Source: Nitrospirota bacterium
GTDB taxonomy: Bacteria; Nitrospirota; UBA9217
Length of the DNA: 64,000 nucleotides
Reading direction: 5' to 3'
NCBI GenBank assembly: GCA_035623825.1
Contig: DASPSR010000042.1
Location: 11,669-75,668 of the forward strand
Shown here: positions 1-64,000 of the stretch, one piece after another
How positions within the stretch are numbered: position 1 is the stretch's first letter
Layout of the letters: the number at the start of each line of letters is the position of its first letter
Position numbers and translations under genes: made by a program
The notes under the pieces: model-generated
The model's input: the letters and a program-made list of their open reading frames with translations, nothing else
Told to the model about the DNA's origin: nothing
The model's database searches: none

Positions 1-396
1 GCGTGCGATCGTCTTCATGATCTTGTACATCATGTTCTTATCGCTGTGCTCAAATGCCTTGAAATCTTCCGTCGTGAGACGATAGACTTCGGTGGCATCG
101 ATTGCTGTTGCATCCGCGCCGTGGGTCTTTTTGTCCTCAATGACTGACAGCTCACCGAAGATCTGATTCTCCGACAGGATGGCCAGCGTCTGCTTCCAGC
201 CATCGGGAGTGGTCTTTGAAATTTCCACCCTCCCCTTCTTGAGGAGGTAGATGCCCTTGGTGGACTCGCCTTCTTTAAAGATCGGCTTTCCTTTGATATA
301 GCTTTCGACGGAGATCTTATTTGCGATCATACCGAGCTCGGCGTCGGTCAAGTCGCTGAAAAGAATCTGCTTCTTGAGTTCAGATTTGTCGGCCAT
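1..396 (-). CDS. Cyclic nucleotide-binding (cNMP/Crp-type) domain protein; C-terminal part runs off the window edge
   Basis: Hand translation of the reverse strand gives MADKSELKKQILFSDLTDAELGMIANKISVESYIKGKPIFKEGESTKGIYLLKKGRVEISKTTPDGWKQTLAILSENQIFGELSVIEDKK..., which carries the FGELS/GE motif of cNMP-binding beta-barrels. The ATG is at 394-396 with a GAGGAGGAAACG Shine-Dalgarno just upstream. It is absent from the ORF track because it is truncated by the window edge. Confidence 0.7.
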   Translation of the reverse strand, partial: MADKSELKKQILFSDLTDAELGMIANKISVESYIKGKPIFKEGESTKGIYLLKKGRVEISKTTPDGWKQTLAILSENQIFGELSVIEDKKTHGADATAIDATEVYRLTTEDFKAFEHSDKNMMYKIMKTIAR

Positions 397-530
397 CGTT
401 TCCTCCTCTTCGGGAATCTCAAAACATAACCCTACCGTTTCACAGAAGTCAGAGAACGCAGAGAGAAAGCCAATTTAAATTCCTAGCTCCGAGCTTCCTG
501 TGTGCTCTGCGGTTACCAGTTCCAAGAGAA

Positions 531-3203
531 TCATGCCTTTTCTATCCGTACCGCTGAGACCTTAAGCGATGGGATCTTTGCCACGGGGTCGAGCGAGCTG
601 TTGCTCGTGAGCGCATTGGCTGCCGCTTCCTTAAAATGAAAGGGGATGAACACCACGCCCTTCGCCGGTCGCTTCGTCACGACCGCCTTTACCGTGATGG
701 AGCCTCTGCGCGAGATCACTTTCACCTTCGCGCCGCTCTCGATCGCAATAGCCTGGGCATCTTCAGGGTTGATCTCGATATACGATTCCGGAGATATTTT
801 GTCGATCGGCTTCACCCTCCGCGTCATACTGCCGGTATGGTACTGGAACAGCTGCCTGCCGGTAGTGAGGATGTAGGGATATTCCTTATCTGTTTGCTCA
901 GCAGACGGTTTGTACATGACAGGGGTGAACTTACCCTTGCCGCGCGGGAACCCGCCCTTGAACAAGAACGGTGTGCCCGGGTGATCCGGCGTAGGGCATG
1001 GCCACTGGAGACCGCCGTCTTCAAGCCTGGCGTAGCTTATGCCGGCGAGTGCAGGCCAGACCTGCCCCATCTCGCGAAATATCTCGACAGTATGCGTATA
1101 GGACATCTCATAGCCCATCTTCTTGGAAAGCTCCATGATGATGAGCGAATCCTTCATGGCAGCTCCTGGAGAGTTCACTGCCCTTCTGACCCTCTGCACA
1201 CGCCGCTCGGTATTCGTGAACGTCCCGACCTTCTCGGCAAATGATGAACCCGGCAGGACCACATGCGCAAGCTCGGCCGTCTCTGTCATAAAGATATCCT
1301 GGACCACGAGTAAGTCGAGAGCCTTGAGCGCCTTAATCGTATGTGCCATGTTGGGGTCGGAAAGAACCGGATTCTCACCCATTATGTACATGGCCTTGAG
1401 CTTCCCCTTCTCAGCTGCCGCAAGCATCTCTGGAGCGGTTAGTCCCTCTTTGTCCGAAAGCTTTGCGTTCCAGAGCGCCTCGAACTTTTGCTTTATCGCC
1501 GGTATGTTTACCCGCTGATATCCGGGATACATGTTCGGGATGCAACCCATGTCCGTGGAGCCCTGGACGTTGTTCTGTCCACGCAAAGGGTTAACGCCGG
1601 CGCTCTCCTTGCCGAGGTTCCCGGTCATCAACGCAAGGTTAGCAATGGCAAAGACGTTCTCTGTGCCGTGGGCATGCTGAGTAATTCCCATCGTATAGTA
1701 AATGCCGGCCTTCTCCGATCCGGCGTAGAGGCGCGCCGCACGCACGATCGTTTCGGTGGGAACACCCGTGATTTTCGATGCGGCTTCGGGTGCGTACTCC
1801 TCGAGGTTTTTCTTGAACTCATCGTCAAAGCCCTCGGTCATGGACGAGACGAATTCTTCTTTGACGAGACCCTCTTTCACGATCACGTGCATCATTCCGT
1901 TCAGGAGCGCCACGTCCGTGCCTGGCTTATGCTGCATCCAAATGTCGGCGAACCTGACGAGCGGAACACGTCTCGGATCGGCGATGATGAGCTTCGCCCC
2001 TTTCCGCTTGGCCTTGATCATCCTGAGCGCGATGATTGGATGGTTCTCCTTTGTGTTCGAGCCGATGATAAACAGCAAATCGTTGTTCTCGATCTCCTGG
2101 ATCGAGTTCGTCATCGCCCCGGAACCAAACACTGTGGCCAGACCGGCCACCGTCGCGCTGTGTCAGAGGCGGGCGCAGTGATCTACATTGTTCGTGCCGA
2201 TTGCGGCACGGATGAATTTTTGGAAGAGATAGTTCTCCTCGTTGGTGCACCGGGCAGAGGACAGGCCGCTGATGGCATCAGGGCCATGCTTCTGCCTGAT
2301 GGCGCTGAACCGCTCGGTTATATATCCGAACGCCTCATCCCAGGATGCCTCGATAAACTTTCCGCCTTTCTTGATGAGAGGTGTCTTAAGCCGGTCCGGA
2401 CTGTTGATGAAATTATATCCGAACCGCCCCTTGACGCAGAGCCAGCCCTCGTTGATCGTATCCGGTCGAGAGGTGACTCGCACCACTTCGTTCCTGCTCA
2501 CGTGCAAGGTAAGGTTGCACCCGCACCCGCAATAGGGGCAGACGGTCTCGACTGCCTTGACGTCCTTTTGTCTGCCCTTGCCGAGCGACTGCTTGCTTAT
2601 GAGCGCTCCAGTAGGGCAGACGCTGACGCACTGGCCGCAAAACTCGCAGTCGAGATCTTTTTCGAAGGGCGGCGACACTTTAGCGCTGAATCCCCTCCCT
2701 GCGATATCGATTGCACCGAGCCCCTGAACCTCGTCGCACACGCGTACGCACTTGCCGCAGAGGATACACTTCTCCATGTCACGCTCGATGAAGGGGTTCA
2801 TGTCCTTCTTGGTGTACTGCCGTCGCTCTCCGTAGAAGCGGTTCGACCGGAGGTCGTAGAAGTAGGCCAGTTCCTGAAGCGTGCAATCGCCCGCACGCTC
2901 GCAGACCATGCAGTCGTTCGGATGGTCGGAGAGGAGGAGTTCAACAATGGTGCGGCGCTGGCGTTCTACCTGATCGCTCGATGTCTCCACATCCATTCCC
3001 TCAGAGACCGGCGTTGTGCACGCAGTCACCGGCCTGGGCATGCCTTTCACCTGGACCAGGCAGAGCCTGCACCCGCCGTACGGCTCGAGCCGCGCATCGT
3101 CGCAGAGCGTGGGGATATGTATGTCATTACGCCGTGCTGCATCGAGGACGGTTGTTTCATTTGGTACGGATATCCGTTTGCCGTTTATTGTCAGATTAAT
3201 CAT
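531..3203 (-). CDS. fdhA: NAD-dependent formate dehydrogenase catalytic (alpha) subunit, selenocysteine-containing; the in-frame TGA at 2163-2165 joins the two tracked ORFs 2163-3203 and 531-2150
   Basis: The N-terminal ORF has 2Fe-2S/4Fe-4S ferredoxin motifs (CDDARLEPYGGCRLC, CILCGKCVRVC, CEFCGQCVSVCP) and ends ...GTNNVDHCARL-TGA. The next ORF continues HSATVAGLATVFGSGAMTNSIQEIENNDLLF..., which aligns to the E. coli FdhF Sec region CARV-U-HGPSVAGL. The molybdopterin oxidoreductase body follows. Joined length is 890 aa. Confidence 0.85.
2134..2150 (-). other. SECIS-like hairpin 12 nt downstream of the UGA (mRNA GUGGCC-GGUCU-GGCCAC)
   Basis: Perfect 6-bp stem with a GGUCU apical loop, which matches the apical-loop motif of the E. 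coli fdhF SECIS as recalled. It begins 12 nt after the in-frame UGA in the fdhA mRNA. Confidence 0.6.
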
Positions 3204-3206
3204 ATG

Positions 3207-4985
3207 CTACCCTTTTTTTATCGCTTTGAACTTGCAGGTCTCGAAGCAGGCGCCGCACTTGATGCAGATGTCTTGGATGATCTTGTGCGGTTTTTTCTTC
3301 TCGCCGACAATAGCGCCAGCGGGGCAGACGCGCATGCAGGCAGTGCAACCCTTGCAGAACTCATCGAGGATGCTGTACGACAAGAGGTCTTTGCACACGC
3401 CCGCGGGACAGCGTTTCTCGTAGATATGCGCTTCATACTCATCACGGTAATACTTGATCGTGCTCAAAATAGGATTTGGCGCTGTCTGACCAAGGCCGCA
3501 GAGCGATGATGTTTTGACATCGCTGCTCAAGGTTTCGAGCAGGTCGATGTCCCCTTCCCTCCCTCGGCCTTCAGTGATGCGGGTCAGGATCTCGAGAAGG
3601 CGCTTGGTCCCGACCCTGCATGGCACGCATTTGCCGCAGGATTCGGATTTGGTGAACTCGAGAAAATACTTGGCAACGTTCACCATGCAGTCGGTCTCGT
3701 CGAGGACCACCATTCCGCCTGAGCCCATGATGGAGCCAACCTTGCCGAGCGATTCGTAATCAACCGGTGTGTCGACGATGCTCGCGGGGATACAGCCGCC
3801 GGACGGACCTCCGGTCTGGACCGCCTTAAGCCTCCTCCCGCCCTCGATTCCGCCGCCGATATCGTAAATGATCTCTTTAAGCGGGATTCCCATGGGCACT
3901 TCGATCAAGCCTGAATTCAGGATCTTGCCGGTAAGCGCAAAGACCTTGGTCCCCTTACTTTTCTCCGTGCCCATGCTTGCATACCACGCAGCGCCCTTCG
4001 TCATGATGTACGGCACGTTTGCGAGCGTCTCGACATTATTGATGATCGTGGGTTTGCCCCAGAGGCCTTTCTGGACCGGGAACGGCGGCTTGGCGCGCGG
4101 CTGTCCGCGCTTGCCTTCGATTGAGGCGATGAGCGCCGTCTCTTCCCCGCAAACGAATGCGCCTGCGCCAAGCTTGACCTTAATGTTGAAATCAAATCCT
4201 TTGCCGAGTATGTTCTTGCCGAGTAAACCTCGCTCCTTCGCCTGCCTGAGGGCGAGATGGAGCCGGTCAACCGCTAGCGGATACTCTGCCCTAATGTAAA
4301 CGTATCCATAGGGTGCACCGATCGCATAAGCACCGATGATCATGCCCTCGATCACGGCATGTGGGTTTCCTTCTACCACCGAACGGTCCATGAACGCGCC
4401 AGGATCTCCCTCGTCGGCGTTGCAGATGAGGTACTTGACGGGGCCAGGGGCCTTGATCGCCATATCCCATTTCACTCCAGTTGGGAAGCCGGCGCCTCCG
4501 CGGCCGCGAAGGCCCGATGCCTTGATGACCTCTATCGTCTCTTGGGGGGTCATGGTCGTGAGGACCTTCTTCGTCGCCTCGTATCCTCCACGGCTGATGT
4601 AGGAATCGATGTCTTCGGGGTCCACCTCGCCGCAGTCTGAGAGCACCACCTTGACCTGTTTGTCGTGAAAGGTGTGGTAATCGTCTTTCACGAGCCAGTC
4701 GCTCACGGGCGCGCCTTCTAAAATGTGCTCGGTCACGATCCGCTCGACCATGTCAGGTTTGATGTACTGATACGTTGATTTGTCTCCATTGATGATCACA
4801 TCGACGAGAACGTCGCGAGCGCAGAAGCCGCGACAGCCGACCTTATGCACCGAGCAATTTTTCTCTACCGACGCCTTAATACCGGCGGCCGCAAGCGTCT
4901 TCTCGAAGGAGGACATCACCTGCACGCCTCCGGCGGCGATTCCCCCCGTGCCCATGCACACTTTAATCGAGATATCTTTATTCAT
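3207..4985 (-). CDS. Formate dehydrogenase beta subunit / NADH dehydrogenase 51-kDa (NuoF-like) flavoprotein with N-terminal thioredoxin-like and C-terminal ferredoxin domains
   Basis: NuoF signature GRGGAGFPTG, an SLBB fold region, CGKCVPC, and two C-terminal CxxCxxCxxxCP motifs. ATG at 4983-4985 preceded by GGAG; the tracked start at 5006 is a TTG. Confidence 0.85.
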   Translation of the reverse strand: MNKDISIKVCMGTGGIAAGGVQVMSSFEKTLAAAGIKASVEKNCSVHKVGCRGFCARDVLVDVIINGDKSTYQYIKPDMVERIVTEHILEGAPVSDWLVKDDYHTFHDKQVKVVLSDCGEVDPEDIDSYISRGGYEATKKVLTTMTPQETIEVIKASGLRGRGGAGFPTGVKWDMAIKAPGPVKYLICNADEGDPGAFMDRSVVEGNPHAVIEGMIIGAYAIGAPYGYVYIRAEYPLAVDRLHLALRQAKERGLLGKNILGKGFDFNIKVKLGAGAFVCGEETALIASIEGKRGQPRAKPPFPVQKGLWGKPTIINNVETLANVPYIMTKGAAWYASMGTEKSKGTKVFALTGKILNSGLIEVPMGIPLKEIIYDIGGGIEGGRRLKAVQTGGPSGGCIPASIVDTPVDYESLGKVGSIMGSGGMVVLDETDCMVNVAKYFLEFTKSESCGKCVPCRVGTKRLLEILTRITEGRGREGDIDLLETLSSDVKTSSLCGLGQTAPNPILSTIKYYRDEYEAHIYEKRCPAGVCKDLLSYSILDEFCKGCTACMRVCPAGAIVGEKKKPHKIIQDICIKCGACFETCKFKAIKKG

Positions 4986-5071
4986 GACTACTCCAGACGA
5001 AACCAAGCCCCACGCCCAGCATTTTCATATGACACCATACACCGCTCATGCCATGAATTCTCAGCTTTTCC

Positions 5072-5554
5072 TTAAATATAGTCAGTGTACTCCCGCTTCC
5101 CTTCCTTGAGTGTCTTGATCTCCTTCATGAGCTTGTCCGGCGTCATCTTGCCGTTGACGGTTTTATTAATGATGATGACCGGAGCTATGCTGCAAGCCCC
5201 CACGCAATTGACTTTTTCAACGGTAAACTTAAGGTCTTCTGAGGTATCGTCGCCCTGCGCGATACCGAGCTCTTTCACAAGACTGTTTATCAGCCGCTCT
5301 GAGCCCTTGACGTGGCAGGCGGTACCGCAGCATGCGGTGATTACGTTCTTGCCCCTGGGTCTGAGATGAAACTGGGCGTAAAACGTCGCAATACCGTAAA
5401 ACTTGGCTGGCGGAACATCGAGCCGTTCCGAGAACCAGTAGATCGCGTCCTCGCGGAGAAAACCGAATTCGTTCTCGATGTCCTGCAGGATTGAGATCAA
5501 GTTTCCTTCGTTTTCCTGGTACCGCGCAAGTATGCCTTCGAGTTTTTCTTCCAT
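5072..5554 (-). CDS. NuoE-like 24-kDa 2Fe-2S thioredoxin-like subunit of the formate dehydrogenase/diaphorase module
   Basis: MEEKLEGILARYQENEGNLISILQDIENEFGFL... with Cys motifs CCGTACHVKG and CVGACSIAP. ATG at 5552-5554 with a GAGGAAGGGA Shine-Dalgarno. The tracked upstream extension to 5797 has no domain and was rejected. Confidence 0.8.
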   Translation of the reverse strand: MEEKLEGILARYQENEGNLISILQDIENEFGFLREDAIYWFSERLDVPPAKFYGIATFYAQFHLRPRGKNVITACCGTACHVKGSERLINSLVKELGIAQGDDTSEDLKFTVEKVNCVGACSIAPVIIINKTVNGKMTPDKLMKEIKTLKEGKREYTDYI

Positions 5555-5839
5555 CGTCCCTTCCTCTTGAGATAAAAAAGGCCGCCTAATTTTTCCCGGC
5601 AGCCCAGTCTTGAAAATGTCCCCGTCGTGAGTCTGGTGTGTGCCCGTTTGGCACGCTCTCGGCCGCGACAATTCAGCGGCATGTAGCTCTGCCGCCACTT
5701 TCAATTGCTTCCACACATTGGAAAAGACCGCTATTCCCCAGTGAAGAATACTGGTCTTTTCTTGATCGTGAGACCACTCATGGAGCCTGCCCCGCATTGC
5801 AAGGCTCAGGATGAACGAGAAATACCGTCTTCCAGCCTA

Positions 5840-8041
5840 TCAGAACATCGGGTCCATGGTGAGCGCCGGATGCCCCTTCTCGGTCAGGAAGGCCAGCAGT
5901 TTCTCGGAGTCCTCCGCCACGGATTCGTCCGCAATCTTGTCCAAGAGATCCGGGACGCCCTCTTCCTCGGCACGTTTCTTGAAGGCCTCGGCGAACGATT
6001 CCTTCAGGTTCTTGGTCATCCAGACGATGCGCTTGAACCCACCGTCAGCAGAGAGAAACTTCTTGCTCGTGAGGAAGAACCTGCCGATACCCATGAAGCC
6101 GGGCGTCTGAGCGCCGCCGCCCACAGTGCCTGCCAGGGTGGAGAACTTCATGCCGATGGGCGTCATGCCGGTATAGCCGCGGTTCACAACCATTACGCCA
6201 TTGGCCTCGGGCACGATGGCGACAATGCACTCAAAGCACCCGCAAGAGGTCATCGGTGCGTCCATGATGGTGTAGGCGTTGAAATACTCGAGTGCCTGGT
6301 GCGAGTTAGTGTATACGTATTCGTCCACGCCCTTCCATCTGCCCTTCAGTGCATCGAGGACTTCTCCCTTGGCGACGGGCTGGTTTGCGCCGTTGGGATC
6401 GATCTCGAATGCCGCCTTCGCATCAAGCCAGTTGTAGGCCCCACAGAGACCCAGACGTTCAGGTGACACCACGCACACGTGGTTCGGCGCAAAACTCTGG
6501 CAGAGAATGCAGGAGTAGAATATGTCCACGGACTCGTCCGTCATCGTAGCAAGGCGTACGTCGCGTTCGAGATATGCCTTCCGCGCTTCTTCAAGCTTTG
6601 CTTTTACATCGGAGTCATCAACGTAGAAGGTCACCTGAGCCTTATCGACGATGTTCGCAAACTTGTGCTTCATCTGCGTCGTCAGAATATCTCCAAAATG
6701 CTTGAGCACGAAACCTTCCTTCATGGCGTTGATGCTCACCCTGAGCCAGTTCTGATCGCGCTGTCCCATATGCCAGATGCCCTGCGCTTCATTGATAAAG
6801 TGGTGGATCTTGCGCTCGAGCACTGGCTCGAAGTCCTTTTGCATCTTGCGGCCCGCCACCTCGACCATGATTCCGAGCGGCATCTGGCCGCCCTTCTGAT
6901 ACCGACCGTCGGCATCGGTACCAACGATCATGACCTTGCCGTCCTCCACCTTGTCGAGATCGACAGTATGGAGCCATTCAAACGCGGGCGTACGCTGGCC
7001 GCCGAACTCAATGTGCATATCTTCTTTGCGGATACGCTCGCCTTCGAATGCCGGACCATAGGCAACGGGAATCGGCGGCTTTGAGACCGTGATCTTGAGG
7101 CCGCGCACCTCGATGCATTTCTCCACGAGCTTCTTGGGGTCGAGTTCCTTGGCCACTTCTTCATAGATAGTGACGCCCGTGGGATGGATGGTCGGTATAT
7201 CCGTGTTCGCGATAGCGGGGAAACCCATATTGATAGCGCCTGCTCCTGTGGTCCAGATGCGATCGTTCAAGGGACCTAGAACCATGGCGAAGGCGAACAC
7301 CTTGTCCTTGGAATATTTCAGGATCTTCCTGAAGTCCCCGCCCTTCATGCCGCCGAATGTGATTCCTGCGCGGGCCGCCCAGTCAAGCGCATAAATGGCG
7401 TGCTCGACCTCGGGTCCGAGCGGGACGAGGCGGGTGTCCCAGCCGAGTTGCACACCCTTCCGGAGGAGTTGCTTGGTCATGCTCTCGCCGTTCACGTTAC
7501 CGCACAGGAAAGTGAGGATATTTTTCTGCTGGAGGTCCCTGGCGATCTCAAAAGCCTGGTCATCACTATCAGCAGCGCCAATGATGCAGACGTAACCCGG
7601 CATGGATCCGTCCACGAGCTGAACTCCCAGGTTCCGGAGTATGGTATCAGATATGAATCCATTGTAGGTAAGTCCGATAGAGTCGTCCCTTACCGGTTCC
7701 TGCCCATAGATGTACCGGATCGCCATGATGATCTCCTGGGCGAAGAGGGCTGCCATGCCGGCGTCGAGCGCCTCGCCCAGATAGGGCTTGTACAGTTTGT
7801 CTTCCGGCGCATTCGTGAGGAGCGGCTTCACGTGCTGTTCAAGCGCTGTCTTCATGTCGCCTACGGTTCGCACCTCGTACCCCGTCATGGAAAAGATTTG
7901 GGGGAGGAAATATCCGGTATCCGGAAACTCGAACTTGAAGTCCGGGCCTTTCTCGGAGATGGCCTTCTCGACGAGGGCCTCCGCCTGCTTGACGTAGTAG
8001 TGGGAGCCCAGAATGGCCCCGGTTGCAATCACTTTTGACAT
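5840..8041 (-). CDS. acsB: CO dehydrogenase/acetyl-CoA synthase complex, acetyl-CoA synthase subunit (AcsB/CdhC type)
   Basis: 733 aa, matching M. thermoacetica AcsB at 729 aa. A-cluster region ...SCGCFECIVAIVPEANG... Shine-Dalgarno AAAGGAG is upstream of the ATG at 8041. Confidence 0.85.
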   Translation of the reverse strand: MSKVIATGAILGSHYYVKQAEALVEKAISEKGPDFKFEFPDTGYFLPQIFSMTGYEVRTVGDMKTALEQHVKPLLTNAPEDKLYKPYLGEALDAGMAALFAQEIIMAIRYIYGQEPVRDDSIGLTYNGFISDTILRNLGVQLVDGSMPGYVCIIGAADSDDQAFEIARDLQQKNILTFLCGNVNGESMTKQLLRKGVQLGWDTRLVPLGPEVEHAIYALDWAARAGITFGGMKGGDFRKILKYSKDKVFAFAMVLGPLNDRIWTTGAGAINMGFPAIANTDIPTIHPTGVTIYEEVAKELDPKKLVEKCIEVRGLKITVSKPPIPVAYGPAFEGERIRKEDMHIEFGGQRTPAFEWLHTVDLDKVEDGKVMIVGTDADGRYQKGGQMPLGIMVEVAGRKMQKDFEPVLERKIHHFINEAQGIWHMGQRDQNWLRVSINAMKEGFVLKHFGDILTTQMKHKFANIVDKAQVTFYVDDSDVKAKLEEARKAYLERDVRLATMTDESVDIFYSCILCQSFAPNHVCVVSPERLGLCGAYNWLDAKAAFEIDPNGANQPVAKGEVLDALKGRWKGVDEYVYTNSHQALEYFNAYTIMDAPMTSCGCFECIVAIVPEANGVMVVNRGYTGMTPIGMKFSTLAGTVGGGAQTPGFMGIGRFFLTSKKFLSADGGFKRIVWMTKNLKESFAEAFKKRAEEEGVPDLLDKIADESVAEDSEKLLAFLTEKGHPALTMDPMF

Positions 8042-8198
8042 CGCTAGCTCCTTTAATAAGTATCTTTACGCAGAGGCTGCAGGAAATCATGATGATCAGT
8101 GCTAAGGGAAATCCTGCAATCTCCCGTTCTGTGGTTTCTGCCCCCGATGCGGGCTTTATTTTTTCTCCGCGTCTTTTTTGGTAAATCTCCTCATTAAA

Positions 8199-9539
8199 TT
8201 ACGCCCGACCCTTAAGGAAGGTCGGGAGCTGGTTTGCTTCACGCGGACCGACGGTGATCTTCCAGCCCGGCATCTTTTCTTCAAGAGAGCCGGATAGGAC
8301 GGCCACATAACCGGGAATAATGAGCTCTTTGTGGCTCACGTTCTTCTCTACGCCGCTTTCGGCGATAAACTGTGCGATTTTACTTGCCGTGAACTTCCCG
8401 GCCGCCCAAGCCGTAAGCACCGACAGCCCTTCGTTGTCCATGACCGCTAACCACGACGGGACCTTGCTGTTCTCTACTTCGCCTCGGACGATGAAATAGG
8501 ACAGCGAGAAGTTGGTCGTTATCATGAGGGGCGAATTCTCTTTAGCGTCGCCGACCTTGTAGATGTTCTGGGCGACCTGCATCGGCACCTGCGGGTCGGT
8601 GTAGATATTTTGCCGGAGAGACAGAAGCGCCAGCATCTTCCATTTCTCGACATTGTTCACGATGATGATGGAGGCGTACTTCATTGTACCGATGGCCGCA
8701 GCGATGGTCTCGGAAATGGAATTATCGCGGGTTGCAAATGAAATAACTGGATATCCCAGAGGCTTGAAGTTCTTTTTGATGGCAGCCCGCCGGATGATCG
8801 TGAAGTGCTCGATCATGTCCTTAGCCGTGCGCGCGCCGGAGTCAAGCACCAGGTCGTCTATACCGAGACCCTTGACCCTTTCGGCAAGGGCGGTGAGAGC
8901 GTCAAGCCCTTCTGCTGCCACAGCAAGAGACGCCTTTTTCTCTTTCGCGATTTTTGCCATGGCATCGGCGTTCTCTGCCGTCGCCGCGTAGATCAGGGGC
9001 TTTTTGTCCGCGCAGTGCGCGATGCCCGCCTCGATGGTGGCAGGAGCCTTACTAACAAGGATCAGGGGAACGCCCGGCGCTCCATCCACGACCTGCTTAA
9101 CGACTGAGGAAAACTTCGCTGCATCGCCTCCTTCGTCGGTCACTGCGATGGCGTCGACACGTAGCTTCTGGCCTACACGGTCGATCTCGGAGGTCTTGAC
9201 AGCTGCGATCTTGTTGGCTGCGGCGTCACCGGCCTCGGACGCCTTGATTGCAACAGCGAATATGTTGGGGTTGAAGAATTTCTTTTCGTGGCGGAACATG
9301 CAGATCTCATCGCCTACCTTCACGGCCTTGTCGCCCGACCCGATTGTGATTCCGCGGATCGGCGGTGCCGCGGCCTCGCCGAGGAGTTTCTTCGCGTCCT
9401 CGGATGCATCCGGGCAGGAATCGAGACTCGCCTGCTTGGCCGCGAGTTTCATGGCAAAGGCAAGGCACGTTGGGTGACCGCACTTCTTGCAGTTGGTCTT
9501 CGGGAGATACTTGAATATTTCAACACCAGAGAGTGCCAT
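8199..9539 (-). CDS. acsC: Corrinoid iron-sulfur protein, large subunit (AcsC/CdhE)
   Basis: 446 aa. N-terminal 4Fe-4S motif CKKCGHPTCLAFAMKL, followed by a TIM-barrel and a corrinoid-binding region. Confidence 0.85.
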   Translation of the reverse strand: MALSGVEIFKYLPKTNCKKCGHPTCLAFAMKLAAKQASLDSCPDASEDAKKLLGEAAAPPIRGITIGSGDKAVKVGDEICMFRHEKKFFNPNIFAVAIKASEAGDAAANKIAAVKTSEIDRVGQKLRVDAIAVTDEGGDAAKFSSVVKQVVDGAPGVPLILVSKAPATIEAGIAHCADKKPLIYAATAENADAMAKIAKEKKASLAVAAEGLDALTALAERVKGLGIDDLVLDSGARTAKDMIEHFTIIRRAAIKKNFKPLGYPVISFATRDNSISETIAAAIGTMKYASIIIVNNVEKWKMLALLSLRQNIYTDPQVPMQVAQNIYKVGDAKENSPLMITTNFSLSYFIVRGEVENSKVPSWLAVMDNEGLSVLTAWAAGKFTASKIAQFIAESGVEKNVSHKELIIPGYVAVLSGSLEEKMPGWKITVGPREANQLPTFLKGRA

Positions 9540-9665
9540 TCTTTGTGCTCCTTTCGGAAGATCGAATCACATTTATCGTCTATCGTCGGGCACGCAAATA
9601 GCCTTGGGCATTTCCCAGAGCATCTTGCGGCCCCCGCTGCGTCCTTCTGCGGTGAATGAAGCTTG

Positions 9666-10607
9666 TTAACCTGCCAGCTCGGCGATGAACTCCTTCGCCT
9701 TTGCCGCAGCCCCGGGATGGCGCATGATCAGCAGGTCAGCGCCGGCCGTCAGCATTGCCCCGGCAGTCACCGCCTCCCATGCCAAGGCACGATCCTCAAG
9801 GCTGCCCCACTCCGGCATTTCTGCATCAGGCGCGATGGTTTCCTTGACCTTCCAGACGTTCGCGCCGATATCGCAGACTATCGGGGTCTGCATCATGGGA
9901 TCGTTCTGAAGAAGGGCTGCCAAGCGGATGCGCTCCATGACACTGTAGGTATATTCGAGGCCATATCCCAGAGCAGACGACATGGGGTCCATAATGATGC
10001 GTTCTTTGTCGAAGCCCATCTGGGTCAGCAGGATGTTGAGCTGTTTTGCCAGGTTCACATCAAGCTGGCTCATGGCAATTAGCTTGTGGTCGTTTGCCAT
10101 AGCTGCTGCCGCGATGGTTTTATAGTTCTCTTCCAAGGCCTTGCCAATTGCGCAATTCTTGCCTCGCGTTGCCGCTGCCGCGGCCTGGAGCACCTGGGTG
10201 TCCTTTTCCACGTGTCCGCTGCCGAGGATTACAAGCGGGATGTCAATGGCCGCCGCGACTTCAGCTGCAACCTTAGCCGCCTCTTCGGGGCTCTTGTTCT
10301 TCTGGTCCGGGTGCGTGCCTACCAACCGGAGCGCTACCGCGTCGGCGCCGCTCTGCTGGCAATACTTGGCCCACTGCACCGGGCTTGCCGAAGCACCGCT
10401 AAGCGCTTTCTTCAAAGTCTCAGGCCAGTCATCGGGAGTGATGTCCATAACCTCGAGCGCTATGGCTGGCTTATTCGGGAATGTACCCTCGAACCCCAGG
10501 AAGGGAAGGGCTGAAGCGCCACCGATAGTCACGGCCTTTGCGCCGGTGCCTATCTGTACGTTGAAAATCTTGCCGCTATAGGTCTCCTTAGGTATTACGA
10601 GCGCCAT
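9666..10607 (-). CDS. acsD: Corrinoid iron-sulfur protein, small subunit (AcsD/CdhD)
   Basis: 313 aa of pterin-binding-like TIM-barrel sequence, placed between acsC and acsE. Confidence 0.8.
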   Translation of the reverse strand: MALVIPKETYSGKIFNVQIGTGAKAVTIGGASALPFLGFEGTFPNKPAIALEVMDITPDDWPETLKKALSGASASPVQWAKYCQQSGADAVALRLVGTHPDQKNKSPEEAAKVAAEVAAAIDIPLVILGSGHVEKDTQVLQAAAAATRGKNCAIGKALEENYKTIAAAAMANDHKLIAMSQLDVNLAKQLNILLTQMGFDKERIIMDPMSSALGYGLEYTYSVMERIRLAALLQNDPMMQTPIVCDIGANVWKVKETIAPDAEMPEWGSLEDRALAWEAVTAGAMLTAGADLLIMRHPGAAAKAKEFIAELAG

Positions 10608-10797
10608 GAAAACCTCCTCAAAAAGTAGTGCACATAGTAACAGATTTCCCTGTTCAGAACAAGAGCTAAATGGTGCTGATTAACATTAAACCATGAAAGA
10701 ATATCCGGGCTCAAAAAGTTCAAAATTAACAAGGAAAAAGGTCTCGGTTGTCGATTTGGCTTCGCTTGTTATTTTTGCTTAAAATGAGTGCTTCCCT

Positions 10798-11586
10798 CTA
10801 CATCTCCAGATACGAATGGGCATACATTTTCTTTCCCATAATCATCTCAACGGTCTTGACAGTGTCCATCATATCCTTGTCAAGCGGGTCAATGATGGCA
10901 GCGGAAAGCCCTTCGTAAATGAGCATAGTAAGGAAGTTCCTGTTGATGATGGGACGAACATGCTTGGGCGCCCCGTTGGAGATATTCGAGAGACCTACGA
11001 CGGTCTGCATAGGCGGATCGTTCAGCTCTTGGAACATCTTGATTGCTCGAATTGCCTGCCGGCCCTGATCCTGCATGGTGCAAATCTGGAGAATAAGCGG
11101 GTCCAAGAACAGGTTCTCCATGGGCACACCGAACTCCATGGCACGAGCCATAATCTCGGAAGCGATGACGCAACGATCCTCGGCATCTGCCGGGATGCTG
11201 CCCTTGCCCAGGGTAAGCGCGATAATCTTGGCGTTGTACTTTCCGGCGAGCTCCATCATGGGATACCGCTCAGGCTCGTTGGAGGTAGAGTTAATGATCG
11301 GTGCACCCCAATCGTTGTTGTGAGCCTTAAGACCCGCTTCCATTGCTTTCAGGTTAGTCGTATCGAGGCAGAGTGGCTTCTGCACCACTTCATGCACGAC
11401 CTTTACCGCCCAATCCATGAGCTGCTGCCCGTTCTCTTCGGCTGGTCCGATGGAAACGTCGATATAGTGCGCACCTGCCTTTGCCTGCGCCACGGCGAGT
11501 TCCTGGAGCGGCTTGGGGTCAAGCTTCTGAAGCGCCTCACGCACCTTCTTTGCAATAACACTGATTTTTTCTCCGATTATAATCAT
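10798..11586 (-). CDS. acsE: Methyltetrahydrofolate:corrinoid/iron-sulfur protein methyltransferase (MeTr)
   Basis: 262 aa, identical in length to Moorella AcsE. Pterin-binding domain. Confidence 0.85.
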   Translation of the reverse strand: MIIIGEKISVIAKKVREALQKLDPKPLQELAVAQAKAGAHYIDVSIGPAEENGQQLMDWAVKVVHEVVQKPLCLDTTNLKAMEAGLKAHNNDWGAPIINSTSNEPERYPMMELAGKYNAKIIALTLGKGSIPADAEDRCVIASEIMARAMEFGVPMENLFLDPLILQICTMQDQGRQAIRAIKMFQELNDPPMQTVVGLSNISNGAPKHVRPIINRNFLTMLIYEGLSAAIIDPLDKDMMDTVKTVEMIMGKKMYAHSYLEM

Positions 11587-11703
11587 GCTCTATAACATCT
11601 CCTTTCGAATCTGACTCGATCAATGCATCATGCAGGACGCCGATTTGCGCGGATAAACGAAGATGTAAAATCGCTATTTTTGTTCATCGGCGTCCATCAG
11701 TTT

Positions 11704-12621
11704 TTATCCGCATCCAAAAGGTTTTTCTTGCTTATCGACTACCAGTTTCAACAGTTCCTCTGCCTTGTCCTGGCTGATGCTCCCCCGCTCCCTGGCCACG
11801 GAGACGGTCTGACGCGCCAAATCCTTATAAAGACTCAAAAGATCTGGCGCACGTCTCCGCATGGCTTCAACGTGATCGAGCACGGTCTGCGTGTCTCCTC
11901 GCATGATCGGGCCGGTGAGTGCATCCGGTATCCCGAGAGTCTCTATATTGTGAAGCGTCCCCCGGATGAGCGGAAGCACGGCCTTGAGCGCTTCTTTCTT
12001 GTCGGCGCCCAGCGCTTGGTAAAATTTAAGCCCGTAATCGACGAGCGCAACAAAGTAATTTGAGACCGCCACAGCGCCTGCGTGGTACAGTGCGGCAGAG
12101 TCTTTGTGAGAGCTCCACTTCGGCATCACAAGCTCGATGCCTCCCAGAGCCTTCACGATGTCCTTCGCCGCCTTGAGCACCTCGGGATCAGCTTCGATTC
12201 GAAAATAAGACCCCGGGAGCATTTTGGCGCCCTGCTCGCAGCTCGCCAGCGACTGAAGCGGATGAAGAACTGCTCGATAGGCCCCGGTTCTTCGCGCCGC
12301 GTTAAGGAGGTCAAGCTCGTGAGCGCCGGACATGTGTATAACCAGTGCGCCTGGCCTGAACCCCGCAGCTGCCGCGATCTTATCGCAGACTTCTTTTATA
12401 ATCCCGTCAGGAGTCGTGATGAAAACAAGCTCAGCACCGGCTGCAGCCATCACCGCATCTGTCGCAGGCTTCCCCTCGCCGATGAAGCCAGAGGCCCGCA
12501 CCGCAGAAGCCATGGTCCTTGCAACAACCGCAGTCACGGGATACCCTGCCCGCTTGAGCAGGTAGCCCACGGAACTGCCCACGCGACCTGCGCCTATGAT
12601 GGCCACGGTTTTTATGTTCAC
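11704..12621 (-). CDS. Rossmann-fold NAD(P)-binding protein, DUF2520 / F420-oxidoreductase-like family
   Basis: N-terminal GxGxxG (IIGAGRVGSSVG) and a pyrroline-5-carboxylate-reductase-like fold, sitting inside the acs cluster. Confidence 0.6.
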   Translation of the reverse strand: MNIKTVAIIGAGRVGSSVGYLLKRAGYPVTAVVARTMASAVRASGFIGEGKPATDAVMAAAGAELVFITTPDGIIKEVCDKIAAAAGFRPGALVIHMSGAHELDLLNAARRTGAYRAVLHPLQSLASCEQGAKMLPGSYFRIEADPEVLKAAKDIVKALGGIELVMPKWSSHKDSAALYHAGAVAVSNYFVALVDYGLKFYQALGADKKEALKAVLPLIRGTLHNIETLGIPDALTGPIMRGDTQTVLDHVEAMRRRAPDLLSLYKDLARQTVSVARERGSISQDKAEELLKLVVDKQEKPFGCG

Positions 12622-12628
12622 CTTGAAA

Positions 12629-12691
12629 TCTCCCTCACCCTGACCCTCTCCGCGAGGGGCGAGGGAGCAATCCCTCCCTGACGGGAGGGAT
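12629..12691. repeat. Two adjacent GC-rich hairpins between cooC and the DUF2520 gene
   Basis: CTCCCTC...GAGGGAG at 12630-12667, and a perfect 9-bp stem ATCCCTCCC-tgac-GGGAGGGAT at 12670-12691. Confidence 0.6.
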
Positions 12692-12714
12692 AAAGGGAGT
12701 GCAATGCTTTCGCT

Positions 12715-13485
12715 TTACGGGATCAATTTGTCCAGCATAGCAAAATAACGCATAAGCGCCTTTGACTCTGCCGGAAGCTGGATAAGCGGCTTACCGTTTA
12801 AGTCATACTCAAAGATCAGATGATCCGCGGGAACGAATCCCGCGAACTCCACGCCCTGTTGCTTAATCGCCTGCTGGAGGGCTTTGTCCTCGCCCGTCCC
12901 ATCCTGCACACGGTTCACGATTAGGACCGAGCGCTTGACGTTCAACCCCAGCTCTTTTACCAGCTCGCCGATGCGACCGGCGGTCATAATCCCGCGAACA
13001 GACGAATCGCTGATAATGAGGAGCAGGTCTGTGTCCTGGGTCGTGCGGCGCGAAAGGTGTTCGAGGCCGGCCTCGTTATCCATGACCGTATACGAGTACG
13101 AGTCCGCCAGCTTGTCCATATATTTTCGGATGATGTTGTTCGCTGCGCAGTAACAGCCCGCACCCTCAGGCCTGCCCATGACCAGCAGGTCGAAACCCTT
13201 TGCCTCAATGAGCGCCTGTTGAATCTGGTAGTCGAAGAGCTGCTCCATGCTCATACCGCCGGGCCGGGGCGCCGTAGACTTGACCGCTTCAAGAGAGGTC
13301 TCCCTCAGCGCGCCCACGGTAGCATGGACATTGACACCGAGGACGTCGTTCAGATTCGCGTTGGCGTCGGCATCGACAGCGAGCACCGCACGGTGCTTTT
13401 TTTCCGTCAAATATCGTATGGTAAGGCCGCAGAGGCTGGTCTTGCCCGTGCCGCCCTTGCCTGCTACTGCTATTGAAAAACCCAT
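12715..13485 (-). CDS. cooC: CODH nickel-insertion accessory ATPase (CooC/AcsF family)
   Basis: Deviant Walker A GKGGTGKTS and MinD/ParA-like fold. A CYC motif is present. Confidence 0.85.
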   Translation of the reverse strand: MGFSIAVAGKGGTGKTSLCGLTIRYLTEKKHRAVLAVDADANANLNDVLGVNVHATVGALRETSLEAVKSTAPRPGGMSMEQLFDYQIQQALIEAKGFDLLVMGRPEGAGCYCAANNIIRKYMDKLADSYSYTVMDNEAGLEHLSRRTTQDTDLLLIISDSSVRGIMTAGRIGELVKELGLNVKRSVLIVNRVQDGTGEDKALQQAIKQQGVEFAGFVPADHLIFEYDLNGKPLIQLPAESKALMRYFAMLDKLIP

Positions 13486-13553
13486 GTGACCTCAACTACA
13501 GGATTTGGGGGACGAGGTCAAGGATACGGCCTATCCTGATTCTGACCCCCCTC

Positions 13554-14291
13554 CTAACTCACCGCTTTCTTTACTCTGTACTTCTTTCTGACTTCTTCTA
13601 TTTTGCCGCACGTCATCTTGCCTTCGGGACAAGCGGCATATAGACAGCCAGGACCTGACTTGGCGAAGATTGTAGGAGCCACGCCCTTTACGAGGGCGAG
13701 CATGCGCTCGGCCATTTCCCGGATCTCCCACTGCGCCCGGTTACAGCATCGCACGCGGAAAAAGTGCAGAAGCTCACGTGCGTTCATGGTGACGACTATT
13801 TTCGTCTCCGCCGCGTTCGGCAGCAGATACCTCGCATCCTGTTGCCCCGACTCACCCTTAAACCCGAGCTCGTCGAGGCGCCTTAGAACCCTGGTGTAAT
13901 TCTCCTGAGCCTCGGCCATGCATTTCTCGAACTCTTTCGCAAGCGCCGGATCCTGCTTGATGCTCGGCGGAATTACATAATCGAACTGCTCTTCCTTCAC
14001 ATACCGCTGGCTCTGCTGCGAGTACGAGGCCACGCGGTGTCGGACGAGCTGATGAGAACAGGCCCGGGAGATTCCCTCGATACCGAAGGAGAAGGAAACA
14101 TGCTCAATGGGAGAAAGGTGCCCGATGGACGCCAATTTCTCCACGAAGGCTGCTTGATCCTTGGCCTCGATCTTCTCTTTGAGTTCCTCTACACCAGACG
14201 GGCTGTAGCAAAGCTTCGCAGCCATTGCCACAACCTCTTCGGGTTCCGGAGTATACCGAAGGAGAACAACATTCAAAGCTGTTTCAGGCAT
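13554..14291 (-). CDS. thyX: FAD-dependent thymidylate synthase ThyX
   Basis: ThyX motif RHRVASYSQQSQRY. ATG at 14289-14291 with a GGGGAGACG Shine-Dalgarno. The tracked 14-codon upstream extension was rejected. Confidence 0.85.
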   Translation of the reverse strand: MPETALNVVLLRYTPEPEEVVAMAAKLCYSPSGVEELKEKIEAKDQAAFVEKLASIGHLSPIEHVSFSFGIEGISRACSHQLVRHRVASYSQQSQRYVKEEQFDYVIPPSIKQDPALAKEFEKCMAEAQENYTRVLRRLDELGFKGESGQQDARYLLPNAAETKIVVTMNARELLHFFRVRCCNRAQWEIREMAERMLALVKGVAPTIFAKSGPGCLYAACPEGKMTCGKIEEVRKKYRVKKAVS

Positions 14292-14506
14292 GCTGTCGTC
14301 TCCCCTCGGAATGCCCCCGGCTGCATGGCGCAAGAATGAGATAAAGAGGGAAAATACGAATGCCGGGGAAGAATATTATATCCAGCGCGTATCCCATGAG
14401 TCAAGGAAAAATCAGAACGGTACTGTGAATTTTTTTAATTAACATATAAATTTCATTGATGAAATCGACCTGCTCCGCAAGATGCGGCCGGCCGTTTGCT
14501 GTCTGA

Positions 14507-15307
14507 TTATTTAAAACTATGCTCCTCCGCTGGGAATTTGCCGTCTTCCACATCCTGTCTGTATTCTTTGACCGCTTTGAGCGCCTGGTCCTTGAGGTTC
14601 ACATACTTCTTTACGAATTTCGGGGTGAATCGGTCAAAAAGCCCCAAAAGGTCATGAATGACGAGGACCTGTCCATCGCAATCCGGACCAGCGCCAATTC
14701 CAATGGTTGGGATGCGGAGGATGTCATGAATCTCCTTTGCAAGTGAAGCAGGCATAGCCTCGAGCACAACTGCGAAGGCTCCCGCGTCTTGAACTGCGCT
14801 CGCATCAGCCAGGATCTTCTCCCGGGCCTCCTCGTCCTTGCCCTGGACCTTGAATCCGCCGAGGGCATGCACATACTGGGGGGTGAGCCCGATGTGTGCC
14901 AAGACCGGAATACCGGCGTTCACGATCGCGCGAATGACATCGGCCATCTGTGTGCCGCCTTCCAACTTCACAGCTTCGGCACCTGCCTCCTTTAAAAACC
15001 GGCCAGCGTTTAACACAGCATCGGAAACGCTGGTCTGGTAAGAGAGGAACGGCATATCGCCCACAACCATTGCGGATTGCGTCGCTCGAGAAACGAGTTT
15101 AGTGTGGTAGAGCATCTCGTCCATCGTAACCGGGAGCGTGCTCGCTACACCTTGAACCACCATGCCGAGGGAATCCCCAACGAGAATTATATCGATCCCA
15201 GCCTGGTCCACGATCTGAGCAGTGGGGAAGTCGTAGGCCGTGAGTACGGTGATTTTCTTGCTTTCGGCTTTTTTCTTATATATATCGAGGATGGTTATCT
15301 TCCGCAT
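14507..15307 (-). CDS. panB: 3-methyl-2-oxobutanoate hydroxymethyltransferase (ketopantoate hydroxymethyltransferase)
   Basis: 266 aa with PanB family sequence across the whole length (VGDSLGMV, GGxxVQG...). Confidence 0.85.
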
Positions 15308-15517
15308 ATTTCCCCCTAGTGGGGCAAGCTTAAATTTTCAGATCCAGGCGTAAACCTGGCTTAAAAAATAATGTCTAATATGCAGTGTCATGGTCTCTTT
15401 TGGCACTCCATCATCCATTTGGATTTTGAGATTTGATATTTGTAATTATCTCAGGCAGCTATTCTAATACTTCGCGATTTAGTTTTTTCCCAAATCCCCG
15501 ACCCGTGACTTCGCAAT

Positions 15518-16489
15518 TCACACCTGTGGCCTCGGATAAAGTCCGGCTGCCTTCACAATCCCTTCGATGGCGCTCTCCCACTCGATGGCCTGGATGTGCA
15601 CGCCCTTCACGCCGGGCGTCTCCAGGGCTTGATGAATGAGTTCTACCGTGATCTTGAGTCCTTCCTGCTCCTGCAGTTCCTTGGCCTTCTTCTTGTCCTC
15701 GCCCGCGGCTGCCTTGGCCTTGTTCATCCGGTCGATCATGGACTTCGGAACTGAAACGCCCGCAACGGAGGAATCCATGTATTTTAGCATCATGGCGCTC
15801 TTGGGCACGATGATGCCAGCGAGGATTGCTGTCCTCTCGTGGAGGCCCATATTCCGGATCTTGGCCATCTGCTCGCGAAAAAGCGACATATCGTAAATGC
15901 CCTGGGTCTGAATAAAGTCTGCGCCTGCGTTCACTTTTTTGAGAAGATTGATCGGCCGGAAGTCAATGGGATCTCCCATGGGCGTCCAGGAAGCGCCGAT
16001 AAAGAATTTCGGCGCGACTTCCAAGGGATCACCGCCTTCCTGCGTGCTCTCATCGCGCATCTTCTTCAGGATGCCGACGAGCTGGCAGGTGTCGACATCG
16101 TAGACGTTCTTTGCCCCGGGATGCCCCTTGAGTTTTCCCGCTGCGCTGAACTTCTGATGGTCGCCGGCCAGGCAGAGACAGTTCTTGAGGCCCAGAGCTG
16201 AAGCGCCCAGGAGGTCGGCCTGCATCGCGATCCTGTTCCGGTCGCGACAGGTCATCTGCATCACCGGCTCGAGTCCGTTCTGGAACGCGATGGCTGCGGC
16301 TGCGATGCTCGATATTCGCACAACCGCGGTCTGGCAGTCGGTGATATTCGCCGCATCGCAGAATCCCCTGAGCATCTGAGCTTTCCTGACGACCTCATGG
16401 CCGTCGGCGCTCATGGGCGGTCCGAGTTCAGCGGTAACCGCGGGCTTGCCGCTTGAAATGACTTTTTCCAGATTGCTTCCGCTCTTCAT
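15518..16489 (-). CDS. metF: 5,10-methylenetetrahydrofolate reductase, acetogen/SRB type
   Basis: 323 aa MTHFR TIM-barrel, lying next to the MetV-type gene. Confidence 0.8.
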   Translation of the reverse strand: MKSGSNLEKVISSGKPAVTAELGPPMSADGHEVVRKAQMLRGFCDAANITDCQTAVVRISSIAAAAIAFQNGLEPVMQMTCRDRNRIAMQADLLGASALGLKNCLCLAGDHQKFSAAGKLKGHPGAKNVYDVDTCQLVGILKKMRDESTQEGGDPLEVAPKFFIGASWTPMGDPIDFRPINLLKKVNAGADFIQTQGIYDMSLFREQMAKIRNMGLHERTAILAGIIVPKSAMMLKYMDSSVAGVSVPKSMIDRMNKAKAAAGEDKKKAKELQEQEGLKITVELIHQALETPGVKGVHIQAIEWESAIEGIVKAAGLYPRPQV

Positions 16490-16603
16490 TAATCCAAACC
16501 TCCAAAAGGATTGTCCACGTTATTTTTTTTTATGGGATTACGGGATAAAATCGGATTGACAAAAATCCTCTCAATCCCGGCGTTCCGTAAAAAGATTTTT
16601 ATC

Positions 16604-17311
16604 TCACTTCCCGGTCTTCGCCGCTTCTTTCTCCTCGTACTCCTGGATGTGCTCAAGCGATACCCTGCGCGGCCCCCCGTCGCGCGAGGTGGCCCAATTC
16701 CGTGGCGGCAGGACCTTGGTCAACTTGTCGAGCTGGCCAAGCTTGGTCATGCGCTCCACGATGAGGTACCAAGCGCAGTCGATCTCGCCCGACACCTCGC
16801 ACTTGCCCTTGTTCGTGCCTCCACAGGGGCCGTTCATCAGCGTCTTGGCGCACCGCGCAATGGGGCAGATACCGCCGGTTAGGTGCAGGATGCAGTCCCC
16901 GCATCCGGCGCAAAGCTCCTTGAACTTGCCCGGTGCCTCAACGGCTCCGTAGAAGGAAGTGTTGATGCCCGGGACCACGGGCACCGTACCGGTCCTGTCG
17001 GAAAGGAAGTTCACGCCCACTCCGCAGGCCGTGGAGACCACAATATCGTACTTCTTTACGTCTTCGATTACAGGATCGAAGTACTCGGGCTCGCAGTGAC
17101 GCATCACGCCCATATGGTCTATCTCCATAGTTTTCCCCTCCTGGGAAGCCTTCATCCGGAGGAGGGATGCAATGGTCTCGGCCTCCTTCTCACCTCCGGC
17201 ATGGCAGATTGCCACGCATGTGTTGCAGCCGAACACCAGCACCTTCTTCTTGTCCTTCACCATGTTCCAGATCTCATCGATTGGCTTCTGCGATCCGACG
17301 ATCATGATCAA
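16604..17311 (-). CDS. metV: MetV-type zinc-finger protein (MTHFR C-terminal-domain-like), partner of MetF
   Basis: Cys-rich motifs CNTCVAICHAGG, CAGCGDC and CAKTLMNGPCGG, typical of MetV. Confidence 0.75.
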   Translation of the reverse strand: MIMIVGSQKPIDEIWNMVKDKKKVLVFGCNTCVAICHAGGEKEAETIASLLRMKASQEGKTMEIDHMGVMRHCEPEYFDPVIEDVKKYDIVVSTACGVGVNFLSDRTGTVPVVPGINTSFYGAVEAPGKFKELCAGCGDCILHLTGGICPIARCAKTLMNGPCGGTNKGKCEVSGEIDCAWYLIVERMTKLGQLDKLTKVLPPRNWATSRDGGPRRVSLEHIQEYEEKEAAKTGK

Positions 17312-17350
17312 TGCTCCTTTTCATTTGTACTCGCTGCGGGGACAGGACCG

Positions 17351-19453
17351 CTATCTTGTCCTGATCCCCAGCACCTTCACCGCTTCTGAGAATTCCGTGC
17401 AGACGTGTGTGTACGGATGCCCTCCATCGCCCGAGGGCACTGCTGTCAGGACTGCGATGCGCTCCGGTTCCATCCCGAGCGCCTTGATCAGATCCTGACC
17501 GCGCTTAACCCTGGCGTTCACCCGGGGCTCGACCTTGATGTACTTGCAGGAATCAATGCCGCAGCGAACGACAGCTACGGCGTCCGCTCCGTGCTCAAAG
17601 GCCTTCAGCATGTCCAGAACATCCACTCGGCTGGTGCAGTGAACCGGGAAGGGCCGGTAATTGGCCGGCAGGTCCGCACCATGCACGCCAAGACGGTTCG
17701 TGCAGACGAAAGCGACGATGAGCGGCTCGGTACGCGACCCATCAACACAGCCCACGGTCGTTGCCATGGACCCACGAATCTCCTTCACGTCATAGGTAAC
17801 CATGCTAATAGCCTGGGCAGGGCACTCCGGCGCGCAGAGACCGCAGGCCTGACAGTAGTCAGGCCGGATCTCGGACCATGCCTTGACCACCGGCGCGCCA
17901 TAGGGGCAGACACGGAGGCAGGTGAGGCAGGCCATGCACTTGTTCGGGTCCACCACAGCACCGCCGCCGCACCCGCGGCACCGCGCTGCCTCGGCCAGCG
18001 CTTCCCGCTCGGTGTAGGCGATTTCGAAATGGTCCATGGTTTTGACGCGTTCAGCTGGCGCCACGTGCCGGATCTTCTCGCGCGGGATCTTGCAGATCTT
18101 CGCCAGAACCTCCTGCGGCATCTGGTTGAGGCTGTCCTTCTCCTGCTGCGGCAGCTTGCCCTCGATGGTTTCGCCCTGCAAGAAGAGGTGCATAGCAAGC
18201 GCCGCGCGGTGGCCGTTCTCCACGGCGGCAATCGCAGAGCCGGGCCCAGTCACGACCTCGCCGGCAACAAAGACGTTCTCGGCGCTGCTCCTTTGCGTCT
18301 TCGGGTCCCACTCCACCCGGCCGCGCTCATCAGCTTTCACCCTACTATCCTTGAGTGGCGACAGGTTCGCCATCTGGCCAATGGTGATGATTATCGTGTC
18401 AGCCTCGAACAGGGTTATCTGGTTCTCATCGAATGTCGGGCTAAAGCGCTTGTTGGAGTCGAACACCGACAGGACCCTTTTCGCCTCCAGGCCCAGCACT
18501 TTGTCTCCGTCGCGCTTGACCGCCTTGGGTCCCCAGCGGAAGTTGATCTTAATCGCCTCTTCCACGGCCTCGTCCACTTCCCATTTCCACGCCGGAATCT
18601 CCTGCTCGTTCTCGAGGCAGACCATCTCCACATTCTCCACACCGAGCCGCCGGGCTGTGCGGGCCACGTCCATGGCGACGTTACCTCCGCCGATGACGAG
18701 CACCTTCTTGCCGAGATTCGGTTTCCTATTAAAGGCAACATCCTCGAGAAAAGGGATCGCGAGCAGCACGCCTGGACCATTCACGCCCGGGATCGGGATC
18801 GAGCGGCTGAGTGACAGGCCAATGGCCAGCAGCACGGCATCATGCATCCTGGCCAGGTCGTCGAGCTTGGCGTCCTTTCCGACCTCGAAGTTCGTCTTGA
18901 CGTCGATGCCGCGGCTGACCACATCATCGATATCTTCCTTGAGAATTTCGCGGGGAAGCCGGTATGGCGGAATGGCGCTGGCTAACATGCCGCCGAGCAC
19001 GGGGTGTCGCTCGTAGATCGTTACCGTATAGCCCAGATCTGCCAAGTCCCGGGCTGCGGTCAAGCCCGACGGGCCGGAACCGATGACACCTACGCTCTTG
19101 CCCTTGTTCTTCTCGACGAGCTTGCGCTTGTTCCGGCGGTATTCCTTCGCCTGCTCGATGGCGAACCGTTTCAGGTGGCGCACCGCAACGGCCTCGTCGA
19201 TGCCACAGCGGCGGCAGGACTGTTCGCAGGGATGGTGGCAAATCATGGAACAGACCGACGCGATGGGGTTAGGCGCCGTAATCACCTCGAAGGCCTCGGT
19301 GTAACGGCCTTGAGCGATGAGGCCCACATAGGCTTGCACGTCGGTATGTGCCGGGCAGGCGGCCCGGCAGGGGGAGTAGGGCCTCGTTTCCTTGATTTCT
19401 GCGCCGTAAGGCCGATACGGCTCCAACAGTGTGCAGCTGTCTTGCTTCGCCAT
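17351..19453 (-). CDS. FAD/NAD(P)-binding iron-sulfur oxidoreductase: GltD/NfnB-like N-terminal region fused to 4Fe-4S ferredoxin and MvhD-like C-terminal domains. Putative electron carrier for MetFV.
   Basis: Two dinucleotide-binding motifs (VGVIGSGPSGLTAARDLADLG and VLVIGGGNVAMDVARTA), ferredoxin motifs CMACLTCLRVCP and CQACGLCAPECP, and a Cys-containing C-terminal MvhD-like region. Confidence 0.6.
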   Translation of the reverse strand: MAKQDSCTLLEPYRPYGAEIKETRPYSPCRAACPAHTDVQAYVGLIAQGRYTEAFEVITAPNPIASVCSMICHHPCEQSCRRCGIDEAVAVRHLKRFAIEQAKEYRRNKRKLVEKNKGKSVGVIGSGPSGLTAARDLADLGYTVTIYERHPVLGGMLASAIPPYRLPREILKEDIDDVVSRGIDVKTNFEVGKDAKLDDLARMHDAVLLAIGLSLSRSIPIPGVNGPGVLLAIPFLEDVAFNRKPNLGKKVLVIGGGNVAMDVARTARRLGVENVEMVCLENEQEIPAWKWEVDEAVEEAIKINFRWGPKAVKRDGDKVLGLEAKRVLSVFDSNKRFSPTFDENQITLFEADTIIITIGQMANLSPLKDSRVKADERGRVEWDPKTQRSSAENVFVAGEVVTGPGSAIAAVENGHRAALAMHLFLQGETIEGKLPQQEKDSLNQMPQEVLAKICKIPREKIRHVAPAERVKTMDHFEIAYTEREALAEAARCRGCGGGAVVDPNKCMACLTCLRVCPYGAPVVKAWSEIRPDYCQACGLCAPECPAQAISMVTYDVKEIRGSMATTVGCVDGSRTEPLIVAFVCTNRLGVHGADLPANYRPFPVHCTSRVDVLDMLKAFEHGADAVAVVRCGIDSCKYIKVEPRVNARVKRGQDLIKALGMEPERIAVLTAVPSGDGGHPYTHVCTEFSEAVKVLGIRTR

Positions 19454-19579
19454 AAATTACTCCATAACGGGAAATGAATCTTTCGCAGAGGCGCAAGAGG
19501 CTTAGTGTAAAGAGGCATTGAAACTCTTTGGAACTTTCTTCCTCTGCGTTCTCTGCGTCACCAAGAGAAACGTGTACAT

Positions 19580-20143
19580 TTACTCTTTCTTCGTAAGCAG
19601 CTCCAGCATTTCCATGCGAGTGGACTCTTTCGTGCGGAAACTGCCGCGCACCGCGGACGTGACCACCCGGGATCCGGGTTTTTTCACGCCACGCATGCTC
19701 ATGCACAAATGCTCTGCGTCGATGACCACCATCGCCCCCTTTGGCTTGAGACGCTCAACGATCAGGTCAATGAACTGGGACGTAAGACGTTCTTGCACTT
19801 GAGGCCGCTTAGCAAACGCCTCCAGGGCCTTGGCGAGTGCGCTGATGCCCACAATCTTCCCTGCGCCCGGGATATAGGCGATGTGCGCTTTGCCAAAGAA
19901 CGGCAGCAGGTGGTGCTCGCACACGGAGTAGAACGGGATGTCCCGGATCATCACCATTTCATCGTGGCTTTCGCCCGCCATGGGGGTGAGCAGTTTCTCG
20001 GTCTCCATGGAGATCCCGGAGAAAATCTCCTCGTACATCTCGGCTACACGCTGTGGCGTGCTCTTGAGCCCCGGCCTGTCAGGGTCCTCGCCAATTCCCT
20101 CAATGAGCAGCCGGACGCCCTTTTCGATTTTTTTTATATCCAT
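19580..20143 (-). CDS. folE: GTP cyclohydrolase I
   Basis: 187 aa with the FolE core ...[18 protein letters not shown]... Confidence 0.85.
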
Positions 20144-20188
20144 GATAAAATAAAATAACCAATGACCAAACTTGTGATTTGGTGCTCG

Positions 20189-20746
20189 TTACTTGGCATT
20201 CGTTTCTATTACCCTTTTTTCCGTCACTATCTTTTCCATCGGTACATCATGAGGATCAGCGTGAATCCGCGGCACGATTTGATTTTCGAAGGCCAGGGCC
20301 ACAATCGCCTTTGTGAATGCATGCAAAAGCCTATCGTAAAACCCCGCTCCATAACCAAGCCGGTTCCCTCGGCCATCAAAGGCTACCCCGGGAACTACAA
20401 TAAGATCTATTTCTGCCAAATCAATCGGGTTAGACGCAACGGGTTCCGGAATACCCCAAGCACCGGGAGAAACGTCTTTTTGAAAATCTCTGATCTCAAA
20501 GAGTGCCAGATCTTTCCCTTTTACTTTTGGAAGGATTACCCTCTTGCCGGAGGTCAGTGCATGCCTGATCATCGGACCGGTGTCGACCTCGCTTCGGAAT
20601 GAAGCAAAGAACATCGCGACTCGTGCTGACTTGAACTCAGGAAGAGCAAAAAGCCGCTCTCCGATCTCCCGGCTTTTTGCTGCTCGCTGTTCCGGCGGCA
20701 TGCCGTCTCGTGCCGCCAATACCTGTTTTCTGATTTTTGTTTTCAA
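20189..20746 (-). CDS. 5-formyltetrahydrofolate cyclo-ligase (MTHFS) family protein
   Basis: 185 aa with MTHFS family features (GxGxGYYDR-like GYGAGFYDRLL). Confidence 0.8.
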   Translation of the reverse strand: MKTKIRKQVLAARDGMPPEQRAAKSREIGERLFALPEFKSARVAMFFASFRSEVDTGPMIRHALTSGKRVILPKVKGKDLALFEIRDFQKDVSPGAWGIPEPVASNPIDLAEIDLIVVPGVAFDGRGNRLGYGAGFYDRLLHAFTKAIVALAFENQIVPRIHADPHDVPMEKIVTEKRVIETNAK

Positions 20747-21534
20747 GAGTAGGATTTATTTTTCATCAACTCATCAAGCGAGGCCTTGATCGCCCTTGCT
20801 TCTTCTACTGCGCGGGGCGAGGCGTCATATGCGGATTTGCCTTCCACGTCCGCTCTGACCGTATCGTTGCTGTAACTCATAAACCCAAGGACTTTCATGC
20901 CCTGAAGGTGCTGCCTGAGAAAGTCTTTGTCCGCTTCCTGCTTGATTTTGTTGCCGACGACGAAAACATCCTTGATCCCGAGGCCATGTGCCAGGCCTTC
21001 CACGTGCCGAGCGGTCTGAAGGCTCCGTTGGCCCGGTTCAACGACTACAATGAACGCATTCACGCCGCTGGCAGTGCCCCGCGTCAGGTGCTCAATGCCT
21101 GCCTCCATATCGAGGATGACCACCTCGTTCAGTTTGAGGATGAGATGGCTGATCAGGCGGCGCAGGAGCACATTCTCGGGGCAGTAACAGCCGGAACCCG
21201 CCTCCTTGGACTTCCCCACGACCAGCAGGCGGACTCCTTCATGCTGTACGCTATAAGCATCTGGGATGTCGTCTACTTTGGGGTTGATTCTGAACATTCC
21301 ACCCGGTGCACCGGGTCTCGAGCCGGTACGCTCCTCAATCAGGTCTGCCTGTTCGGCAAGCGGCAGAGCGCGGGAGGCCATTTCGGGTGATATGCCGAGC
21401 GCTGAAGCAAGATTCGCATCTGGATCAGCGTCAACGGCCAGTACTTTCATGCCCTCCGAGGCATAAAGGCGAGCTAAAAGGCCGGCCAGCGTGGTTTTTC
21501 CCACGCCGCCCTTGCCTGTAATAGCGATTTTCAA
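20743..21534 (-). CDS. Second CooC/AcsF-family nickel-insertion ATPase, TTG start
   Basis: LKIAITGKGGVGKTT Walker A. TTG at 21532-21534 with AGGAGA 7 nt upstream. The tracked ORF extends to 21768 without any domain. A 4-bp overlap (ATGA) joins it to the MTHFS gene. Confidence 0.75.
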   Translation of the reverse strand: MKIAITGKGGVGKTTLAGLLARLYASEGMKVLAVDADPDANLASALGISPEMASRALPLAEQADLIEERTGSRPGAPGGMFRINPKVDDIPDAYSVQHEGVRLLVVGKSKEAGSGCYCPENVLLRRLISHLILKLNEVVILDMEAGIEHLTRGTASGVNAFIVVVEPGQRSLQTARHVEGLAHGLGIKDVFVVGNKIKQEADKDFLRQHLQGMKVLGFMSYSNDTVRADVEGKSAYDASPRAVEEARAIKASLDELMKNKSYS

Positions 21535-21638
21535 GCAAAATCTCCTGGAAAATAGTAGGACAAAATAACATCTATCAAGCGAGGGTGTCAAGGGTTTTTT
21601 GCTGCTGTGCCAGAAGAGACAAATCGTAATCTCTCCCG

Positions 21639-21691
21639 GCAGGCATGGGGAAGGAGGCTGGGATTTACGGAGGGAAATGCCTGCCTTTTTT
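21639..21691 (+). terminator. Plus-strand intrinsic-terminator-like hairpin (9-bp stem GGCAGGCAT/ATGCCTGCC, 29-nt purine-rich loop, then TTTTTT) in the leader region of the minus-strand cooC2 operon
   Basis: The stem and U-run were read directly from the sequence. There is no plus-strand CDS upstream. Confidence 0.4.
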
Positions 21692-22126
21692 ACCATGTTC
21701 ACTGTAATGCTAAAGTACTGAGCGCGTTTGCTGGTAGAATATGTCCGATTATACTGAGAAAAAACCACAGATGCTTTTTCTCTTTCTTGTAATATCCATT
21801 CTCCTTCCTGTCACTTGACGGCAATCTCTTCCGGTGGAAGCATGGACGGCAGGATTGGCGGACCCGGTGTTCCCGATCTGCTCAAAACTTCCCGCGCAGT
21901 TTCCGTGCATCCTGAAATACCTCCCTGCAATTCATTCCCTTTTGGCGGCCTTCCTGAAGCGTTCAATGCATTCACGTCGGCATAGTCCGTATGACCATGC
22001 CACGGAAGCCCAAGTCCTGTCACAACTATAGAAAAGAAAAGTTGCTTTCCAATCCAAAGACAAGCAATGTTGCTTTTCCTCACAAAAGGTGTTAATGTTT
22101 TATGAAAGATTTTTTATATCTAACGG

Positions 22127-23227
22127 ATGATCCCTTCGAAGTCAAACATAAAGAGCTTTACTCCCGATGAACTTGCATTACGCTTGGTCGCAATGGGCCT
22201 CAAGAAGTACCGCGCAGCGCAAATATGCGAGTGGATATACCGCAATCAAGCGACTTCGTTCGAGGAGATGACAAATATCGCGAATGCAGAGCGCGGTTTG
22301 CTCGCGACCACCTTTGTCATTTCGTCCCTCAATAAGCTTCATGAGGAGCGTGCTGCCGATGGTACGCGGAAGTTTCTGTTCGGGCTTGAGGACGCCCATA
22401 CCATCGAAAGTGTCCTCATCCCCGATGAAGACCGCTTGACACTCTGCATCTCGTCACAAGTGGGATGCGCACAGGCCTGCCGGTTCTGTCTGACCGGAAA
22501 AAGCGGATTCATGAGGGATCTCAGGGCCAATGAAATATCCGACCAAGTACTTGAGGTTTCGCGCATCCGGAGAAATGAGGGGGGACGAAGCATCACCAAC
22601 ATTGTGCTCATGGGCATGGGAGAACCGCTCGCGAACTTCGACGAAGTGATGCGAGCACTAAAAATTATTACCTGGGACCGGGGGCTTGGTTTTTCACCGC
22701 GCAAGGTGACGCTCTCCTCCGCTGGGCTTGTTCCGGAGATTGAACGACTTGGAAAAGCAGACGTTCGGATAAACCTTGCGATATCGCTGAACGCATCGAC
22801 GAACGAGGTGCGGAATAGAATTATGCCCATAAACCGACGGTATTCAATTGAAGAGCTTCTGTCTGCTTGTAAACGATTCCCTCTCGAGCCGAGAAGGAGA
22901 ATCACTTTTGAGTATGTGATGTTAAAAGATGTGAATGATACCCCGGATGATGCCGTGCGACTTGCAAAGCTGCTGAAGGGCATCAAATGCAAGGTAAACC
23001 TTATCCCGTTCAATCCATTTCCGGGGAGCGAGTTCGGCAGACCTGATGATGCAGCCGTCAAACGCTTCCAGAAAACACTGTTGGACCACCACTATACCGC
23101 TCCGGTGCGCGAGTCGCGCGGAAGGGACATCTCGGCGGCATGCGGACAGCTGAGGGAGAGGAAAACTGAAAATACCGTCTCTCCGCCTCTCGGAAGCGCG
23201 AATGTCAGAGTGTCGGAACGCATATGA
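22127..23227 (+). CDS. rlmN: 23S rRNA (adenine2503-C2)/tRNA methyltransferase, radical SAM
   Basis: CxxxCxxC radical-SAM motif CAQACRFC, and MGMGEPLANFD. 366 aa. Confidence 0.85.
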   Translation: MIPSKSNIKSFTPDELALRLVAMGLKKYRAAQICEWIYRNQATSFEEMTNIANAERGLLATTFVISSLNKLHEERAADGTRKFLFGLEDAHTIESVLIPDEDRLTLCISSQVGCAQACRFCLTGKSGFMRDLRANEISDQVLEVSRIRRNEGGRSITNIVLMGMGEPLANFDEVMRALKIITWDRGLGFSPRKVTLSSAGLVPEIERLGKADVRINLAISLNASTNEVRNRIMPINRRYSIEELLSACKRFPLEPRRRITFEYVMLKDVNDTPDDAVRLAKLLKGIKCKVNLIPFNPFPGSEFGRPDDAAVKRFQKTLLDHHYTAPVRESRGRDISAACGQLRERKTENTVSPPLGSANVRVSERI

Positions 23228-23242
23228 ACGATTCTCCTGCAG

Positions 23243-23280
23243 AATAAAAAAGGACGAGAACCCATGTTGTCTCTCGTCCT
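23243..23280 (-). terminator. Rho-independent terminator for the minus-strand chemosensory operon (AGGACGAGA-loop-TCTCGTCCT followed by UUUUUUAUUCU on the minus transcript). It also sits just after the rlmN stop.
   Basis: 9-bp perfect stem at 23251-23280 with an A-run at 23244-23250 on the plus strand, which is a U-run on the minus transcript. Confidence 0.6.
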
Positions 23281-23320
23281 TCACCGCTCATTACTCTTCT
23301 CTTCCCGCTTGTCTCGCCCG

Positions 23321-23701
23321 TTATCCTTTGTTTCCCAATATCTGATTGACAATGTTCAGGAGGTCGGCGGTCTGAATGGGCTTTGGGATGTAGGCGTTGG
23401 CGCCTAAAGCGAGACCGCGCTTGCGGTCTTCCTCGGCGCCTTCGGTCGTAATGATGATGATCGGGATGGATTTGTGTGCGGGGTCGTTTCGAACCATTGA
23501 CACGAGCTTTAAGCCGTCCATGATTGGCATGTTGATATCTGTCAGGATGATGTCGAACTTCTGGGTCGAAAGTTTTTTGAGCGCGTCGATTCCATCATTG
23601 GCTTCAACGATTTTGCTCCCCGGAATACGCTTGAGCGCAAAGGAGATTAGCTGCCTCATCGTCGGGGAATCTTCAACCACCAGAAAATTATGCTCGGGCA
23701 T
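23321..23701 (-). CDS. Single-domain CheY-like response regulator
   Basis: 126-aa REC domain containing DINMPIMDG. Confidence 0.85.
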   Translation of the reverse strand: MPEHNFLVVEDSPTMRQLISFALKRIPGSKIVEANDGIDALKKLSTQKFDIILTDINMPIMDGLKLVSMVRNDPAHKSIPIIIITTEGAEEDRKRGLALGANAYIPKPIQTADLLNIVNQILGNKG

Positions 23702-23713
23702 TTCCTACCTCCG

Positions 23714-24535
23714 TTATTTTTCTTTGAGCAGATCAAGAAAGCTCTGGATCGTGGTAAGCTTGCGCTCGGACTGAGAATAGAGTTTCGAAGAAAAGAGCGC
23801 CGTGGCGGCGTGTCCAGCAAGCATAGAGAACAGCTCATAGTCAACGTTCGAAAACTCGCTTTTCTGGACGAGGAGTTTGTAGATCACAATAGCCCCGATC
23901 ACGTGTTCCTTGATCTTGAGGGGGATGCAGACCAAGGGGTGAGTGTAGTCCACTCCCTTGAGATCTGTTGGATCTCCGTTCCGATAGTATGCCTCACCGC
24001 CTTTGACTGACTGCCCGATGACCCCATCCCCCAATTTGATACTTGATCGCGCCTCTGGTCCCATGCCTTCCTGGGCCACGATCGACAGCTCATTCGTCTT
24101 TTCATCGACGAGCATGATCGAGAACTCTTCCGCGCCAATCAGGTTCATGACGATCTCGAGGATGATCTTGAGCGATTCGTTGAAATCCAAGGTGGAATGG
24201 AGCTGGTAGCTCGCCACATAGAGGTTCGCGAGGTTATTGTTCTCTGCCTCCACCTCGACATATCGGTTGGCAAAATCCTTGTTCTCTTCTTCTACCTGGT
24301 GGTAACGGTCGAGAAGATTCTTGTTCTCCTCCTCAAGGAACTTCACCCTTTCTTCGAGGCCATGAAATTTGAAGTTCTCTTCCCTGCCTGAGAACTTGGC
24401 GACTTCTTCGAGTTGCGCGACCTTGTACCTGAGCTTTTCGTTCTCCTTCAGCAGTTCCTGAGTGAACTCTTCGCCCTTCCTGAAGACCTGGAGAAACTCT
24501 TCAACTTTTTTCGTGATCCCTATTTCCTTTTCCAT
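23714..24535 (-). CDS. Coiled-coil plus GAF domain protein
   Basis: The N-terminus has heptad repeats rich in E/K/L. The C-terminal half is GAF-like. ATG at 24533-24535 with a GAGGAGGG Shine-Dalgarno. Confidence 0.6.
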   Translation of the reverse strand: MEKEIGITKKVEEFLQVFRKGEEFTQELLKENEKLRYKVAQLEEVAKFSGREENFKFHGLEERVKFLEEENKNLLDRYHQVEEENKDFANRYVEVEAENNNLANLYVASYQLHSTLDFNESLKIILEIVMNLIGAEEFSIMLVDEKTNELSIVAQEGMGPEARSSIKLGDGVIGQSVKGGEAYYRNGDPTDLKGVDYTHPLVCIPLKIKEHVIGAIVIYKLLVQKSEFSNVDYELFSMLAGHAATALFSSKLYSQSERKLTTIQSFLDLLKEK

Positions 24536-24729
24536 CAAACCCTCCTCGCATTTGCCGGGGTTACTGTCCCGCTCACACCGCATCTATCCGGAACGAAGAG
24601 AAAACTTCTCGTGCAACTGCATCCGTAGCTTGTTGCACCGACAGCGGAATAGGACAAGCCCTCATCTGCAAAAGAACCAGATAAGTTTTTTTATTATAGT
24701 CAAGTCCGCTGAAATTATCAAGGTCGATT

Positions 24730-25821
24730 TCACGATACAGAGCTCCCGCCGTCGCTTCTGCCCCAGCGGCATCGTTCGATTATTTCTTCCGCCATCCTGC
24801 TGAGCGGCAGTACCTTGTCCACAGCGCCGGTGCGGATTGCCTCCCGCGGCATGCCGAAAATGACCGCGCTTTCTTCGCTCTCGGCGAGGCACTGCCCTCT
24901 TTTACGTTTAATCGCATTAACTCCCTCGACGCCGTCTCTTCCCATCCCGGTAAGCACTACGCCGAGGGCAGCTGGGCCGCAGGCATCTGCGATGGAAACC
25001 ATCATGCGATCCGCAGACGGCACATACTTGTCCTCCGGGCTCCGGGCAACGAGCTCCGCAATGAACCCCGTGCGGTCTTTTTTTACAATCAGATGGTGGC
25101 CCCCGGGCGCTATGAGCACGGTTCCCGGACCGATGCGGTCGCCTGCTGAAGCCTCGCTCACCACAAGGGATGTCAGCTTGTTCAACCGCTCCGCGAAGCT
25201 CTTCGTAAAACCCGGAGGCATGTGCTGCGAAATCATAATGGCTGCGCCAAAGTCAGGTGGCAATGAGGTGAGAATTGCCTGAATCGCGGGCGGTCCTCCC
25301 GTAGACGACGCGATGGCCACCATTTCGATGGGGCTTCTCTCGACGCGCTCATCATCTTCTTTCCGCGCCGGAAAGGTAACTCGTTCCCGGGAAATGAGCG
25401 CGATCGTCGACTTGACCTTGTCCATCTCCAGGTTCAGGACGGCGTGAACCTTGGACACAAGCTCGTCCCGGATACTCTCGATACTCTTCGAGATCCGTGC
25501 CTCGGGCTTGGCAAGAAAATCCACAGCGCCAAGTTCCATGGCGCGGAAGACGCTGCGGCTGTCAGAGCGAGAGGAGAGCACGAGCACAGGCGTCGGGCAT
25601 TCCTTCATGAGCCACCGCAGGAAGGTAAACCCGTCCATGTTCGGCATTTCAAGATCAAGGGTAATCACGTCCGGCTGGAGCCGAAGCGTCTTCGCAATGG
25701 CATCCACTCCGTCATTTGCGCTCCCGATGACCTCAATCTCTTCATCGCTTGTGAGCATTCGGGTGATGACCGTTCGGTTGTATGCGGAATCGTCTACCAC
25801 CAGGGCCTTGATCTTGTCCAT
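24730..25821 (-). CDS. cheB: Chemotaxis response regulator protein-glutamate methylesterase
   Basis: REC domain followed by the CheB methylesterase domain (ASSTGGPPAIQ, GMGRDG). Confidence 0.9.
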   Translation of the reverse strand: MDKIKALVVDDSAYNRTVITRMLTSDEEIEVIGSANDGVDAIAKTLRLQPDVITLDLEMPNMDGFTFLRWLMKECPTPVLVLSSRSDSRSVFRAMELGAVDFLAKPEARISKSIESIRDELVSKVHAVLNLEMDKVKSTIALISRERVTFPARKEDDERVERSPIEMVAIASSTGGPPAIQAILTSLPPDFGAAIMISQHMPPGFTKSFAERLNKLTSLVVSEASAGDRIGPGTVLIAPGGHHLIVKKDRTGFIAELVARSPEDKYVPSADRMMVSIADACGPAALGVVLTGMGRDGVEGVNAIKRKRGQCLAESEESAVIFGMPREAIRTGAVDKVLPLSRMAEEIIERCRWGRSDGGSSVS

Positions 25822-25944
25822 TAAAGACTCTCCGTGATGAAGCTCGAATCATGAACGAACATCATATGAACGTCAAGTGCCGAGCACAAAGCTCCAAGCG
25901 TCCTGAAATGCGCGCCCTTGAGCTTGTGATTTATTGCAGATTCA

Positions 25945-26823
25945 CTATTTGAAACTTGGGATTCCAATTTTCGTCCTCACAGGCTTCTCGTACACCATAT
26001 CGTTCTTAAGCGTGCGCAGCGCAAAGGCGTTCGAGATATTAATCAGGGATTCCGAGTGCCCCAAGAGGAGATACCCGCCCTCACGGAGCTTTTCGTAAAA
26101 ACTCTCGATCACCTTTTTCTTCGCCTCCTTGTCGAAATAGATGATGACGTTCCGACAGAAGATGACATCCATGTTACTAATCAGGCTGGTTTTATGCGGG
26201 TCAAGAAGGTTCAGGTAGCTGAACGAAACGAGCTCGCGCACCCGGTCGGCGATGCGGTAATTCCCTTTTTCCTCTTCAATGAAGTATTTCGCCAGCATCT
26301 CCGGGCTTGTCACCCGGTGCGCGCTTTTTTTATAGACTCCCTTGCGTGCGGTATGTAGAACCCTCTGGTTGATGTCGCTTCCCAGGATCTCCACACGCCA
26401 GTCGCGCCACCAGTCCCCGGACTCGAACAGGAGGATAGCGATGGTATAAGGCTCCTCCCCGGTGGAGCATCCGGCGCTCCATATCCGAAGAACCTTGCGA
26501 TCAGCAAGTGTCTCACGTAAGTCGGGCAAGATTTCCTCGGAAAAGGCGCGGAGCTGCGGGCCCTCGCGGAAAAAATAGGTCTCATTCGTGGTGAGGTTGT
26601 CCACGAGAATGGCGAGTTCCTCTTCCCTCTTCCGGTCATAGCGGAGAAAATGGTAATACTCTTCGAAGCTCTTGAGCTGACGCTGCTCGAGCCGGCGCGT
26701 GAGCCTGCGCTCCAGCAGGAACTTGGAGCCGTCGTCAAAGTAAATGCCGCAGTATCCGTGGATGAACTCCCGGAGAAGCCTGAAGATGTCGTCAGGCAGC
26801 GGAATTGTCATTTCTTCTAGCAT
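25945..26823 (-). CDS. cheR: Chemotaxis protein methyltransferase
   Basis: CheR N-terminal helical domain plus SAM-binding methyltransferase (VLRIWSAGCSTGEEPYTIAILL). Confidence 0.9.
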   Translation of the reverse strand: MLEEMTIPLPDDIFRLLREFIHGYCGIYFDDGSKFLLERRLTRRLEQRQLKSFEEYYHFLRYDRKREEELAILVDNLTTNETYFFREGPQLRAFSEEILPDLRETLADRKVLRIWSAGCSTGEEPYTIAILLFESGDWWRDWRVEILGSDINQRVLHTARKGVYKKSAHRVTSPEMLAKYFIEEEKGNYRIADRVRELVSFSYLNLLDPHKTSLISNMDVIFCRNVIIYFDKEAKKKVIESFYEKLREGGYLLLGHSESLINISNAFALRTLKNDMVYEKPVRTKIGIPSFK

Positions 26824-28818
26824 TTATCTCCTCAACGCATCCTTCGCGGCCTGTCGAACGGCCGTATCCGGATCTCCGTCGGCAATTCGCTCCAGCACAG
26901 GTTCGGCCGATGTGTCCTTTTTCTGCTTAACGATCTCTATCGCTGCCTTTCTCACGCTCCAGTGAGGATCGGACAATCGAGAAAAGATGATTTGCCGGAC
27001 AGAGGCCCAATGATAACCGGAAAGAGCCACGAGCACCGTTTTGCGCACCTCAGGATCGGCGTGGCTAGCGAGCCTGAGGAGCGGATCCAGCGCGAGCTCC
27101 GTTCTAAGCTTTCCCACGACATCCACGAGGGCAAGAAGAAAAATGTCCGTCGCTGTATCCAGATGCACCGCAAGAACCTCTCCGGCCTTCTCGCCGCCGA
27201 ACCTTCCCAGACCGCGTGCGGCAGCTGCCCGCACCCAGAGGTCGTCGTCCTCAAGGAGCGGGATGAGGATATCGGGAACTTCGGGGGCACTTGTATTGCC
27301 GAGCGCATCAGCGGCCATCATCCTGACCTCAGGGTCGTCATCGGTAACGGCGTGTATCAATGAACGTAGGGCCTTATCTCCCGAAATGTTGCCGAGAGCA
27401 CGGACAACGGCCTTTCTTACATCTGGCTCCTCGTCCTTGAGCGCAAAGGCAAGAGCATCGGCTGCCTTGTCGGTCGTGAATCTGCCGAGCAGGAGCGCGA
27501 TGTTCCTGCGCATGGGTGCGTCCCGAGACGTAAAGTCCTTTACAAGGTCATCGAGGGCGGACTCGTCGCCGATCTCCGCCAGTGCTCGTATTGCCGATTC
27601 CTGAACGCTCGGATATTCGTCTGTGAGCACATCAAGGAGTGGTTTGACGGCTTTCCGGCTCCTCAAGCGCCCGAGCGCCTCCGCTGCCGCGCTACGCACA
27701 TGACCGTTCTCGTCCATCAGTAGACCGATAAGGGGATCTTCAATATCCCGGCCCCCGGCGTCGCCGAGCACCCTCGCCACCGTCCTTCTCACGAGCGCAT
27801 TATCGTCGGAGAGATAACCCAGCAGAAAAGGCACACGGTCTCCGTCTATGTTCCTAAGCGCTTGTGCTATCGGTTCTTCCATGTCCTCATCTTTCAGAAG
27901 TGCAAGCAGTTTTTTGATGGAGGTCTCCCTCCCGGCCCACCCGAGCACCGCGACGGCCGACTTCTGGAGCTCTCCTGTGCTCGTGATGAGCATCTCTTCC
28001 AGAAGGTCTACTGCCCGGTCGTTCATGTTGGCACGAATAGTCCTTATCATGCGTTCCCGATCATCATGCGTGCTCTTTCGGTATATCGCAGTCAGTGCTA
28101 CCATAGCGACCTCGCGCACGATTCTAAGCGTATCGGCAAGGCCCGCGATGAGCGGCATAAGCGTATTGACATTACCAATCTTGCCGATTGATTCGATTAC
28201 CGGCTCTCTCAGGCTGCCCCGGCAGAGAGCTGCTATGAGCGGTCCGAGGGCTCGGTCGTCACCGATTTCTCCCAGAGCCTCGGCAGCGGCATAGTTAAGC
28301 CAGCTCTGGTGGTCTCGAGTCAGACAGGCAAGCAGCGGTTCGACTGCGCGGCGGTCCTTTATCTTGCCAAGCGCTTCGGCTGATGCCACACAGATATTAT
28401 CATCGGGGTCCTTTGCCAGTACCCCGATCAGGGCGGGTACGGCCCTTGAATCCCTGATATCTCCGAGGATGTCGACAATAAATTTGCGAACATCTGCATC
28501 CGGCGTTTCAAGGGATATAAGCAGGGCATCGACAGCTGGGGTGCCGATCTTGACCAGAGCTTCAATCGCCGAGTTCCGCGAACCGGCGTTGTCATCGGCG
28601 GAGAGGGACCGGATGAGCCCCTCGATGACATCATTGCTGCCGATTGCCACTAGTGCCTCGACTGCCGTCTTCCGGACTCGCCAGTCAGTATCACCCATGG
28701 CACTGAAGAGCAGGGGCACGGCATTCCGGCCTACGCGGCTAAGATCGACAGCCGCCTCCCGTCGCTCCTCCGCATCGCTATCCTGCAGTTTCTTCCTTAA
28801 AAATTCAAGATTCGGCAT
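26824..28818 (-). CDS. HEAT-repeat (PBS-lyase HEAT-like) protein, 664 aa
   Basis: Roughly 20 tandem ~30-aa repeats of the form VRxxAxxALGxIGdxxAvxxLixxL. Its stop abuts the cheR start, and its start overlaps cheW by 14 nt. Confidence 0.8.
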   Translation of the reverse strand: MPNLEFLRKKLQDSDAEERREAAVDLSRVGRNAVPLLFSAMGDTDWRVRKTAVEALVAIGSNDVIEGLIRSLSADDNAGSRNSAIEALVKIGTPAVDALLISLETPDADVRKFIVDILGDIRDSRAVPALIGVLAKDPDDNICVASAEALGKIKDRRAVEPLLACLTRDHQSWLNYAAAEALGEIGDDRALGPLIAALCRGSLREPVIESIGKIGNVNTLMPLIAGLADTLRIVREVAMVALTAIYRKSTHDDRERMIRTIRANMNDRAVDLLEEMLITSTGELQKSAVAVLGWAGRETSIKKLLALLKDEDMEEPIAQALRNIDGDRVPFLLGYLSDDNALVRRTVARVLGDAGGRDIEDPLIGLLMDENGHVRSAAAEALGRLRSRKAVKPLLDVLTDEYPSVQESAIRALAEIGDESALDDLVKDFTSRDAPMRRNIALLLGRFTTDKAADALAFALKDEEPDVRKAVVRALGNISGDKALRSLIHAVTDDDPEVRMMAADALGNTSAPEVPDILIPLLEDDDLWVRAAAARGLGRFGGEKAGEVLAVHLDTATDIFLLALVDVVGKLRTELALDPLLRLASHADPEVRKTVLVALSGYHWASVRQIIFSRLSDPHWSVRKAAIEIVKQKKDTSAEPVLERIADGDPDTAVRQAAKDALRR

Positions 28819-29332
28819 TGCCCGCCTCCGCCAGCGCTGAGCGCTCCTGCTGGCTTAAGATCTTGGTTATGTCAAGAAGAATTATAAGCCCGTCGGCCAC
28901 TTTCCCCATGCCGGTGATGAAATCGCCGCTCGCTCCCGTGGCCACTTCCGGCGCAGGTTCGATATCTTTTTTTGGAACATGGAGCACTTCGTTCACACCA
29001 TCCACGACCAGACCGATCAGACCTCTCCCGGTGCCATTAGCACCTTGGAGGGCGCCCCGCATGATCATCATGCGCATCTTCCGTGGATTGTCGTGAATCG
29101 TTGCCAGTGCAAAGCGCTTGCGCAAGTCAATGATAGGGATGATGGCTCCGCGCAAATTGATCACACCTTCTATAAACTTCGGCATCCGCGGAAGTGGTGT
29201 GATTCTGTGCGGGCGAACGATCTCGGTGATCGAATTGATCTCCAGCCCGTACACCTCCGGCCCTATGTGGAATGTAACGAGTTGAAGGGTTTCATCCGCA
29301 ACAACCGCCTGTTTTGCTTTCTTGTCGTTCAT
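28805..29332 (-). CDS. cheW: Chemotaxis coupling protein CheW
   Basis: 175-aa CheW domain (LVTFHIGPEVYGLEINSITEIV...INLRGAIIPIIDLR). Confidence 0.9.
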   Translation of the reverse strand: MNDKKAKQAVVADETLQLVTFHIGPEVYGLEINSITEIVRPHRITPLPRMPKFIEGVINLRGAIIPIIDLRKRFALATIHDNPRKMRMMIMRGALQGANGTGRGLIGLVVDGVNEVLHVPKKDIEPAPEVATGASGDFITGMGKVADGLIILLDITKILSQQERSALAEAGNAES

Positions 29333-29416
29333 ATTAAAAGTCTCTCACAATCAACGATAGATGCAAAAAACAATAACGGCTAACAGCAGTCAATATATAT
29401 CCTTCATCTCCCCGTC

Positions 29417-31504
29417 TTACATCCTGAATTTCTGGATCTCATTCTTGAGCGAACCAGCCTGGTCGGCCATAATTTCCACGGCACTGTTGAGCCCAGCAGC
29501 CTGACTTGCATTTTCCTTGGCTATTTGCTTGATGCGCTCGATTGCCTTTACGATCATATTGCTGCCGGTCTGCACCTCACCTGTCGCTCTGTTCACCAGA
29601 GTGATCTTTGCGCTCATGTTCTCGACCGCCGCCGTGATGTCTTTCCCGGCCTTTGCCTGCCCTTCTGTTGATGTTCTGACAAATCGCGTGATCTCGCTCA
29701 TTTTCTCGGATGCCCGCGCAATCTGCTCACTGGCCGATTTCTGCTCATTAGCGGCCTTGGCGATCTGGAGGGTCATCCCGCTGATCCGTTCGACGGCTTC
29801 GCTTACCTGCCTGATGCTCCGCACTTGTTCTGCAGCCGCGCGGTTGATGCTCCTGCTCATGTCACGAGACTGGTCCGCCCGTTCCAGGATCTTTCGAAGT
29901 GTCTGACCCGCATCCTTGGAAAGCCGCATTCCCTCTTCCACGATAGCGACCCCTTCCTGCATGACTCCGGCGGCTACTTTGGATTCTTCCTGCACAGAAG
30001 CAATGAGATTGCCGATTTCCTGTGTTGATGCGGCCGTACGGTTCGATAGGTCGCGTATTTCCGCAGCCACCACCGAAAAACCCTTGCCGTGCTCTCCCGC
30101 CTGTGCCGCGAGGATCGCGGCATTCAGGGCAAGAAGGCCTGTCTGATCCGTAATATCCTCAATGACAGTAAGAATGCTCCCGATACTCTCGACGCGACCG
30201 ACGAGACGGTTCACCACATCGGCGGTCCGCCGCGCTGCTGCATCGATTCTGCCCATGCCCTCGATGGTCTTGTCGATAGAGTGCATGCCAAGTTGCTGGG
30301 CATCAGAGGCAACCGCCTCCGAAAGAGCAAGAGACTGTCTTGCGGTCTCCTCGACCTCTTTTACCGATGTGCTAATCTCGGACGATGACGCCGCTGTATC
30401 CGCTGCAGCAGCTGAAAGCAACTCGACGTTTCCAGCGATCTGCCGGATCGCGACGGACATCTGGGCTATAGCCGAAGTTGTTTCCTCGATAGATGCCGAA
30501 AGTTCGTGCATAGTCCGTGCCACCTCGTCCACAGAGGCGACCGTTTCGATCACGGATGAGGAGGTCTGCGTCGACGTTGCAAACAGGTCTTGAGCGGTTC
30601 CTGCGATTTCCTTGAGGGCAAAATGCATCTCGTTTACAGATGATGCCGCCTCGTCGACGGACTCGGCCTGCGTGCGGCTCCCGGTTGCTATCCGGGCGGA
30701 AGCTCCCTTGACTTCGGTTGAGACCGACTCCACATTCATCGCTGCCTGCTGTACATTTCCGATCATGCCCTTGAGTCCGGTGATCATGCGATTTAGTCCC
30801 CTCCCGAGCATCCCGAATTCGTCATGGGATGCGATGCGTACGCTCTGCGTGAGGTCTCCGGCGGCGATGTTCGATGCCACGGACACCGCTTCCTTCGTCG
30901 GCACAACGATCATCTTCCGCGCCATCATATAGACCATCGCAGCCAACGCGAGCACGATCGCAACGCTCGTTCCGAGCAGCAGGAATACTATTCCTCGGAC
31001 GTTCTGCTTCGCCCCAGTCCTCGAGAACCCCATCCAGACCGTGCCTAGCTTGGTTTCTCCGGTCTTGATGTCGACCGGGATTTCAAGGACATCGAACTGC
31101 GCCTTCACCTTGGCTGCAAGTGCGGGCGCGCTGTCCGATGTGTTCTGCAAGAGGAATTCATGCAGTTCGGGATTCTCCCGGTTGAAACTGGTTACGACAT
31201 TGTTCAAGACCGCGTCCGACGAATCCGTAACATAGGTGTAAAGCATATCCTGAGTTTTGACCGCATCGGCAACAAGGCTTTCAAGCTTTTTCATGTCTTT
31301 CTGGAGAATTGGGTCCGTTACTGCCTTGCCGAGGAACATTCCCAGATCCTTCCCGTGCGTCTCGATATGCCGGTACTGATCGGCTGACATGGTCCGGGCT
31401 ACAAAGGCCGTGCCCAGAACCATAAGCGCAAGAATAACACCGGTGATTACGACGGCGAGCTTTAAGCCCATGCTTGCCTCGATCTTTTCCTTCAGATCCA
31501 GCAT
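29417..31504 (-). CDS. Methyl-accepting chemotaxis protein with a periplasmic sensor domain, HAMP, and a long methyl-accepting signalling domain
   Basis: TM1, a periplasmic region of about 140 aa, TM2, HAMP, then the MA domain (LLALNAAILAAQAGEHGKGFSVVAAEIR). Confidence 0.9.
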   Translation of the reverse strand: MLDLKEKIEASMGLKLAVVITGVILALMVLGTAFVARTMSADQYRHIETHGKDLGMFLGKAVTDPILQKDMKKLESLVADAVKTQDMLYTYVTDSSDAVLNNVVTSFNRENPELHEFLLQNTSDSAPALAAKVKAQFDVLEIPVDIKTGETKLGTVWMGFSRTGAKQNVRGIVFLLLGTSVAIVLALAAMVYMMARKMIVVPTKEAVSVASNIAAGDLTQSVRIASHDEFGMLGRGLNRMITGLKGMIGNVQQAAMNVESVSTEVKGASARIATGSRTQAESVDEAASSVNEMHFALKEIAGTAQDLFATSTQTSSSVIETVASVDEVARTMHELSASIEETTSAIAQMSVAIRQIAGNVELLSAAAADTAASSSEISTSVKEVEETARQSLALSEAVASDAQQLGMHSIDKTIEGMGRIDAAARRTADVVNRLVGRVESIGSILTVIEDITDQTGLLALNAAILAAQAGEHGKGFSVVAAEIRDLSNRTAASTQEIGNLIASVQEESKVAAGVMQEGVAIVEEGMRLSKDAGQTLRKILERADQSRDMSRSINRAAAEQVRSIRQVSEAVERISGMTLQIAKAANEQKSASEQIARASEKMSEITRFVRTSTEGQAKAGKDITAAVENMSAKITLVNRATGEVQTGSNMIVKAIERIKQIAKENASQAAGLNSAVEIMADQAGSLKNEIQKFRM

Positions 31505-32097
31505 CAGATCCTCCCGAGTGCACGCACCGCATGAAGCGGGCCCGTCACGTTCCTCATCTCATGATTTCCGCGCGCATACCTCATGCGCTCTGGACGGCTG
31601 ACAATCCGAGATACTGACAGTCTGAGAAAGAGTATAAGAATGATAAAAATGGCGGGATACTCGAACAGGGCGCCCGCTGCATAGGCCGCAGGCTTGCTGT
31701 CGAGATCGGCGGGGTATACGGAGATGCGGTTTTCTCCCGGCCTTCTCTGGTCCAGAGAGATCGGAAGCGGCCCAATCGTGATGCGTTTGTCGGCGAGAAC
31801 TGGCTTTCCGATATGACCGAGCGATTTCCTGCTGATGTCGGTTACTGTCAGCTCCTGAGCATCGGGCCGAGACAGAAAATTTTGATCCATGATGTCTTTC
31901 CCGCTGAGGTTCGTCATCAGCAGATACGGCGCGGCACGCTCAGGTATGAGCTTAAAGAACTGTTCCCCATTGATCCGGGTATTTGCCAGAATATTCCGTG
32001 TCTCCGCGAAATACCGGCCAGTCCCGATCAGGCTCATGGTCACAAAAAGCCCCGAAACGGTCAGAAAAATGATGCTTTGTCGAACACCAATCTGCAT
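31504..32097 (-). CDS. Small two-TM membrane protein with a ~120-aa periplasmic domain, translationally coupled (ATGA overlap) to the downstream MCP
   Basis: N-terminal TM (IIFLTVSGLFVTMSLIG), a periplasmic segment, a second TM (YPAIFIILILFL) and a short tail. Its stop TGA overlaps the MCP ATG at 31502-31506. Confidence 0.5.
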   Translation of the reverse strand: MQIGVRQSIIFLTVSGLFVTMSLIGTGRYFAETRNILANTRINGEQFFKLIPERAAPYLLMTNLSGKDIMDQNFLSRPDAQELTVTDISRKSLGHIGKPVLADKRITIGPLPISLDQRRPGENRISVYPADLDSKPAAYAAGALFEYPAIFIILILFLRLSVSRIVSRPERMRYARGNHEMRNVTGPLHAVRALGRI

Positions 32098-32201
32098 ACG
32101 CTATCTCTGTTGATCCTCGCAACGAAGTACAGGAGTCAGACATATCACGATGAGTCATGCTTTCTCGGGGCTGCTGTTGTTATCGATCTCTAAAGTCCCT
32201 C

Positions 32202-34295
32202 TTAAAACTTGAAACCTTGCAACTCCGCCTGGAGCGCATCTGCCCGCGACTTCAGCGTCTGCGCTGCCATATCCATCTCGACCGACACATCGACGTTTTC
32301 CCGGGTGATATTCTGGATGCGGTTGACCGCGTTGCTAATCTGCTGCGCCCCGACGCTCTGTTCTGATGTGGAGCGAGCGACCTGGGTGGCCTGCGTCTTC
32401 ACTGAATCGATGGTATTGGCAATATGCCTGCTTCCAGTGGTCTGTTCTTGGATTGCTATCTTCATCTGCCGGGTGATGTCACGCATCTTTTCCGAGGCGT
32501 TAGCTATCCGCTCGCTACCTCTCCGCTGCTCTTGCATTGCGCCTGCGATCTGCTCGATCTGGCTTGCGATACTGACAGCGGCCTCCGTGATCTGGGAAAT
32601 ACCCCTGGTCTGTTCCGCTGTCGTCCTCTCAATGGCACGGGCCATGTCCGCTGACTGCTTCGAGCTGTCCGAAACCTGCTGCAGCACGTCGCTGGTCACG
32701 TGCACGAGAGCGGAGCCGGTCTCAACGGCCTTGAGACCTCTATCCATGGCCTGCATGCTTTGTTCCGTTTCTTCCCGCACAGCGACGATCAGGCTCGTGA
32801 TCTCCTGGGTCGAGGCCGCGGTGCGCTCGGCCAGGTCCTTGATCTCTTCGGCCACCACCGCGAATCCTTTCCCGTGTTCTCCAGCCTGAGCAGCGAGAAT
32901 AGCGGCATTCAACGCGAGGAGGCTCGTCTGATCCGTTACTTCGTCAATGACCTTCAATATCTGGCCGATCTCTTGGGAGCGTTTGCCGAGGCGGTTTACC
33001 ACGTCCGCTGTCGCCTCGACAGTTTCCTTGATGTTGTTCATCCCCCGTATCGCCTCTTTTGCCGCGTTCATCCCGCGGTCCGAGGCCTCTGTCGAGACCC
33101 GTTCCGCCAGCTGGGCAGCTTCCAAAGCGCGTTGTTCGACTTCTTTCACCGTGGAACTCATCTCAGTGATGGACGACGACGTCTGTTCCGCTGATGCTGA
33201 GAGCGTCTCCGTATTTTCAGACACCTGTTTAATGGAAGCAAGCATCTGCTCGATGGACGACGCCGTGTCCTCGGCCGCCGCGGAGAGTACGCCAGCGTTT
33301 TTTGCCACCTCTTCGACCGATGAGGCCATTTCCGACGCTGACGATGAGACATCCGTTGCTGCTTGGGACATTTCACTTGCATTTTCCGCGACTCCCTTGA
33401 TCGAGGCGTTCATCTGATTCACGATCGTCGCGGTCTGTTCGGTGGCCTCCTGCTGGACCTTGGCGCCTTCACCCATCTTCACCGTGGCGCTAGTCATGAG
33501 TTTCATGGCGTCGCCCAGGCTCCCGCTCGTCTGCTTGATCTTACCAAGCATCTCCCGCAGGTTCGATGACATCGTGTTGATTGCCGACCCGAGGGACATA
33601 ATCTCGGACCCTCCCGCGGCAGTGATCTCCCGAGAGAGGTCTCCTGCGGCCATCATGGCCGCAGTCTTCGACATATCTGTTATCGGCTGAGTGATTTGCC
33701 TATCAACAAACAGGTTGACTAGAGCCAAGGCCACCAGAAAACTGATGACACCTACCACCAGGGACCACATGAGCAGGCTGTGGACCTGTCTGTTGACCGC
33801 CGACTCTTTCAACGCAATGCGGAAAACCCCGATCTTCTTTCCATCGACACTCATAAGAGGAATGACTTGCTCATAGTGTCCCCCGTGGGCATCTGAATAC
33901 GAATGGACCATGGGCGCTGTTGCCGCGATCGCGTTCCTAGTGGGCTCATCGTTTAACACCGTGCTCTCCATTGTCTTGTCGCTCGAATAGAGCACCTTGC
34001 CATCCGTGTCCAAAACCATGGCCCGCGAGAGGTCCTTGTCTTCATCCGCCAGTCCGCGAAGTTTGTCCCCCATGCCGTCAAGCGCGTTCAGGGGAAGTCC
34101 GAACCCCACGGCCTTGGTAATGTCCTTCTTGATGCCATCGGCAAGAGAAGCGGTCCTGGCGATGAGCGCTTCCTTGTACCTGCTTGTTGCACTATAAATG
34201 TTGATCAGCGTATTGAACGCCAACACCAGCAGGAGGATGCTGGACGTCACAAGCACGGCTCTGTTCTTCAGATTCATTGAGGTTAGTATTTTCAT
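32202..34295 (-). CDS. Methyl-accepting chemotaxis protein (second paralogue)
   Basis: Same architecture as the first MCP; signalling-domain core LLALNAAILAAQAGEHGKGFAVVAEEIK. Confidence 0.9.
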   Translation of the reverse strand: MKILTSMNLKNRAVLVTSSILLLVLAFNTLINIYSATSRYKEALIARTASLADGIKKDITKAVGFGLPLNALDGMGDKLRGLADEDKDLSRAMVLDTDGKVLYSSDKTMESTVLNDEPTRNAIAATAPMVHSYSDAHGGHYEQVIPLMSVDGKKIGVFRIALKESAVNRQVHSLLMWSLVVGVISFLVALALVNLFVDRQITQPITDMSKTAAMMAAGDLSREITAAGGSEIMSLGSAINTMSSNLREMLGKIKQTSGSLGDAMKLMTSATVKMGEGAKVQQEATEQTATIVNQMNASIKGVAENASEMSQAATDVSSSASEMASSVEEVAKNAGVLSAAAEDTASSIEQMLASIKQVSENTETLSASAEQTSSSITEMSSTVKEVEQRALEAAQLAERVSTEASDRGMNAAKEAIRGMNNIKETVEATADVVNRLGKRSQEIGQILKVIDEVTDQTSLLALNAAILAAQAGEHGKGFAVVAEEIKDLAERTAASTQEITSLIVAVREETEQSMQAMDRGLKAVETGSALVHVTSDVLQQVSDSSKQSADMARAIERTTAEQTRGISQITEAAVSIASQIEQIAGAMQEQRRGSERIANASEKMRDITRQMKIAIQEQTTGSRHIANTIDSVKTQATQVARSTSEQSVGAQQISNAVNRIQNITRENVDVSVEMDMAAQTLKSRADALQAELQGFKF

Positions 34296-35221
34296 TTGAT
34301 CACCTTCGTCGCGTCTGTAAGTAGATCGATGGGCACCTTGATTCCCATATCATTCGCTTCCTTGAGGTTCAGCACGAGCTCAACCAGCCGAGGGACCTGC
34401 GGGGGAATGCTCGCTGGGTTTTCGCCTTTGAGAAGACGCGCGACGATATGCGCCGCTGCTTCACCTTGTTCCACAGGGCTCGCCGCGAGCGTCAGGATAA
34501 CCCCCTTCTCAGCTGAACCGCCGGTCTGGCTGATCGTGGGTATCTTGGTTCCATGCGCCGTTTTCACGATGGTATCGATCGCCTCGTTTGCGGCCGCGCT
34601 GACAGATATGAACACTGCATCCGCCTTGCCTGCAAACACAAGCTTTCGGGCATCGTCGACCTTTTTAATCGGCATTCTCACCGTCTGGAATCCGTACTGG
34701 CTCTCAAGCTGAGCCAGCTCATCTGCCTGCTTCATGGAATCGGGTTCCGATTCATTGTAAATAATAGCGACCTTCGTGAAGGGCGTGATTTTTTTCAGGT
34801 ATTTTAACAAGCTTGTCATCGGCACCTTTGAGCTTATGCCCGTCATATTCCTTGCCGAAACACCAACTGATCCCGGATCATAGACGCCTGCATACACGAG
34901 CGGAATATCCTTTGTCTCCTTGATCGATGCGAGTGCCGCCGGCGCGCCGTAGGTCACGAGCACATTGACATCGGCCACCACCAGCTTCCGGGCTGAGTTC
35001 GTCCAGGACATCGGATCGGGCGAGGGCATCTGCAGCACCGTGTCGACCTTTCGGAAGTCGAACCCCTCCTTGGCCAGGGTGCCTACGAAGGTCTTATGCA
35101 CTTCCTGATAGTACCCGACGTTCCCGGACATGATCACGCCTACGGTCTTGTCCGCCGCCTCGACCGTCGCTGCGCAGCACACCAGCGTAATCGTTAATAA
35201 CCAGTTTAGTCGTCTCATCAT
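34292..35221 (-). CDS. Periplasmic substrate-binding protein (ABC_sub_bind / BMP-like family), translationally coupled to the MCP
   Basis: Signal peptide MMRRLNWLLTITLVCCAATVEA and a type-I periplasmic-binding-protein fold. A 4-bp ATGA overlap links it to the MCP start. Confidence 0.7.
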   Translation of the reverse strand: MMRRLNWLLTITLVCCAATVEAADKTVGVIMSGNVGYYQEVHKTFVGTLAKEGFDFRKVDTVLQMPSPDPMSWTNSARKLVVADVNVLVTYGAPAALASIKETKDIPLVYAGVYDPGSVGVSARNMTGISSKVPMTSLLKYLKKITPFTKVAIIYNESEPDSMKQADELAQLESQYGFQTVRMPIKKVDDARKLVFAGKADAVFISVSAAANEAIDTIVKTAHGTKIPTISQTGGSAEKGVILTLAASPVEQGEAAAHIVARLLKGENPASIPPQVPRLVELVLNLKEANDMGIKVPIDLLTDATKVIK

Positions 35222-35228
35222 CCCTCCC

Positions 35229-37187
35229 TTACCATTTCATGGACAGGGTGGCCAATAGAGTTGCAAACTCGCCGTCCTGGGTGTTGTCAATTTTATCGTC
35301 ATACTGCTGATACTGGTAGCGGATCTCTCCGTCCGTGTTCTTGCCGAGCCCCATTTGAACACCGAAAGCATAGACGGTGTCGACGACCCTCATATTCGAT
35401 AACTCAGGGATTCCTCCCACGTTGGTCACGCTGCTCGTCCCTGTAAGGCAGAAATTGCCCCGCGAGTAGCTCCTGCTTCCCGATGCCGTGAGATTCATTC
35501 TATCTATCGGAGAATAAGTCAGTGCAAGTGATCCTACGTGGGCAATGTCTGCGTAAGGGACACCTGGTTCGAGCGACAAAGCGCCTGTCCCGTCTTGAAA
35601 GGTGACGGTCTGATTGACATTGTTTTGGAAGTAGGAGTAGCTCGCCGTGATCGAAGAGCGGTTGCCGACCAAGAGCGTAACGCTGGCAAGGCCCTGATCG
35701 CGTCTGACCTCCCTGCTCCCGCCGGCCAGAGGCGCCACCAGATCATTCCGGCTCTCCCGCACAGTACTGTAACTGAGCAGGGTATTGATCCTCGTCGCAG
35801 GCGTCCAGGTGAGCGATGCCTGTCCAGACTGCGCCCGGTCAGGGTCGGTATCGTAGGCCGGGTTGTTAATCGCCGTATAAGCATAATCCCCGCGGAAGGT
35901 AAGCCTATTCATGATGCGGTACGCAAGTTCTATCCTCGCTGTTCCCTTGGTGGTCTTATCCGGCAGGTCCCAGAATGCCTGGCCGCCTGGAGGAAATGGC
36001 AGAGAGGTCCCAGGAACCCCTACGGAGCGGTCAATCATGTCCAAGACATACTGGCCCTTAAATGTCAGACGGTCGGTTGCCCGGTAACGGATTGTTCCAT
36101 CCACAACGTCCCGTGTCGAAGAGATGGCGTCCCTGACACTGTTCGGGCCACTGACTATGGTGGGGACTGGGGTTATGTTATTGACCATGCTGGGGTTGCT
36201 TTCATCCTTATCGTAGTGCCGATATTTGAGGACGAACATCACGCTGGTCACGGGCAATAACATAAGGTCGCCCCCCGCATTCCAGTATTGCACCTTCGCT
36301 CCGCTGGAGTCATTTTTTGAGTCCCCGTTCGTGACAGTACCCGCAGCAACTACTTTCCCTGAATACATCGTGTGGATCTTCACCGTATCGGACGAGGATT
36401 CAAGAGTGGGAGTTAAATTATGCGGGACCGGATTGGACCCTGGGGCGTACGTGTCGTACAGTACGTTGCTGTCGTACGATGTGAACCGCTTATCCATGTG
36501 GCTGTAATCAACTTCTACCGGTCCGAGGTGGCTGTTCGCGCCAACCGTAACCTCCCGTGTAAACCAATCGATATCCCTGGACTCTGAGATCTTGTTGAGG
36601 CCACCGGAAAATCCGCGCAAGAATATCTGCTGTATGGTCCCTTCCCGCTCGACGGTCCGCAGGTCTGCGTACAGGTGGAAAGGATAGTCCGGCGTCTTAA
36701 AGCGGATGAATCCATTCTCCAGCCTGTTCTCAGCGCCATACATGGCCCCGGGGTTTAAGTCGGTGAAGGTCGGCGTGCCTGGCGGCGCTGGTGCGGGAGG
36801 AAGATTTTCGGTTAAATGATTAAGATTATGGAACATGTCTCTCGCAACCCAGTTAAAGAGCACGATATCCTTGAAGGCGTAATCCGTCTCAACGAAGTAA
36901 TCCTTGGTATTCAAATAATAGGACTCAACTGCAACGCGGTGAGGCAGCGGGTCCCATTCCAGGTCCAGCGCGCCGATGGCAGAAGACCTGAGATAATCAT
37001 ACTCTCCGGCGTGAGCGGGATTCCCTTCCTGATCTATAGTCCGATAGCCCAGGCTGATCCTGCCTTCAAAGGCCTCCAGACGCTCCCCCGCAGCGGTCTC
37101 TGCCGTGCTTGTCCCCGAGGGTTGCTGTGCTAGAACCGGGGAGGCCCAGAGCATCAAAAATGCGATTATGAGAATGGTCTTTTTCAT
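35229..37187 (-). CDS. MtrB/PioB-family outer-membrane beta-barrel porin (porin-cytochrome conduit sheath)
   Basis: Signal peptide MKKTILIIAFLMLWASPVLA. 652 aa with an alternating amphipathic beta-strand pattern rich in Y/T/G/N/D. The C-terminus is ...LSMKW. It lies immediately downstream of two decahaem cytochromes in mtrC-mtrA-mtrB order, and the sizes (644/341/652 aa) match Shewanella MtrC/A/B (671/333/697). Confidence 0.7.
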   Translation of the reverse strand: MKKTILIIAFLMLWASPVLAQQPSGTSTAETAAGERLEAFEGRISLGYRTIDQEGNPAHAGEYDYLRSSAIGALDLEWDPLPHRVAVESYYLNTKDYFVETDYAFKDIVLFNWVARDMFHNLNHLTENLPPAPAPPGTPTFTDLNPGAMYGAENRLENGFIRFKTPDYPFHLYADLRTVEREGTIQQIFLRGFSGGLNKISESRDIDWFTREVTVGANSHLGPVEVDYSHMDKRFTSYDSNVLYDTYAPGSNPVPHNLTPTLESSSDTVKIHTMYSGKVVAAGTVTNGDSKNDSSGAKVQYWNAGGDLMLLPVTSVMFVLKYRHYDKDESNPSMVNNITPVPTIVSGPNSVRDAISSTRDVVDGTIRYRATDRLTFKGQYVLDMIDRSVGVPGTSLPFPPGGQAFWDLPDKTTKGTARIELAYRIMNRLTFRGDYAYTAINNPAYDTDPDRAQSGQASLTWTPATRINTLLSYSTVRESRNDLVAPLAGGSREVRRDQGLASVTLLVGNRSSITASYSYFQNNVNQTVTFQDGTGALSLEPGVPYADIAHVGSLALTYSPIDRMNLTASGSRSYSRGNFCLTGTSSVTNVGGIPELSNMRVVDTVYAFGVQMGLGKNTDGEIRYQYQQYDDKIDNTQDGEFATLLATLSMKW

Positions 37188-37200
37188 TTATGAGCCTCCT

Positions 37201-38226
37201 CTACTGTATGAAATGGCCCTGGCCGCTTGGTGACGGCAGGTCCGAACCGTGTATCTGTGAATGGCAGTCCGTGCACCGCGTATAGAATGCTGTCTTCTGC
37301 GCGGCAGTCGTCGCTGCAGCCGGGGGCGCACTGACGATCGGGTGGGTCGGATGGCACTGCAGGCAGAGGAACGGCTCGCGCAGGAGGAGCAGGTTGCTGT
37401 TCACCGACCCGTGCGGCGTATGGCAGGCGCGGCAATCGTCGGTAAGGTCAGCATGCTCGTACACAAACGGGCCCTGCTTCTCCGCATGGCACTGGGTGCA
37501 GGTTGCCTTCACCGTTTCCCGCCTCAGGTTCCTCTCTCCGCCTCCGCCATGCGGATCGTGGCAGTCGGTGCAGAACACCTTCTTTTCCGGCACGGGATGG
37601 TGGTTCGGCAGGGAGAACGCAGCCTGCACGTCCTGGTGACAGCGCTCGCACATTTCTGCTGTGTCTTTGAGCTTGACCTTGAGGTTGTGTCCTCCGTGGA
37701 TCTTATGGCAGTCGGAACACGACACGTCGGCAACGTTGTGGATGCTCGAATTCCAGTTATGCAGGTTGAACGTCGCGTTGGCCGTATGGCACTTCAGGCA
37801 GATAAGTGATTTTGCCTGGGCGGGCAGGTTCTTGATGTCGATTAGGGTCTTGAAGTCGCAGGCCGTCTTCTTTCCGGCCTTGGCATCGGCAGCGAGCCTC
37901 TGCGGTGTCAGAGGATCTATGGCGAGGCTGCCCGGACCGTGGCAGCTCTCGCAGTTCACCAGCGGCAGACCCGATTCCCTCGAGAGCTGAGCGCCCATGG
38001 TCGAGAGGTCGAAATCGCGCCTCTTCTGGTCGTGCTCGTGGCATGCCTTGAGGCAGTTATCCGTGCCTACATAGTCGGCGTCGAGCCGGCCGGCAATCAT
38101 CTTCTCGTAATCCTTGATCGGGAAAATCGGCCTTGCTTCCTTGAGAGCCGCACATCCAGCGGCAAAGAAGGCGCCGAGAATCCCGATTGCCAGCCATTTC
38201 TTCCATGTGAATAGTCGTTCCATCAT
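37201..38226 (-). CDS. Periplasmic decahaem c-type cytochrome, MtrA/DmsE/PioA-like
   Basis: 341 aa with a signal peptide. There are 9 canonical CxxCH motifs (CESCH, CLKCH, CSDCH, CERCH, CTDCH, CTQCH, CRACH, CLQCH, CTDCH) plus one CxxxCH (CLKACH). Confidence 0.8.
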   Translation of the reverse strand: MMERLFTWKKWLAIGILGAFFAAGCAALKEARPIFPIKDYEKMIAGRLDADYVGTDNCLKACHEHDQKRRDFDLSTMGAQLSRESGLPLVNCESCHGPGSLAIDPLTPQRLAADAKAGKKTACDFKTLIDIKNLPAQAKSLICLKCHTANATFNLHNWNSSIHNVADVSCSDCHKIHGGHNLKVKLKDTAEMCERCHQDVQAAFSLPNHHPVPEKKVFCTDCHDPHGGGGERNLRRETVKATCTQCHAEKQGPFVYEHADLTDDCRACHTPHGSVNSNLLLLREPFLCLQCHPTHPIVSAPPAAATTAAQKTAFYTRCTDCHSQIHGSDLPSPSGQGHFIQ

Positions 38227-38252
38227 CTAGCCTCCTTTACCTAAGCGTTGGG

Positions 38253-40187
38253 TTAGGGCCGTTCTGCCTCGCTTCCGAATCCACCCGGGTATGCGCCATT
38301 CCAGAGCGGCCCGTTTGGAAGAAGATATGCCTTGGCTCCCTGGCACCAGGCGGGCGGTGTGCCGCCGCTGCACGCGGTGCTGAGAGTCGCACCGACCGAA
38401 TAGTTCATTATCCCGTCATCGAGCCAGTCGAGAGAGTCGTAGATCAATCTTTTCGCAAACCTGCTGTTATGCACATAGGCGCCCCATTCATGAGTGAGGA
38501 GGCTGAAGTTAAACGCGGCACCCAGATTGTTTTTGCCGGTCGTGTTGCCCGTTATATCCGCATCACCGGCGGAAAGCCAGTTTTTGTTGGCGAAATACGG
38601 ATAATTGGTGGTGAATGTATAACCGGATATAATGAGCTCTGCTTGGAGTGCCTGCAAGGCAGAATCGAAGTTGTTCTTTTCGTCCTGCACTACCGTACCA
38701 AAATCTATGCTGGAACCGGCATGGCAGGCAAAACAAACCGCGCTCGATACAACGATGTTCCCCATATTCGTACTGATTGGCTCAAAGAGATGGTTGCCAC
38801 TCATGCCCGTCCGGTCCATATGGCATCCGACGCAAGGGCCGTTCGAGCCGGTGTTCGGGGCATTTGGCGTGCCGATCTGATTGTGCTTGAACGAAGCGGG
38901 GTCAGCATAGTTCCTCCCGGCATATACGTACGGCGTGCCCTTGAACATCGTTCCGCCTGCGGAGAGGTAGTGTCCGTCAGGGAAACTGAAATTGCTGAAA
39001 TTCACGGTTGCTGTCTGTCCGGTATTCAAATCGCTGACCGCCGTGCCGTTTACGCGCCCCGTGTGGCAGGGAATACAGACATTCGAGATGGATAGATCAG
39101 GGTACTGGAAATATGCTGTAGAGCTCGGGGCGGAGCCGATCGTATACGTTGCCTTATAGGCTCCCGGATTCCTGAGGTCACCCGCATTGTCTGTGTGACA
39201 GCCTCTGCACTCGAGCATTTCGGGCTTGAAGTTCAAAGCAGAGGGTACAAGCGCTATGCCGCCGGCTACAATGGTTGCGGCCAATGATTGGTTTCCCGCC
39301 TGAAGCGCATCGGCATACGTCGCAAAACCGGTTGTCGTATGACAGCGCTGACAGGCGGTCCTGCTCGCCAGCGACCAGTCGTAATGAGCCCAGGCATCTG
39401 CCGCAAGCATATCCGCATGCTTCGAACTGGCCCAATCTCTGTTGATGTCGGCATTCTTATGCGGATTGTGGCAGTCGGTACAGACGGTATCGCTCGCAAA
39501 ATTCATGGCATAACCGGTAATATTATTGCTATTTTGACTAGTTCCTGACGCCCCCCAGTTGCCGGGGGTGGCAAAGTGCGTGTCAGTGATAACGTATTGA
39601 GTTCCATTGGGGGCAGGTGCCCCTGCTAAATGGGTCGGCGAAGCATTAAGAGCTCCTGTTGAGGTATCGAGCAGATTATGACAAGCCGTGCACATGACGA
39701 ATTGTCCAGAGACCGCTACGGCGCCGAAGCTTGTCCCCGTCGTGTTCGAAAGGAGGGATATCGGCCCGGCCCCGCCGGCATCTGCATGCAGGCTCCCGGG
39801 ACCGTGGCAAGCCTCGCAGCCGACCACCGGACGAGGAACATTCCCCGTGTATCCTGCTGTGAGATTGTTGCTGTCCCCGTCAGGGTCATGACAACTGATG
39901 CAGCCTGAGCCGCCTGCCTGGACAAGACCCACTGTCGGAACGCCTGCACTGTACAGGTTACCTGCAGGATCGAGATTCCCGTGTTTGCTCATAAGCCAGT
40001 CGGCTGTTTCGGTGGTATGACATCCTGCGCACCTATTCAGTCCTGCAGTCGTAGTCGCTGCAGAAAGAACGCTTGAAGTCGCCGGCCCGATAGCCGAATC
40101 GGACTTGCCGCAACCTCCGAGCATGGCGATACATGCAAGCATGAAAAGAAAAACGAGGACTGTTCTGCTTCCCTTCTTTGTATTCAT
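38253..40187 (-). CDS. Outer-membrane lipoprotein decahaem c-type cytochrome (functional analogue of MtrC/OmcA)
   Basis: Lipobox MLGGCGKS. Ten CxxCH motifs (CAGCH, CISCH, CEACH, CTACH, CTDCH, CQRCH, CRGCH, CIPCH, CVGCH, CFACH). 644 aa. Confidence 0.8.
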   Translation of the reverse strand: MNTKKGSRTVLVFLFMLACIAMLGGCGKSDSAIGPATSSVLSAATTTAGLNRCAGCHTTETADWLMSKHGNLDPAGNLYSAGVPTVGLVQAGGSGCISCHDPDGDSNNLTAGYTGNVPRPVVGCEACHGPGSLHADAGGAGPISLLSNTTGTSFGAVAVSGQFVMCTACHNLLDTSTGALNASPTHLAGAPAPNGTQYVITDTHFATPGNWGASGTSQNSNNITGYAMNFASDTVCTDCHNPHKNADINRDWASSKHADMLAADAWAHYDWSLASRTACQRCHTTTGFATYADALQAGNQSLAATIVAGGIALVPSALNFKPEMLECRGCHTDNAGDLRNPGAYKATYTIGSAPSSTAYFQYPDLSISNVCIPCHTGRVNGTAVSDLNTGQTATVNFSNFSFPDGHYLSAGGTMFKGTPYVYAGRNYADPASFKHNQIGTPNAPNTGSNGPCVGCHMDRTGMSGNHLFEPISTNMGNIVVSSAVCFACHAGSSIDFGTVVQDEKNNFDSALQALQAELIISGYTFTTNYPYFANKNWLSAGDADITGNTTGKNNLGAAFNFSLLTHEWGAYVHNSRFAKRLIYDSLDWLDDGIMNYSVGATLSTACSGGTPPAWCQGAKAYLLPNGPLWNGAYPGGFGSEAERP

Positions 40188-40292
40188 GGTTCATACCTCC
40201 CCTAATGGCTTCACCTGCTGAACCCGGGTTGCTGAATGAAAGCTCATCACTTTACTCTCCTATTCCGAATTCAGCATGTTTATATCGGCGAT

Positions 40293-40955
40293 CTACGCCC
40301 CTACCGCTTTGTGCAAGTCCAGCAGGATGTAGAGCCTGTCGTCTTTTCGCGCTATCCCCTTTAGGAACTCTGCACCTTGTTCGATGGTCTCCGGTGCAGG
40401 ACGGACGGCGTCCGGTGAGATCCGTACCACCCCGGTCACCTGATCCACGAGAATTCCCGCGTTCTCGTCATCTGGGCTTATAATGATAATCCGCGCCTTC
40501 TCGTCCCTCACGGCGGGCGGAAGGCCTAGCCGCCTTCCGAGATCCAGTACTGGCAGGACCGTTCCCCGGATCGATGTCACCCCGATGACATGTGACGGTG
40601 AATTGGGGACCATGGTGAGCTCCCTGCTTTTCAGCACTTCCTGTACATCATCTACGGGCAGGACATACTCTTCACTGCCGAGGCGGAACGAGAGCATCTC
40701 GATCTCCTGTGTGTGAATTCCACTTGCCACTCCTTCTTCAGGCTCCGGCGTGTCCCTTCTTCCGATTTCTTCCACTGCGGCGTGTTTGGCCGCTTCCGGT
40801 TGTTTCCCGACAGCTGGAGATGACGGCACAGGGCTCGCGCTGCCAGAGGGCTTTTCCGTCTGGGCAGGTTGAGCAGGGGCCGTTTCTTCGGTCTCGAGTT
40901 TGTTTTGTGTGCGTGTCCACTCCGCTGCCTTTTTCCGCGCTGCCAAGATATCCAT
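40293..40955 (-). CDS. CheW-like protein with a ~90-aa low-complexity, Pro/Ala/Glu-rich N-terminal extension
   Basis: C-terminal CheW domain (LSFRLGSEEYVLPVDDVQEVLK...SIRGTVLPVLDLGRRLG). Confidence 0.8.
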   Translation of the reverse strand: MDILAARKKAAEWTRTQNKLETEETAPAQPAQTEKPSGSASPVPSSPAVGKQPEAAKHAAVEEIGRRDTPEPEEGVASGIHTQEIEMLSFRLGSEEYVLPVDDVQEVLKSRELTMVPNSPSHVIGVTSIRGTVLPVLDLGRRLGLPPAVRDEKARIIIISPDDENAGILVDQVTGVVRISPDAVRPAPETIEQGAEFLKGIARKDDRLYILLDLHKAVGA

Positions 40956-40984
40956 AGGTCGCTAACGCTCCTACCGAAAAAAAC

Positions 40985-41866
40985 TTACAGAGAGCAGAGG
41001 ACATGGGACATATGGGAAACCATGGCCCCTCTTCTCTTTGCCTCATGCCGAATGCCCTTTCCGTCCTTCGCCCGCCCTTCTCTCACTATGCTCTCGATGA
41101 TCTCCTGGTCTATTATCTTGAGGCCCTTGCCGAAACCTTCAACGAGCGCATTGCCCGCAATGGTGTTGATAATGCGCGGAACGCCTCCTGAACGCTCGAA
41201 CAAAGCCGTGTTCGCTTCTTCATCAAAGAGCAGCGTTTCCCTCCCCGCTACCCGGAGCCGGTGCTTCACGTACTCTCGTGTCTCGTCCTCGTCAAGCGGG
41301 CCCAGGTGATACTGCATTCCGATCCTCTGCCGAAGCGCCCTGTACTGGCGTCGGTCGAGCCGCTCCCCGAGCTCTGTCTGGCCGATAAGCAGGATCGCGA
41401 GAAGGTTGCGGTCATCGAGCTGGAAATTCGTAAGCAACCGCAGTTCCTCGAACGTGGCCTTGCCGGAGATAAGCTGCGCTTCGTCAATGATGACCACCGG
41501 TCGCTTCCCGGCCTCGAAGAACTCATACAGCTTTGCATTGATTCCCTCAATGATGCTGTGGCAATCCCGGCTCGAGCACTCCATCTCGAGGCCGAGGGCC
41601 ACGGTTCTCAGAAGATGTAGCGGCGAAAGCCGCGGGTTGATTATCAGCATCGGATGAAAGCTCCCGTCCAGCGAATCGATGAGCGCACGGGAAATCATCG
41701 TCTTGCCCGTACCGATATCGCCGGTCAACAGGGCAATGTCCTGGTCCTCTGCCGCAAGCTGTAGCCGGGCGAGGGCCTCGGCATGCTTGGCGCTCTGGTA
41801 GAAAAAACGCGGGTCAGGCGTCTTTTTGAACGGCTTTTCGCTCAGTCCGTAAAATTCTTCATACAT
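40985..41866 (-). CDS. ExeA/GspA/MshM-like AAA ATPase (AAA_22)
   Basis: Walker A GDIGTGKT and Walker B VVIIDEAQ. The N-terminus YGLSEKPFKKTPDPRFFYQS is typical of the ExeA family. Confidence 0.7.
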   Translation of the reverse strand: MYEEFYGLSEKPFKKTPDPRFFYQSAKHAEALARLQLAAEDQDIALLTGDIGTGKTMISRALIDSLDGSFHPMLIINPRLSPLHLLRTVALGLEMECSSRDCHSIIEGINAKLYEFFEAGKRPVVIIDEAQLISGKATFEELRLLTNFQLDDRNLLAILLIGQTELGERLDRRQYRALRQRIGMQYHLGPLDEDETREYVKHRLRVAGRETLLFDEEANTALFERSGGVPRIINTIAGNALVEGFGKGLKIIDQEIIESIVREGRAKDGKGIRHEAKRRGAMVSHMSHVLCSL

Positions 41867-41998
41867 AATTTAAGTCCCCGGGCCAGACGACAGGTACTAG
41901 ATTGAAGCTTTTCTTTTTGCCCGCTTATTCTGTCTGAAGTCCATTATCTGTTATCTGCCCTCGTTCCTTATTCCCCCGTCTTTGCCTCCGCCCGTGGT

Positions 41999-44008
41999 CT
42001 ACTGTCTGCTGACAACGACCGATCTTTTGAGAGCCCCTTCGATGAGTGATTCAACATCCAGCACGAGCACAACGCCGCGTCTGTCTCCCAGCTCCGTGGC
42101 GCCAGCAATGCCCGGTATCTCCGATATCCGCTTTCCAAGAGGCTTGATGACGATCTCCTGCTGGTCCCGGAGACCGTCAACCATGATCCCCAAGCGGCGC
42201 TCTGCGAGACCCACGAGGATGAGGTAGAATGAGTTGCTGCTGGGCTTCGGGGTCAGTTTGAACGCCTTCGTAAGCCGATAGAGCGGTATCGTGTCGCCAC
42301 GGATGGCCATCACCTCGCGTGTCTCCACGGTCTCTACCTGGTCATGCGTCGCCTGAATGATCTCGAGCACGGCGCTGAGAGGCACGGCAAACACCTCTCC
42401 GCCGGCCTCCACTACGAGTGCCTTGATGATGGCAAGGGTTATGGGAAGCGTGATGATGAATTTCGTTCCCATACCCGTCTCGGTATCGATATCAATCATA
42501 CCGGACAGCTTGGAGACATTCCGTTTCACCACGTCCAAACCCACACCACGGCCCGAGATTTCGGTTACGGTCTCGCGGGTGGTGAAGCCGGGAAGGAAAA
42601 TGATATCCAGAATCTCTTTGCGGTCGGTCTCAGGATCAAGGCCATGGTCCGAGGGGAGAACCGCTTTCTGCACTGCCTTGGCCAGGATATTCTTCGTTTC
42701 TATCCCCGCTCCGTCGTCTTCGACGGTGATCACCACATGGTTGCCCTTGGGGAATGCCGCGAGCTTTACCACACCGTGTTCCGGCTTTCCCTGCTGTTTC
42801 CGTATTTCGGGGAGTTCGATGCCGTGGTCAATGGCATTCCTTATGAGGTGCATGAGCGGGTCGGCAAGGTCCTCGATCATAAGCTTGTCGAGTTCGGTCT
42901 CTTCTCCCGAAAGATGGAGATCGATCTCCTTTCCCACTTCTTTCGCGTACTTTCTGACCATCTGTGAAAGGCGCGTAAAAATCTGGCCGATTGGAACCAT
43001 TCTAACCTCAAGGATCCCCTCCTGGAGGTCGTTCAGCTTCCTCTCCAGGCTGCGCTGCGCCTTGTGCAGATCCACGGAAAGTCCTGCGAATCCGTGCATG
43101 GATCTCAACTCACGCGCGATGCGACCGATGATGTTCTTGGTGAGGTGCATCTCACCGACTACGTTCATAAGGCCGTCAAGCTTGTAGATATCCACGCGGA
43201 CAGTATTGCTCACCGACTTGATCGCACCCGTTTCCGATACCGCCCGTTGCTCTTCCACCTTCCGCCCCTCGACGTACGTTATCGGGTCGAAGGACACCTT
43301 TGGCATATTGATCGCCGACATGAGCTCGTCACGTCCCATTGCGGTGCCGGCCACAATGGTAAATCCGATGCCGCCTGCGGCCGCGCCGGCCGTGGGCAGG
43401 GTGCAGATAATTTCAGCGTTCTTTTTGAGCACATCATTGAGGTTCTTGATGCCTTTTTCGAAATCGGTAAGCTCGAACAACGCCTTAATGGTGAAAAGGT
43501 TTTTGTGCTCCCTGATATTTTCCTTGAGTCGGTATTCTTCGTATTCCGTAAGGACTTGGAGGAGCCCGCGGTCAATTTCTATCTGATCCAGGATAGACCG
43601 GTCAGCGGCTGTGGAAGGCTTGGCTTTGAGGATTCCGTCGATGCGGTCAAGCGCGGCCGCTATGTCTTCCGGCTGCTCCTTGTTGCCCACTTGCTGCACA
43701 TGCCGTCCGAGCAGGGCCACGGTCTCGAATAGCACATCGAGGACGTCCCGGCTGAGCGCTGTTTTCCCGAGACGGACCTCGTCGAGGAGGAACTCCAGTT
43801 TGTGTGAGAGCTCTGAGGGGGCCTTGAGCCCGAACATCCCGGCGAGTCCCTTGAAGGAATGGATTGCGCGAAAAAGGCCGTTCACCAGATCCGGAGCCGA
43901 GCGCCCTGCGGCCTGTTCGGACTCAAGCGAGAGCATCGTCTGGTTGGCCGTTTCGAGAATGTCTTCCGCCTCGGCTAGAAAATCCTTTATAGAACGGTCT
44001 GATTTCAA
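41999..44008 (-). CDS. cheA: Chemotaxis histidine kinase CheA
   Basis: Hpt domain (HSFKG), dimerisation domain, HATPase_c (GRGVGLDVV) and a C-terminal CheW-like domain. 669 aa. Confidence 0.9.
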   Translation of the reverse strand: MKSDRSIKDFLAEAEDILETANQTMLSLESEQAAGRSAPDLVNGLFRAIHSFKGLAGMFGLKAPSELSHKLEFLLDEVRLGKTALSRDVLDVLFETVALLGRHVQQVGNKEQPEDIAAALDRIDGILKAKPSTAADRSILDQIEIDRGLLQVLTEYEEYRLKENIREHKNLFTIKALFELTDFEKGIKNLNDVLKKNAEIICTLPTAGAAAGGIGFTIVAGTAMGRDELMSAINMPKVSFDPITYVEGRKVEEQRAVSETGAIKSVSNTVRVDIYKLDGLMNVVGEMHLTKNIIGRIARELRSMHGFAGLSVDLHKAQRSLERKLNDLQEGILEVRMVPIGQIFTRLSQMVRKYAKEVGKEIDLHLSGEETELDKLMIEDLADPLMHLIRNAIDHGIELPEIRKQQGKPEHGVVKLAAFPKGNHVVITVEDDGAGIETKNILAKAVQKAVLPSDHGLDPETDRKEILDIIFLPGFTTRETVTEISGRGVGLDVVKRNVSKLSGMIDIDTETGMGTKFIITLPITLAIIKALVVEAGGEVFAVPLSAVLEIIQATHDQVETVETREVMAIRGDTIPLYRLTKAFKLTPKPSSNSFYLILVGLAERRLGIMVDGLRDQQEIVIKPLGKRISEIPGIAGATELGDRRGVVLVLDVESLIEGALKRSVVVSRQ

Positions 44009-44099
44009 TCGTCGCTACGCTCCATTGAAAAATGTAAAAAGAATATTAATATTTTGATTTCTGATCTTTACTATATAACCCGGCACGCAACGCCGCCGT

Positions 44100-44471
44100 C
44101 TATTCACCCTCCAACGCCTTGTTCACTGCAGCCATTAGATCTTCCTTCTTGAAAGGTTTAACTACATATCCGGTAGCCCCGAGCGCTATGCCCCTTTTTT
44201 GGTCTTCCTCGCTCTTTTCGGTGCTCACGATGATTAGGGGAATGTCCTTATAAGCGGCATTCGACTTTACAAAGCTGATCAACTCAAGGCCGTTGATGTC
44301 GGGCATATTGATGTCAGTGATTATCAGGTTGAAGCGTCGTGTGGGAAGGGTTTTGAGGGCTTCAAAGCCGTTCCCGGCTTCCACCGCAAAGAACTCTCCC
44401 ATTTCCTCGAGAGAGACCCGCATCATCGAGCGTATGGCCTTGGAATCCTCCACGATAAGGACGTTCTTCAT
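44100..44471 (-). CDS. cheY: Chemotaxis response regulator CheY
   Basis: 123-aa REC domain with DINMPDING and KPF. Confidence 0.9.
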   Translation of the reverse strand: MKNVLIVEDSKAIRSMMRVSLEEMGEFFAVEAGNGFEALKTLPTRRFNLIITDINMPDINGLELISFVKSNAAYKDIPLIIVSTEKSEEDQKRGIALGATGYVVKPFKKEDLMAAVNKALEGE

Positions 44472-44599
44472 TTTCGCTCCTTCTGAAGGTCGGCAGGTCT
44501 CTTTTCCAGCAGGCCCTTTTCCAAGACCATCCCCGCCTGATTGATGAATATCTCGAGAGTATCCACGCCTTTGATCGGTTTCTGATCGGGCAAGTTGTC
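44290..44599. repeat. Copy 1 of a ~310-bp diverged direct repeat (~93% identity) covering the cheY 5' end plus a DUF4388-gene 3'-end remnant
   Basis: Aligned by eye to 45016-45326. There are about 20 substitutions plus a 1-bp indel. The remnant still reads in frame as ...FINQAGMVLEKGLLEKRPADLQKERK-stop, overlapping the cheY ATG. Confidence 0.8.
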
Positions 44600-45015
44600 T
44601 CCCTATGCGTTATCAACGCCCAAGATTCTCTTCATTTTGTTCCAAGCGCTATTACTGTTTTTTTATCGCATCCTTATGAATCCATCCTATGCTCGACTTG
44701 CAATATTTATACTAAATTTATATTTTAAAATATGTCAATAAATCAATTTGTTACAGCGCGTGAAACGCTTTCCCCAGTGTTGGAAAATACTACACTGATG
44801 GAATCTTAACGGACAAAATTTGACAGAGCAGTCTTGGCTCTTTAAAAATCTCGGGGCGCTTTTCGAGAGAACAGCGGCTCCCGGTTGAGCTTGGCTAAAC
44901 TGGGTTCAGATATTTCTTGGAAGAGCAGGGAAACAGCTTCGTATTCAATCGCGATCACTTGGTGACGGTGTACGTCGTATGCGACGGAACAGGCGTTACA
45001 AAGCTGATTGGAAAA

Positions 45016-45194
45016 AGCCGTTGATGTCGGGCATATTGATGTCAGTGATGATCAGGTTGAAGCGGTTTGCGGGAAGAGTTTTGAGGGCTTCAAAGCCGTT
45101 CCCGGCTTCCACCGCAAAGAACTCTCCCGTTTCCTCGAGAGAGACCCGCATCATCGAGCGTATGGCCTCGAATCCTCCACGATAAAGACGTTCT
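45016..45194 (-). pseudogene. cheY N-terminal fragment, about 60 codons, frameshifted and truncated
   Basis: It begins MKNVFIVEDS... with the same ATGA overlap to the DUF4388 gene as the intact pair. A 1-bp deletion relative to intact cheY sits at about 45160. Sequence then diverges into the AT-rich spacer. Confidence 0.7.
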
Positions 45195-45326
45195 TCATTT
45201 TCGCTCCTTCTGGAGGTCGGCAAGTCTCTTTTCCAGCAGGGCCTTTTCCAGGGCCATCCCTGCCTGGTTCATGAATATCTCGAGAGTATCCACGCCTTTG
45301 ATCGGTTTCTGATTAGGCAAGTTGTC
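45016..45326. repeat. Copy 2 of the direct repeat, covering the true 3' end of the DUF4388-GAF gene plus a truncated, frameshifted cheY 5' fragment
   Basis: As copy 1. The two copies are separated by 416 bp of ORF-free, AT-rich sequence (44600-45015). Confidence 0.8.
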
Positions 45327-46340
45327 ACCATATACAACCAGCGCTATCTTTCCGTCCACAATCAGCGGTATTGCGAGTACCATATCGGGCTTGACCCCGC
45401 CGAGCTCATTGACGAGGTAGTTGTTGCTCTCATTCGATGCAAGCTGACCGAGAAAACTTCGTCGGTTTTCGATCACCGTAAGGAACAGCGACGGTTGATT
45501 GAGCGGGATTTTGATATTGCGGACGACCTGGTCGGCGGACATGTTCTTGAGGTCTATCCCGAACTGGCCGAGACCTCGAACCTCGTCCTTCTTCACCATG
45601 AACAAGATAGCACGGTTGACAACCTCGCTCGCATACCGCAGGATGAGGAGCGTCACCTCTGCCGTTGCTGTGGGGAACCTTAGTTCGTCGAACATGGACT
45701 TGAGCACAGTGATCTCTCTGCGCGGTACTTCTGTCTCTATGCGGGTGAGGAACTCTTCTTTGGCCGGTTCGTAGCTGACGCGGTGAGTGGCCGGAGCTTT
45801 TGATGACGGGGCGGCTGTCTTGTGCATGCCTTTCCGCTTCTCATCGAGGATCCGCGTTCCCTCCATGAGGAGATACTCGGCACTGATGCCGGACTTGAGC
45901 AGGAACTCCTGGGTGTCTATCTCGAAATTGTCCTTTGAGGCTATATCTCCGAGCTCGAAGTTGAAAAAGCCCTCTTCCCACGCAAGCAGATCATAGATGA
46001 TCTCCTCAATCTGTTTACGGACGACGGTCTCGAGCGTTTGTGCGGGCACGACCCCCATCTCCACGAGGATCATGCCGAGTGGCTTGTCGACTTTCTCCTT
46101 TTGCAGCGCCAGCGCCTGGGACAGCGCCGTTTCGGTCAGCATTCCCTGCGAGACAAGGATATTTCCAAGGGAATCGCGGATACTGTCACTAGCGGCCTGA
46201 ATTACCTGGCCGCCCTTGAATACGACCATCCCTGTTCCCTTGCGGCTACGCACAAGGAGGGTGCCGGTTTTCTTACTCAGACTAATGATCTGGAAGATAT
46301 CGGGTAAAGCAAGATCTTCCAGCCTGCCAACAAGGCTCAT
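45195..46340 (-). CDS. DUF4388 (PATAN-like) N-terminal domain protein with a C-terminal GAF-like domain
   Basis: N-terminal LEDLALPDIFQIISLSKKTGTLLV matches the DUF4388 signature. 381 aa. Confidence 0.6.
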   Translation of the reverse strand: MSLVGRLEDLALPDIFQIISLSKKTGTLLVRSRKGTGMVVFKGGQVIQAASDSIRDSLGNILVSQGMLTETALSQALALQKEKVDKPLGMILVEMGVVPAQTLETVVRKQIEEIIYDLLAWEEGFFNFELGDIASKDNFEIDTQEFLLKSGISAEYLLMEGTRILDEKRKGMHKTAAPSSKAPATHRVSYEPAKEEFLTRIETEVPRREITVLKSMFDELRFPTATAEVTLLILRYASEVVNRAILFMVKKDEVRGLGQFGIDLKNMSADQVVRNIKIPLNQPSLFLTVIENRRSFLGQLASNESNNYLVNELGGVKPDMVLAIPLIVDGKIALVVYGDNLPNQKPIKGVDTLEIFMNQAGMALEKALLEKRLADLQKERK

Positions 46341-46424
46341 GCACTCTCCCTGTTACTCATTTTCAACAAATTATATCAACTTGAAAAAAAGAAGCAAGTT
46401 TAATCATCGGTCAGGTAGACAGGA

Positions 46425-46460
46425 GCTTCCGCTCAAAAAAACCGGAATGCAGATATGAAC
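46425..46460 (-). terminator. Weak hairpin plus U7, a possible terminator after yajQ
   Basis: Minus transcript reads CCGGA...UCCGG followed by UUUUUUUGAGC. The stem is short. Confidence 0.3.
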
Positions 46461-46462
46461 TC

Positions 46463-46960
46463 CTATGTGCTCCGGTAATTCGTAAACTGAAGCTCAAGGC
46501 CAAACTCTTTTTCTTTTAGGAGCTGAATGACAGCCTGGAGGTCGTCCCGGTTCTTGCCGGATACCCTGACCTGGTCTGCCTGGATCGACGCCTGGACCTT
46601 GACCTTGGAATCCTTGATAGCTTTCACGATCTCCTTGGCCTTATCCGTCGGAATCCCCTGCTGGAGCTTCGCATGTTGCCGTACGGCGCCACCCTGAGCA
46701 GGCTCCACTTTGCCGAAGGAAATATTCTTGATCGGCACTCTACGCTTGACGAGCTTGCCCTCAAGAATATCGACCACGCTCTTGAGCTTGTACTCGTCAT
46801 CGGAAACGATTACAAGCGCATCCTTCTCCTGCGTAATGTTTGATTTGCTTCCTTTGAAATCGAACCGCTGGCTGATCTCCTTTAGAGCCTGGCTCACCGC
46901 GTTCGTTACCTCGGCCATATCAATTTTCGAAACAACATCGAATGAGTTTTCCGCCGCCAT
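46463..46960 (-). CDS. yajQ: YajQ-family (UPF0234) nucleotide/cyclic-di-GMP-binding protein
   Basis: 165 aa, collinear with the YajQ family (MPSFDIVSEVD-like N-terminus; here [11 protein letters not shown]). Confidence 0.8.
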
Positions 46961-47032
46961 GAGTCCTCCTTAGTAAAGCAGAAGTCCGTCTGAAGTTTCA
47001 TTAGTCGATCCTCTATTTGCTGTGTCCTGAGG

Positions 47033-47698
47033 TTACTGCTCGATAGTCTCCGTGCCCTTGGGAGCCGTGAAGGTGAACAGCTTGCTGTCGAGACCCGTAT
47101 CTTCCCTAAGGTCCGTAAATTCTATCTCGGTGATATTGCCCGTAATGCCGAATATGATCAACCTGACGATGCGCCCAACCTCATCAGTCTGAATCCTGAG
47201 CTTCCTCATGGCTGCACTCGTCTTCTTCGGAGTAAGCTCGACAAGGCGGGGATTTTTCACCTCCGGCTGAAATGCCTCGAAATCATCCCGGATATGTGCG
47301 GCGCCGAGCAGGAATGCAACGGGTATGTTCATCTGTTCAATGTCCGTGAAGGTTTTTTTAACCACCTGCTCGGTGTTCTTCGAATAGAAAAGGGCCGCTT
47401 TGCCGTCAATAAGTATGAGCTGGCCATTCGTGTATTTGAGCCTGAGTTTACCCGGTTTTTTGATCCAGAGCATCCCTTCGAAAATCTGCGTCTTGTCGAT
47501 GGCTTTTAGAAAATTCTTCTGGGTCACCTTTGCCGTGAGGTCCCTGAGCTCCTGATAATGATTTTCAACGACGGGGACCACTTGGTCAACGCTTTGGGCG
47601 AAGGCATGATTCGCCGCAGAGGACGCAAAAAAACCGATCAACAGACCCCAAAAAACAAAGATTCGATCAAGACTGCGCTTAACTCCCGGATGCATCAT
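47033..47698 (-). CDS. lolA: Outer-membrane lipoprotein carrier protein LolA
   Basis: LolA fold features and the conserved ftsK-lolA synteny. The start (47698 versus 47722) is uncertain. Confidence 0.7.
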   Translation of the reverse strand: MMHPGVKRSLDRIFVFWGLLIGFFASSAANHAFAQSVDQVVPVVENHYQELRDLTAKVTQKNFLKAIDKTQIFEGMLWIKKPGKLRLKYTNGQLILIDGKAALFYSKNTEQVVKKTFTDIEQMNIPVAFLLGAAHIRDDFEAFQPEVKNPRLVELTPKKTSAAMRKLRIQTDEVGRIVRLIIFGITGNITEIEFTDLREDTGLDSKLFTFTAPKGTETIEQ

Positions 47699-47714
47699 CA
47701 GCAACCCACAACCG

Positions 47715-49901
47715 CTAGTCATTAAGACTCCTTGTTGTGCCGTCCATATTCTTGCGTACCAGCACTTCCCGCGGTTTGGCGCCGTCTGCCGGTCCGACGA
47801 TTCCGTCCTCTTCCATCATCTCGATCATACGGGCGGCACGGTTGTACCCCACGCGCAGTCTGCGCTGGATGAAGGACGTCGATGCCTGGCCGTTCATCTG
47901 GACGAGATCCACGGCTCGCGCGTACAGCTCATCGCGCTCGCTGTCCTCGACTTCCGCGACTTGGGCCTCGGCAACTTCCCTCACGCGCTGGGCCAAGAGC
48001 TCGTAGTTGGGCTTTGCCTGCTTCTTCACGAACTCAACCACGCGTTTGATCTCGGTCTCGGATACGAAGCAACCGTGCACACGGATGAGATGGGCAGTGC
48101 CAGGCGGCAGGAAGAGCATGTCGCCCATGCCGAGGAGGTTTTCCGCTCCGTTCGCGTCGAGGATGGTGCGTGAATCTGTCTTGGACGAGACCTGGAAGGA
48201 GATCCTCGCCGGAAGGTTGGCTTTTATAAGTCCTGTAATCACGTCGACGCTGGGGCGCTGGGTGGCCACGATGAGATGAATACCCGCGGCACGCGCCATC
48301 TGGGCCAGGCGCATGATGGAGTCCTCAACCTCGCGCTGGACTGTCATCATAAGGTCAGCGAGCTCATCGACGATCACGACGATGTACGGAAGGCGCTCTG
48401 CCTCGGTCACCGCTTTGTTATAGGAATCAACGTTCTTAGACCCTTTTTCAGCGAGTTGCCGGTATCTGCGCTCCATCTCGGCCACGAGCGCTCGGAGTGT
48501 TTCAGCGGCGCGCCTGGGTTGGGTAACCACGGGCGATAGAAGATGAGGGATATCATTATAGAGGGAGAGCTCGAGCATCTTGGGATCAACTAGTATGAGC
48601 TTCACCTCGCTCGGCCGTGTGTTGTACAGGAGTGCGAGGATGATGGTGTTGATGGCGACGCTCTTTCCTGATCCCGTTGCGCCGGCAATGAGGAGGTGAG
48701 GCATCTTGTCGATACTTGACACCACGGAAGTGCCGAAGATGTCCTTGCCCAGAGGCACCTTGAGCTTGCTTTTCTGAGACACGTACTCCGGCGATTCGAG
48801 GATTTCGCGGAAGTAGACGGTCTCGCGCGTGTTGTTCGGCACCTCAATGCCCACGGCGCCCTTTCCCGGGAGCGGCGACACAATCCGGACAGAAGACGAC
48901 TTCATTGCCAAGGCCAGGTCGTCAGCGAGATTCACGATCCTGCTAACCTTCACACCTGGCGCGGGTTCGAACTCAAACATGGTCACTACGGGGCCAGGGT
49001 AGACCTGGGTCACGCGGCCCTGAATGTCGAAGTCGAGCAGCTTGTGCATCAAGAGCTCGGACTGGGCGAGCATATCCTCTTTCGAGACCTTTTTCGCTGC
49101 CGGCGGAAGCGGATCCAGCAGGCCGGGAGAGGGGAGTTGGTACGTTCCTTTGGACTCTTTGCTCTCCATGAAATCGAATGCTGCCTGAGACGGTTTGGTC
49201 AGCTTTGGCTCGCGCGACGACGCAGGTTGTTGTTTCTGCGTTTCTATGATCTTGGGCGGTTCTTTCGGGAGCACAGGCCGCCGCATCGCCTCTTTGGCCT
49301 TTTCCTTACGTCCCCGGTATACTGTGATCAGGATTTCGACCTGCTCCGCGAGGCGACCGGAGAGAGCATGCAGCCACGCGATGGCCTTGAGCAGTGAGAA
49401 CGGTGTGAGCAGCATGAGCCCGATGACTAGTGCGGTAATCGTGATGATGTACGCGCCAGTGGCGGAAAAACCCCGAAGCAGTAGCGTGGAGATGAAACCT
49501 CCAAGCATTCCGCCAGAAGGCAGGTCCTCTCCGAACAGCCGGGTAGTCCCGCTTCTGAGCCCGAAGAACGCCGAGGCGGAGAAAAACAGAACGATACCGC
49601 CGACTTTTTTGAGGTACGGATGCACTGCCTCTCTGCCAACCACAAGGAACACTGCGTACCCGAAGAAGAAGAGCGGGATGAAGTAAGCGGACAGGCCGAA
49701 AAGACGCAGGAGCGCGTCGGAGAGATACGCGCCGATGATCCCGATGAAGTTTTTCGTTTCGGCGCCGGTGCCAGAGGCGCTGAAGCACGGGTCAGATGCA
49801 CTGTACGAAACGAGGCTGAGCGAAATCAGGAGTCCAATGGCGAATAGGAGCAAGCCTGTCATCTCGTTCCAGTGCCTATGTTTTTCTGATGTGCCCGCCA
49901 T
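47715..49901 (-). CDS. ftsK: DNA translocase FtsK/SpoIIIE
   Basis: Four N-terminal TM helices, a Pro/Gln-rich linker, an FtsK motor with Walker A GATGSGKS, and the C-terminal gamma winged-helix domain. Confidence 0.9.
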   Translation of the reverse strand: MAGTSEKHRHWNEMTGLLLFAIGLLISLSLVSYSASDPCFSASGTGAETKNFIGIIGAYLSDALLRLFGLSAYFIPLFFFGYAVFLVVGREAVHPYLKKVGGIVLFFSASAFFGLRSGTTRLFGEDLPSGGMLGGFISTLLLRGFSATGAYIITITALVIGLMLLTPFSLLKAIAWLHALSGRLAEQVEILITVYRGRKEKAKEAMRRPVLPKEPPKIIETQKQQPASSREPKLTKPSQAAFDFMESKESKGTYQLPSPGLLDPLPPAAKKVSKEDMLAQSELLMHKLLDFDIQGRVTQVYPGPVVTMFEFEPAPGVKVSRIVNLADDLALAMKSSSVRIVSPLPGKGAVGIEVPNNTRETVYFREILESPEYVSQKSKLKVPLGKDIFGTSVVSSIDKMPHLLIAGATGSGKSVAINTIILALLYNTRPSEVKLILVDPKMLELSLYNDIPHLLSPVVTQPRRAAETLRALVAEMERRYRQLAEKGSKNVDSYNKAVTEAERLPYIVVIVDELADLMMTVQREVEDSIMRLAQMARAAGIHLIVATQRPSVDVITGLIKANLPARISFQVSSKTDSRTILDANGAENLLGMGDMLFLPPGTAHLIRVHGCFVSETEIKRVVEFVKKQAKPNYELLAQRVREVAEAQVAEVEDSERDELYARAVDLVQMNGQASTSFIQRRLRVGYNRAARMIEMMEEDGIVGPADGAKPREVLVRKNMDGTTRSLND

Positions 49902-50144
49902 GTCAGAACTTCCATCCCCTTTGCCAGTAAGATCCCGGCAGAGAGACGGCCATGAACTCGATTTTCCCTTCCACGACGCCCAAAATCGGACCTTTTATAA
50001 AGAAGGATAAGATACACATCTCCCGAAAGCCACTCAGTAACAGGGCGCGGAAAACCGCTGCTCCGAGAATTTTCCCAATAAAGATTGTCTGACAGTCATC
50101 CGTCTGCCTGCCGGCAATTGTTCCGCAATCACGGTCCAGGCATA

Positions 50145-50654
50145 TCAGCCATGTCCGAACCACACGCCTCCGGCAACGGCAGACATGCTGATGACCAGCA
50201 AAGCCCAGTGCATTCCGTTTATAATCTTGAGTGCATTGTTCATATCGATCTTTTCAGGATCGGCAAAGATCTTGCTAAATATTTTTCGCTCGGACAGCAG
50301 GATCACTGTATAGAGCGTCCAGGCAAAAATCATGATGAGGATGCCTATGCCCTGCCGCTGTGCCAATATCCCAAAGCCATATTTGGAATACAACAACCAA
50401 AACCCTGTTACGCCCACAATCGCGATAAGCCACCGGACCATCCCGGCGAACCGATGCTCGACACGCTGGAACAGGAGCGCTTTCTCGAGGGACCCCTCGG
50501 TCTGATACATCATGGGGAAGATCACCATGGTCACAAAAGCCACCCCACCGATCCAGATGATGACACCGATGACGTGGATGATAAGCAGGATTGTAAGTAA
50601 CATGGTTGTCCCCAAGGCTGCGAGAAAATCAAGACTATACCATTGCGTGAGCAC
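50145..50654 (-). CDS. Hypothetical integral membrane protein (4 predicted TM helices)
   Basis: The protein is hydrophobic throughout. No motif was recognised. Confidence 0.4.
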   Translation of the reverse strand: MLTQWYSLDFLAALGTTMLLTILLIIHVIGVIIWIGGVAFVTMVIFPMMYQTEGSLEKALLFQRVEHRFAGMVRWLIAIVGVTGFWLLYSKYGFGILAQRQGIGILIMIFAWTLYTVILLSERKIFSKIFADPEKIDMNNALKIINGMHWALLVISMSAVAGGVWFGHG

Positions 50655-50821
50655 ATTATTTCACAAAGCTGTATGGATTTCAAGATGTTTTGAGAGCGAG
50701 ATAGAAGAAAATAGCAAATAACGATTAAAAGCAGTCAATGAGAGAAAGAAATCCGCCGTGATGGGGCTAACGTAGTGCGGTATCAGGCTTCTTTGCTCTT
50801 GGTTAGGTCAGGCTTATATGT

Positions 50822-51850
50822 TCACCAGATCTTTACGACGATCTTCCCGAAAAACTGCCTGCTTAAGAGCTTTTCATAAGCCTTCTGAGCATCGGCAAAC
50901 TTAAAAACGGAGTCGACGACGGTCTTGAGCCGATGAGGGAAGAGCCTGAGATATTCTTGCACCGCGGCTTTCGGCCCGACGTAAATCCCATGCAATGAAA
51001 TGTTTTTACCGAATATGTAACGGAGGCTCAGCGGCACTTCATCCCCGCTTGTGGCGCCAAATGTCACAATCCTTCCACCTTTCTTGAGGCATGACAAAGA
51101 CTTGTTGAACGTGGCAACGCCCACGTGATCTACTGCGATATCAACCAGATCGCCCTTCGTTATACGCTTCACCGCCTCAGAGAAATCCTCTTTCTGGTGA
51201 TTGATGACAAAGTCCGCGCCGAGCTCTTTCGCCTTCTGAATCTTCCACTCATCACCCACCGTGGTGATGATCGTGGCATTATACAGCTTTGCCACCTGGA
51301 TGAGGGCCGTGCCCACGCCGCTTCCTGCCGAATGGATCAATATTGTATCACCTTGCCTGATGCCCCCGCGAAGCACGAGCGAGTTCCATGAGGTTGTGTA
51401 GGTTACACCGATGCCCGCTGCCTCTTCAAACGAGAGGCCTTCCGGTTTCTTAAAGATATTCGATGCGGGGACACTCACATATTCCGCGGACACACCATTA
51501 TTCTTGACCCCAAGAATGGAAAAATCCTTACACTCATTGTCGTGCCCGCTCATGCATCGATCACAGTGTCCGCACGACAGCCCGGGAAAGACGATCACTT
51601 CATCCCCAGCCCGGATGTGCTGTATATTCTTTCCGACCTTCTCGATGATCCCTGACGCGTCGGAGCCGAATACATGGGGAAGAGGAACCTGGACCGGGTA
51701 TTTCCCATCCATGACCCAGACGTCGAGATGGTTGAGTGAGAAGGCCTTGACTCGGACCAAAACTTCGTTCTCGGTAGTCTCCGGAACAGGCACGTCGCCG
51801 GTCTTGATTCCCCTGTATCCATTCAGTTCTTCGTAGTAGAGTGCTTTCAT
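50822..51850 (-). CDS. Zinc-dependent alcohol dehydrogenase / quinone-oxidoreductase-like MDR family protein
   Basis: GHE-like zinc site region (SCGHCDRCMSGHDNEC) and the Rossmann motif GSGVGTALIQ. Confidence 0.8.
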   Translation of the reverse strand: MKALYYEELNGYRGIKTGDVPVPETTENEVLVRVKAFSLNHLDVWVMDGKYPVQVPLPHVFGSDASGIIEKVGKNIQHIRAGDEVIVFPGLSCGHCDRCMSGHDNECKDFSILGVKNNGVSAEYVSVPASNIFKKPEGLSFEEAAGIGVTYTTSWNSLVLRGGIRQGDTILIHSAGSGVGTALIQVAKLYNATIITTVGDEWKIQKAKELGADFVINHQKEDFSEAVKRITKGDLVDIAVDHVGVATFNKSLSCLKKGGRIVTFGATSGDEVPLSLRYIFGKNISLHGIYVGPKAAVQEYLRLFPHRLKTVVDSVFKFADAQKAYEKLLSRQFFGKIVVKIW

Positions 51851-52137
51851 GTCAGTGCCACTTTTATTAGTGCTCCACTGCTTTTACTTTCCACGCGGTC
51901 TCGGTGTATTTACGGATGGTACGGTTGCTTGAAGACGGCCATAACCAGCCATGATCAGGATAGCCCGTCCGGTCCACTCTCTTCGGAATCGTAGCACGGT
52001 TCATCCACTTCGTCCTGACGCGGCAACGTTAGGAGGCTCAGTCCGAAAGCGCATGAAATGATCGCCGTATCCGATAAACAGATCGACACAATTCTTGCGT
52101 CCGGTCAACCTCCCTGCCTGCCGATCCATCGATTCCG

Positions 52138-53874
52138 TCATATTTCCATGATAATGGGCAGAATCATGGGCCTGCGCTCCATGCGCTTGTATATGAACTT
52201 CTTGAGCGCACTCCGCACCCGGGCCGAGACAAGAGACCATTCGCCCTTTGCCTCGGGAATCATGAGGAGGAGGGTGTCCATGACCACATCCTTGACCTCG
52301 GCCAGAAGCTCCTGCGACGCATCTTCAAACACGAAGCCTCGCGACACAATATCCGGCCCCGAGACCACCTTGCCCGAGGTCTTCTCGATGCCCAGGATCA
52401 CGATCACCACTCCGTCATGGGCCAGCTTCATGCGGTCCCGGAGAACGACCGTATCCACGCCGGTGTCCGCAGTGGATCCTGCGGTTTTCCCGTCGATATA
52501 CACCCGGCCGATGTTCACCACGCCGGCGCGAAGCGCCGTGTTCTCAGTGAACTCCATCACCTCCCCGTTTTCGAGGATGAAGATGTTCTCCTCGGGAATG
52601 TTTACCTTCCTAGCGAGCTGAGCATGGTATACAAGATGACGGTACTCGCCGTGCACGGGAATGAAATATCTCGGTTTGATGAGGCTCAGCATGAGCTTGA
52701 GCTCTTCCTTGGACGCATGTCCAGAAACATGGATCTCGGACACCTTTTCGTAGAACACTTCCGCACCGTGCTTGAACAGGTGGTTGATGATCCGTGTTAT
52801 GCCGCGTTCGTTCCCGGGAATCATCTTCGACGAGAGCACGATGGTGTCCCCTTTCTTGATCTGGAAGTGCTTGTGCTCATTAGCGGCCATACGCGAAAGC
52901 GCGCTCATAGGCTCGCCCTGGCTTCCGGTGGTTATCATCACGATCTGGTCGTCAGGCAGGGTCTTGAGCGCGTCGATCCGGTGCCATGTGTCTGGCGGGA
53001 TCTTGAGGGAGCCGAGGTCGAGCGCAATCTGGGCGTTCGCGATCATGCTCTTTCCATTCAGGATCACCTTCCTATTGTACATCACGGCAACGTCGATGAT
53101 CTGCTGCACGCGGTGGATGTTCGAGGCGAAGGTCGCGACGACGATCCTGCCTCGGGCGCGCCCGAATATTTCCTCAAGCCCACGCCGCACTTCCTTCTCC
53201 GAAAAGGTGTATCCGCCCTGCGACGCGTTCGTGCTGTCCGACAGAAGGACAAGGGTCCCTTTGTCGCCGTACTCTGCAAAGGTACGAAGGTCCATGACCT
53301 CGCCGTCAACGGGGGTGGGGTCGATCTTGAAGTCCCCCGTGTGGACCACGCGGCCCACAGGCGTCGTGATGCCGAAACCGCAGCCGTCGACAATGCTATG
53401 AGTCACGCGGATGAACTCCACACGGAAGCAGCCGAGATCCACTACGTCACGGGGCCGGACAGAAATAAGCTGAATCTCGCTGTCCAGGCCGTGTTCTTTG
53501 AGCTTTTCTCTGACAAACCCGAGCGTGAGCCGGGTGCCGTAGACCGGAACCCGTATCTCTCTAAGGAGGAAGGGAAGCGCCCCGATGTGGTCCTCGTGCG
53601 CATGGGAGAGCACCACCCCGCGGATGCGGTTCTTGTTATCGGTCAGATAGGAGAAATCAGGGATCACAATGTCAACGCCGAGCATCTCGGCATCAGGGAA
53701 CATGAGGCCCGCGTCGATGACCAGGATATCGTCCCCACATTCGAGCACGGTCATGTTCAAGCCGATCTCACCGACACCTCCGAGCGGGATAATGGTGAGC
53801 ACGGGGTCGTTTGTGGCCGAGGGGAGAGTGGAAGCGGATGGATCTGACACCGGAGTCGATTCTCCTCGTTTCAT
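52138..53874 (-). CDS. rnj: Ribonuclease J (metallo-beta-lactamase / beta-CASP family)
   Basis: HxHxDH motif LSHAHEDHIG, beta-CASP region and an RNase J C-terminal domain. 578 aa. Confidence 0.85.
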   Translation of the reverse strand: MKRGESTPVSDPSASTLPSATNDPVLTIIPLGGVGEIGLNMTVLECGDDILVIDAGLMFPDAEMLGVDIVIPDFSYLTDNKNRIRGVVLSHAHEDHIGALPFLLREIRVPVYGTRLTLGFVREKLKEHGLDSEIQLISVRPRDVVDLGCFRVEFIRVTHSIVDGCGFGITTPVGRVVHTGDFKIDPTPVDGEVMDLRTFAEYGDKGTLVLLSDSTNASQGGYTFSEKEVRRGLEEIFGRARGRIVVATFASNIHRVQQIIDVAVMYNRKVILNGKSMIANAQIALDLGSLKIPPDTWHRIDALKTLPDDQIVMITTGSQGEPMSALSRMAANEHKHFQIKKGDTIVLSSKMIPGNERGITRIINHLFKHGAEVFYEKVSEIHVSGHASKEELKLMLSLIKPRYFIPVHGEYRHLVYHAQLARKVNIPEENIFILENGEVMEFTENTALRAGVVNIGRVYIDGKTAGSTADTGVDTVVLRDRMKLAHDGVVIVILGIEKTSGKVVSGPDIVSRGFVFEDASQELLAEVKDVVMDTLLLMIPEAKGEWSLVSARVRSALKKFIYKRMERRPMILPIIMEI

Positions 53875-54354
53875 TTAAAAGCTTCTCGCACCCGGATACA
53901 AGGATACCGTATTTTTCGCAGCAGTTCAAGGTGATTTTGGCGGGTAGTTTTCTTCAAGCGAAACTTTTGACGATTGCGGGAATCACGCTGCTTTTCGGGA
54001 GAGCACCTTGTTGCCGGCTTCCGTGAAACCGGACTTGTCAGATTTTTTGGTGCCCTTTCGAGGCGACAGATACCCGAAGGTCACCTGGGTCAGGGAGCAA
54101 AAAGCCTCATAGCCGAGGAAATCCGCATCGTGGCGGACCTCGTTTTCCATATGGGCCAGCTTCAGGAGGCGCCGTAGACAACCACCGGCTCTATTGAAGT
54201 AGTGTTTCACACTATTCTTATCGGAATCGATTTAAGGAACTTTAGCAGCCCCCTGGGTTGCCCCACGCGAACGTAACGGGCCGAATCATCAAAGAGAGAG
54301 GTCATGGCTGTCTTTGCGCAGACACGCATTTCTTTGAAGCCGCATATTTTCATC

Positions 54355-56442
54355 TTAACGGGCCATCTGCAACTTTTCGATCACAAAAAGGAGCTGGCCT
54401 TCCTGAACGGTGTCGTTGATCTTGATACAAACCTCAGCAACCTGTCCTTCGAGTGGAGCGAGAATCGCATTCTCCATCTTCATGGCCTCAAGATTCGCGA
54501 TCTCCTCTCCCTTGTGAACGATATCGCCAACCTTGATGGTCCCTCGTTCGGGGTTGCCGATTCTCCAGATATTGCCGCTGATCGGCGCGCCGACATCGCT
54601 CGGATTCTTTGCCACCCTAACTTCAGCCTTTTTTGCTCTTGGCGTCGCGACGGTATACACCCGTGTCTTGTTGTTCACTCTCATCACCACATAGACAAAG
54701 CCCTCATGTTCAGCGCCAACCGACACCAGCTCAAGTGAATACGGCTTGCCCCAGAGATCGAAATTCACCCGGTCTCCCGGTTTTTTTAGCCCTTCCCGCC
54801 ATACACCCGTTGGAAGGGCCAGCGGCGCATCTCCGTACTTGTCCCTGAATGCGATGAATTCCAGGGCGTCCTTCGGATGCATAAGATACAGGACAAACTC
54901 TTCTTCTGTTGCCGCCCGCGCGAGGTTGTCCGAAAGCTCCTTTCTTAACCTGTCGAGGTCGTCGTCCGGTACCGAATCGAGCGGGGAAAGCTCTTTTCGT
55001 TCTCTCATCTTGGTAGCCCATTCTTCTCCGAAGGCGCTTCGATATACCCATTCTGCAGGCCAGCCTACTGGGAGTTTTCCATAATTTCCTAGCAGCAGAT
55101 TCTTGAAGTCTCCGGGCGCGTTCCTGAAGAGCAGAAGCAGTTCTTCCCGCTCATCATTCGTCATGTCGTCAAAATCCTGCCCCTTATCCTCTACAAATTT
55201 TATCATGAGTTCGATGATATGCTTAACGCCTGCGTCACCGCGTTCTTTGGCATACCTGTTGATGATTCCGCTGCAGGTGACCCACGTAATCTGAGAGCCG
55301 GGCGTAACATCAAAATATTTCACAATCCTGTTGTACAGGGACATGAGCTTCAAGATCGCTGGCATGAGATGGAGGAACTCAGCCTTTTGAGCCTGCTCAA
55401 AAGAGCTGGGAAATGCGCCACCGGGCATTTTGTGAAGCGTCACCGTGTGATCAAGGCCTTTGAAAGGTGATTCGGCCCATTCGTATTGCCCTATCCATTC
55501 GCGCACCTGTCGGACCGCGCCTTCCGCTTCTGATCGCTTGAGGTGTACGGGAATCCCCGATTCCTCAAAAATGGCGTGAACAGCAAGTATAGGCGAGTGG
55601 CCGTAGAAGCGAACCAGGGAGTCTTCTTCCACATCAAATATCTTAGCGCCAGCCTTCGCTGCCGATAGAAGGGCAGGTATTGCAAGCCCGTCGGTAATGT
55701 GACGGTGATAATTTATCACCAATCCCGGATAGGCTTGTTTGATCGCATCAACGAGATTGCCAATTCGGGTCACGTCGCCGACACCGGCCATGTCCTTCAC
55801 GCACAGGACAATCTCATCAATTCCTGAGCACAGGTCGACGATATCCCTGATAACCTTTAGATAGTATTCGTTGGTTGCCCAGTCCGCCGTCGTAAAAGAA
55901 ATGGTCGGTTCGAAAAGCCGACCTCTCTTCATGACGACTTCAGCGACGCTGCGCATGTTCCTTACATCGTTCAGGAACGAGAAGCATCTCCAGACATCGA
56001 TGTCCACCTGTGAGACGGCGTGCTCTATCACGTTTTTGGGATAGGGCCTGTAGCCCCAGAGATTCGTCTCCCGTATGAGGGTTTGGAGGAGTACGCGTGG
56101 CATGAGTCCCCGAAGAAGAGCGGTCTCTTCAAAGGGGCTTTCCCTTCTATTCATGATGCCTACATGCCACCGTGCGCCGCCGTGACACTCGGAGCTGAAT
56201 AGACCCATATTGTTGTAGAAAGGTGCAAGGGTTTTCAGGTCGTACATGCGGTGTCGGTTTTTAAAATCTGATTGGCCGGCATCCCGCATTCCTACAGAGG
56301 TCAGACAAACCCCCGAAAGTCCGCGGACTGCCTTGATAATCTCTTTGGGCGTCATCTCTGGCCGCGCAAAGGTGCCTTCCGGGCTTCGTACGGCCTTATT
56401 GGAACTTGTTATATCTTTCTTCTGTCCCTTGTCCTCTGCCAT
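54355..56442 (-). CDS. pycB: Pyruvate carboxylase subunit B (5S carboxyltransferase domain plus C-terminal biotinyl domain)
   Basis: Carboxyltransferase TIM-barrel and a C-terminal biotin attachment motif EAMKMEN. It lies directly downstream of the biotin carboxylase gene. Confidence 0.75.
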   Translation of the reverse strand: MAEDKGQKKDITSSNKAVRSPEGTFARPEMTPKEIIKAVRGLSGVCLTSVGMRDAGQSDFKNRHRMYDLKTLAPFYNNMGLFSSECHGGARWHVGIMNRRESPFEETALLRGLMPRVLLQTLIRETNLWGYRPYPKNVIEHAVSQVDIDVWRCFSFLNDVRNMRSVAEVVMKRGRLFEPTISFTTADWATNEYYLKVIRDIVDLCSGIDEIVLCVKDMAGVGDVTRIGNLVDAIKQAYPGLVINYHRHITDGLAIPALLSAAKAGAKIFDVEEDSLVRFYGHSPILAVHAIFEESGIPVHLKRSEAEGAVRQVREWIGQYEWAESPFKGLDHTVTLHKMPGGAFPSSFEQAQKAEFLHLMPAILKLMSLYNRIVKYFDVTPGSQITWVTCSGIINRYAKERGDAGVKHIIELMIKFVEDKGQDFDDMTNDEREELLLLFRNAPGDFKNLLLGNYGKLPVGWPAEWVYRSAFGEEWATKMRERKELSPLDSVPDDDLDRLRKELSDNLARAATEEEFVLYLMHPKDALEFIAFRDKYGDAPLALPTGVWREGLKKPGDRVNFDLWGKPYSLELVSVGAEHEGFVYVVMRVNNKTRVYTVATPRAKKAEVRVAKNPSDVGAPISGNIWRIGNPERGTIKVGDIVHKGEEIANLEAMKMENAILAPLEGQVAEVCIKINDTVQEGQLLFVIEKLQMAR

Positions 56443-56451
56443 CTGGCTACC

Positions 56452-57909
56452 TCACATCCATTTCTGCGGCCCGAGAGCTGATATCTCCGCCACATATCGT
56501 GCAATCTTGAGAACCTCATCCTCGCTGTTCTTTTCCCTGAACATTGAGATAAGCTCGTCCATATGCTCCTCGATGAACCGTGTTGAGAATTCCCCGGAGA
56601 TGAAGGATGGGTGCCGAATGATGGAGAGTAGCAGAGGCTGAAGCGTCTTCACCCCCTCTACCCTAAGGTTCCTGCCGAGAGAGCGGTCCATGACCCTGAT
56701 TGCGTCCTTGCGGTCCGCACCGGCGGTCATGAGCAGCATAAACAGAGAATCGTAGTATGCGGGAATGTCTCCACCCTCGTAAACTCCCGAGGCCACGCGC
56801 ACGTTCGGTCCCATCGGGATCTGAAGTCTGGTGATAGAGCCGAAGGAGGGGCTGAAGCTCTTCGGGTCTTCGGCGTTCAGCCGAACCTCGAGCGCCCATC
56901 GGTTCGGCCGGATGGCGGACTGCTTGAAGGGCAGCTTCTTGCCCAGGGCCACATCGATCATGATGCCGACGATGTCCAATCCAGTGATCAGCTCCGTGAT
57001 GCCGTGCTCGACTTGGAGGCGAGTGTTCACTTCGAGGAAGTAAAATTTTCTCGTTGCGGAATCAAAAATGTACTCGACGGTTCCGGCCGTTGTGTAGCCA
57101 ATCTCACGCATCAGCTGCGTCGCGGTGGAACAGATCTCGTTCCGGAGGTTCTCATCGAGGCTGGGCGATGGCGCCTCCTCGATGATCTTCTGATTCCTGC
57201 GCTGGAGCGTACACTCCCTCTCGTAGAGGTGAACTACATTCCCATGGGCGTCGGCCACGATCTGGACTTCGATATGCCTGCCACGCTCGATGTACTTCTC
57301 CACGAGGATGGTATCGTCGCCGAATGACTTCTTGGCCTCGGACCGGGCTCGGGACAGCGCCTGCGACAGCTGCTCGTCGTTCTCTACCTTGACCATGCCC
57401 TTCCCGCCGCCACCTGCTGCGGCCTTGATCATGATGGGATAGGCCACATCGTCCTTCTTCATCCAGATCTTGATCTGCTCGACGTTTGTGACTGCGTCGA
57501 TGCCTGGAATGATGGGCACATTGGCCTTCTTGGCCAGTGCCTTGGCCCCGATTTTGTCTCCCAGCTTGCCGATGACCTCGTGAGAAGGTCCGATCCAGGT
57601 GAGGCCCGCATCAGTCACCTTTCGCGCGAATTCCGCATTTTCCGCAAGGAACCCCCAGCCCGGGTGGATCGCGTCAGACCTGCTCTCAAGGGCAGCCCGG
57701 ATCATCTTGTCCATGTTGAGATAGGACTCTGCCGGTGGCGCCGCTCCGATGTGGACTGCCTCGTCAGCCATAAAAACATGGTGGGCAAGACGGTCGGGAT
57801 CGCTATAGACCGCAATGGTCGGAATCTTCCGGTCCCTGCATGTGTGCATAACTCTGACCGCAGGGACCCCTCGGTTCGCAACCAAGATTTTATTTATCTT
57901 TCTGTCCAT
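56452..57909 (-). CDS. pycA: Biotin carboxylase (pyruvate carboxylase subunit A)
   Basis: 485 aa with an ATP-grasp fold (GGGGKGM) and biotin carboxylase N- and C-terminal domains. Confidence 0.85.
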   Translation of the reverse strand: MDRKINKILVANRGVPAVRVMHTCRDRKIPTIAVYSDPDRLAHHVFMADEAVHIGAAPPAESYLNMDKMIRAALESRSDAIHPGWGFLAENAEFARKVTDAGLTWIGPSHEVIGKLGDKIGAKALAKKANVPIIPGIDAVTNVEQIKIWMKKDDVAYPIMIKAAAGGGGKGMVKVENDEQLSQALSRARSEAKKSFGDDTILVEKYIERGRHIEVQIVADAHGNVVHLYERECTLQRRNQKIIEEAPSPSLDENLRNEICSTATQLMREIGYTTAGTVEYIFDSATRKFYFLEVNTRLQVEHGITELITGLDIVGIMIDVALGKKLPFKQSAIRPNRWALEVRLNAEDPKSFSPSFGSITRLQIPMGPNVRVASGVYEGGDIPAYYDSLFMLLMTAGADRKDAIRVMDRSLGRNLRVEGVKTLQPLLLSIIRHPSFISGEFSTRFIEEHMDELISMFREKNSEDEVLKIARYVAEISALGPQKWM

Positions 57910-57930
57910 AACTGTCCCCCGTGCCTATCA

Positions 57931-57993
57931 GAAAAAAAGACCTTTACCCGACGAATAGCAGGTCCCGATTCTATTCACCCTGGCAAAGGTCTT
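57931..57993 (-). terminator. Intrinsic-terminator/attenuator-like nested hairpin plus U7, 20 nt upstream of the pycA start codon
   Basis: Outer stem AAGACCTTT/AAAGGTCTT (57937-57945 and 57985-57993), inner stem GAATAG/CTATTC, then UUUUUUU on the minus transcript. Confidence 0.5.
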
Positions 57994-58384
57994 GATTGTC
58001 AAACTACACCAGTCTACAGCATCGCCGGACGGCATCTTTATGATTGTATGTCCGCAGGCTGAAGATATTCCCATATCGGCTGCGCCGCTACAGGTAAGGT
58101 TCATAATATTTGAGTATCCCGCTATTTGTCAAGTTATAATTTGGTCCTCTATTCCTTCTTCTCTCGATACTTCAGGGCTCAGTATCCTAAGAAACATGGC
58201 CTGAAAGGATTAATCTCTTGCTTCACTGACCGGTGCGGTGCCGGCGACCGCAAAGACGCGGCTGCAGGCATCTGCGATAAGGCATAGGTTCATTGCCCAA
58301 TCAATCAGGGTCTGGCGGCCTGCGTATAAAAAAGGAGAATGCAGGACGGGAGCAAGAATGGTCAAATTAGATTGCTAAGGTGAG

Positions 58385-59998
58385 TTAATCCTCGAAACGC
58401 GTCACGAACGCGCCGATGAAGTGCATCGAATGAACATAGTCTGTGAAGGGAACCTCTTTCACTGCACCGCCGCCGGGATTTCCCTCTTTTTCCTTGACGC
58501 CGGCGGCGTGAATCAGGTAAGGCTTGCCGGATTTAATGTGGACGATCGAGAGGTGGGCGATAATTTCCTCGACAGTGCGCTTCTTCGGATCCTTGGCCCA
58601 GTAGATGATGTCGCCATCCTGAAGTTTTTTCTGAAAGGATCTCGTCGCAAGAACAGACTTCGGGAGGATGTCCACGGTGTCCTTGCCGCGGGAACCGGGA
58701 ATCGTTCTCGGGGTCCCGAGCTCAGCAGTGATGTTCTTTCCCCACTTGCCGCTGAAGACCATGTCTTCGCCGTATTGGAAGCGGTCGTCATAGTTCGTGA
58801 CGAGGCCGTCGGAGAGCTTGCCTTGGGTTTTGAACCGTAGCGTGAGCGCCTGTTCTATAGCTTCAGCCGGCGTACTGCTCTTGGCTAGTTCGACGGAGCG
58901 GAAAGCATGGTACATGCAGTCGACCTTTTCGTCCGCCACGATACGGTTCGTGCGCACATAGAGGCCCAGGGGGTCAGGGTCGTACGGCGTGCCGATGAAG
59001 CGGCTTGCCCAGTACGAGATTCTTTTGCCGAGCGGAAGCCTGGCGGTCCGCGCCTGCGTAATGAGGATCTCATCAGCGGTCATCTCTGACGTCGTCTTCT
59101 TTTGGTCCGGATCGGCACCGATGATACGAAGCCCGTACTGGAGGGCGTTGGCATATCTCCGATCGTAGATGCCAGCAAGCTGAACGGAATGCTTTTTCGA
59201 AGATTGGAGAAACCTGCCGCTCCCGAGAAAGAGACCCTCATTCCCATCGTAGAATACAAGAATATCGCCGGGCTGGAGATCATGCTTCAGCACGCGTTCC
59301 GCTTTTGCCTTGAGCGATGCGCTGTCCGTGCCTATGGGGAAACCGTGAATACGGTAGGCAATGTGAATTAGCCCACGGGTATCCATGCCCTGAGCAGTGA
59401 GCCCGCCCGGAAGGTATCGCACGCCGAGGAACTTTCTTGCAGTCGTGGCGATCTCCTCGGGCGTGGTGTCGTTTACAATGGGATCGATGGGCTTAACGGG
59501 AATTGCATCTGACGGATCAATGATAGCGACAGAGCGGTCGGGGAACTGAACCGTGAACCCGTCCGACTTTTTTTCGAGCACGGGAAGACGCGTGCCGGCA
59601 TAGAGCGGAACCTTGTGATTGCCCGTCTTGTCCAGAATCAGCGCCTCGGTCTTGGGCACAGCAATCACGATCCACTGACGGTCGGCATTGAGATAGTGGC
59701 GACCCTTGTCCTTTGGAATGTGGACCGCCTCCTGCTGTATCCAGCCTTCACGGTTGTCTTGGTTCGGGATCGCGATCCGGTACCGGTAGTCCTGCTTTTC
59801 GAGGATGAGCACCTCATCAGCCATAAGCACCTGGGTCACGAGGCCTGATTTTGGAATCGGTTCCTCATGCACATTGGCGAGGGGCGCCGATATGATGCCG
59901 ATGATGGTGTTTTTGGTTTTTGGTTCCTGAGGAGATGCAGCAGCGGAAAGCAGCAGCGCGGTGCAAAGAATGATGAATATATGGGAAAGCTTTTTCAT
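58385..59998 (-). CDS. Secreted SH3b-like / NlpC-P60-like / DUF1460 (papain-fold) multidomain protein. The first NlpC/P60-like domain lacks the catalytic Cys and His.
   Basis: Signal peptide MKKLSHIFIILCTALLLSAAAS. The NlpC/P60-like block ARKFLGVRYLPGG...GMDTRGLIHIAY...QPGDILVFY has DCSG replaced by DTRG. The C-terminal DUF1460-like block retains the Cys (VDCMY) and His (IAHLSIVH). Confidence 0.55.
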   Translation of the reverse strand: MKKLSHIFIILCTALLLSAAASPQEPKTKNTIIGIISAPLANVHEEPIPKSGLVTQVLMADEVLILEKQDYRYRIAIPNQDNREGWIQQEAVHIPKDKGRHYLNADRQWIVIAVPKTEALILDKTGNHKVPLYAGTRLPVLEKKSDGFTVQFPDRSVAIIDPSDAIPVKPIDPIVNDTTPEEIATTARKFLGVRYLPGGLTAQGMDTRGLIHIAYRIHGFPIGTDSASLKAKAERVLKHDLQPGDILVFYDGNEGLFLGSGRFLQSSKKHSVQLAGIYDRRYANALQYGLRIIGADPDQKKTTSEMTADEILITQARTARLPLGKRISYWASRFIGTPYDPDPLGLYVRTNRIVADEKVDCMYHAFRSVELAKSSTPAEAIEQALTLRFKTQGKLSDGLVTNYDDRFQYGEDMVFSGKWGKNITAELGTPRTIPGSRGKDTVDILPKSVLATRSFQKKLQDGDIIYWAKDPKKRTVEEIIAHLSIVHIKSGKPYLIHAAGVKEKEGNPGGGAVKEVPFTDYVHSMHFIGAFVTRFED

Positions 59999-60061
59999 CA
60001 GATGAATTCAGGAAAGCGATATGGCGTATGGTGCTGCCTGCTGCCGCGAACGGTGAACAGA

Positions 60062-60148
60062 GTGGTGCCGAAGGGGGGACTCGAACCCCCATGGGTTGCC
60101 CCACACGCCCCTCAAACGTGCGTGTCTACCAATTCCACCACTTCGGCA
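60062..60148 (-). tRNA. tRNA-Leu (anticodon GAG), class II with long variable arm; CCA encoded
   Basis: Reverse complement GUGCCGAAGUGGUGGAAUUGGUAGACACGCACGUUUGAGGGGCGUGUGGGGCAACCCAUGGGGGUUCGAGUCCCCCCUUCGGCACCA. Anticodon stem CACGU/GCGUG, loop UUGAGGG, T-arm GGTTCGAGTCC. It aligns well to E. coli tRNA-Leu. Confidence 0.85.
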
Positions 60149-60256
60149 CTTGAAAACACTATATAACCACAGATGAAAACGGAAACGGACCTACGGCAAT
60201 CCATTCGGCTTGCCGCGCTACCGGTTACTCAGTGTCCATCCGCGGGAAATCAATTT

Positions 60257-61207
60257 CTACTTCTTCACGGCAGGCTGCTTCGCATAGACAAACGTGAGCC
60301 AGTCCTCGTGCCGGTTATGCCTGCCGTTCACGATATCAAAAAACGCGGCCTGGAGCTCCGCGGTGACCCGTCCGGGCTTGCCTTTCCCGATCTGCCGGTT
60401 GTCCACTTCACGAATCGGCGTAATCTCAGCCGCCGTGCCAGTAAAGAACGCCTCGTCGGCAATGTAGAGCTCGTCCCTCGTGAACCGCTCTTCCACGAGA
60501 CGCATGCCACGCTCCGCAGCAAGGTGGATGATCGTGTCCCGGGTGATGCCTTCGAGGATGGACGTGAGGGGCGGTGTCTTGATCAAGCCCTTGCGCACAA
60601 TAAAAATGTTCTCACCGCTTCCTTCCGCGACATAGCCGTCGGTATCGAGCAGTATTGCTTCGTCATAGCCATCCTTGAGCGCTTCCCGTTTGGCAAGAAG
60701 GGAGTTCGCATAATTGGCCGCGGTCTTGGAGCGCACCATTGTAGCGTTGACATGTGGCCGGACAAAGGATGAGATCTTGACACGGATCCCGTTCTTGATC
60801 CCTTCCTCGCCCAGATAGCTGCCCCAGGGCCAAACGGCAATGGCAAGGTCAACCGGATTATCTTTAGGAAAGACCCCCATGGCGCCGTAGCCTATATATG
60901 CGAGTGGCCTGATGTAGCATGCGTCGATCTTGTTCTCGCGGATGGTTTCGAGAATCGCCTCGGCGACGGCTTCGCGGGCAAACGGGATCTGCATCTGCAA
61001 GATGTGCGCGGAATCGAAGAGACGGTCCACGTGCTCATGCAGCCTGAAGACCGCCGGTCCATCATTGGCCTTGTAGCAACGGATGCCCTCGAACACCGCG
61101 GTGCTGTAGTGAAGCGAATGAGTCAGGACGTGAACCTTTGCGTCATCCCACTTCACGAACGCACCGTTCATCCATATTTTTTCCGTGGCTTGCAGCATAG
61201 GAAACAT
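60257..61207 (-). CDS. ilvE: Branched-chain amino acid aminotransferase
   Basis: PLP fold-type IV family sequence (EGSGENIFIV, GITR). 316 aa. Confidence 0.85.
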   Translation of the reverse strand: MFPMLQATEKIWMNGAFVKWDDAKVHVLTHSLHYSTAVFEGIRCYKANDGPAVFRLHEHVDRLFDSAHILQMQIPFAREAVAEAILETIRENKIDACYIRPLAYIGYGAMGVFPKDNPVDLAIAVWPWGSYLGEEGIKNGIRVKISSFVRPHVNATMVRSKTAANYANSLLAKREALKDGYDEAILLDTDGYVAEGSGENIFIVRKGLIKTPPLTSILEGITRDTIIHLAAERGMRLVEERFTRDELYIADEAFFTGTAAEITPIREVDNRQIGKGKPGRVTAELQAAFFDIVNGRHNRHEDWLTFVYAKQPAVKK

Positions 61208-62060
61208 TTATAACAGCCTGTATTAAAATTGTCAATCGTTTTTTCCGTTCTTCGTTTTCACTCACGGCCAATGGCGCGCCCGGTGGCTCGAATCCTGAGA
61301 ATGTGAACCAGATGAAAGGCGCAGCGAGTACTGCTTCGCAGGGATAGTTCTCATGATTACAGAGGTTCGCAAATACGCCTCAATAGGCTAATACGGCTGC
61401 CCAGAATGCGCTCGATGCGGTTATGGGGAAACATTAAACATTATCATCAATTCTGTGGTAACGGAGACGACGAAGTCATGGAGGGCAACTTCGAGAAGTT
61501 TCCTTGCCGAACATATAACATATGATGTTAAGATGTATTCGAAATACACGAAATCTGATCTATGATCTCATAATTTATAGGGATTTAGAGAAACCTGCTT
61601 CCCATAACGCGCTCTTTCAATAAATTTATACCGTTGTGATGAACGCTCGTCTGTTTTAAATAAACACTGCTGATAACCATTCGAATATAGTGGAAGGTCA
61701 GTAACTTGTTGATATTTTATGCTTTTTCATCTTATTTGCAATATATGATGTGCTACCACTAGCGTTCACAATTAGTCCTATGATTAGTGAATGTTTAGGA
61801 AACATTATTTTTCAAAATGTTTTTTTTTAGAGGTCTTGACAATTCACATTCGTTCAGAGCTTATGCGCTAACCTGAATTCGCTGAAGGCGTCTTGCAGGA
61901 AGGCCCGAAAGGGTGGGACCTTTGGTCGGTCCCATTATGAAGATTGTGGCAGATTGTTGTTGACGTGGGGAAGCGTCTGCAAACACAGAGTCGAGGTTAC
62001 CATTCCTGCGTATATTATTGTTAGAAAATGGGTATAAGCGTTTTTTGGATGATCGTCAGG

Positions 62061-62255
62061 CTAGCCGACCGTGTCTTTCTTCTCCAGATAGTCCCTCTTA
62101 GTTGCCGCAGGACCCTTTTCTGCTTCAAGCAAATAGAGTATTTCCTGGATACGCTTCTGTAAACGGGACACTGCCCTCTGAATTTCTGCGTCTTTTTCCT
62201 GTTCGCTCATGAGAAGGTATTTTTCCAGGCTCGTTCTCTTTTCTTCTGTCTTCAT
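62061..62255 (-). CDS. Hypothetical small coiled-coil protein; weak call
   Basis: ORF MKTEEKRTSLEKYLLMSEQEKDAEIQRAVSRLQKRIQEILYLLEAEKG... with no convincing Shine-Dalgarno. Confidence 0.25.
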   Translation of the reverse strand: MKTEEKRTSLEKYLLMSEQEKDAEIQRAVSRLQKRIQEILYLLEAEKGPAATKRDYLEKKDTVG

Positions 62256-62564
62256 ATTTATTGTGTGTTCTGCTTCCACCGCCGTCACCTCCTGATGTGT
62301 TGTTTCCAACTGATATCTGCAACACACAAAACGCAAGGCGCAAGCACTTTGTTCCAGTCAGCCGATCGAGGCTTGCGAGATCTACAAACAAAAGTCTACG
62401 TCAAAGCTACTTGAGTTTATAATCAAAGTAAATCGCCTGATATGGGTATTTTCGGGGTATGACGAGAAATTACAGGAGCAGCAATGGAAATCGTTATGAA
62501 ATACCGGTATAGAAACGAGGATTCCGCAGAATTTTGCAAGATTCTGATGCGTAATGCGTTCGCG

Positions 62565-63191
62565 TCATATGATGCCTGTTTTCCTGGCCTTGAGGAGAGC
62601 TTCGCCCCTGTCTTTGGCCTGCAGCTTTTCGTAAATGTTCTTGATATGGGTGTGCACCGTGTGCGAACTTATTTTTAATTTTATCGAAATCTCCTTGTAA
62701 GTCAAACCCTCTTCAATGCACCTGACAACGTCTTTTTCACGTTGGCTCAAGATGTATTGCTCACTGGTTATACTCTCATCTTGAAATTCGTGGATTACCT
62801 TACGTGCTATTTTGGGGCTCATGGGAGCGCCGCCTTTATGAAGTTCGTGAATGGCTTCAACGATCTCTCTAGGACTGCTTCCTTTCAGGATATACCCAGA
62901 TGCCCCCGCTTTTATTGCGGAAAAGACATTTTCCCGGTCTTCAAACACCGTATGGGCCATGATTTCTACTCCTGGAATCTCTTCCTTTGCTTTTTTGATA
63001 AGTTCTATTCCCGACATGCCCGGTAGGCCCAAGTCGACAAGCATGATTTCCGGGGCAGCCTTCCCAAGGGCTTGCAGGGTATCCTCCGCTGAACTGAAGG
63101 CGCCCACAACAGCAATGCCCGACTCTCCGCTCAGGAGCAGCTTGAGGTTTTCCAACAAAAGTGGATCATCTTCAACGATCATTAATCGCAT
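62565..63191 (-). CDS. NarL/FixJ-family response regulator (REC plus LuxR-type HTH)
   Basis: REC domain followed by the HTH LTYKEISIKLKISSHTVHTHIKNIYEKL. Confidence 0.85.
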   Translation of the reverse strand: MRLMIVEDDPLLLENLKLLLSGESGIAVVGAFSSAEDTLQALGKAAPEIMLVDLGLPGMSGIELIKKAKEEIPGVEIMAHTVFEDRENVFSAIKAGASGYILKGSSPREIVEAIHELHKGGAPMSPKIARKVIHEFQDESITSEQYILSQREKDVVRCIEEGLTYKEISIKLKISSHTVHTHIKNIYEKLQAKDRGEALLKARKTGII

Positions 63192-63216
63192 GAGATTAAC
63201 CTTATCATAAAATTAC

Positions 63217-64000
63217 TTATAATACCACTCCTTTGTCGTTGTATTTCACAGGGATGGGCAGTTCGACGAGAACCCGGGTGCCGGAGTCTGAGAGTATAGT
63301 TATCTTTCCACCTAGTTCCTCAGCCCTGGTCCGCATATTGGACAATCCCCTGCCGCTCTTAATTTGTCCCAACCCAACGCCATCGTCTTCGATGGAAAGC
63401 AAAAGTTTCCCCGTCCCGATCTGAAGGTTTGCGTTAACGGTCCTCGCCCGCGAATGCTTTATGACATTTGTCAGCGCTTCCTTGTAAATCTTGAATAGAT
63501 TCACCCAGAGAAGGCTGCCGGGCGGCTCAAGCGTCTCATCGAAGGAAGTTTTCAGGTCAAAGGCGATCGCGTGGGGTTCGACCATATTGGTGCCCTGATT
63601 CCGGAGCTCTGCCGTTAAAGTCCGCCAGTTGAGGTCTGTGTAGTCAAGGCTGTGCATGAAGCCCCGAATCTCCGATATACCCTCTTTGGAAAGCCTGGAT
63701 ATGACGGACACGGTATTCTTGATTTCAGGGAGGGATGGCGCCTTTTGTGCGAGTTCGGCGAGAATGCTGATGTTGGTCGTTATGCCTCCGATGCCGTCAT
63801 GGAGGTCCATGAGGATTTTCTCTTTTTCTATCCGGAAGCGCTTCTCTTCTTCAATTCTTTTCTGATACTGCTTGACACTCTCTTCGTAAAAATTCTCCTT
63901 TTCTTCCTCCGCCTGTTTGCGTGCGGTAATATCGAAGAGCGTAGCGATGATCGCAGGCTCTCCTTGATACTCGATGATTCCCGCGGTAAGATTGACCCAG
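63217..64000 (-). CDS. Sensor histidine kinase (PAS ... HisKA_3 ... HATPase_c); the N-terminus continues beyond the window
   Basis: H-box LMDLHDGIGG, HATPase block EDDGVGL. Hand translation upstream of the tracked Met continues in frame through ...GEPAIIATLFDITARKQAEEEKEN..., which is the end of a PAS domain, right up to position 64000. Confidence 0.8.
   Translation of the reverse strand, partial: WVNLTAGIIEYQGEPAIIATLFDITARKQAEEEKENFYEESVKQYQKRIEEEKRFRIEKEKILMDLHDGIGGITTNISILAELAQKAPSLPEIKNTVSVISRLSKEGISEIRGFMHSLDYTDLNWRTLTAELRNQGTNMVEPHAIAFDLKTSFDETLEPPGSLLWVNLFKIYKEALTNVIKHSRARTVNANLQIGTGKLLLSIEDDGVGLGQIKSGRGLSNMRTRAEELGGKITILSDSGTRVLVELPIPVKYNDKGVVL

Follow-up and report, generated by a model that had tools for sequence, protein, structure and literature searches.

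A chemosensory (Che) gene cluster in a 64,000-nucleotide stretch of Nitrospirota DNA (the window) carries an outer-membrane porin-cytochrome conduit in its receptor region. In our reading, to which we give a probability of roughly 0.5, the cluster would supply a Che pathway of non-flagellar type with a redox-sensing input that spans the outer membrane. The gene order is confirmed to be more than chance, since it recurs in 25 species genomes and the core of conduit, binding protein and sensor is kept in 49-50 of 51 loci. Judged by sequence comparison, the data favour sensing over regulating, and suggest that this MtrAB family of wires may sense the redox world outside the cell and is not only a respiratory outlet. 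Full-text literature searches found no earlier description of a conduit within a Che operon.

Layout of the gene cluster

All 18 genes that the earlier note had assigned to a one-strand Che and conduit cluster of about 23 kb were found in place, co-oriented on the minus strand from 46340 to 23321, and Pfam/NCBIfam matches agree with the domain content given there (Table 1). The 5' part encodes PatA_N/GAF, CheY, CheA, ExeA-like ATPase and CheW. The middle contains a ten-haem lipoprotein, an MtrA homologue, a 26-strand MtrB-fold barrel, a PF04392 solute-binding protein (SBP), a Cache-type MCP (MCP1), a truncated MCP and MCP2, and the 3' part encodes CheW, HEAT protein, CheR, CheB, GAF protein and CheY.

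Table 1. Features of the Che and conduit cluster, with positions in the window
Feature	Position	Strand	Evidence or remark
First gene: PatA_N (DUF4388/PATAN), weak GAF-like C-terminus	45195..46340	-	PF14332 112.6 bits
Duplication/insertion scar (gap between first gene and cheY)	44472..45194	-	723 bp
CheY1, CheY-type single-domain response regulator	44100..44471	-	Response_reg 95 bits
CheA histidine kinase (Hpt, dimerisation, HATPase, CheW-like domains)	41999..44008	-	Pfam/NCBIfam
Stand-alone ExeA-like AAA_22 ATPase, between cheA and cheW	40985..41866	-	PF13401 74.9 bits
CheW1, ~85-residue low-complexity N-terminal extension	40293..40955	-	CheW 130 bits, residues 86-217
Ten-haem outer-membrane lipoprotein cytochrome	38253..40187	-	C-terminal half NrfA/OcwA-like fold
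Periplasmic decahaem cytochrome, MtrA/DmsE-family homologue	37201..38226	-	6R2Q_A, E 1.2e-42
26-strand outer-membrane β-barrel, MtrB fold	35229..37187	-	AF2 model, pLDDT 82, 26 long strands
Periplasmic solute-binding protein (SBP)	34292..35221	-	PF04392 130 bits
MCP1: two TM, ~135-aa periplasmic sCache_3_2-like domain, HAMP, 64-heptad signalling domain	32202..34295	-	
Third-MCP remnant (first ~171 aa; 197-aa ORF)	31504..32097	-	~2.3-kb deletion
MCP2: two TM, periplasmic domain, HAMP, 64-heptad signalling domain	29417..31504	-	
CheW2	28805..29332	-	CheW 123.5 bits
HEAT-repeat protein (CpcE/NblB-like)	26824..28818	-	HEAT_2 366 bits
CheR methyltransferase	25945..26823	-	Pfam
CheB methylesterase with receiver domain	24730..25821	-	Pfam
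Coiled-coil and GAF protein	23714..24583	-	GAF_3 52.9 bits
CheY2, terminal single-domain response regulator	23321..23701	-	Response_reg 99.8 bits

The cluster is probably co-transcribed. Spacing between genes is otherwise -14 to +146 bp, and four junctions overlap or abut (SBP/MCP1, -4; truncated MCP/MCP2, -1; CheW2/HEAT, -14; HEAT/CheR, 0), but the gap behind the first gene, at 723 bp, is not tiny as described before. CheZ, CheC, CheX, CheD, flagellar and pilus genes, which the earlier note had missed in the cluster, are absent from the whole 64-kb window, and its only two multihaem ORFs both lie inside the cluster. Neither the cluster nor the window encodes an inner-membrane quinol dehydrogenase or a periplasmic shuttle.

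The long gap is a scar, in which a direct duplication of ~320 bp (44286-44606 versus 45014-45333, 92-95% identical) surrounds an insert of ~407 bp with one promoter-like site (44738..44709). Within the scar lie a piece of cheY with a frameshift and a repeat of the final 41 codons of the first gene; a second cheY-like match is also present in locus L011. The ORF between the two MCP genes, previously called a membrane protein, is instead the start of a third MCP, which in relatives has 700-950 aa. Three separately deposited assemblies show this gene order with both the scar and the truncated MCP, and an assembly artefact is therefore unlikely.

The Che scaffold and its receptor slot

The conduit block occupies the variable receptor slot of a Che scaffold that is collinear with mcp-less clusters elsewhere. 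Loci L080 and L082 have the same scaffold and no conduit. In L081, precisely this position between the cheW genes is taken by another receptor cassette, made up of an MCP (Mcp40H-20_sensor and Phosphonate-bd), a PBP_like_2 SBP and a further MCP. The hallmark of the scaffold is the ExeA-like ATPase between cheA and cheW (TIGR03015 227 bits, under the cut-off of 324), which is found at the same position in all three loci.

The first gene has positional homologues in L080 and L081 and contains an MshE-type c-di-GMP-binding motif at residues 58-110 (NF053729 46.6 bits, cut-off 38), while its GAF_2 match (21 bits) is below the cut-off. Across the clade, CheY1 sequences are 72-89% identical. The GAF protein and CheY2 have positional homologues with identities of 43-50% and 66-71%, respectively, in L080 and L082. 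The HEAT protein, which has a positional homologue in L080 and L081 and NblB/CpcE-family matches below cut-off, is by analogy a candidate target of CheY.

Cytochromes and porin of the conduit

The earlier note had proposed an MtrCAB/Pio-type conduit, and two of its three proteins are indeed of Mtr type. The periplasmic cytochrome matches MtrA in structure 6R2Q and passes the TIGR03508 cut-off (251 bits against 192), while it stays under that of NF041028, the GSU2203 family (245 bits against 325). Its haem motifs are nine CXXCH and one CX3CH (CLKACH), the latter aligned with haem site 1 of MtrA. The predicted porin model has MtrB (6R2Q_B) as the top Foldseek match (E 2e-19, TM 0.68; others below 0.45), and the sequence contains no CXXCH. 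PF11854 is above its cut-off (27.7 bits against 23), whereas TIGR03509 (31 bits, cut-off 240) and NF041027 (120 bits, cut-off 350) are both below.

For the surface protein, the description as a decahaem lipoprotein stands, with ten invariant haem sites, but it shows no MtrC fold, the fold of its C-terminal half being NrfA/OcwA-like. It resembles two surface cytochromes known from Gram-positive bacteria, OcwA and OmhA. Both of these act as terminal reductases.

The binding protein and MCP1

The SBP gene starts 7 bp past the porin gene, and its other end overlaps MCP1 by 4 nt; there are no ABC permease or ATPase genes nearby. About 36 positions are near-invariant in 49 SBP sequences, and relatives in the PDB are 3LKV, 3LFT and 6HNI. 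Because the solved or curated PF04392 proteins are ordinary solute binders (e.g. for Trp), the SBP could report a plain nutrient. To our knowledge, no mechanism for SBP-MtrA coupling has been described.

Nitrospirota loci of both classes, I and II, have orthologous MCP1 sensor domains, with 28-38% identity in the stand-alone class (22% in one divergent member), which points to inheritance of this domain together with the conduit. The MCP1 sequence has no Cys or haem motif, so in the class to which the window belongs, redox state could be read out only indirectly.

Conservation and linkage across genomes

The comparison covered about 70 other genomes, and every representative is an uncultured MAG. 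To the earlier question of whether the synteny is conserved or unique to this strain, the answer is that 25 Nitrospirota species genomes share the full order of che, cytochrome, porin, SBP and MCP genes at porin identities down to ~32-40%; the surface cytochrome is present in 23 of these. The neighbouring housekeeping genes (DUF520/YajQ) are likewise syntenic in this clade, and the conservation of the full order may therefore partly reflect vertical inheritance.

Among the MtrAB-subfamily loci with enough downstream sequence, a PF04392 SBP directly follows the porin in 50 of 51, and a membrane sensor lies within 4.5 kb downstream in 49 (34 MCPs and 15 HAMP kinases). Members of this MtrAB subfamily nearly always have a sensor gene as neighbour. 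In other Nitrospirota, the unit (cytochrome)-MtrA-MtrB-SBP-MCP stands alone among housekeeping genes, with an MCP and no other respiratory gene. The Desulfobulbales unit is MtrA-MtrB-SBP-second SBP-kinase, and the periplasmic domain of the kinase has an invariant C-x-x-C-H-H, a predicted covalent haem site. A Tll0287-like (PF11845) hybrid kinase, whose domain we take to bind haem c, adjoins the unit at one locus. Conduit and SBP are constant while the output domain changes between MCP and kinase.

Interpretation and alternative explanations

For electron flow, read-out and output we infer the following course. The scaffold (PatA_N-CheY-CheA-ExeA-like ATPase-CheW ... CheW-HEAT-CheR-CheB-GAF-CheY) would be a non-flagellar signalling pathway, whose receptor slot in this Nitrospirota clade may hold a full sensory cassette of ten-haem lipoprotein, MtrA-type decahaem cytochrome, MtrB-type barrel, SBP and Cache-type MCPs. 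The periplasmic end of this wire of ~20 haems would come to equilibrium with whatever redox state prevails in extracellular solids or partners (for instance Fe/Mn minerals, humics, electrodes or other cells). The SBP and the Cache domain of MCP1 might read this state either at MtrA itself or by way of a ligand that varies with redox. CheA, CheW, CheR and CheB would then provide an adapting signal, and CheY~P would act on the HEAT, GAF and c-di-GMP-binding PatA_N proteins. The output would be a change in behaviour on surfaces, in the matrix or in electron-transfer physiology, and not in the rotation of flagella.

A possible, though rather unlikely, explanation is that the conduit is an ordinary respiratory one, reducing Fe(III)/Mn(IV) or oxidising Fe(II)/electrodes, and is expressed together with a surface-behaviour pathway. 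Its placement in the Che operon would only co-produce respiration with colonisation or energy-taxis. The SBP-MCP pair would have a soluble ligand that is not connected with the conduit, or else the MCPs would sense the energy state indirectly. The MtrA and MtrB homology or fold, as in respiratory complexes, agrees with this, as do the likeness to OcwA and OmhA, the ordinary solute binders of the SBP family, the dependence of Shewanella congregation on the respiratory Mtr complex itself, and the induction with iron oxides of GSU2203/2204, the closest among the curated families. Adjacency of sensor and conduit is also expected if the sensor controls a respiratory conduit or is merely co-expressed with it. 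However, the adjoining sensor in 49 of 51 loci, the swapping of MCP and haem-kinase outputs and the stand-alone units are left unexplained, and the quinol dehydrogenase and shuttle are missing from cluster and window.

It is improbable that the Che pathway regulates the conduit, with CheY~P, HEAT, GAF and ATPase proteins controlling porin-cytochrome assembly, localisation or gating, much as ExeA assists the assembly of secretin, while the MCPs respond to common chemical signals. Scaffolds that lack a conduit (L080, L082) also contain the ATPase, HEAT and GAF genes, so these are not specific to it, and the conduit travels with SBP and sensor, not with output genes, although the ATPase gene beside the conduit genes, the matrix regulation reported in Geobacter and the non-motility outputs of Che-like pathways would fit such control. 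Linkage without function, in which a mobile or recombined block came to lie at a tolerant spot between genes and was then passed down vertically within one clade, is already disfavoured and highly improbable. The scar and the deletion mark a recombinationally active locus and the flanking housekeeping genes are also syntenic, but the order persists although identity has fallen to ~32-50% in porin and surface cytochrome, junctions are tight or overlapping, and conduit, SBP and sensor are linked in two phyla with different sensors.

Comparison with known systems

The redox-sensing reading can be set beside several published systems. By published annotation rather than sequence comparison, the scaffold order cheY-cheA-ATPase-cheW matches the Geobacter "Esn"/β-type cluster, in which GSU2221 lies between GSU2222 and GSU2220; this likeness and the collinearity with mcp-less clusters support the alternative, non-flagellar cellular function proposed in the earlier note. 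Growth of Geobacter on electrodes requires CheA (GSU2222), the ATPase (GSU2221) and CheW (GSU2220), and its β cluster was reported to be a regulator of extracellular matrix. Che7 with Cpc7 (Cpc7-CheY7) is a precedent for Che-like pathways with non-motility outputs. In Shewanella, congregation on insoluble acceptors requires MtrBC/OmcA, a Cache MCP and CheA-3.

Gene content of the cluster

Between 46340 and 23321 on the minus strand, 18 Open Reading Frames (ORFs) were assigned by Pfam and NCBIfam, all in the same orientation. The co-oriented Che operon with embedded cytochromes and porin that the earlier note described is confirmed, with four corrections. The Che core is all there (CheA, CheW, CheR, CheB, CheY and MCP), and the 64-kb window contains two multihaem ORFs, both inside the cluster. 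The flanking genes are housekeeping genes, with FtsK, LolA and DUF520 upstream and RlmN downstream on the opposite strand. In the 64-kb window, we found no flagellar, motility or pilus genes and no gene for a CymA/NapC/ImcH-like inner-membrane quinol dehydrogenase.

Genes of the cluster in order of transcription (window coordinates)
Feature	Position	Strand	Basis
PatA_N/DUF4388 protein, weak GAF-like tail, MshE-type c-di-GMP-binding motif	45195-46340	minus	NF053729 46.6 bits, cut-off 38; motif residues 58-110
CheY	44100-44471	minus	Pfam/NCBIfam
CheA	41999-44008	minus	Pfam/NCBIfam
Stand-alone ExeA-like AAA_22 ATPase	40985-41866	minus	Pfam/NCBIfam
CheW (cheW1)	40293-40955	minus	Pfam/NCBIfam
Lipoprotein, 644 aa, ten CXXCH	38253-40187	minus	
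Periplasmic cytochrome, 341 aa	37201-38226	minus	
Outer-membrane protein (barrel), 652 aa	35229-37187	minus	
Solute-binding protein PF04392 (SBP)	34292-35221	minus	
MCP1, sCache_3_2-like periplasmic domain	32202-34295	minus	
197-aa ORF, truncated MCP	31504-32097	minus	
Second MCP	29417-31504	minus	
CheW (cheW2)	28805-29332	minus	
HEAT-repeat protein, 664 aa	26824-28818	minus	
CheR	25945-26823	minus	
CheB	24730-25821	minus	
Coiled-coil GAF protein	23714-24583	minus	
CheY, last gene	23321-23701	minus	

The tiny intergenic gaps claimed earlier hold for most of the cluster, in which neighbouring genes are -14 to +146 bp apart, with a single exception of 723 bp after the first gene. This gap is a scar, in which a direct duplication of about 320 bp (44286-44606 and 45014-45333; identity 92-95%) lies on either side of an insert of about 407 bp. 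What it left is a cheY fragment with a frameshift and, directly ahead of the intact cheY, the final 41 codons of gene 1 once more. In both copies, the stop codon of gene 1 and the start codon of cheY share bases (ATGA), indicating that the ancestral junction between the two genes was tight. A second cheY-like match is also seen in L011, a related locus from another genome. The insert is lower in GC, and of all sigma-70-like sites in the region the best one lies in it (TTGACA-18-TAGTAT; 44738..44709, minus). Counted as internal sites, neither sigma-70-like sites (14 vs 10±3 in shuffles) nor terminator-like sites (19 vs 16.6±4.8) are enriched, and matches to the sigma-54 consensus are rarer than chance, with zero in intergenic positions; such counts are uninformative about co-transcription.

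The "membrane protein" reported as coupled to the second MCP is actually a remnant. Its 197 aa correspond to the N-terminal 171 or so residues of a third MCP, which reaches 700-950 aa in relatives; L011 and another locus, L056, encode a 943-aa MCP at this site, and compared with them about 2.3 kb is absent from the window, with the break near 31583-31610. Three assemblies that were deposited separately (ENA ERZ27251257, JGI 3300018058 and ENA ERZ27251285) all show the scar, the truncated MCP and the full gene order, and the surface cytochrome of the window was found identical on ten contigs.

Outside the cluster, the window carries Wood-Ljungdahl and other housekeeping genes. The Wood-Ljungdahl/C1 set at 531-19453 includes ACS/CODH subunits of CdhC and CdhD type, a pterin-binding methyltransferase, MTHFR with its C-terminal partner, an HdrA/MvhD-like flavoprotein, NuoE/F-like subunits and FDH, and by its gene content points to an anaerobic host metabolism of acetogenic or reverse-acetyl-CoA type. 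The molybdopterin subunit of formate-dehydrogenase type (531-3203, minus) is called as two ORFs, broken by an in-frame TGA (2163-2165) within the motif DHCARL-TGA-HSATVAG; this TGA is very likely a selenocysteine codon and not a stop. At the window edge (62565-63810), there are a LuxR-type response regulator and a short HATPase_c ORF, and the regulator appears unrelated to the cluster.

The porin-cytochrome conduit

The periplasmic cytochrome matches MtrA (6R2Q_A; E 1.2e-42, residues 53-332) and scores 251 bits with TIGR03508 (DmsE family), above the cut-off of 192. Its haem sites are nine CXXCH and one CLKACH, the latter at the first haem site of MtrA. For the barrel, the AlphaFold (AF2) model (pLDDT 82, 72 homologues in the alignment) has 26 long strands, and its top Foldseek match is MtrB (6R2Q_B; E 2e-19, TM 0.68), while all others stay at TM 0.45 or lower. 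The barrel sequence is weakly recognised, at 27.7 bits by PF11854 (cut-off 23) and at 31 bits by TIGR03509 (cut-off 240), and its profile gave no match in the PDB, so that fold comparison alone produced one. As modelled, the barrel has the features of a 26-strand MtrB/PioB-type sheath, and by sequence it belongs to a distant subfamily.

The fold of the surface cytochrome is NrfA/OcwA-like and not that of MtrC/OmcA. From the above, the conduit described before as MtrCAB-like has an MtrA homologue and an MtrB-fold barrel, so A and B are of Mtr type by homology and fold, contrary to the possibility, also considered at that time, that the proteins are not MtrCAB/Pio-type; "C" is a functional analogue through position, lipidation and haem count only. 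The genes stand in the order C-A-B with gaps of 26 bp and 13 bp and good ribosome-binding sites, and a transcription unit is predicted.

The nearest curated families for the decahaem cytochrome and the barrel are those of Geobacter GSU2203 (NF041028) and GSU2204 (NF041027). Membership in them was rejected, as the scores are under the cut-offs (245 bits vs 325 and 120 bits vs 350) and the barrel has 0 CXXCH. The PCC complexes of Manganitrophaceae (Nitrospirota) were also considered and rejected as the same system, since they are dodecahaem and without che link.

Conservation of the gene order

Using the porin alignment to scan one genome per species, we obtained 70 loci, mostly from Nitrospirota MAGs and Desulfobulbales, and sorted them into three classes by tblastn with all 18 window proteins. 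Class I comprises 25 Nitrospirota loci with the order PatA_N-CheY-CheA-ATPase-CheW-cytochrome-MtrA-barrel-SBP-MCP(s)-CheW-HEAT-CheR-CheB, and five further short contigs are consistent with it; the combination of Che genes and conduit is therefore not unique to one strain. In class II, with about 11 loci from other Nitrospirota/Thermodesulfovibrionia, the unit (cytochrome)-MtrA-barrel-SBP-MCP stands by itself between housekeeping genes, among them HflX, HemE and HrcA/DnaK. In class III (about 15 Desulfobulbales-type loci), the order is MtrA-barrel-SBP-second SBP (PF12974)-HAMP histidine kinase. A Nitrospirota-type cluster with protein identity of 50-80% was also seen in a MAG labelled Betaproteobacteria (JBLMWN010000142.1), probably through an error of binning or labelling and not through lateral transfer.

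Within class I, the median identity to the window is 76% for the MtrA-like protein, 71% for the SBP and 70% for both MCP1 and CheA, and is lower for the barrel (49%; minimum 32%) and the surface cytochrome (47%), which fits a faster evolution of the exposed parts. The surface cytochrome ranges from about 480 to 900 aa elsewhere, and it is missing in two class I loci (L018 and L023), where cheW1 is directly followed by the MtrA-like gene. Judged from these sequences, the surface component is the most variable part of the conduit and apparently dispensable.

Sensors linked to the conduit

The linkage between conduit and sensor extends over all three classes. In 51 loci, the sequence continues for 4.5 kb or more past the barrel gene; of these, the PF04392 SBP directly follows the barrel in 50, and a membrane sensor is encoded within 4.5 kb in 49 (34 MCPs and 15 kinases). 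In the window, the SBP gene overlaps the MCP1 gene by 4 nt, and no cognate ABC permease or ATPase genes were found in the cluster. At the gene level, this pair shows the pattern of a binding-protein-dependent membrane sensor, and some 36 positions of the SBP hardly vary, which suggests that its pocket is conserved. A search of the literature for PF04392 in signalling gave nothing useful.

The MCP1 sensor domain is orthologous in classes I and II, with identity of 28-38% in class II and 22% in one divergent member. With about 32+32 heptads, the MCPs of the window fall into the 64H or "40+24H" class, and no haem motif was found in the MCPs of the 70 loci. In the class III kinases, the periplasmic domain is helical and contains an invariant C89-x-x-C92-H93-H94, by its motif a predicted c-type haem attachment site. 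For example, L043 (13687-15162) and 13 similar loci encode Desulfobulbales-type HAMP histidine kinases adjoining MtrA-barrel-SBP-SBP2, and an invariant Met is also present in the periplasmic domain (alignments A2 and A6), which in L043 corresponds to 13687-14256. Sequence comparison of this domain with the PDB gave chance-level matches only and no Pfam domain was recognised; probably, this is a haem-c sensor domain that has yet to be described.

Moreover, extra signalling genes stand directly upstream of some stand-alone conduit-SBP-MCP units (L028, 6189-8855, and L040, 4684-6714). In one class II locus the upstream gene encodes a hybrid kinase whose sensor domain is Tll0287-like (PF11845), and in another it encodes a GAF-GAF-GGDEF diguanylate cyclase. 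Because of the sensor linkage and of these MCP, kinase and cyclase variants, the MtrAB subfamily is tied to signal-transduction proteins with differing outputs. An input module would be expected to look like this, with a constant conduit and differing output domains.

The Che scaffold and its receptor slot

We searched the ExeA-like ATPase against 1.8 billion representatives and compared the contexts of its nearest stand-alone relatives. In the ten nearest ATPase clusters, the named members are Deltaproteobacteria, Thermodesulfovibrionales and Desantisbacteria MAGs, with no Geobacter among those. L080, from a cluster with members named Deltaproteobacteria/BMS3Abin14, has the order PatA_N-CheY-CheA-ATPase-CheW-[Zn-ribbon receiver]-HEAT-CheR-CheB-GAF-CheY-LeuS, and no MCP or cytochrome was found in its cluster; L082 resembles it as a collinear mcp-less scaffold. 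L081 (Thermodesulfovibrionales-type) has the same scaffold with another cassette between its two cheW genes (7906-13595), made up of an MCP (Mcp40H-20_sensor fused to Phosphonate-bd), a PBP_like_2 binding protein and a second MCP. Each scaffold protein of the window has a collinear positional homologue in L080, L081 and L082, with identity of 29-71%.

Since two of these scaffolds lack the conduit and the third carries a different cassette, the site between cheW1 and cheW2 is a variable receptor slot, which behaves as an exchangeable one. In the clade of the window, the slot is filled by a class-II-type unit, cytochrome-MtrA-barrel-SBP-MCP, and the number of MCPs in it varies between two and three within the clade.

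A close stand-alone relative of the ATPase was found in a polysaccharide export/Wzz/Wzy cluster and not in a Che cluster (L083, Desantisbacteria-type; 10001-10795). This context agrees with the sub-threshold match of the window ATPase to TIGR03015 (PEP-CTERM-associated ATPase), and the role of the ExeA-like ATPase family seems to lie in envelope and exopolysaccharide systems.

Interpretation and significance

The earlier note proposed two readings, in which the pathway either senses redox state through the multihaem proteins or regulates the conduit. This interpretation is supported as regards anatomy, conservation and novelty, and on comparative grounds sensing is favoured over regulation as the probable role. 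The best supported reading, to which we give a probability of about 0.5, is a redox-sensing input to the Che pathway through a haem wire. Expressed from one operon, as we infer, the proteins would work in sequence: electrons passing along the haem wire would report the extracellular redox state to the periplasm, where it would be read out by the SBP and the Cache domain of MCP1, or by the haem-c kinase in Desulfobulbales. CheA, CheW, CheR and CheB would turn this into an adapting signal, and CheY~P may act on the HEAT, GAF and c-di-GMP-binding PatA_N proteins and thereby change surface-associated physiology. The motif of the PatA_N protein hints that the output or gating of the pathway involves c-di-GMP, as in the Geobacter electrode sensing network (Esn).

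Several points count against the sensing model, as MCP1 has no haem or Cys, the PF04392 proteins are ordinary solute binders in known cases and all carriers are uncultured. The main rival is an ordinary respiratory conduit co-expressed with a colonisation or energy-taxis pathway, in which the SBP-MCP pair senses an unrelated solute; we consider it rather unlikely. That the Che pathway is the regulator of the conduit is improbable; scaffolds without a conduit also have the ATPase, HEAT and GAF genes, and this weakens the idea. A linkage without meaning is very improbable indeed. Returning to the sensing reading, a wider version of it is more tentative, with somewhat less than an even chance of being right: the whole MtrAB-type subfamily may be an "electroreceptor" rather than primarily a respiratory outlet, that is, a trans-outer-membrane haem wire that informs sensors in the periplasm (SBP and Cache-MCP in Nitrospirota, haem-c kinase in Desulfobulbales) about the redox state of partner cells or solids. 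In one Nitrospirota clade, this module would have been built into an Esn-like Che receptor slot.

These results bear on the means by which a bacterium detects electrodes or insoluble electron acceptors and donors. The genetics of Shewanella and Geobacter ties outer-membrane cytochromes and Che-like proteins to such detection, with genes that are scattered there, whereas here conduit, periplasmic binding protein, receptors and kinase are together in one conserved operon, with a simpler four-gene version in other lineages. It is a defined and portable part set for testing a haem wire as a sensory antenna, with predicted contacts between MtrA and SBP and between SBP and the Cache domain, and a natural design for bio-electronic sensing. 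Moreover, MtrAB matches in metagenomes (FeGenie-type surveys) need not mean iron respiration, and if the sensing role is proven, the subfamily would be a new functional class of porin-cytochromes.

Comparison with known systems

As in Shewanella MtrCAB (6R2Q), a surface cytochrome is followed by a periplasmic decahaem cytochrome and a barrel, whereas the conduit of the window lies inside a Che operon, next to an SBP and a sensor, with no CymA-type partner nearby. MBP-Tar, LuxP-LuxQ and TorT-TorS are binding-protein-dependent receptors, and the window resembles this type in that the SBP is encoded beside the membrane sensor and translationally coupled to it, with no transporter genes. MCPs and kinases of Geobacter and Anaeromyxobacter have periplasmic haem-c sensor domains; the Desulfobulbales variant likewise has CXXCH, whereas MCP1 has no haem motif. 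We know of no binding-protein-dependent or haem-c sensor that is linked to an outer-membrane porin-cytochrome.

The congregation (energy taxis) of Shewanella on insoluble acceptors requires MtrBC/OmcA, CymA, a Cache MCP and CheA-3, whose genes are unlinked (PMC5789149). These three kinds of parts (cytochromes with MtrB, Cache MCP and CheA) are in one operon in the window. Congregation has a flagellar output, and its sensing is considered indirect and to go by way of energy state, whereas the window has a dedicated SBP and no flagellar genes in 64 kb.

The che cluster 5 of G. sulfurreducens contains GSU2223 cheY, GSU2222 cheA/esnC, GSU2221 ATPase, GSU2220 cheW/esnB, GSU2219 cheY and GSU2218 cheW ... 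GSU2212 cheY (PMC5585712, supplement), and by published gene names and order, its order is that of the window scaffold. It belongs to the mcp-less "β group", which is conserved in δ-proteobacteria and linked to extracellular matrix and biofilm, the matrix data being preliminary (PMC2577667), and esnB, esnC and the ATPase are required for growth on electrodes, not on Fe(III) oxide (PMC5585712). The LeuS downstream in L080 parallels GSU2209 leuS. The receptor family of the Geobacter cluster is 40H/40+24H, and the MCPs of the window are 64H. However, the Geobacter cluster is without mcp, cytochrome and porin genes, and its MCP EsnA is cytoplasmic and unlinked. The Esn network includes the diguanylate cyclase EsnD, and the PatA_N protein of the window has a c-di-GMP-binding motif. 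GSU2203 (OmcK) and GSU2204 are induced with iron oxides and GSU2204 is described as an MtrB/PioB-family barrel; its family has CXXCH and a selenocysteine feature, and the barrel of the window has neither. These two genes are near the Geobacter che operon, but a place inside it was ruled out, as rpsT, holA, lptE and leuS (GSU2206-2209) intervene (PMC5585712 supplement).

In the Che7 system of Myxococcus xanthus, the single-domain CheY7 acts on Cpc7, a CpcE/NblB-like HEAT-repeat protein of the cluster (cited in PMC11514114). By description, the window has such a HEAT protein as well, whereas Che7 is without conduit, SBP and ExeA-like ATPase, all three of which the window has. The earlier note knew of no such arrangement, and our full-text search, which took in the main papers on Mtr phylogeny, on porin-cytochromes and on the che genes of Geobacter/Desulfuromonas, with incomplete coverage of journals, found no description of a porin-cytochrome within a che operon or of a systematic link between an MtrAB subfamily and sensors. 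Both building blocks are of known kinds, and the wiring is new.

Follow-up and report, generated by a model that had tools for sequence, protein, structure and literature searches.

A candidate sensor pair of a PF04392 substrate-binding protein and a chemoreceptor encoded beside an MtrCAB-like conduit in Nitrospirota

Anaerobes may have an undescribed way of sensing what an outer-membrane electron conduit touches, as is suggested by a substrate-binding protein (SBP) and a chemoreceptor that are made together and encoded beside such a conduit. We found the pair in a Nitrospirota genome, within a window of 64 kb (the whole stretch of DNA analysed). There the SBP gene (34292..35221, minus strand, 309 aa), encoding a predicted periplasmic binding protein of family PF04392 without a transporter, is followed by the gene of the chemoreceptor MCP1 (32202..34295, minus strand, 697 aa). 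We consider it probable that the SBP is a dedicated periplasmic co-sensor of MCP1, working without a transporter and signalling a cue that is related to the conduit.

Little is understood as yet of the ways in which bacteria locate insoluble electron acceptors or donors and react to them, and the proposed routes known to us are indirect, e.g. energy taxis or soluble Fe(II) serving as a proxy. A receptor module that is genetically tied to an outer-membrane conduit in both Nitrospirota and Desulfobacterota is a testable molecular candidate for the sensing of insoluble acceptors or donors. The hosts concerned are abundant uncultured Nitrospirota of peat and groundwater that carry the Wood-Ljungdahl pathway.

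The binding protein and its gene junctions

The SBP belongs to the ABC_sub_bind family of type I periplasmic binding proteins (PF04392), which it matches with E=1.1e-37 and 130.3 bits (cut-off 25.9) over profile positions 18-293 of 293. The initial annotation had left this family and the BMP type side by side; our Pfam scan lists no PF02608/Bmp match for the protein at E<=0.01, and we rejected the BMP-type identity. The periplasmic location assumed at that time agrees with a Sec-type signal peptide, MRRLNWLLTITLVCCAATVEA|ADK, recognized by inspection from its positive n-region, hydrophobic core and VEA|AD cleavage site and leaving ADKTVGV as the mature N-terminus. Among the homologues the N-terminal 22 residues are variable and A22, K24, G27 and V28 onward are invariant; strict conservation sets in exactly at the predicted mature end. 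The mature protein has no Cys and no haem motif. An AF2 model of the SBP, built from 22 close homologues, has a mean pLDDT of 66 with values below 50 at 113-131, 233-246 and 274-308, and we left it out of the fold search and the pocket analysis because its confidence is poorest at the presumed cleft.

The SBP gene is tightly packed between its neighbours. The stop TAA of the porin gene upstream is followed by GGGAGGG, which is Shine-Dalgarno-like, and then by ATGATG, two candidate starts of the SBP. The first ATG at 35221 gives 309 aa and the 7-bp gap to the porin gene that had been reported before, and the second at 35218 gives 308 aa and a gap of 10 bp. Public gene calls start at the second ATG, and hence the exact 309-aa form has no public record. 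At the 3' end the gene reads AAG GTG ATC AAA TGA on the minus strand, with the ATG of the MCP1 ORF inside, so that the earlier claim of a 4-bp overlap holds: the ATGA at 34292..34295 (minus strand) forms the SBP stop and the MCP1 start. It is preceded by GGTGATC, encoded within the invariant C-terminal K-V-I-K, which we take to be complementary to the 3' end of the 16S rRNA.

The ATGA overlap is not a local accident: each of the 39 related genome-derived loci listed has ATGA as the end of its SBP gene, and so have 83 of the 102 non-redundant loci overall. The longest ORF of the next gene starts at or upstream of this ATG, in frame, in 36 of the 39 listed loci; the next gene is cut or uncalled in two of the other three, and a 7-nt gap separates the genes in the last one (L040). 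The SD-like GGTGAT is found in the last SBP codons of 54 of 100 loci, and the Val codon within K-V-I-K is GTG in 57 of 78 cases (73%) versus 34% elsewhere in the same SBP genes. A scan of positions 29000-45500 gave 13 promoter-like hits against 9.0 +/- 3.5 in shuffles, i.e. no clear excess, and no internal terminator of note. We expect that the SBP and MCP1 would be translated as a coupled pair via their overlapping genes.

The chemoreceptor MCP1

MCP1 consists of TM1, a periplasmic single-Cache domain of ~140 aa (about residues 35-175), TM2, a HAMP domain and a signalling coiled coil of roughly 450 aa. The matches to MCPsignal (7.9e-46, 156.5 bits) and HAMP (1.3e-9, 38.6 bits) are both above the cut-offs, and that to sCache_3_2 (1.8e-5, 25.3 bits) is below its cut-off of 28.4; the orthologues in a sister clade have unmarked sCache_3_2 matches with E<=1e-5. 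The two proteins together have the layout of an SBP-dependent chemoreceptor, i.e. a periplasmic SBP and a transmembrane MCP with a periplasmic domain. A mirror-tree comparison of the SBP with this periplasmic domain gave no signal of co-variation in excess of the phylogeny, with a partial r of -0.07 after removal of the CheA/ATPase background, calculated over only 11 complete loci.

The MCP1 sensor resembles that of WalK. A WalK sensor+HAMP model matches MCP1 at 1.3e-17. A homologue search with the N-terminal 255 aa gave 10 proteins, nearly all truncated, as the base for an AF2 model of the sensor domain, which shows a single Cache/PDC fold. Its closest structures are those of WalK (4YWZ, 5IS1 and 7DUD; TM 0.74-0.79, rmsd 2.5-2.9 A), the best PDB match being a WalK-YycH model, and CitA and DcuS come next. 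WalK of Firmicutes shares its extracytoplasmic single-Cache fold with MCP1 and is governed by accessory proteins, YycH and YycI among them, not by a known small ligand. It differs from MCP1 in being a Gram-positive histidine kinase whose partners are membrane-anchored proteins and not SBPs, and the identity is only 16-17%.

The conduit genes and the surrounding che operon

The three genes upstream of the SBP gene are predicted from their sequences to encode an MtrCAB-like conduit. The first is a probable surface decahaem lipoprotein, MtrC-like (38253..40187, minus strand, 644 aa), with 10 CXXCH motifs, the lipobox LGGC and a match to PF22113, the MtrC/MtrF domain II/IV, of 53.4 bits (cut-off 30). 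The second is a periplasm-facing decahaem cytochrome of the DmsE/MtrA family (37201..38226, minus strand, 341 aa, 10 CXXCH), which scores 251.4 bits against TIGR03508 (cut-off 192.2), matches Paired_CXXCH_1 at 3.9e-28 and reaches 245 bits against the GSU2203/OmcK family, below the 325 required there. The third is an outer-membrane beta-barrel porin, MtrB/PioB-like (35229..37187, minus strand, 652 aa), with a signal peptide, a C-terminal LSMKW and 27.7 bits against PF11854 (cut-off 23). Its NCBIfam scores are 120 bits for the GSU2204 family NF041027 (below 350) and 30.9 bits for TIGR03509 (below 240).

The order MtrC-like, MtrA-like, MtrB-like is that of MtrCAB in Shewanella, MtoAB/PioAB, and OmcK(GSU2203)-GSU2204 in Geobacter. 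The barrel in the window, MtrB/PioB-like by Pfam and with a match below the cut-off to the GSU2204 family, does not have the CXXCH motif of the latter. The conduits known to us are respiratory or Fe(II)-oxidising machinery and are described without an attached receptor, whereas the conduit genes here share a cassette with those of an SBP and a signal transducer. For GSU2203-2206 and GSU1228-1231 we found only expression and SNP tables in the literature.

The SBP-MCP1 pair and the conduit genes lie within a che operon on the minus strand. Its upstream half (40293..46340) encodes a PATAN/DUF4388-GAF protein with an MshEN-like c-di-GMP motif (45195-46340), CheY (44100-44471), CheA (41999-44008), an AAA_22 ATPase (40985-41866) and a CheW (40293-40955). 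The downstream half (23714..29332) encodes a second CheW (28805-29332), a HEAT-repeat protein (26824-28818), CheR (25945-26823), CheB (24730-25821) and a GAF protein (23714-24583).

The core of the che operon matches in gene order che cluster 5 (beta group)/Esn of Geobacter sulfurreducens, where CheA-ATPase-CheW is GSU2222-GSU2221-GSU2220. The Geobacter cluster affects electrode colonisation and the extracellular matrix, and it also has HEAT, PATAN, CheR and CheB genes. The beta-group clusters have no mcp genes, whereas the operon in the window has two MCPs and the remnant of a third; a conduit or an SBP has not been reported in the beta-group clusters.

Conservation across genomes

About 30 species-level genomes of Nitrospirota share the order cytochrome-porin-SBP-MCP1, the SBP being 60-88% identical. 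In the sister clade, i.e. Thermodesulfovibrionales/Ca. Sulfobium, only cytochrome-porin-SBP-MCP is found, as a free-standing cassette with unrelated housekeeping genes around it, and the contexts are of at least four kinds; no homologue of the MtrC-like lipoprotein flanks these sister-clade cassettes. Loci with as little as 49% SBP identity still have the SBP-MCP pair and its 4-nt overlap, and the locus with the 7-nt gap is at 40%.

In a more distant group of SBPs, some of them from Desulfobacterota, the cytochrome, porin and SBP genes precede, in this order, those of a PhnD-like SBP and of a histidine kinase with a periplasmic CXXCH. The SBP of locus L046 is named from Desulfobulbaceae and Desulfobacteraceae MAGs, and hence the module spans two phyla. 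The MtrA-type cytochrome is the best-conserved part across phyla, with 55-64% identity in the Desulfobacterota-type loci. We surveyed the SBP subfamily over 102 non-redundant loci, with a 13-sequence SBP subgroup as the query of the metagenome scan, and could read the next gene in 82 of them: it encodes a PhnD-like SBP in 48, an MCP in 33 and, in the remaining one, an MtrC-like cytochrome with an MCP after it. All of the 30 readable kinases after the PhnD-like gene have the periplasmic CXXCH. The haem motif of these kinases is absent from MCP1, and the two variants may sense differently.

The SBP has a closer tie to its transducer than to the conduit, as 11 loci of the kinase variant have no conduit and still keep the order of SBP and transducer, i.e. 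the SBP followed by the PhnD-like SBP and, where the DNA extends, the haem kinase. The SBP-sensor pair can therefore work without a conduit. These loci also bear on a hypothesis of independent functions, in which MCP1 would sense directly via its Cache domain, the SBP would assemble or stabilise the porin-cytochrome complex as a chaperone or tether, and the overlap would provide co-expression only. Single-Cache domains such as those of CitA and DcuS often bind small ligands directly, and the SBP gene does lie between the conduit and receptor genes, beginning 7 bp after the porin stop, which would suit such a role. The retention of the SBP with its sensor partners in the 11 conduit-less loci argues against it, and so do the well-studied MtrCAB/MtoAB systems, which to our knowledge need no such SBP; we consider independent functions most improbable.

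Transporter genes and amino-acid-binding residues

The initial annotation had noted that no permease or ATPase gene is adjacent to the SBP gene, and our scans extend this to the whole window. The Pfam scans found no ABC permease or ATPase domain in its long ORFs, and a six-frame motif scan found no ORF with both Walker-A and LSGGQ; the only polytopic ORF flagged in the motif scan has 171 aa and is CopD-like. Among about 100 related loci, none has transporter genes in the SBP operon.

The SBP also seems to have lost the residues that its solved relatives use. Its PDB relatives 3LKV, 3LFT and 6HNI (E 1e-18 to 1e-21) have six invariant polar positions, T92, Q96, T/S113, D130, D207 and N208, which are likely to be ligand contacts; the structure paper on these PF04392 relatives says no more than that they have the binding of the amino and acid groups in common. 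In this SBP subfamily the positions are replaced, in order, by mostly A/G/S, L, Y, S/F, S and A/S, and both sensor-linked SBP groups conserve Y113 and S207 as well as Y90 and G91 nearby. The score against the TrpX equivalog NF041285 is 122.6 bits (cut-off 390). Judged by its sequence, the SBP is not an amino-acid SBP of the TrpX type, and its ligand presentation may be non-classical, as the amino-acid-binding residues of the solved relatives are lost.

An ordinary transport SBP would serve a distant ABC permease/ATPase, e.g. for an aromatic amino acid or a metal chelate, and its adjacency to an MCP would reflect co-regulation or a second role like that of MBP. PF04392 is a family of ABC-importer SBPs, all three solved members of which bind aromatic amino acids; the chemoreceptor-stimulating SBPs of E. 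coli and P. aeruginosa are transport proteins; and the survey of Soares et al. 2024 (PMC11492766) read similar Geobacterales operons as transport systems. Our inspection covered 64 kb of the genome. On the other hand, the ABC components are absent from this window and from the operons of the related loci, the TrpX score is far under the cut-off, the polar residues of the transport-type relatives are replaced, and the 4-nt overlap with a transducer is conserved across phyla. We regard a transport role as very unlikely.

Proposed sensing mechanism

Our analysis supports the earlier reading of the SBP and MCP1 as a sensor pair: the overlap is conserved, the cassette recurs in unrelated contexts, transducers lie downstream and transporter genes are absent. 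In the probable co-sensor role, the SBP would most likely dock on the small WalK-like single-Cache domain of MCP1, and its bound state would switch the receptor, as in LuxP-LuxQ, AioX-AioS and BasB-BasT. The pair is inherited in one cassette with the MtrA-type cytochrome and the MtrB-type porin, and judging from this gene linkage the cue is most likely related to the conduit. It could be something that the conduit makes, admits or reports, e.g. a metal or an organic species with redox activity, or a redox state. The signal would enter the CheA/CheW/CheY/CheR/CheB pathway. This pathway also has PATAN, c-di-GMP-motif, GAF, HEAT and AAA-ATPase proteins, and thus its output may be a surface behaviour, instead of or in addition to swimming.

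The SBP could also be a redox adaptor without a small ligand, docking on the MtrA-type cytochrome and relaying the redox or occupancy state of the latter to the receptor. The conduit would then be a sensory antenna for the extracellular redox potential, and the cleft would be vestigial. Several observations are in line with this hypothesis: the cytochrome, porin, SBP and MCP1 genes are inherited together, the cytochrome is the part most conserved across phyla, the haem motif in every readable transducer of the distant variant speaks for redox sensing, the SBP has lost the polar residues that its ligand-binding relatives conserve, and the MCP1 sensor is similar to that of WalK, a kinase under the control of partner proteins. 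However, the mature SBP has neither a Cys nor a haem motif, the SBP is kept in the 11 conduit-less loci, and the positions of the ancestral cleft are strongly conserved with new residues (Y90, G91, Y113, S207 and Q251), to which a retained pocket fits better. We think such an adaptor unlikely, and favour the co-sensor.

We speculate, tentatively and as the less likely case, that the MtrA/MtrB-type conduit acts here as a sensory antenna, with the PF04392 fold passing on its report as a conformational signal to a chemoreceptor in Nitrospirota or to a haem histidine kinase in Desulfobacterota. The conduit would tell the periplasm whether minerals, humics or partner cells are present outside the cell or in which redox state they are, instead of or besides being a respiratory outlet. 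If this is true, two phyla at least would have a modular system that senses insoluble acceptors or donors of electrons across the outer membrane.

Relation to known binding-protein sensors

SBPs encoded beside sensors are known to act as co-sensors, e.g. AioX, LuxP and BasB/CosB. A gene arrangement similar to ours is that of BasB-BasT and CosB-CosT in Halobacterium salinarum, where the SBP gene is directly upstream of that of the chemoreceptor which the SBP presumably serves, and away from transporter genes (PMC8050422). These pairs differ in being archaeal, in using other SBP families (amino-acid and compatible-solute binders) with known ligands, and in having no link to an outer-membrane conduit. 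In E. coli (MBP-Tar, RBP/GBP-Trg, DppA-Tap) and P. aeruginosa (PstS-CtpL) a ligand-loaded periplasmic SBP likewise activates a chemoreceptor, but these SBPs are parts of ABC importers with genes beside those of the transporter and not of the receptor (PMC8050422). The receptors Tar, Trg, Tap and CtpL have four-helix-bundle or HBM domains versus the single Cache of MCP1.

AioX-AioS, LuxP-LuxQ and TorT-TorS also have a transporter-less SBP encoded next to a sensor. The cue reported by AioX is the substrate of a respiratory enzyme, and a model of AioS has an sCache-like domain. The family of AioX is PF12974, PhnD-like, as in the additional SBP of our distant variant. AioS, LuxQ and TorS differ from MCP1 in being histidine kinases, none of AioX, LuxP and TorT is a PF04392 protein, and no porin-cytochrome conduit is linked to any of these systems. 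TrpX, CD0873, VC_1101 and SP1069 are PF04392 proteins with clear homology to our SBP (E 1e-18 to 1e-21), and their ligands are Trp, Tyr or Phe; two of them, TrpX and CD0873, are components of ABC importers, whereas the SBP in the window has no transporter genes.

PF04392 would join the binding-protein families used in signalling; the Pfam name of this family is absent from a 2021 review of SBP signalling (PMC8050422). Annotations such as 'ABC transporter substrate-binding protein' or 'ATP-binding protein' beside MtrAB-like genes may denote parts of sensors and not transporters.

Other chemoreceptor genes

The operon encodes a second full-length chemoreceptor, MCP2 (29417..31504, minus strand, 695 aa; MCPsignal 3.1e-41, HAMP 8.6e-11), whose position is kept in the related loci. 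The 197-aa ORF between MCP2 and MCP1 (31504..32097, minus strand) was considered as an extra partner protein and rejected, as it is the truncated N-terminus of a third chemoreceptor: over residues 1-169 it shares 61% identity with the N-terminal part of a 943-aa MCP from the related locus L007, an MCP that has a PhnD-like PF12974 domain at its C-terminus.

Gene layout and probable translational coupling

The gene junctions around the substrate-binding protein (SBP) suggest that the nucleotide sequence has been selected to couple SBP translation to that of the downstream partner. All these genes are on the minus strand. The porin ORF (652 aa, 35229-37187) stops at TAA, which is followed by GGGAGGG and then by ATGATG, the opening of the 309-aa SBP ORF (34292-35221). 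The first ATG comes 7 bp and the second 10 bp after the porin stop, and public gene calls take the second as the start. The SBP ORF finishes with AAG GTG ATC AAA TGA, and the ATG of the 697-aa chemoreceptor MCP1 (32202-34295, minus strand) lies within the terminal ATGA at 34292-34295. Inspection of the ORF sequence bore out both the 4-bp overlap and the 7-bp porin gap described in the initial annotation. ATGA ends the SBP gene in all 39 listed relatives of the window locus and in 83 of 102 non-redundant loci. The longest downstream ORF starts in frame at or upstream of the ATG of this ATGA in 36 of the 39, two are cut or uncalled, and at the sole remaining locus (L040) the MCP starts 7 nt past the SBP stop. 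The last SBP codons, (K/R)-V-I-(K/E), read GGTGAT in 54/100 loci, and GTG encodes the Val of this motif in 57/78, versus a GTG share of 34% among the other Val codons of these genes; these codon counts, like those for ATGA, are phylogenetically non-independent. GGTGATC is complementary to the 3' end of 16S rRNA.

The substrate-binding protein

The SBP matches PF04392 (ABC_sub_bind, E=1.1e-37) in the Pfam scan, where no match to Bmp (PF02608) is listed for it, and the choice between these two families that the initial annotation had left to an HMM search falls to PF04392. A Sec signal peptide can be read in its N-terminus, MRRLNWLLTITLVCCAATVEA/ADKTVGV, and across 22 homologues the N-terminal ~22 residues are variable and the sequence is near-invariant from A22/K24 on; the predicted peptide agrees with the periplasmic location proposed earlier. 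Tandem forms exist as well: P0170, P0174-P0180 and other homologous proteins of 900-1500 aa carry two to five PF04392 domains related to the SBP.

The solved relatives of the SBP (E 1e-18 to 1e-21) are VC_1101 (3LKV, Phe), SP1069 (3LFT, Trp) and CD0873 (6HNI, Tyr), which are the sole ligand-defined PF04392 members and share a common mode of holding amino and acid groups. The SBP reaches 122.6 bits with the TrpX equivalog model, whose cut-off is 390. We compared the six polar positions that are invariant in the three structures (308-aa numbering; replacements are the majority pattern). In the sensor-linked SBPs, T92 is replaced by A/G/S, Q96 by L (Q or E also occur in the kinase-linked group), T/S113 by Y, D130 by S or F, D207 by S, and N208 by A/S. 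Y90, G91, Y113, P115, G127, S207, Q251 and G252 are common to the MCP-linked and the kinase-linked groups. The compared positions would line the ligand site; it is precisely there that the SBP's AF2 model cannot be relied on. The pattern fits a protein that keeps its cleft with an altered specificity, and does not fit an amino-acid carrier.

The chemoreceptor MCP1

Judging from its matches to WalK-type folds, the sensor of MCP1 (residues ~35-175) is a predicted small single-Cache domain. The Pfam scan finds MCPsignal, HAMP and, weakly, sCache_3_2, and residues 36-274 match a WalK sensor+HAMP model (1.3e-17). The AF2 model of the N-terminal 255 residues, with a pLDDT of ~85 in the periplasmic part, is made up of a long helix, a sheet of five strands and a second membrane helix. 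Its best PDB matches are the WalK extracellular domains 4YWZ, 5IS1 and 7DUD (TM 0.74-0.79, rmsd 2.5-2.9 A), and in the fold search a WalK-YycH model ranks first, with CitA and DcuS after it. The sequence of the sensor domain contains neither Cys nor a haem motif. The post-HAMP cytoplasmic region (32202-33550, minus strand) has ~448 aa or ~64 heptads, a length that would be compatible with the '40+24H' class of receptors known from Geobacteraceae.

The conduit and the che operon

The conduit, SBP and MCP1 form a block embedded in a single long che operon. Upstream of the porin are a 341-aa decahaem cytochrome (37201-38226) above the DmsE/MtrA-family cut-off (251 bits vs 192) and a 644-aa decahaem lipoprotein (38253-40187) with a Pfam match to MtrC/MtrF domain II/IV, and hence the order MtrC-like, MtrA-like, MtrB-like is that of Shewanella mtrCAB. 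The porin is an MtrB/PioB-type barrel above the Pfam cut-off; with the NCBIfam models for GSU2204 and for MtrB/PioB it stays under the cut-offs. In NCBIfam it matches the GSU2204 family best, whose members are described as (seleno)proteins of MtrB/PioB type that contain CXXCH; unlike these, the porin has one Cys and no CXXCH.

The operon carries genes for a PATAN/GAF protein, CheY, CheA, an AAA ATPase and CheW upstream of the conduit, and for a 197-aa ORF, the chemoreceptor MCP2 (29417-31504), CheW, a HEAT-repeat protein, CheR, CheB and a GAF protein downstream of MCP1. Its first gene (45195-46340, minus strand) encodes PATAN/DUF4388, a weak GAF match and an MshEN-type c-di-GMP-binding motif (NF053729, 46.6 bits vs 38), and this motif hints at a tie of the che pathway to c-di-GMP. 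The AAA_22 ATPase between cheA and cheW (40985-41866, minus strand) is related to the XrtA/PEP-CTERM-associated ATPase (TIGR03015, 227 bits, under the cut-off of 324). It has the same position as GSU2221 of Geobacter sulfurreducens, which lies between esnC (cheA) and esnB (cheW), and the CheA-ATPase-CheW order of the esn genes GSU2222-2220 equals the che core of the window. Transposon mutants of GSU2221 are impaired on electrodes.

A third chemoreceptor, intact in related genomes with 640-980 aa, is represented in the window by the 197-aa ORF (31504-32097, minus strand), which corresponds to its first 169 residues (TM1, short loop, TM2); this copy is a truncated relic abutting MCP2. At the related locus L007 this receptor ends, after the signalling domain, in a PhnD-like PF12974 domain.

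Related loci with and without che genes

The window's gene order is kept in ~30 species. We scanned one genome per species and obtained 35 loci; the named relatives are Nitrospirota MAGs, and the window DNA also occurs in peat metagenomes. The kept order is CheY-CheA-ATPase-CheW-[MtrC-like]-MtrA-like-porin-SBP-MCP1-(third MCP)-MCP2-CheW-HEAT-CheR-CheB. Over che-embedded, sister-clade and fragmentary loci, identities to the window proteins are 52-85% for the MtrA-like cytochrome, 40-88% for the SBP, 37-89% for MCP1, 32-74% for the porin and 39-76% for the MtrC-like protein. One Nitrospirota genome has a second SBP copy (L027 13137-14063, 68% identical to the window SBP) preceding the third MCP, which there has no fused PhnD-like domain. 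A Nitrospirota-type cassette is also found on a contig labelled 'Betaproteobacteria bacterium MAG281' (L005 / L018, JBLMWN010000142.1), with the SBP, MCP1 and MtrA-like cytochrome 72-80% identical; lateral transfer is the less likely cause, the contig having probably been misbinned or mislabelled.

The SBP-MCP pair goes with the cytochrome-porin pair and not with the che cluster as such, since a four-gene cassette without che genes exists. In Thermodesulfovibrionales and Ca. Sulfobium this compact unit consists of the MtrA-like, porin, SBP (40-52% identical) and sCache_3_2-MCP genes only, and these sister-clade cassettes contain no che genes, no ABC genes and no homologue of the window MtrC-like cytochrome. 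The flanking housekeeping genes differ from genome to genome: one has ClpA/ClpS and GuaA/GuaB, another pyruvate phosphate dikinase and haem biosynthesis genes, and a third hydrogenase and formate dehydrogenase.

A kinase-linked variant

In an exhaustive profile search the close SBP clade reduces to one 50% cluster, beyond which lie many PF04392 relatives of 30-47% identity that have motifs in common, among them PDPxSWxNAARK and a C-terminal ATxVIK. A metagenome scan with one PF04392 subgroup yielded 74 loci, in which the dominant order is MtrA-like decahaem, porin, PF04392 SBP, PhnD-like SBP (PF12974, E ~1e-57) and sensor histidine kinase, the decahaem being 55-64% identical to that of the window. 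Examples are L064 7782-11101 and L046 8001-11328, within the Desulfobacterota-type metagenome contigs L045-L094. The kinase has a periplasmic helical domain with a single CXXCH, HAMP, optional PAS/GAF, HisKA, HATPase and an optional receiver domain. CXXCH falls within the first 180 residues in 30/30 readable kinases, and by its sequence such a kinase next to a conduit looks like a haem-based redox sensor. One variant SBP is named from Desulfobulbaceae and Desulfobacteraceae MAGs, and the SBP-transducer theme therefore extends over at least two phyla. Eleven loci lack a conduit; all 11 have the PhnD-like SBP gene, and the kinase is visible in the 9 where the DNA reaches far enough.

The haem kinase, together with the polar residues lost in the SBP, would suit a pure protein adaptor that passes on the cytochrome redox state. 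However, the cleft positions of the SBP are conserved and conduit-less loci exist, and we consider such an adaptor unlikely.

The gene following the SBP gene is readable in 82 of the 102 non-redundant loci. It encodes an MCP in 33 loci and a PhnD-like SBP in 48, with the haem kinase behind the latter wherever the DNA is long enough; the remaining locus has the order MtrA-like, porin, SBP, 12-haem MtrC-like protein, MCP. The SBP is linked more tightly to transducers than to conduits, which leaves only a slim chance for a role in conduit assembly independent of the MCP. An ordinary transport SBP served by a distant ABC partner is improbable too on the 64 kb of this genome that the analysis covered, being contradicted by ~100 operons and by the SBP sequence evidence. 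No ABC transporter gene was found in the SBP operon in the 102 loci (82 readable). The expectation that no ABC permease or ATPase lies nearby held throughout the 64-kb window, where neither Pfam scans of all long ORFs nor a six-frame search for polytopic ORFs and for Walker A combined with LSGGQ found one.

Proposed mechanism and known systems

At the level of sequence we regard as established an apparently exported PF04392 protein without a transporter, the predicted coupling of its expression with a Cache-type chemoreceptor, the co-inheritance of this pair with an MtrA/MtrB-type conduit, and the use of the same SBP subfamily by what appears to be a haem-bearing kinase in another phylum. The SBP is probably a co-sensor of the receptor and would dock on and modulate the periplasmic domain of MCP1, by analogy with LuxP, TorT and AioX, which modulate kinases, and with BasB and CosB, which are thought to act on archaeal transducers (PMC8050422). 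Its cue could be tied to the conduit, either as a redox-active species that the conduit makes or admits or as the conduit redox state; given a co-sensor, the chances that the cue is conduit-derived are about evenly balanced. The che pathway would turn the cue into a behavioural or surface-colonisation response, as suggested by the esn-like CheA-ATPase-CheW order and the protein with the c-di-GMP motif.

SBP-dependent receptor activation is well established, and the genes of chemoreceptor-stimulating SBPs sit with transporter genes, except for the Halobacterium basB/cosB pairs (PMC8050422). That 2021 review does not mention the Pfam name ABC_sub_bind. The Geobacterales operons surveyed in PMC11492766, and taken there for transport systems, may, by analogy, have two SBPs and a kinase among their annotated components. 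A dedicated SBP co-sensor is a known principle; we count its conduit-joined form as new, with a real chance of something more, because the literature searched contains no account of a porin-cytochrome conduit to which an SBP and either a chemoreceptor or a kinase are joined.

Other features of the window

A direct duplication of ~320 bp (44286-44606 and 45014-45333; copies 92-95% identical, one indel) spans the 3' end of the PATAN/GAF gene and the 5' half of cheY, and as a result a partial cheY lies upstream of the complete gene. The copies are separated by ~407 bp of AT-richer unique DNA. The identical metagenome contigs L001 and L002 share the duplication, and L004 lacks it.

The remainder of the window holds Wood-Ljungdahl and housekeeping genes. 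A large Wood-Ljungdahl block (531-19453, minus strand) lies downstream of the che operon, with ACS/CODH subunits, corrinoid protein, methyltransferase, MTHFR with an HdrA/MvhD-like partner, and formate-dehydrogenase/NuoEF-like subunits. These genes mark the host as a strict anaerobe with the reductive acetyl-CoA pathway.

Follow-up and report, generated by a model that had tools for sequence, protein, structure and literature searches.

The OmcKL/MtrAB-type porin-cytochrome conduit encoded in the window (the whole 64,000-nt stretch of DNA analysed here) lies inside a chemosensory operon, and we put at about one half the probability that it is functionally coupled to this chemosensory pathway, most likely as its input device. 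An outer-membrane wire of this kind may sense redox-active surfaces, beyond only respiring them. The conduit comprises three genes:

38253–40187, minus strand: C644, a surface decahaem lipoprotein of 644 aa with a c554/NrfA/OcwA-like fold, not that of MtrC
37201–38226, minus strand: A341, an MtrA/DmsE-family, OmcK-like decahaem cytochrome and predicted lipoprotein of 341 aa whose first motif is CxxxCH
35229–37187, minus strand: B652, an MtrB/OmcL-like outer-membrane barrel of 652 aa, modelled with 26 strands and without a haem motif

A first-pass annotation had proposed these three open reading frames, their C-A-B order and their assignment to a porin-cytochrome conduit, all of which we recovered; the intergenic gaps are 26 nt (C644/A341) and 13 nt (A341/B652). 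Its count of ten haem motifs per cytochrome held as well: C644 carries ten CxxCH motifs and a lipobox (LGGC, residues 23–26), and A341 carries nine CxxCH plus CLKACH at residue 58. Given their own Cys and His content, the two cytochromes would contain ~0.03 and 0.1 CxxCH by chance.

Judged by profile and alignment scores, A341 is an MtrA/DmsE-family decahaem cytochrome. TIGR03508 (MtrA/DmsE) scores it 251.4 bits (cutoff 192.2), pairing protein residues 54–331 with model positions 1–257 of 258, and in a phmmer alignment to MtrA (6r2q_A; E 1.2e-42) ten of ten motifs are collinear, with CLKACH opposite the first CxxCH of MtrA. By the same kind of score (NF041028, 245.1 bits, cutoff 325), it is also a near relative of the GSU2203 (OmcK) family, below the membership cutoff. 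The protein had been described as periplasmic, which we correct to a predicted lipoprotein: a lipobox Cys after the signal peptide and the CLxACH motif are both kept in 61 of 61 homologues.

B652 has a signal peptide, a C-terminal Trp, a single Cys and no haem motif. Its AF2 model (pLDDT 81.7) is a 26-strand MtrB/OmcL-like barrel, with 26 strands of at least 10 residues according to DSSP, and the best Foldseek match is MtrB (6r2q_B; E 3.1e-15, TM 0.47), eight orders of magnitude ahead of the next; the 26-strand barrel that had been predicted was thus found, not one with far fewer strands. At the sequence level, Pfam PF11854 reaches 27.7 bits (GA 23) over residues 289–448 only and is matched by 44 of 61 relatives (E ≤ 0.01), TIGR03509 (MtrB/PioB) reaches 30.9 bits where its cutoff is 240, and neither the single sequence nor a profile of B652 matched MtrB in the PDB. 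The profile does reach OmcL-like Desulfuromonadales barrels (E 1e-53 to 1e-73), and the barrels of this sister clade carry one CxxCH or CxxxCH near residue 200. Membership of B652 in the GSU2204 (OmcL) family was considered and rejected, as NF041027 gives 120.1 bits (cutoff 350) and the protein contains neither CXXCH nor Sec, the defining feature of GSU2204-type barrels. The view that the locus follows Shewanella rather than Geobacter was right only in that the layout is unlike OmbB-OmaB-OmcB, but it does not extend to the proteins: the barrel scores 120 bits with GSU2204 and 31 with MtrB/PioB, and the decahaem cytochrome 245 bits with GSU2203 (OmcK), close to the 251 with DmsE.

The label 'MtrC-type' for the 644-aa cytochrome had to be abandoned. 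No MtrC, OmcA, MtrF or UndA chain matched C644 at E ≤ 1, either with the single sequence or with the family profile, and its haem spacing therefore does not align with the MtrC/OmcA families. Those proteins have a four-domain fold in which two beta-barrel domains flank two pentahaem domains; no beta-barrel domain of the MtrC kind was found in C644. It matches instead cytochrome c554, which its N-terminal four-haem part resembles, NrfA and OcwA, with whose type it shares the C-terminal haem core and long helices, and also SmhA. Foldseek returned nothing significant for the C644 model, in which the N-terminal 200 residues are of low confidence. C644 is analogous, not homologous, to MtrC. Across 57 homologues its motifs vary little or not at all, except that the first Cys of motif 2 is Thr or Ser in some. 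A PF22113 match (53 bits, five short stretches) was set aside as motif-driven; A341 matches the same model. C644 could also be a catalytic surface enzyme, an NrfA/ONR/HAO-type multihaem reductase that receives electrons via A341/B652 and acts on a soluble extracellular substrate such as polysulfide or an oxyanion of nitrogen or sulfur. We regard this as very improbable: the NrfA catalytic CxxCK is absent, so that C644 is not filed as a nitrite reductase, the structure search gave no significant match, OcwA and SmhA, surface cytochromes that are not enzymes, are among the matches, and most of the family can do without C644.

The first-pass annotation did not mention the chemosensory operon that surrounds these genes. 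Its order is CheY-CheA-ATPase-CheW-C-A-B-SBP-MCP-(MCP remnant)-MCP-CheW-HEAT-CheR-CheB-GAF-RR, with the following features around the conduit:

44709–44738, minus strand: promoter-like TTGACA-18-TAGTAT upstream of cheY, a candidate operon start by consensus match only (10/12)
44100–44471, minus strand: CheY-like response regulator, 123 aa (PF00072), kept upstream of CheA in related loci
41999–44008, minus strand: CheA histidine kinase, 669 aa, with Hpt, H-kinase_dim, HATPase_c and CheW domains
40985–41866, minus strand: AAA_22 ATPase of 293 aa, flanked by CheA and CheW
40293–40955, minus strand: CheW, 220 aa, with an N-terminal extension (PF01584)
34292–35221, minus strand: orphan periplasmic solute-binding protein, SBP (PF04392)
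32202–34295, minus strand: MCP1 chemoreceptor (sCache_3_2-like periplasmic domain, HAMP, long signalling domain)
31504–32097, minus strand: remnant of a third MCP, 197 aa
29417–31504, minus strand: MCP2, 695 aa, with HAMP and MCPsignal, kept in related loci
28805–29332, minus strand: second CheW, 175 aa
26824–28818, minus strand: HEAT-repeat (PBS-lyase-like) protein, 664 aa
25945–26823, minus strand: CheR methyltransferase
24730–25821, minus strand: CheB methylesterase
23714–24583, minus strand: GAF-domain protein at the operon end
23321–23701, minus strand: single-domain response regulator at the operon end

The intergenic gaps from 44.1 to 28.8 kb contain no terminator-like site on the minus strand, and the SBP stop codon overlaps the MCP1 start (ATGA). 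From this arrangement, the C-A-B genes appear to be co-transcribed with the PF04392 SBP and the chemoreceptor within a Che7/Esn-like operon, which points to functional coupling of the conduit to the pathway. The SBP, whose PDB relatives are 3LKV and 3LFT, has no ABC permease or ATPase nearby. Residues 1–169 of the MCP remnant share 59–61% identity with the N-terminal part of 943-aa MCPs from loci L002 and L012, which bear a C-terminal PhnD-like domain. Neither a quinol dehydrogenase nor a periplasmic shuttle cytochrome was present among the operon and flanking genes scanned.

We compared the locus with 73 related loci. The MtrA-like gene directly precedes the barrel gene in 67 of 67 loci, a PF04392 SBP follows the barrel in 61 of 63, and a signal transducer comes next in 48 of 52 (34 MCPs, 14 histidine kinases). 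The transducer is an MCP in Nitrospirota and, mainly in Desulfobulbales, a histidine kinase whose periplasmic domain has a conserved CxxCH; the two sensor domains are not homologous. The Desulfobulbales module consists of the conduit, two binding proteins and the haem kinase, and in the loci examined it stops at the kinase, with unrelated genes beyond. Tight packing recurs, with a 4-nt overlap of SBP stop and MCP start in 21 of 35 loci and an overlap of the SBP stop with a second SBP start in 18 of 20. The gene order of the window is kept in ~22 Nitrospirota MAGs (barrel identity 38–75%) and around three further C644 homologues, and CheA lies upstream of the barrel in 20 of the 43 loci with enough sequence. 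Just 22 of 58 loci encode the surface cytochrome and 36 lack it; in L017 and L021 it is absent even within the Che operon. Carriers of the conduit module are nearly all uncultured.

These data suggest a scheme in which we infer electron transfer, its direction and each coupling step from protein identities, export and lipidation signals, folds, gene packing and gene order. Lipid-anchored A341 would most likely be threaded through B652, forming a haem wire that spans the outer membrane and is capped outside by C644 in this lineage, so that electrons could be exchanged between the periplasm and extracellular redox partners, solid or colloidal. Whatever touches the cell surface would set the redox state of the wire, which in Nitrospirota may be relayed in the periplasm via the PF04392 SBP to the MCP, and in the Desulfobulbales relatives directly to the haem-bearing kinase; the relay would then alter CheA activity. 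The conduit would thus plausibly act as an antenna that reads the redox state outside the cell. A stricter version, which we advance only tentatively, makes the wire a dedicated sensory antenna with no respiratory outlet, reporting the redox potential of touching surfaces or partners to the chemoreceptor array via the SBP in Nitrospirota and to the haem-c histidine kinase in Desulfobulbales. If true, this would be the first case in which a signal-transduction pathway takes in its signal across the outer membrane in the form of electrons. The periplasmic domain of the MCP has no haem motif, and the SBP has neither a Cys nor a known cofactor site; the Nitrospirota proteins thus show no sign of chemistry for a redox relay. 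In the Desulfuromonadales sister clade the decahaem cytochrome also has the lipobox and CxxxCH as its first motif, a PF04392 gene again follows the barrel, and in 2 of the 3 loci examined the A-B-SBP trio has no adjacent transducer; the SBP may therefore serve the conduit itself, in assembly or as a periplasmic partner, and not signalling.

The role proposed in the first-pass annotation, DIET or metal respiration, is possible, but it overlooks the embedding in a chemosensory operon and the binding protein and transducer downstream. Such an account takes the locus for an ordinary respiratory conduit that moves bulk catabolic electrons out or in, with metal oxides, humics or a syntrophic partner at the other end, and has the Che genes adjoin it because taxis or attachment to these acceptors is co-regulated, the conduit not feeding the sensors. 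Linkage to sensor genes is equally expected if sensors only regulate, or guide cells to, a respiratory conduit. Nevertheless, we consider this account rather unlikely, since the neighbourhoods examined showed neither a quinol dehydrogenase of the inner membrane nor a periplasmic carrier near the conduit, the sole invariant neighbours are the binding protein and the signal transducer, the entire Desulfobulbales module is a conduit with two binding proteins and a haem kinase, and the surface cytochrome that a mineral reducer needs is missing in 36 of 58 loci. The same 36 loci, with a decahaem cytochrome and a barrel but no surface cytochrome, have the layout of MtoAB/PioAB, which speaks for electron uptake or Fe(II)/Mn(II) oxidation of that kind, drawing on reduced minerals, cathodic surfaces or a partner and feeding Wood-Ljungdahl CO2 fixation. 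In line with it, the Sec-FDH (in-frame TGA at 2163–2165, motif CARL-U-HS), ACS, MetF and MetV reported earlier for the window were confirmed, together with a corrinoid Fe-S protein (ACS/CFeSP) and HdrA/MvhD-like genes. We nonetheless think uptake improbable: direction is not readable from sequence, no MtoD-like or HiPIP acceptor and no inner-membrane partner lies nearby, TIGR03509 (MtrB/PioB) is far below its cutoff, and the binding protein and transducers would be left unexplained.

The locus shares with Shewanella MtrCAB (6R2Q) the C-A-B order, similar sizes, an outer decahaem lipoprotein, a decahaem cytochrome that aligns to MtrA at ten motifs and a barrel with 26 predicted strands and MtrB as its best structural match. 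It differs in that C644 and MtrC are not homologues, A341 carries a predicted lipid anchor and CxxxCH as its first motif, the sequence kinship of the barrel is marginal (TIGR03509, 31 bits vs 240), the unit includes an orphan SBP and an MCP, and no CymA-like gene lies nearby; many Mtr clusters contain a CymA homologue, and no Nitrospirota feature in the published MtrCAB survey (PMC8805035). MtoAB/PioAB of Fe(II) oxidisers, like 36 of 58 relatives of this locus, consist of a decahaem cytochrome and a large barrel only, whereas the window has a third, surface cytochrome, a barrel far below the MtrB/PioB HMM cutoff, no MtoD/PioC-type periplasmic partner and an anaerobic, Wood-Ljungdahl host. OcwA (Thermincola potens, 6I5B) and SmhA (Carboxydothermus ferrireducens, 6QVM) are surface multihaem cytochromes of Gram-positive metal reducers; C644, by contrast, is a ten-haem diderm lipoprotein genetically tied to an MtrAB-like porin-cytochrome. 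Geobacter OmcK/OmcL (GSU2203/GSU2204) supply the best or second-best NCBIfam models for A341 and B652, but both scores fall below the cutoffs (325 and 350), B652 lacks CxxCH or Sec, and the window adds an OcwA-like surface cytochrome and a Che operon setting. An 'OmcKL conduit' has been proposed for DIET in Ca. Desulfofervidus too.

The likeness of the Che genes to Esn and Che7 concerns domain content and order only. Geobacter beta-group che clusters have no mcp genes (PMC2577667); unlike cluster 5 of that group, the operon in the window holds two MCPs, a binding protein and a conduit, and we found no conduit genes described within beta-group clusters. The HEAT-repeat protein alongside CheR and CheB recalls Myxococcus Che7, a system tied to a HEAT-repeat protein in M. 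xanthus (PMC9040617). The CheA-ATPase-CheW order is that of Geobacter Esn (GSU2222-2221-2220, esnC-ATPase-esnB; PMC5585712). In G. sulfurreducens, GSU2220-2222 (CheW-ATPase-CheA) are required for electrode colonisation and not for Fe(III) oxide reduction (PMC5585712), and because Esn mutants fail on electrodes, not on Fe oxides, such a pathway is linked to the sensing of conductive surfaces.

The MtrC/MtrA/MtrB-type conduit proposed in the first-pass annotation corresponds to three open reading frames, all found on the minus strand at the sizes it had given (644, 341 and 652 aa) and spaced by 26 and 13 nt:

38253-40187, minus strand: C644, surface decahaem lipoprotein of 644 aa with ten CxxCH motifs and an LGGC lipobox
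37201-38226, minus strand: A341, MtrA-like decahaem cytochrome of 341 aa with nine CxxCH motifs and CLKACH
35229-37187, minus strand: B652, barrel of 652 aa with a signal peptide, no haem motif, one Cys and a terminal Trp

Its count of ten haem motifs per cytochrome, including one CxxxCH in the MtrA-like protein, likewise holds, against a chance expectation, given how many Cys and His these proteins contain, of ~0.1 motifs or fewer. Across 57 C644 homologues the motif Cys and His are invariant or nearly so, except at the second motif, whose first Cys is replaced by Thr or Ser in some of them.

A341 scores 251 bits against the curated DmsE/MtrA model (cutoff 192), and its alignment to MtrA from the solved Mtr complex (E 1e-42) brings all ten haem sites into register. 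It differs from Shewanella MtrA by a conserved lipobox Cys and by CxxxCH as the first haem motif, both present in 61 of 61 homologues and in five more MtrA-like neighbours that were checked, of which three belong to the Desulfuromonadales sister clade. B652 reached 27.7 bits against PF11854, spanning a quarter of the protein, and 31 bits against TIGR03509 (cutoff 240); by sequence it had no match in the PDB, either singly or as a 61-sequence profile, and among PDB comparisons its kinship with MtrB was seen only by fold search. The AlphaFold model built from the 61-sequence alignment (pLDDT 81.7) has 26 long strands rather than the 12-16 of a generic porin, and its best structural match is MtrB (6r2q_B; E 3e-15), with TonB-dependent receptors and LptD next, eight orders of magnitude worse. 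Because the predicted barrel has 26 strands and the MtrB fold, and because PF11854 is matched in 44 of 61 relatives, we regard A341/B652 as a genuine MtrAB-type unit.

The gene layout had been called Shewanella-like rather than Geobacter-like, which holds in part: it does differ from that of Geobacter OmbB-OmaB-OmcB. By HMM score, however, B652 is nearer to Geobacter GSU2204 (OmcL) than to MtrB/PioB (120 bits against the OmcL model NF041027, below its family cutoff, versus 31), and A341 scores 245 bits against the GSU2203 (OmcK) model NF041028, nearly its DmsE score and again below the family cutoff. The GSU2203/GSU2204 pair is the OmcKL conduit, which is induced on hematite and magnetite and has been suggested to mediate electron transfer between species in the bacterial partners of ANME. 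A census of 1.84 billion representatives with the B652 profile returned a small family (452 matches at E ≤ 1e-3, 223 at E ≤ 1e-30) with an outer fringe of barrels that, like OmcL, have one haem motif (CxxCH or CxxxCH) at about residue 200; ten haem-bearing barrel representatives all fall under the NF041027 cutoff. Two family members, P0290 (996 aa) and P0280 (784 aa), have N-terminal extensions of ~370 and ~160 residues that lack haem motifs.

For the third component the label MtrC-type had to be dropped. Neither as a single sequence nor as a profile did C644 match MtrC, OmcA, MtrF or UndA, and its model, in which low confidence over the first 200 residues limits statements on that half, is mainly helical with one beta-hairpin and zero beta-barrel domains; a Foldseek search with it gave no significant match. 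By contrast with the MtrC group, cytochrome c554 is matched by the N-terminal four-haem region (E 5e-8) and OcwA, a Thermincola surface cytochrome, by the profile (E 3.8e-7), with NrfA matched more weakly. On these grounds C644 is an MtrC analogue from the NrfA/OcwA fold class. A catalytic role for such a protein is a minor alternative; since the CxxCK motif sought in C644 is absent, nitrite reductase was set aside as the main reading. Only nine non-motif His are invariant for ten haems, and Met457 is invariant as well, so one haem may be His/Met-ligated or five-coordinate. A C-terminal Cys pair (residues 606-615, CSGGTPPAWC, CX8C) is complete in 37 of 57 homologues. Three loci (L038, L042 and L058) encode a shorter C644-like protein, with seven haem motifs in L038 and L042, and have no Che genes upstream.

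The three conduit genes sit mid-way in one long minus-strand chemosensory operon, arranged as follows:

Before the conduit: CheY, CheA, AAA_22 ATPase, CheW
Directly after B652: PF04392 periplasmic binding protein (SBP), its stop overlapping the next start
Receptors: chemoreceptor (MCP) with an sCache-like periplasmic domain, 197-aa MCP remnant, second MCP
End: second CheW, HEAT-repeat protein, CheR, CheB, GAF protein, response regulator

No terminator-like site lies in the operon's intergenic gaps and the best promoter-like site is upstream of cheY, both scans being at background level and weakly informative. An Rfam scan of the operon found no RNA element; across all 64 kb of the window, a single tRNA gene (60066-60147, minus strand) was the one match to reach the Rfam gathering threshold. 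The MCP remnant (31504-32097, minus strand) has no Pfam match. Over residues 1-169 it shares 59-61% identity with the N-termini of the 943-aa MCPs from related loci L002 and L012, proteins whose C-terminal domain is PhnD-like (Phosphonate-bd); a 926-aa MCP that also has this domain is intact in L083. In the window genome a deletion appears to have removed ~760 residues from the middle of this third MCP. A stretch of ~320 nt spanning the 3' end of a DUF4388/PatA_N gene and the 5' end of cheY occurs twice as a direct repeat (44286-44606 and 45014-45333; identity 92-95%, spacing 727 nt), so that a 52-aa piece of a response regulator is encoded ahead of the intact cheY; relatives have the DUF4388/PatA_N gene abutting cheY. 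Before cheY, 45195-47722 (minus strand) encodes LolA, YajQ (DUF520) and a DUF4388/PatA_N-GAF protein. As this order recurs in distant relatives (L001, L012, L021, L081 and L083), the conserved block may start upstream of cheY.

Scanning species-representative genomes with the barrel profile yielded 73 loci, nearly all in Nitrospirota MAGs (several labelled Thermodesulfovibrionia/Thermodesulfovibrionales), with Desulfobulbales at ~32% identity. Counted over loci with enough sequence around the barrel, an MtrA-like gene precedes it in 67 of 67, a PF04392 protein follows in 61 of 63, and a membrane signal transducer lies within a few kb after it in 48 of 52; a C644-type cytochrome is found in only 22 of 58, and CheA upstream in 20 of 43. 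The full order CheA-ATPase-CheW-C-A-B-SBP-MCP is kept in ~22 Nitrospirota genomes as barrel identity falls from 75% to 38%, and three more C644 homologues, picked at random from long contigs, show the identical arrangement. Two Nitrospirota MAGs (L017, L021) have the whole Che operon with A-B-SBP-MCP and lack the C644-type surface cytochrome. Exact 4-nt stop/start overlaps join SBP to MCP in 21 of 35 loci and SBP to a second SBP in 18 of 20, an excess that is the meaningful part of a gap statistic otherwise biased to small gaps because it takes the start codon nearest the upstream stop. The OmcL-like loci compared were those of the Desulfuromonadales sister clade, such as that of the cultured Desulfuromonas versatilis; they too have decahaem-barrel-PF04392, with an MCP after the SBP in one of three loci examined. 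The PF04392 binding protein therefore characterises the OmcKL-like group as a whole, and the signal transducer characterises the B652 clade.

In the Desulfobulbales loci examined, the transducer is a histidine kinase with a conserved periplasmic CxxCH at residue 89; a Nitrospiraceae MAG (L025) likewise has a histidine-kinase transducer by tblastn. A second, PhnD-like binding protein precedes the kinase, giving a self-contained five-gene module, seen mainly in Desulfobulbales:

L040, L045, L046, L051, L054, L055 and L068 (for example L051, 8787-15184): MtrA-like cytochrome, barrel, PF04392 SBP, PhnD-like SBP, membrane histidine kinase

The module ends at the kinase, the next genes being amtB-glnK-glnD or otherwise unrelated, and some of the kinases are hybrids with PAS and receiver domains. 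For the kinase periplasmic domain (~150 aa) no Pfam or PDB relative was found; a single sensor family comprising the MCP and kinase periplasmic domains was ruled out (BLAST E>0.03).

The Sec-FDH, ACS, MetF and MetV on which the first-pass annotation had based its metabolic setting are all in the window:

531-5797, minus strand: formate dehydrogenase (FDH) with selenocysteine at an in-frame TGA, 2163-2165 (NVDHCARL-U-HSATVAGL)
5840-19453, minus strand: Wood-Ljungdahl methyl-branch and ACS block

The FDH alpha subunit has a NuoG-like N-terminus fused to molybdopterin domains, and NuoF-like and NuoE-like genes adjoin it, which is consistent with an NAD(P)- or ferredoxin-linked enzyme; a 673-aa plus-strand ORF over this region is spurious. 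The block encodes ACS (733 aa), two CdhD-type corrinoid Fe-S protein subunits, a pterin-binding methyltransferase, MetF, MetV and a 700-aa HdrA/MvhD-like protein.

All the components of an outer-membrane haem wire are encoded in the window. Judged purely from gene context, we put at roughly 0.5 the probability of a functional coupling between this conduit and signalling, in which the conduit most simply serves as the input. The wire would equilibrate with any redox-active surface touching the cell; its periplasmic end would then act on the binding protein and MCP or, alternatively, reduce the haem of the kinase. We favour coupling to signalling because the conduit is tightly and persistently packaged with periplasmic binding proteins and with transducers from two unrelated classes, because no respiratory gene was seen in the neighbourhoods examined and because the Che genes resemble Esn and Che7 systems in domain order. 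A plain conduit for metal respiration or direct interspecies electron transfer (DIET), as first proposed, seems less likely, as no quinol dehydrogenase or periplasmic carrier cytochrome was among the genes scanned in the neighbourhoods examined, unlike many Mtr clusters, which include a CymA homologue (PMC8805035). We retain it since linkage does not tell a conduit that feeds the sensors from one regulated with them; moreover, neither the Nitrospirota MCP nor the binding protein shows redox-relay chemistry, and two of the three Desulfuromonadales loci have no nearby transducer. Inward, MtoAB-like electron flow through the same parts is a minor alternative.

Coupling to signalling would bear on the detection by bacteria of electron acceptors that are insoluble, of electrodes or of syntrophic partners. 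Congregation of Shewanella around minerals reportedly needs Mtr components and CheA. The conduit, set in a Che operon (closer Nitrospirota relatives) or with a haem kinase (Desulfobulbales), is a testable candidate for an "extracellular redox sense". Its parts are all from known families, and divergent porin-cytochrome clusters in uncultured phyla are now often reported. Three features appear new: the use of an OcwA/NrfA-fold cytochrome to cap an MtrAB/OmcKL-type pair, the almost invariable presence of a PF04392 partner, and the placement of the conduit within a chemosensory operon, together with a haem-kinase version found in another phylum. In the literature searched, none of the three is described, nor is any conduit within a che operon or beside a PF04392 protein, and a published MtrCAB survey has no Nitrospirota among its members (PMC8805035). 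Mtr-like conduits are thereby extended to Wood-Ljungdahl Nitrospirota, an OcwA/NrfA-fold cytochrome can stand in for MtrC as surface cap, and the PF04392 binding protein emerges as an overlooked conserved third partner of the OmcKL-type family. Among known chemosensory systems, the window Che genes share the CheA-ATPase-CheW order of G. sulfurreducens GSU2222-2220, part of the Esn network needed for electrode colonisation, in which esnC and esnB are required for that process and not for Fe(III) oxide reduction (PMC5585712), and the operon includes the HEAT-repeat protein typical of Che7/beta-group clusters (PMC2577667, PMC9040617).
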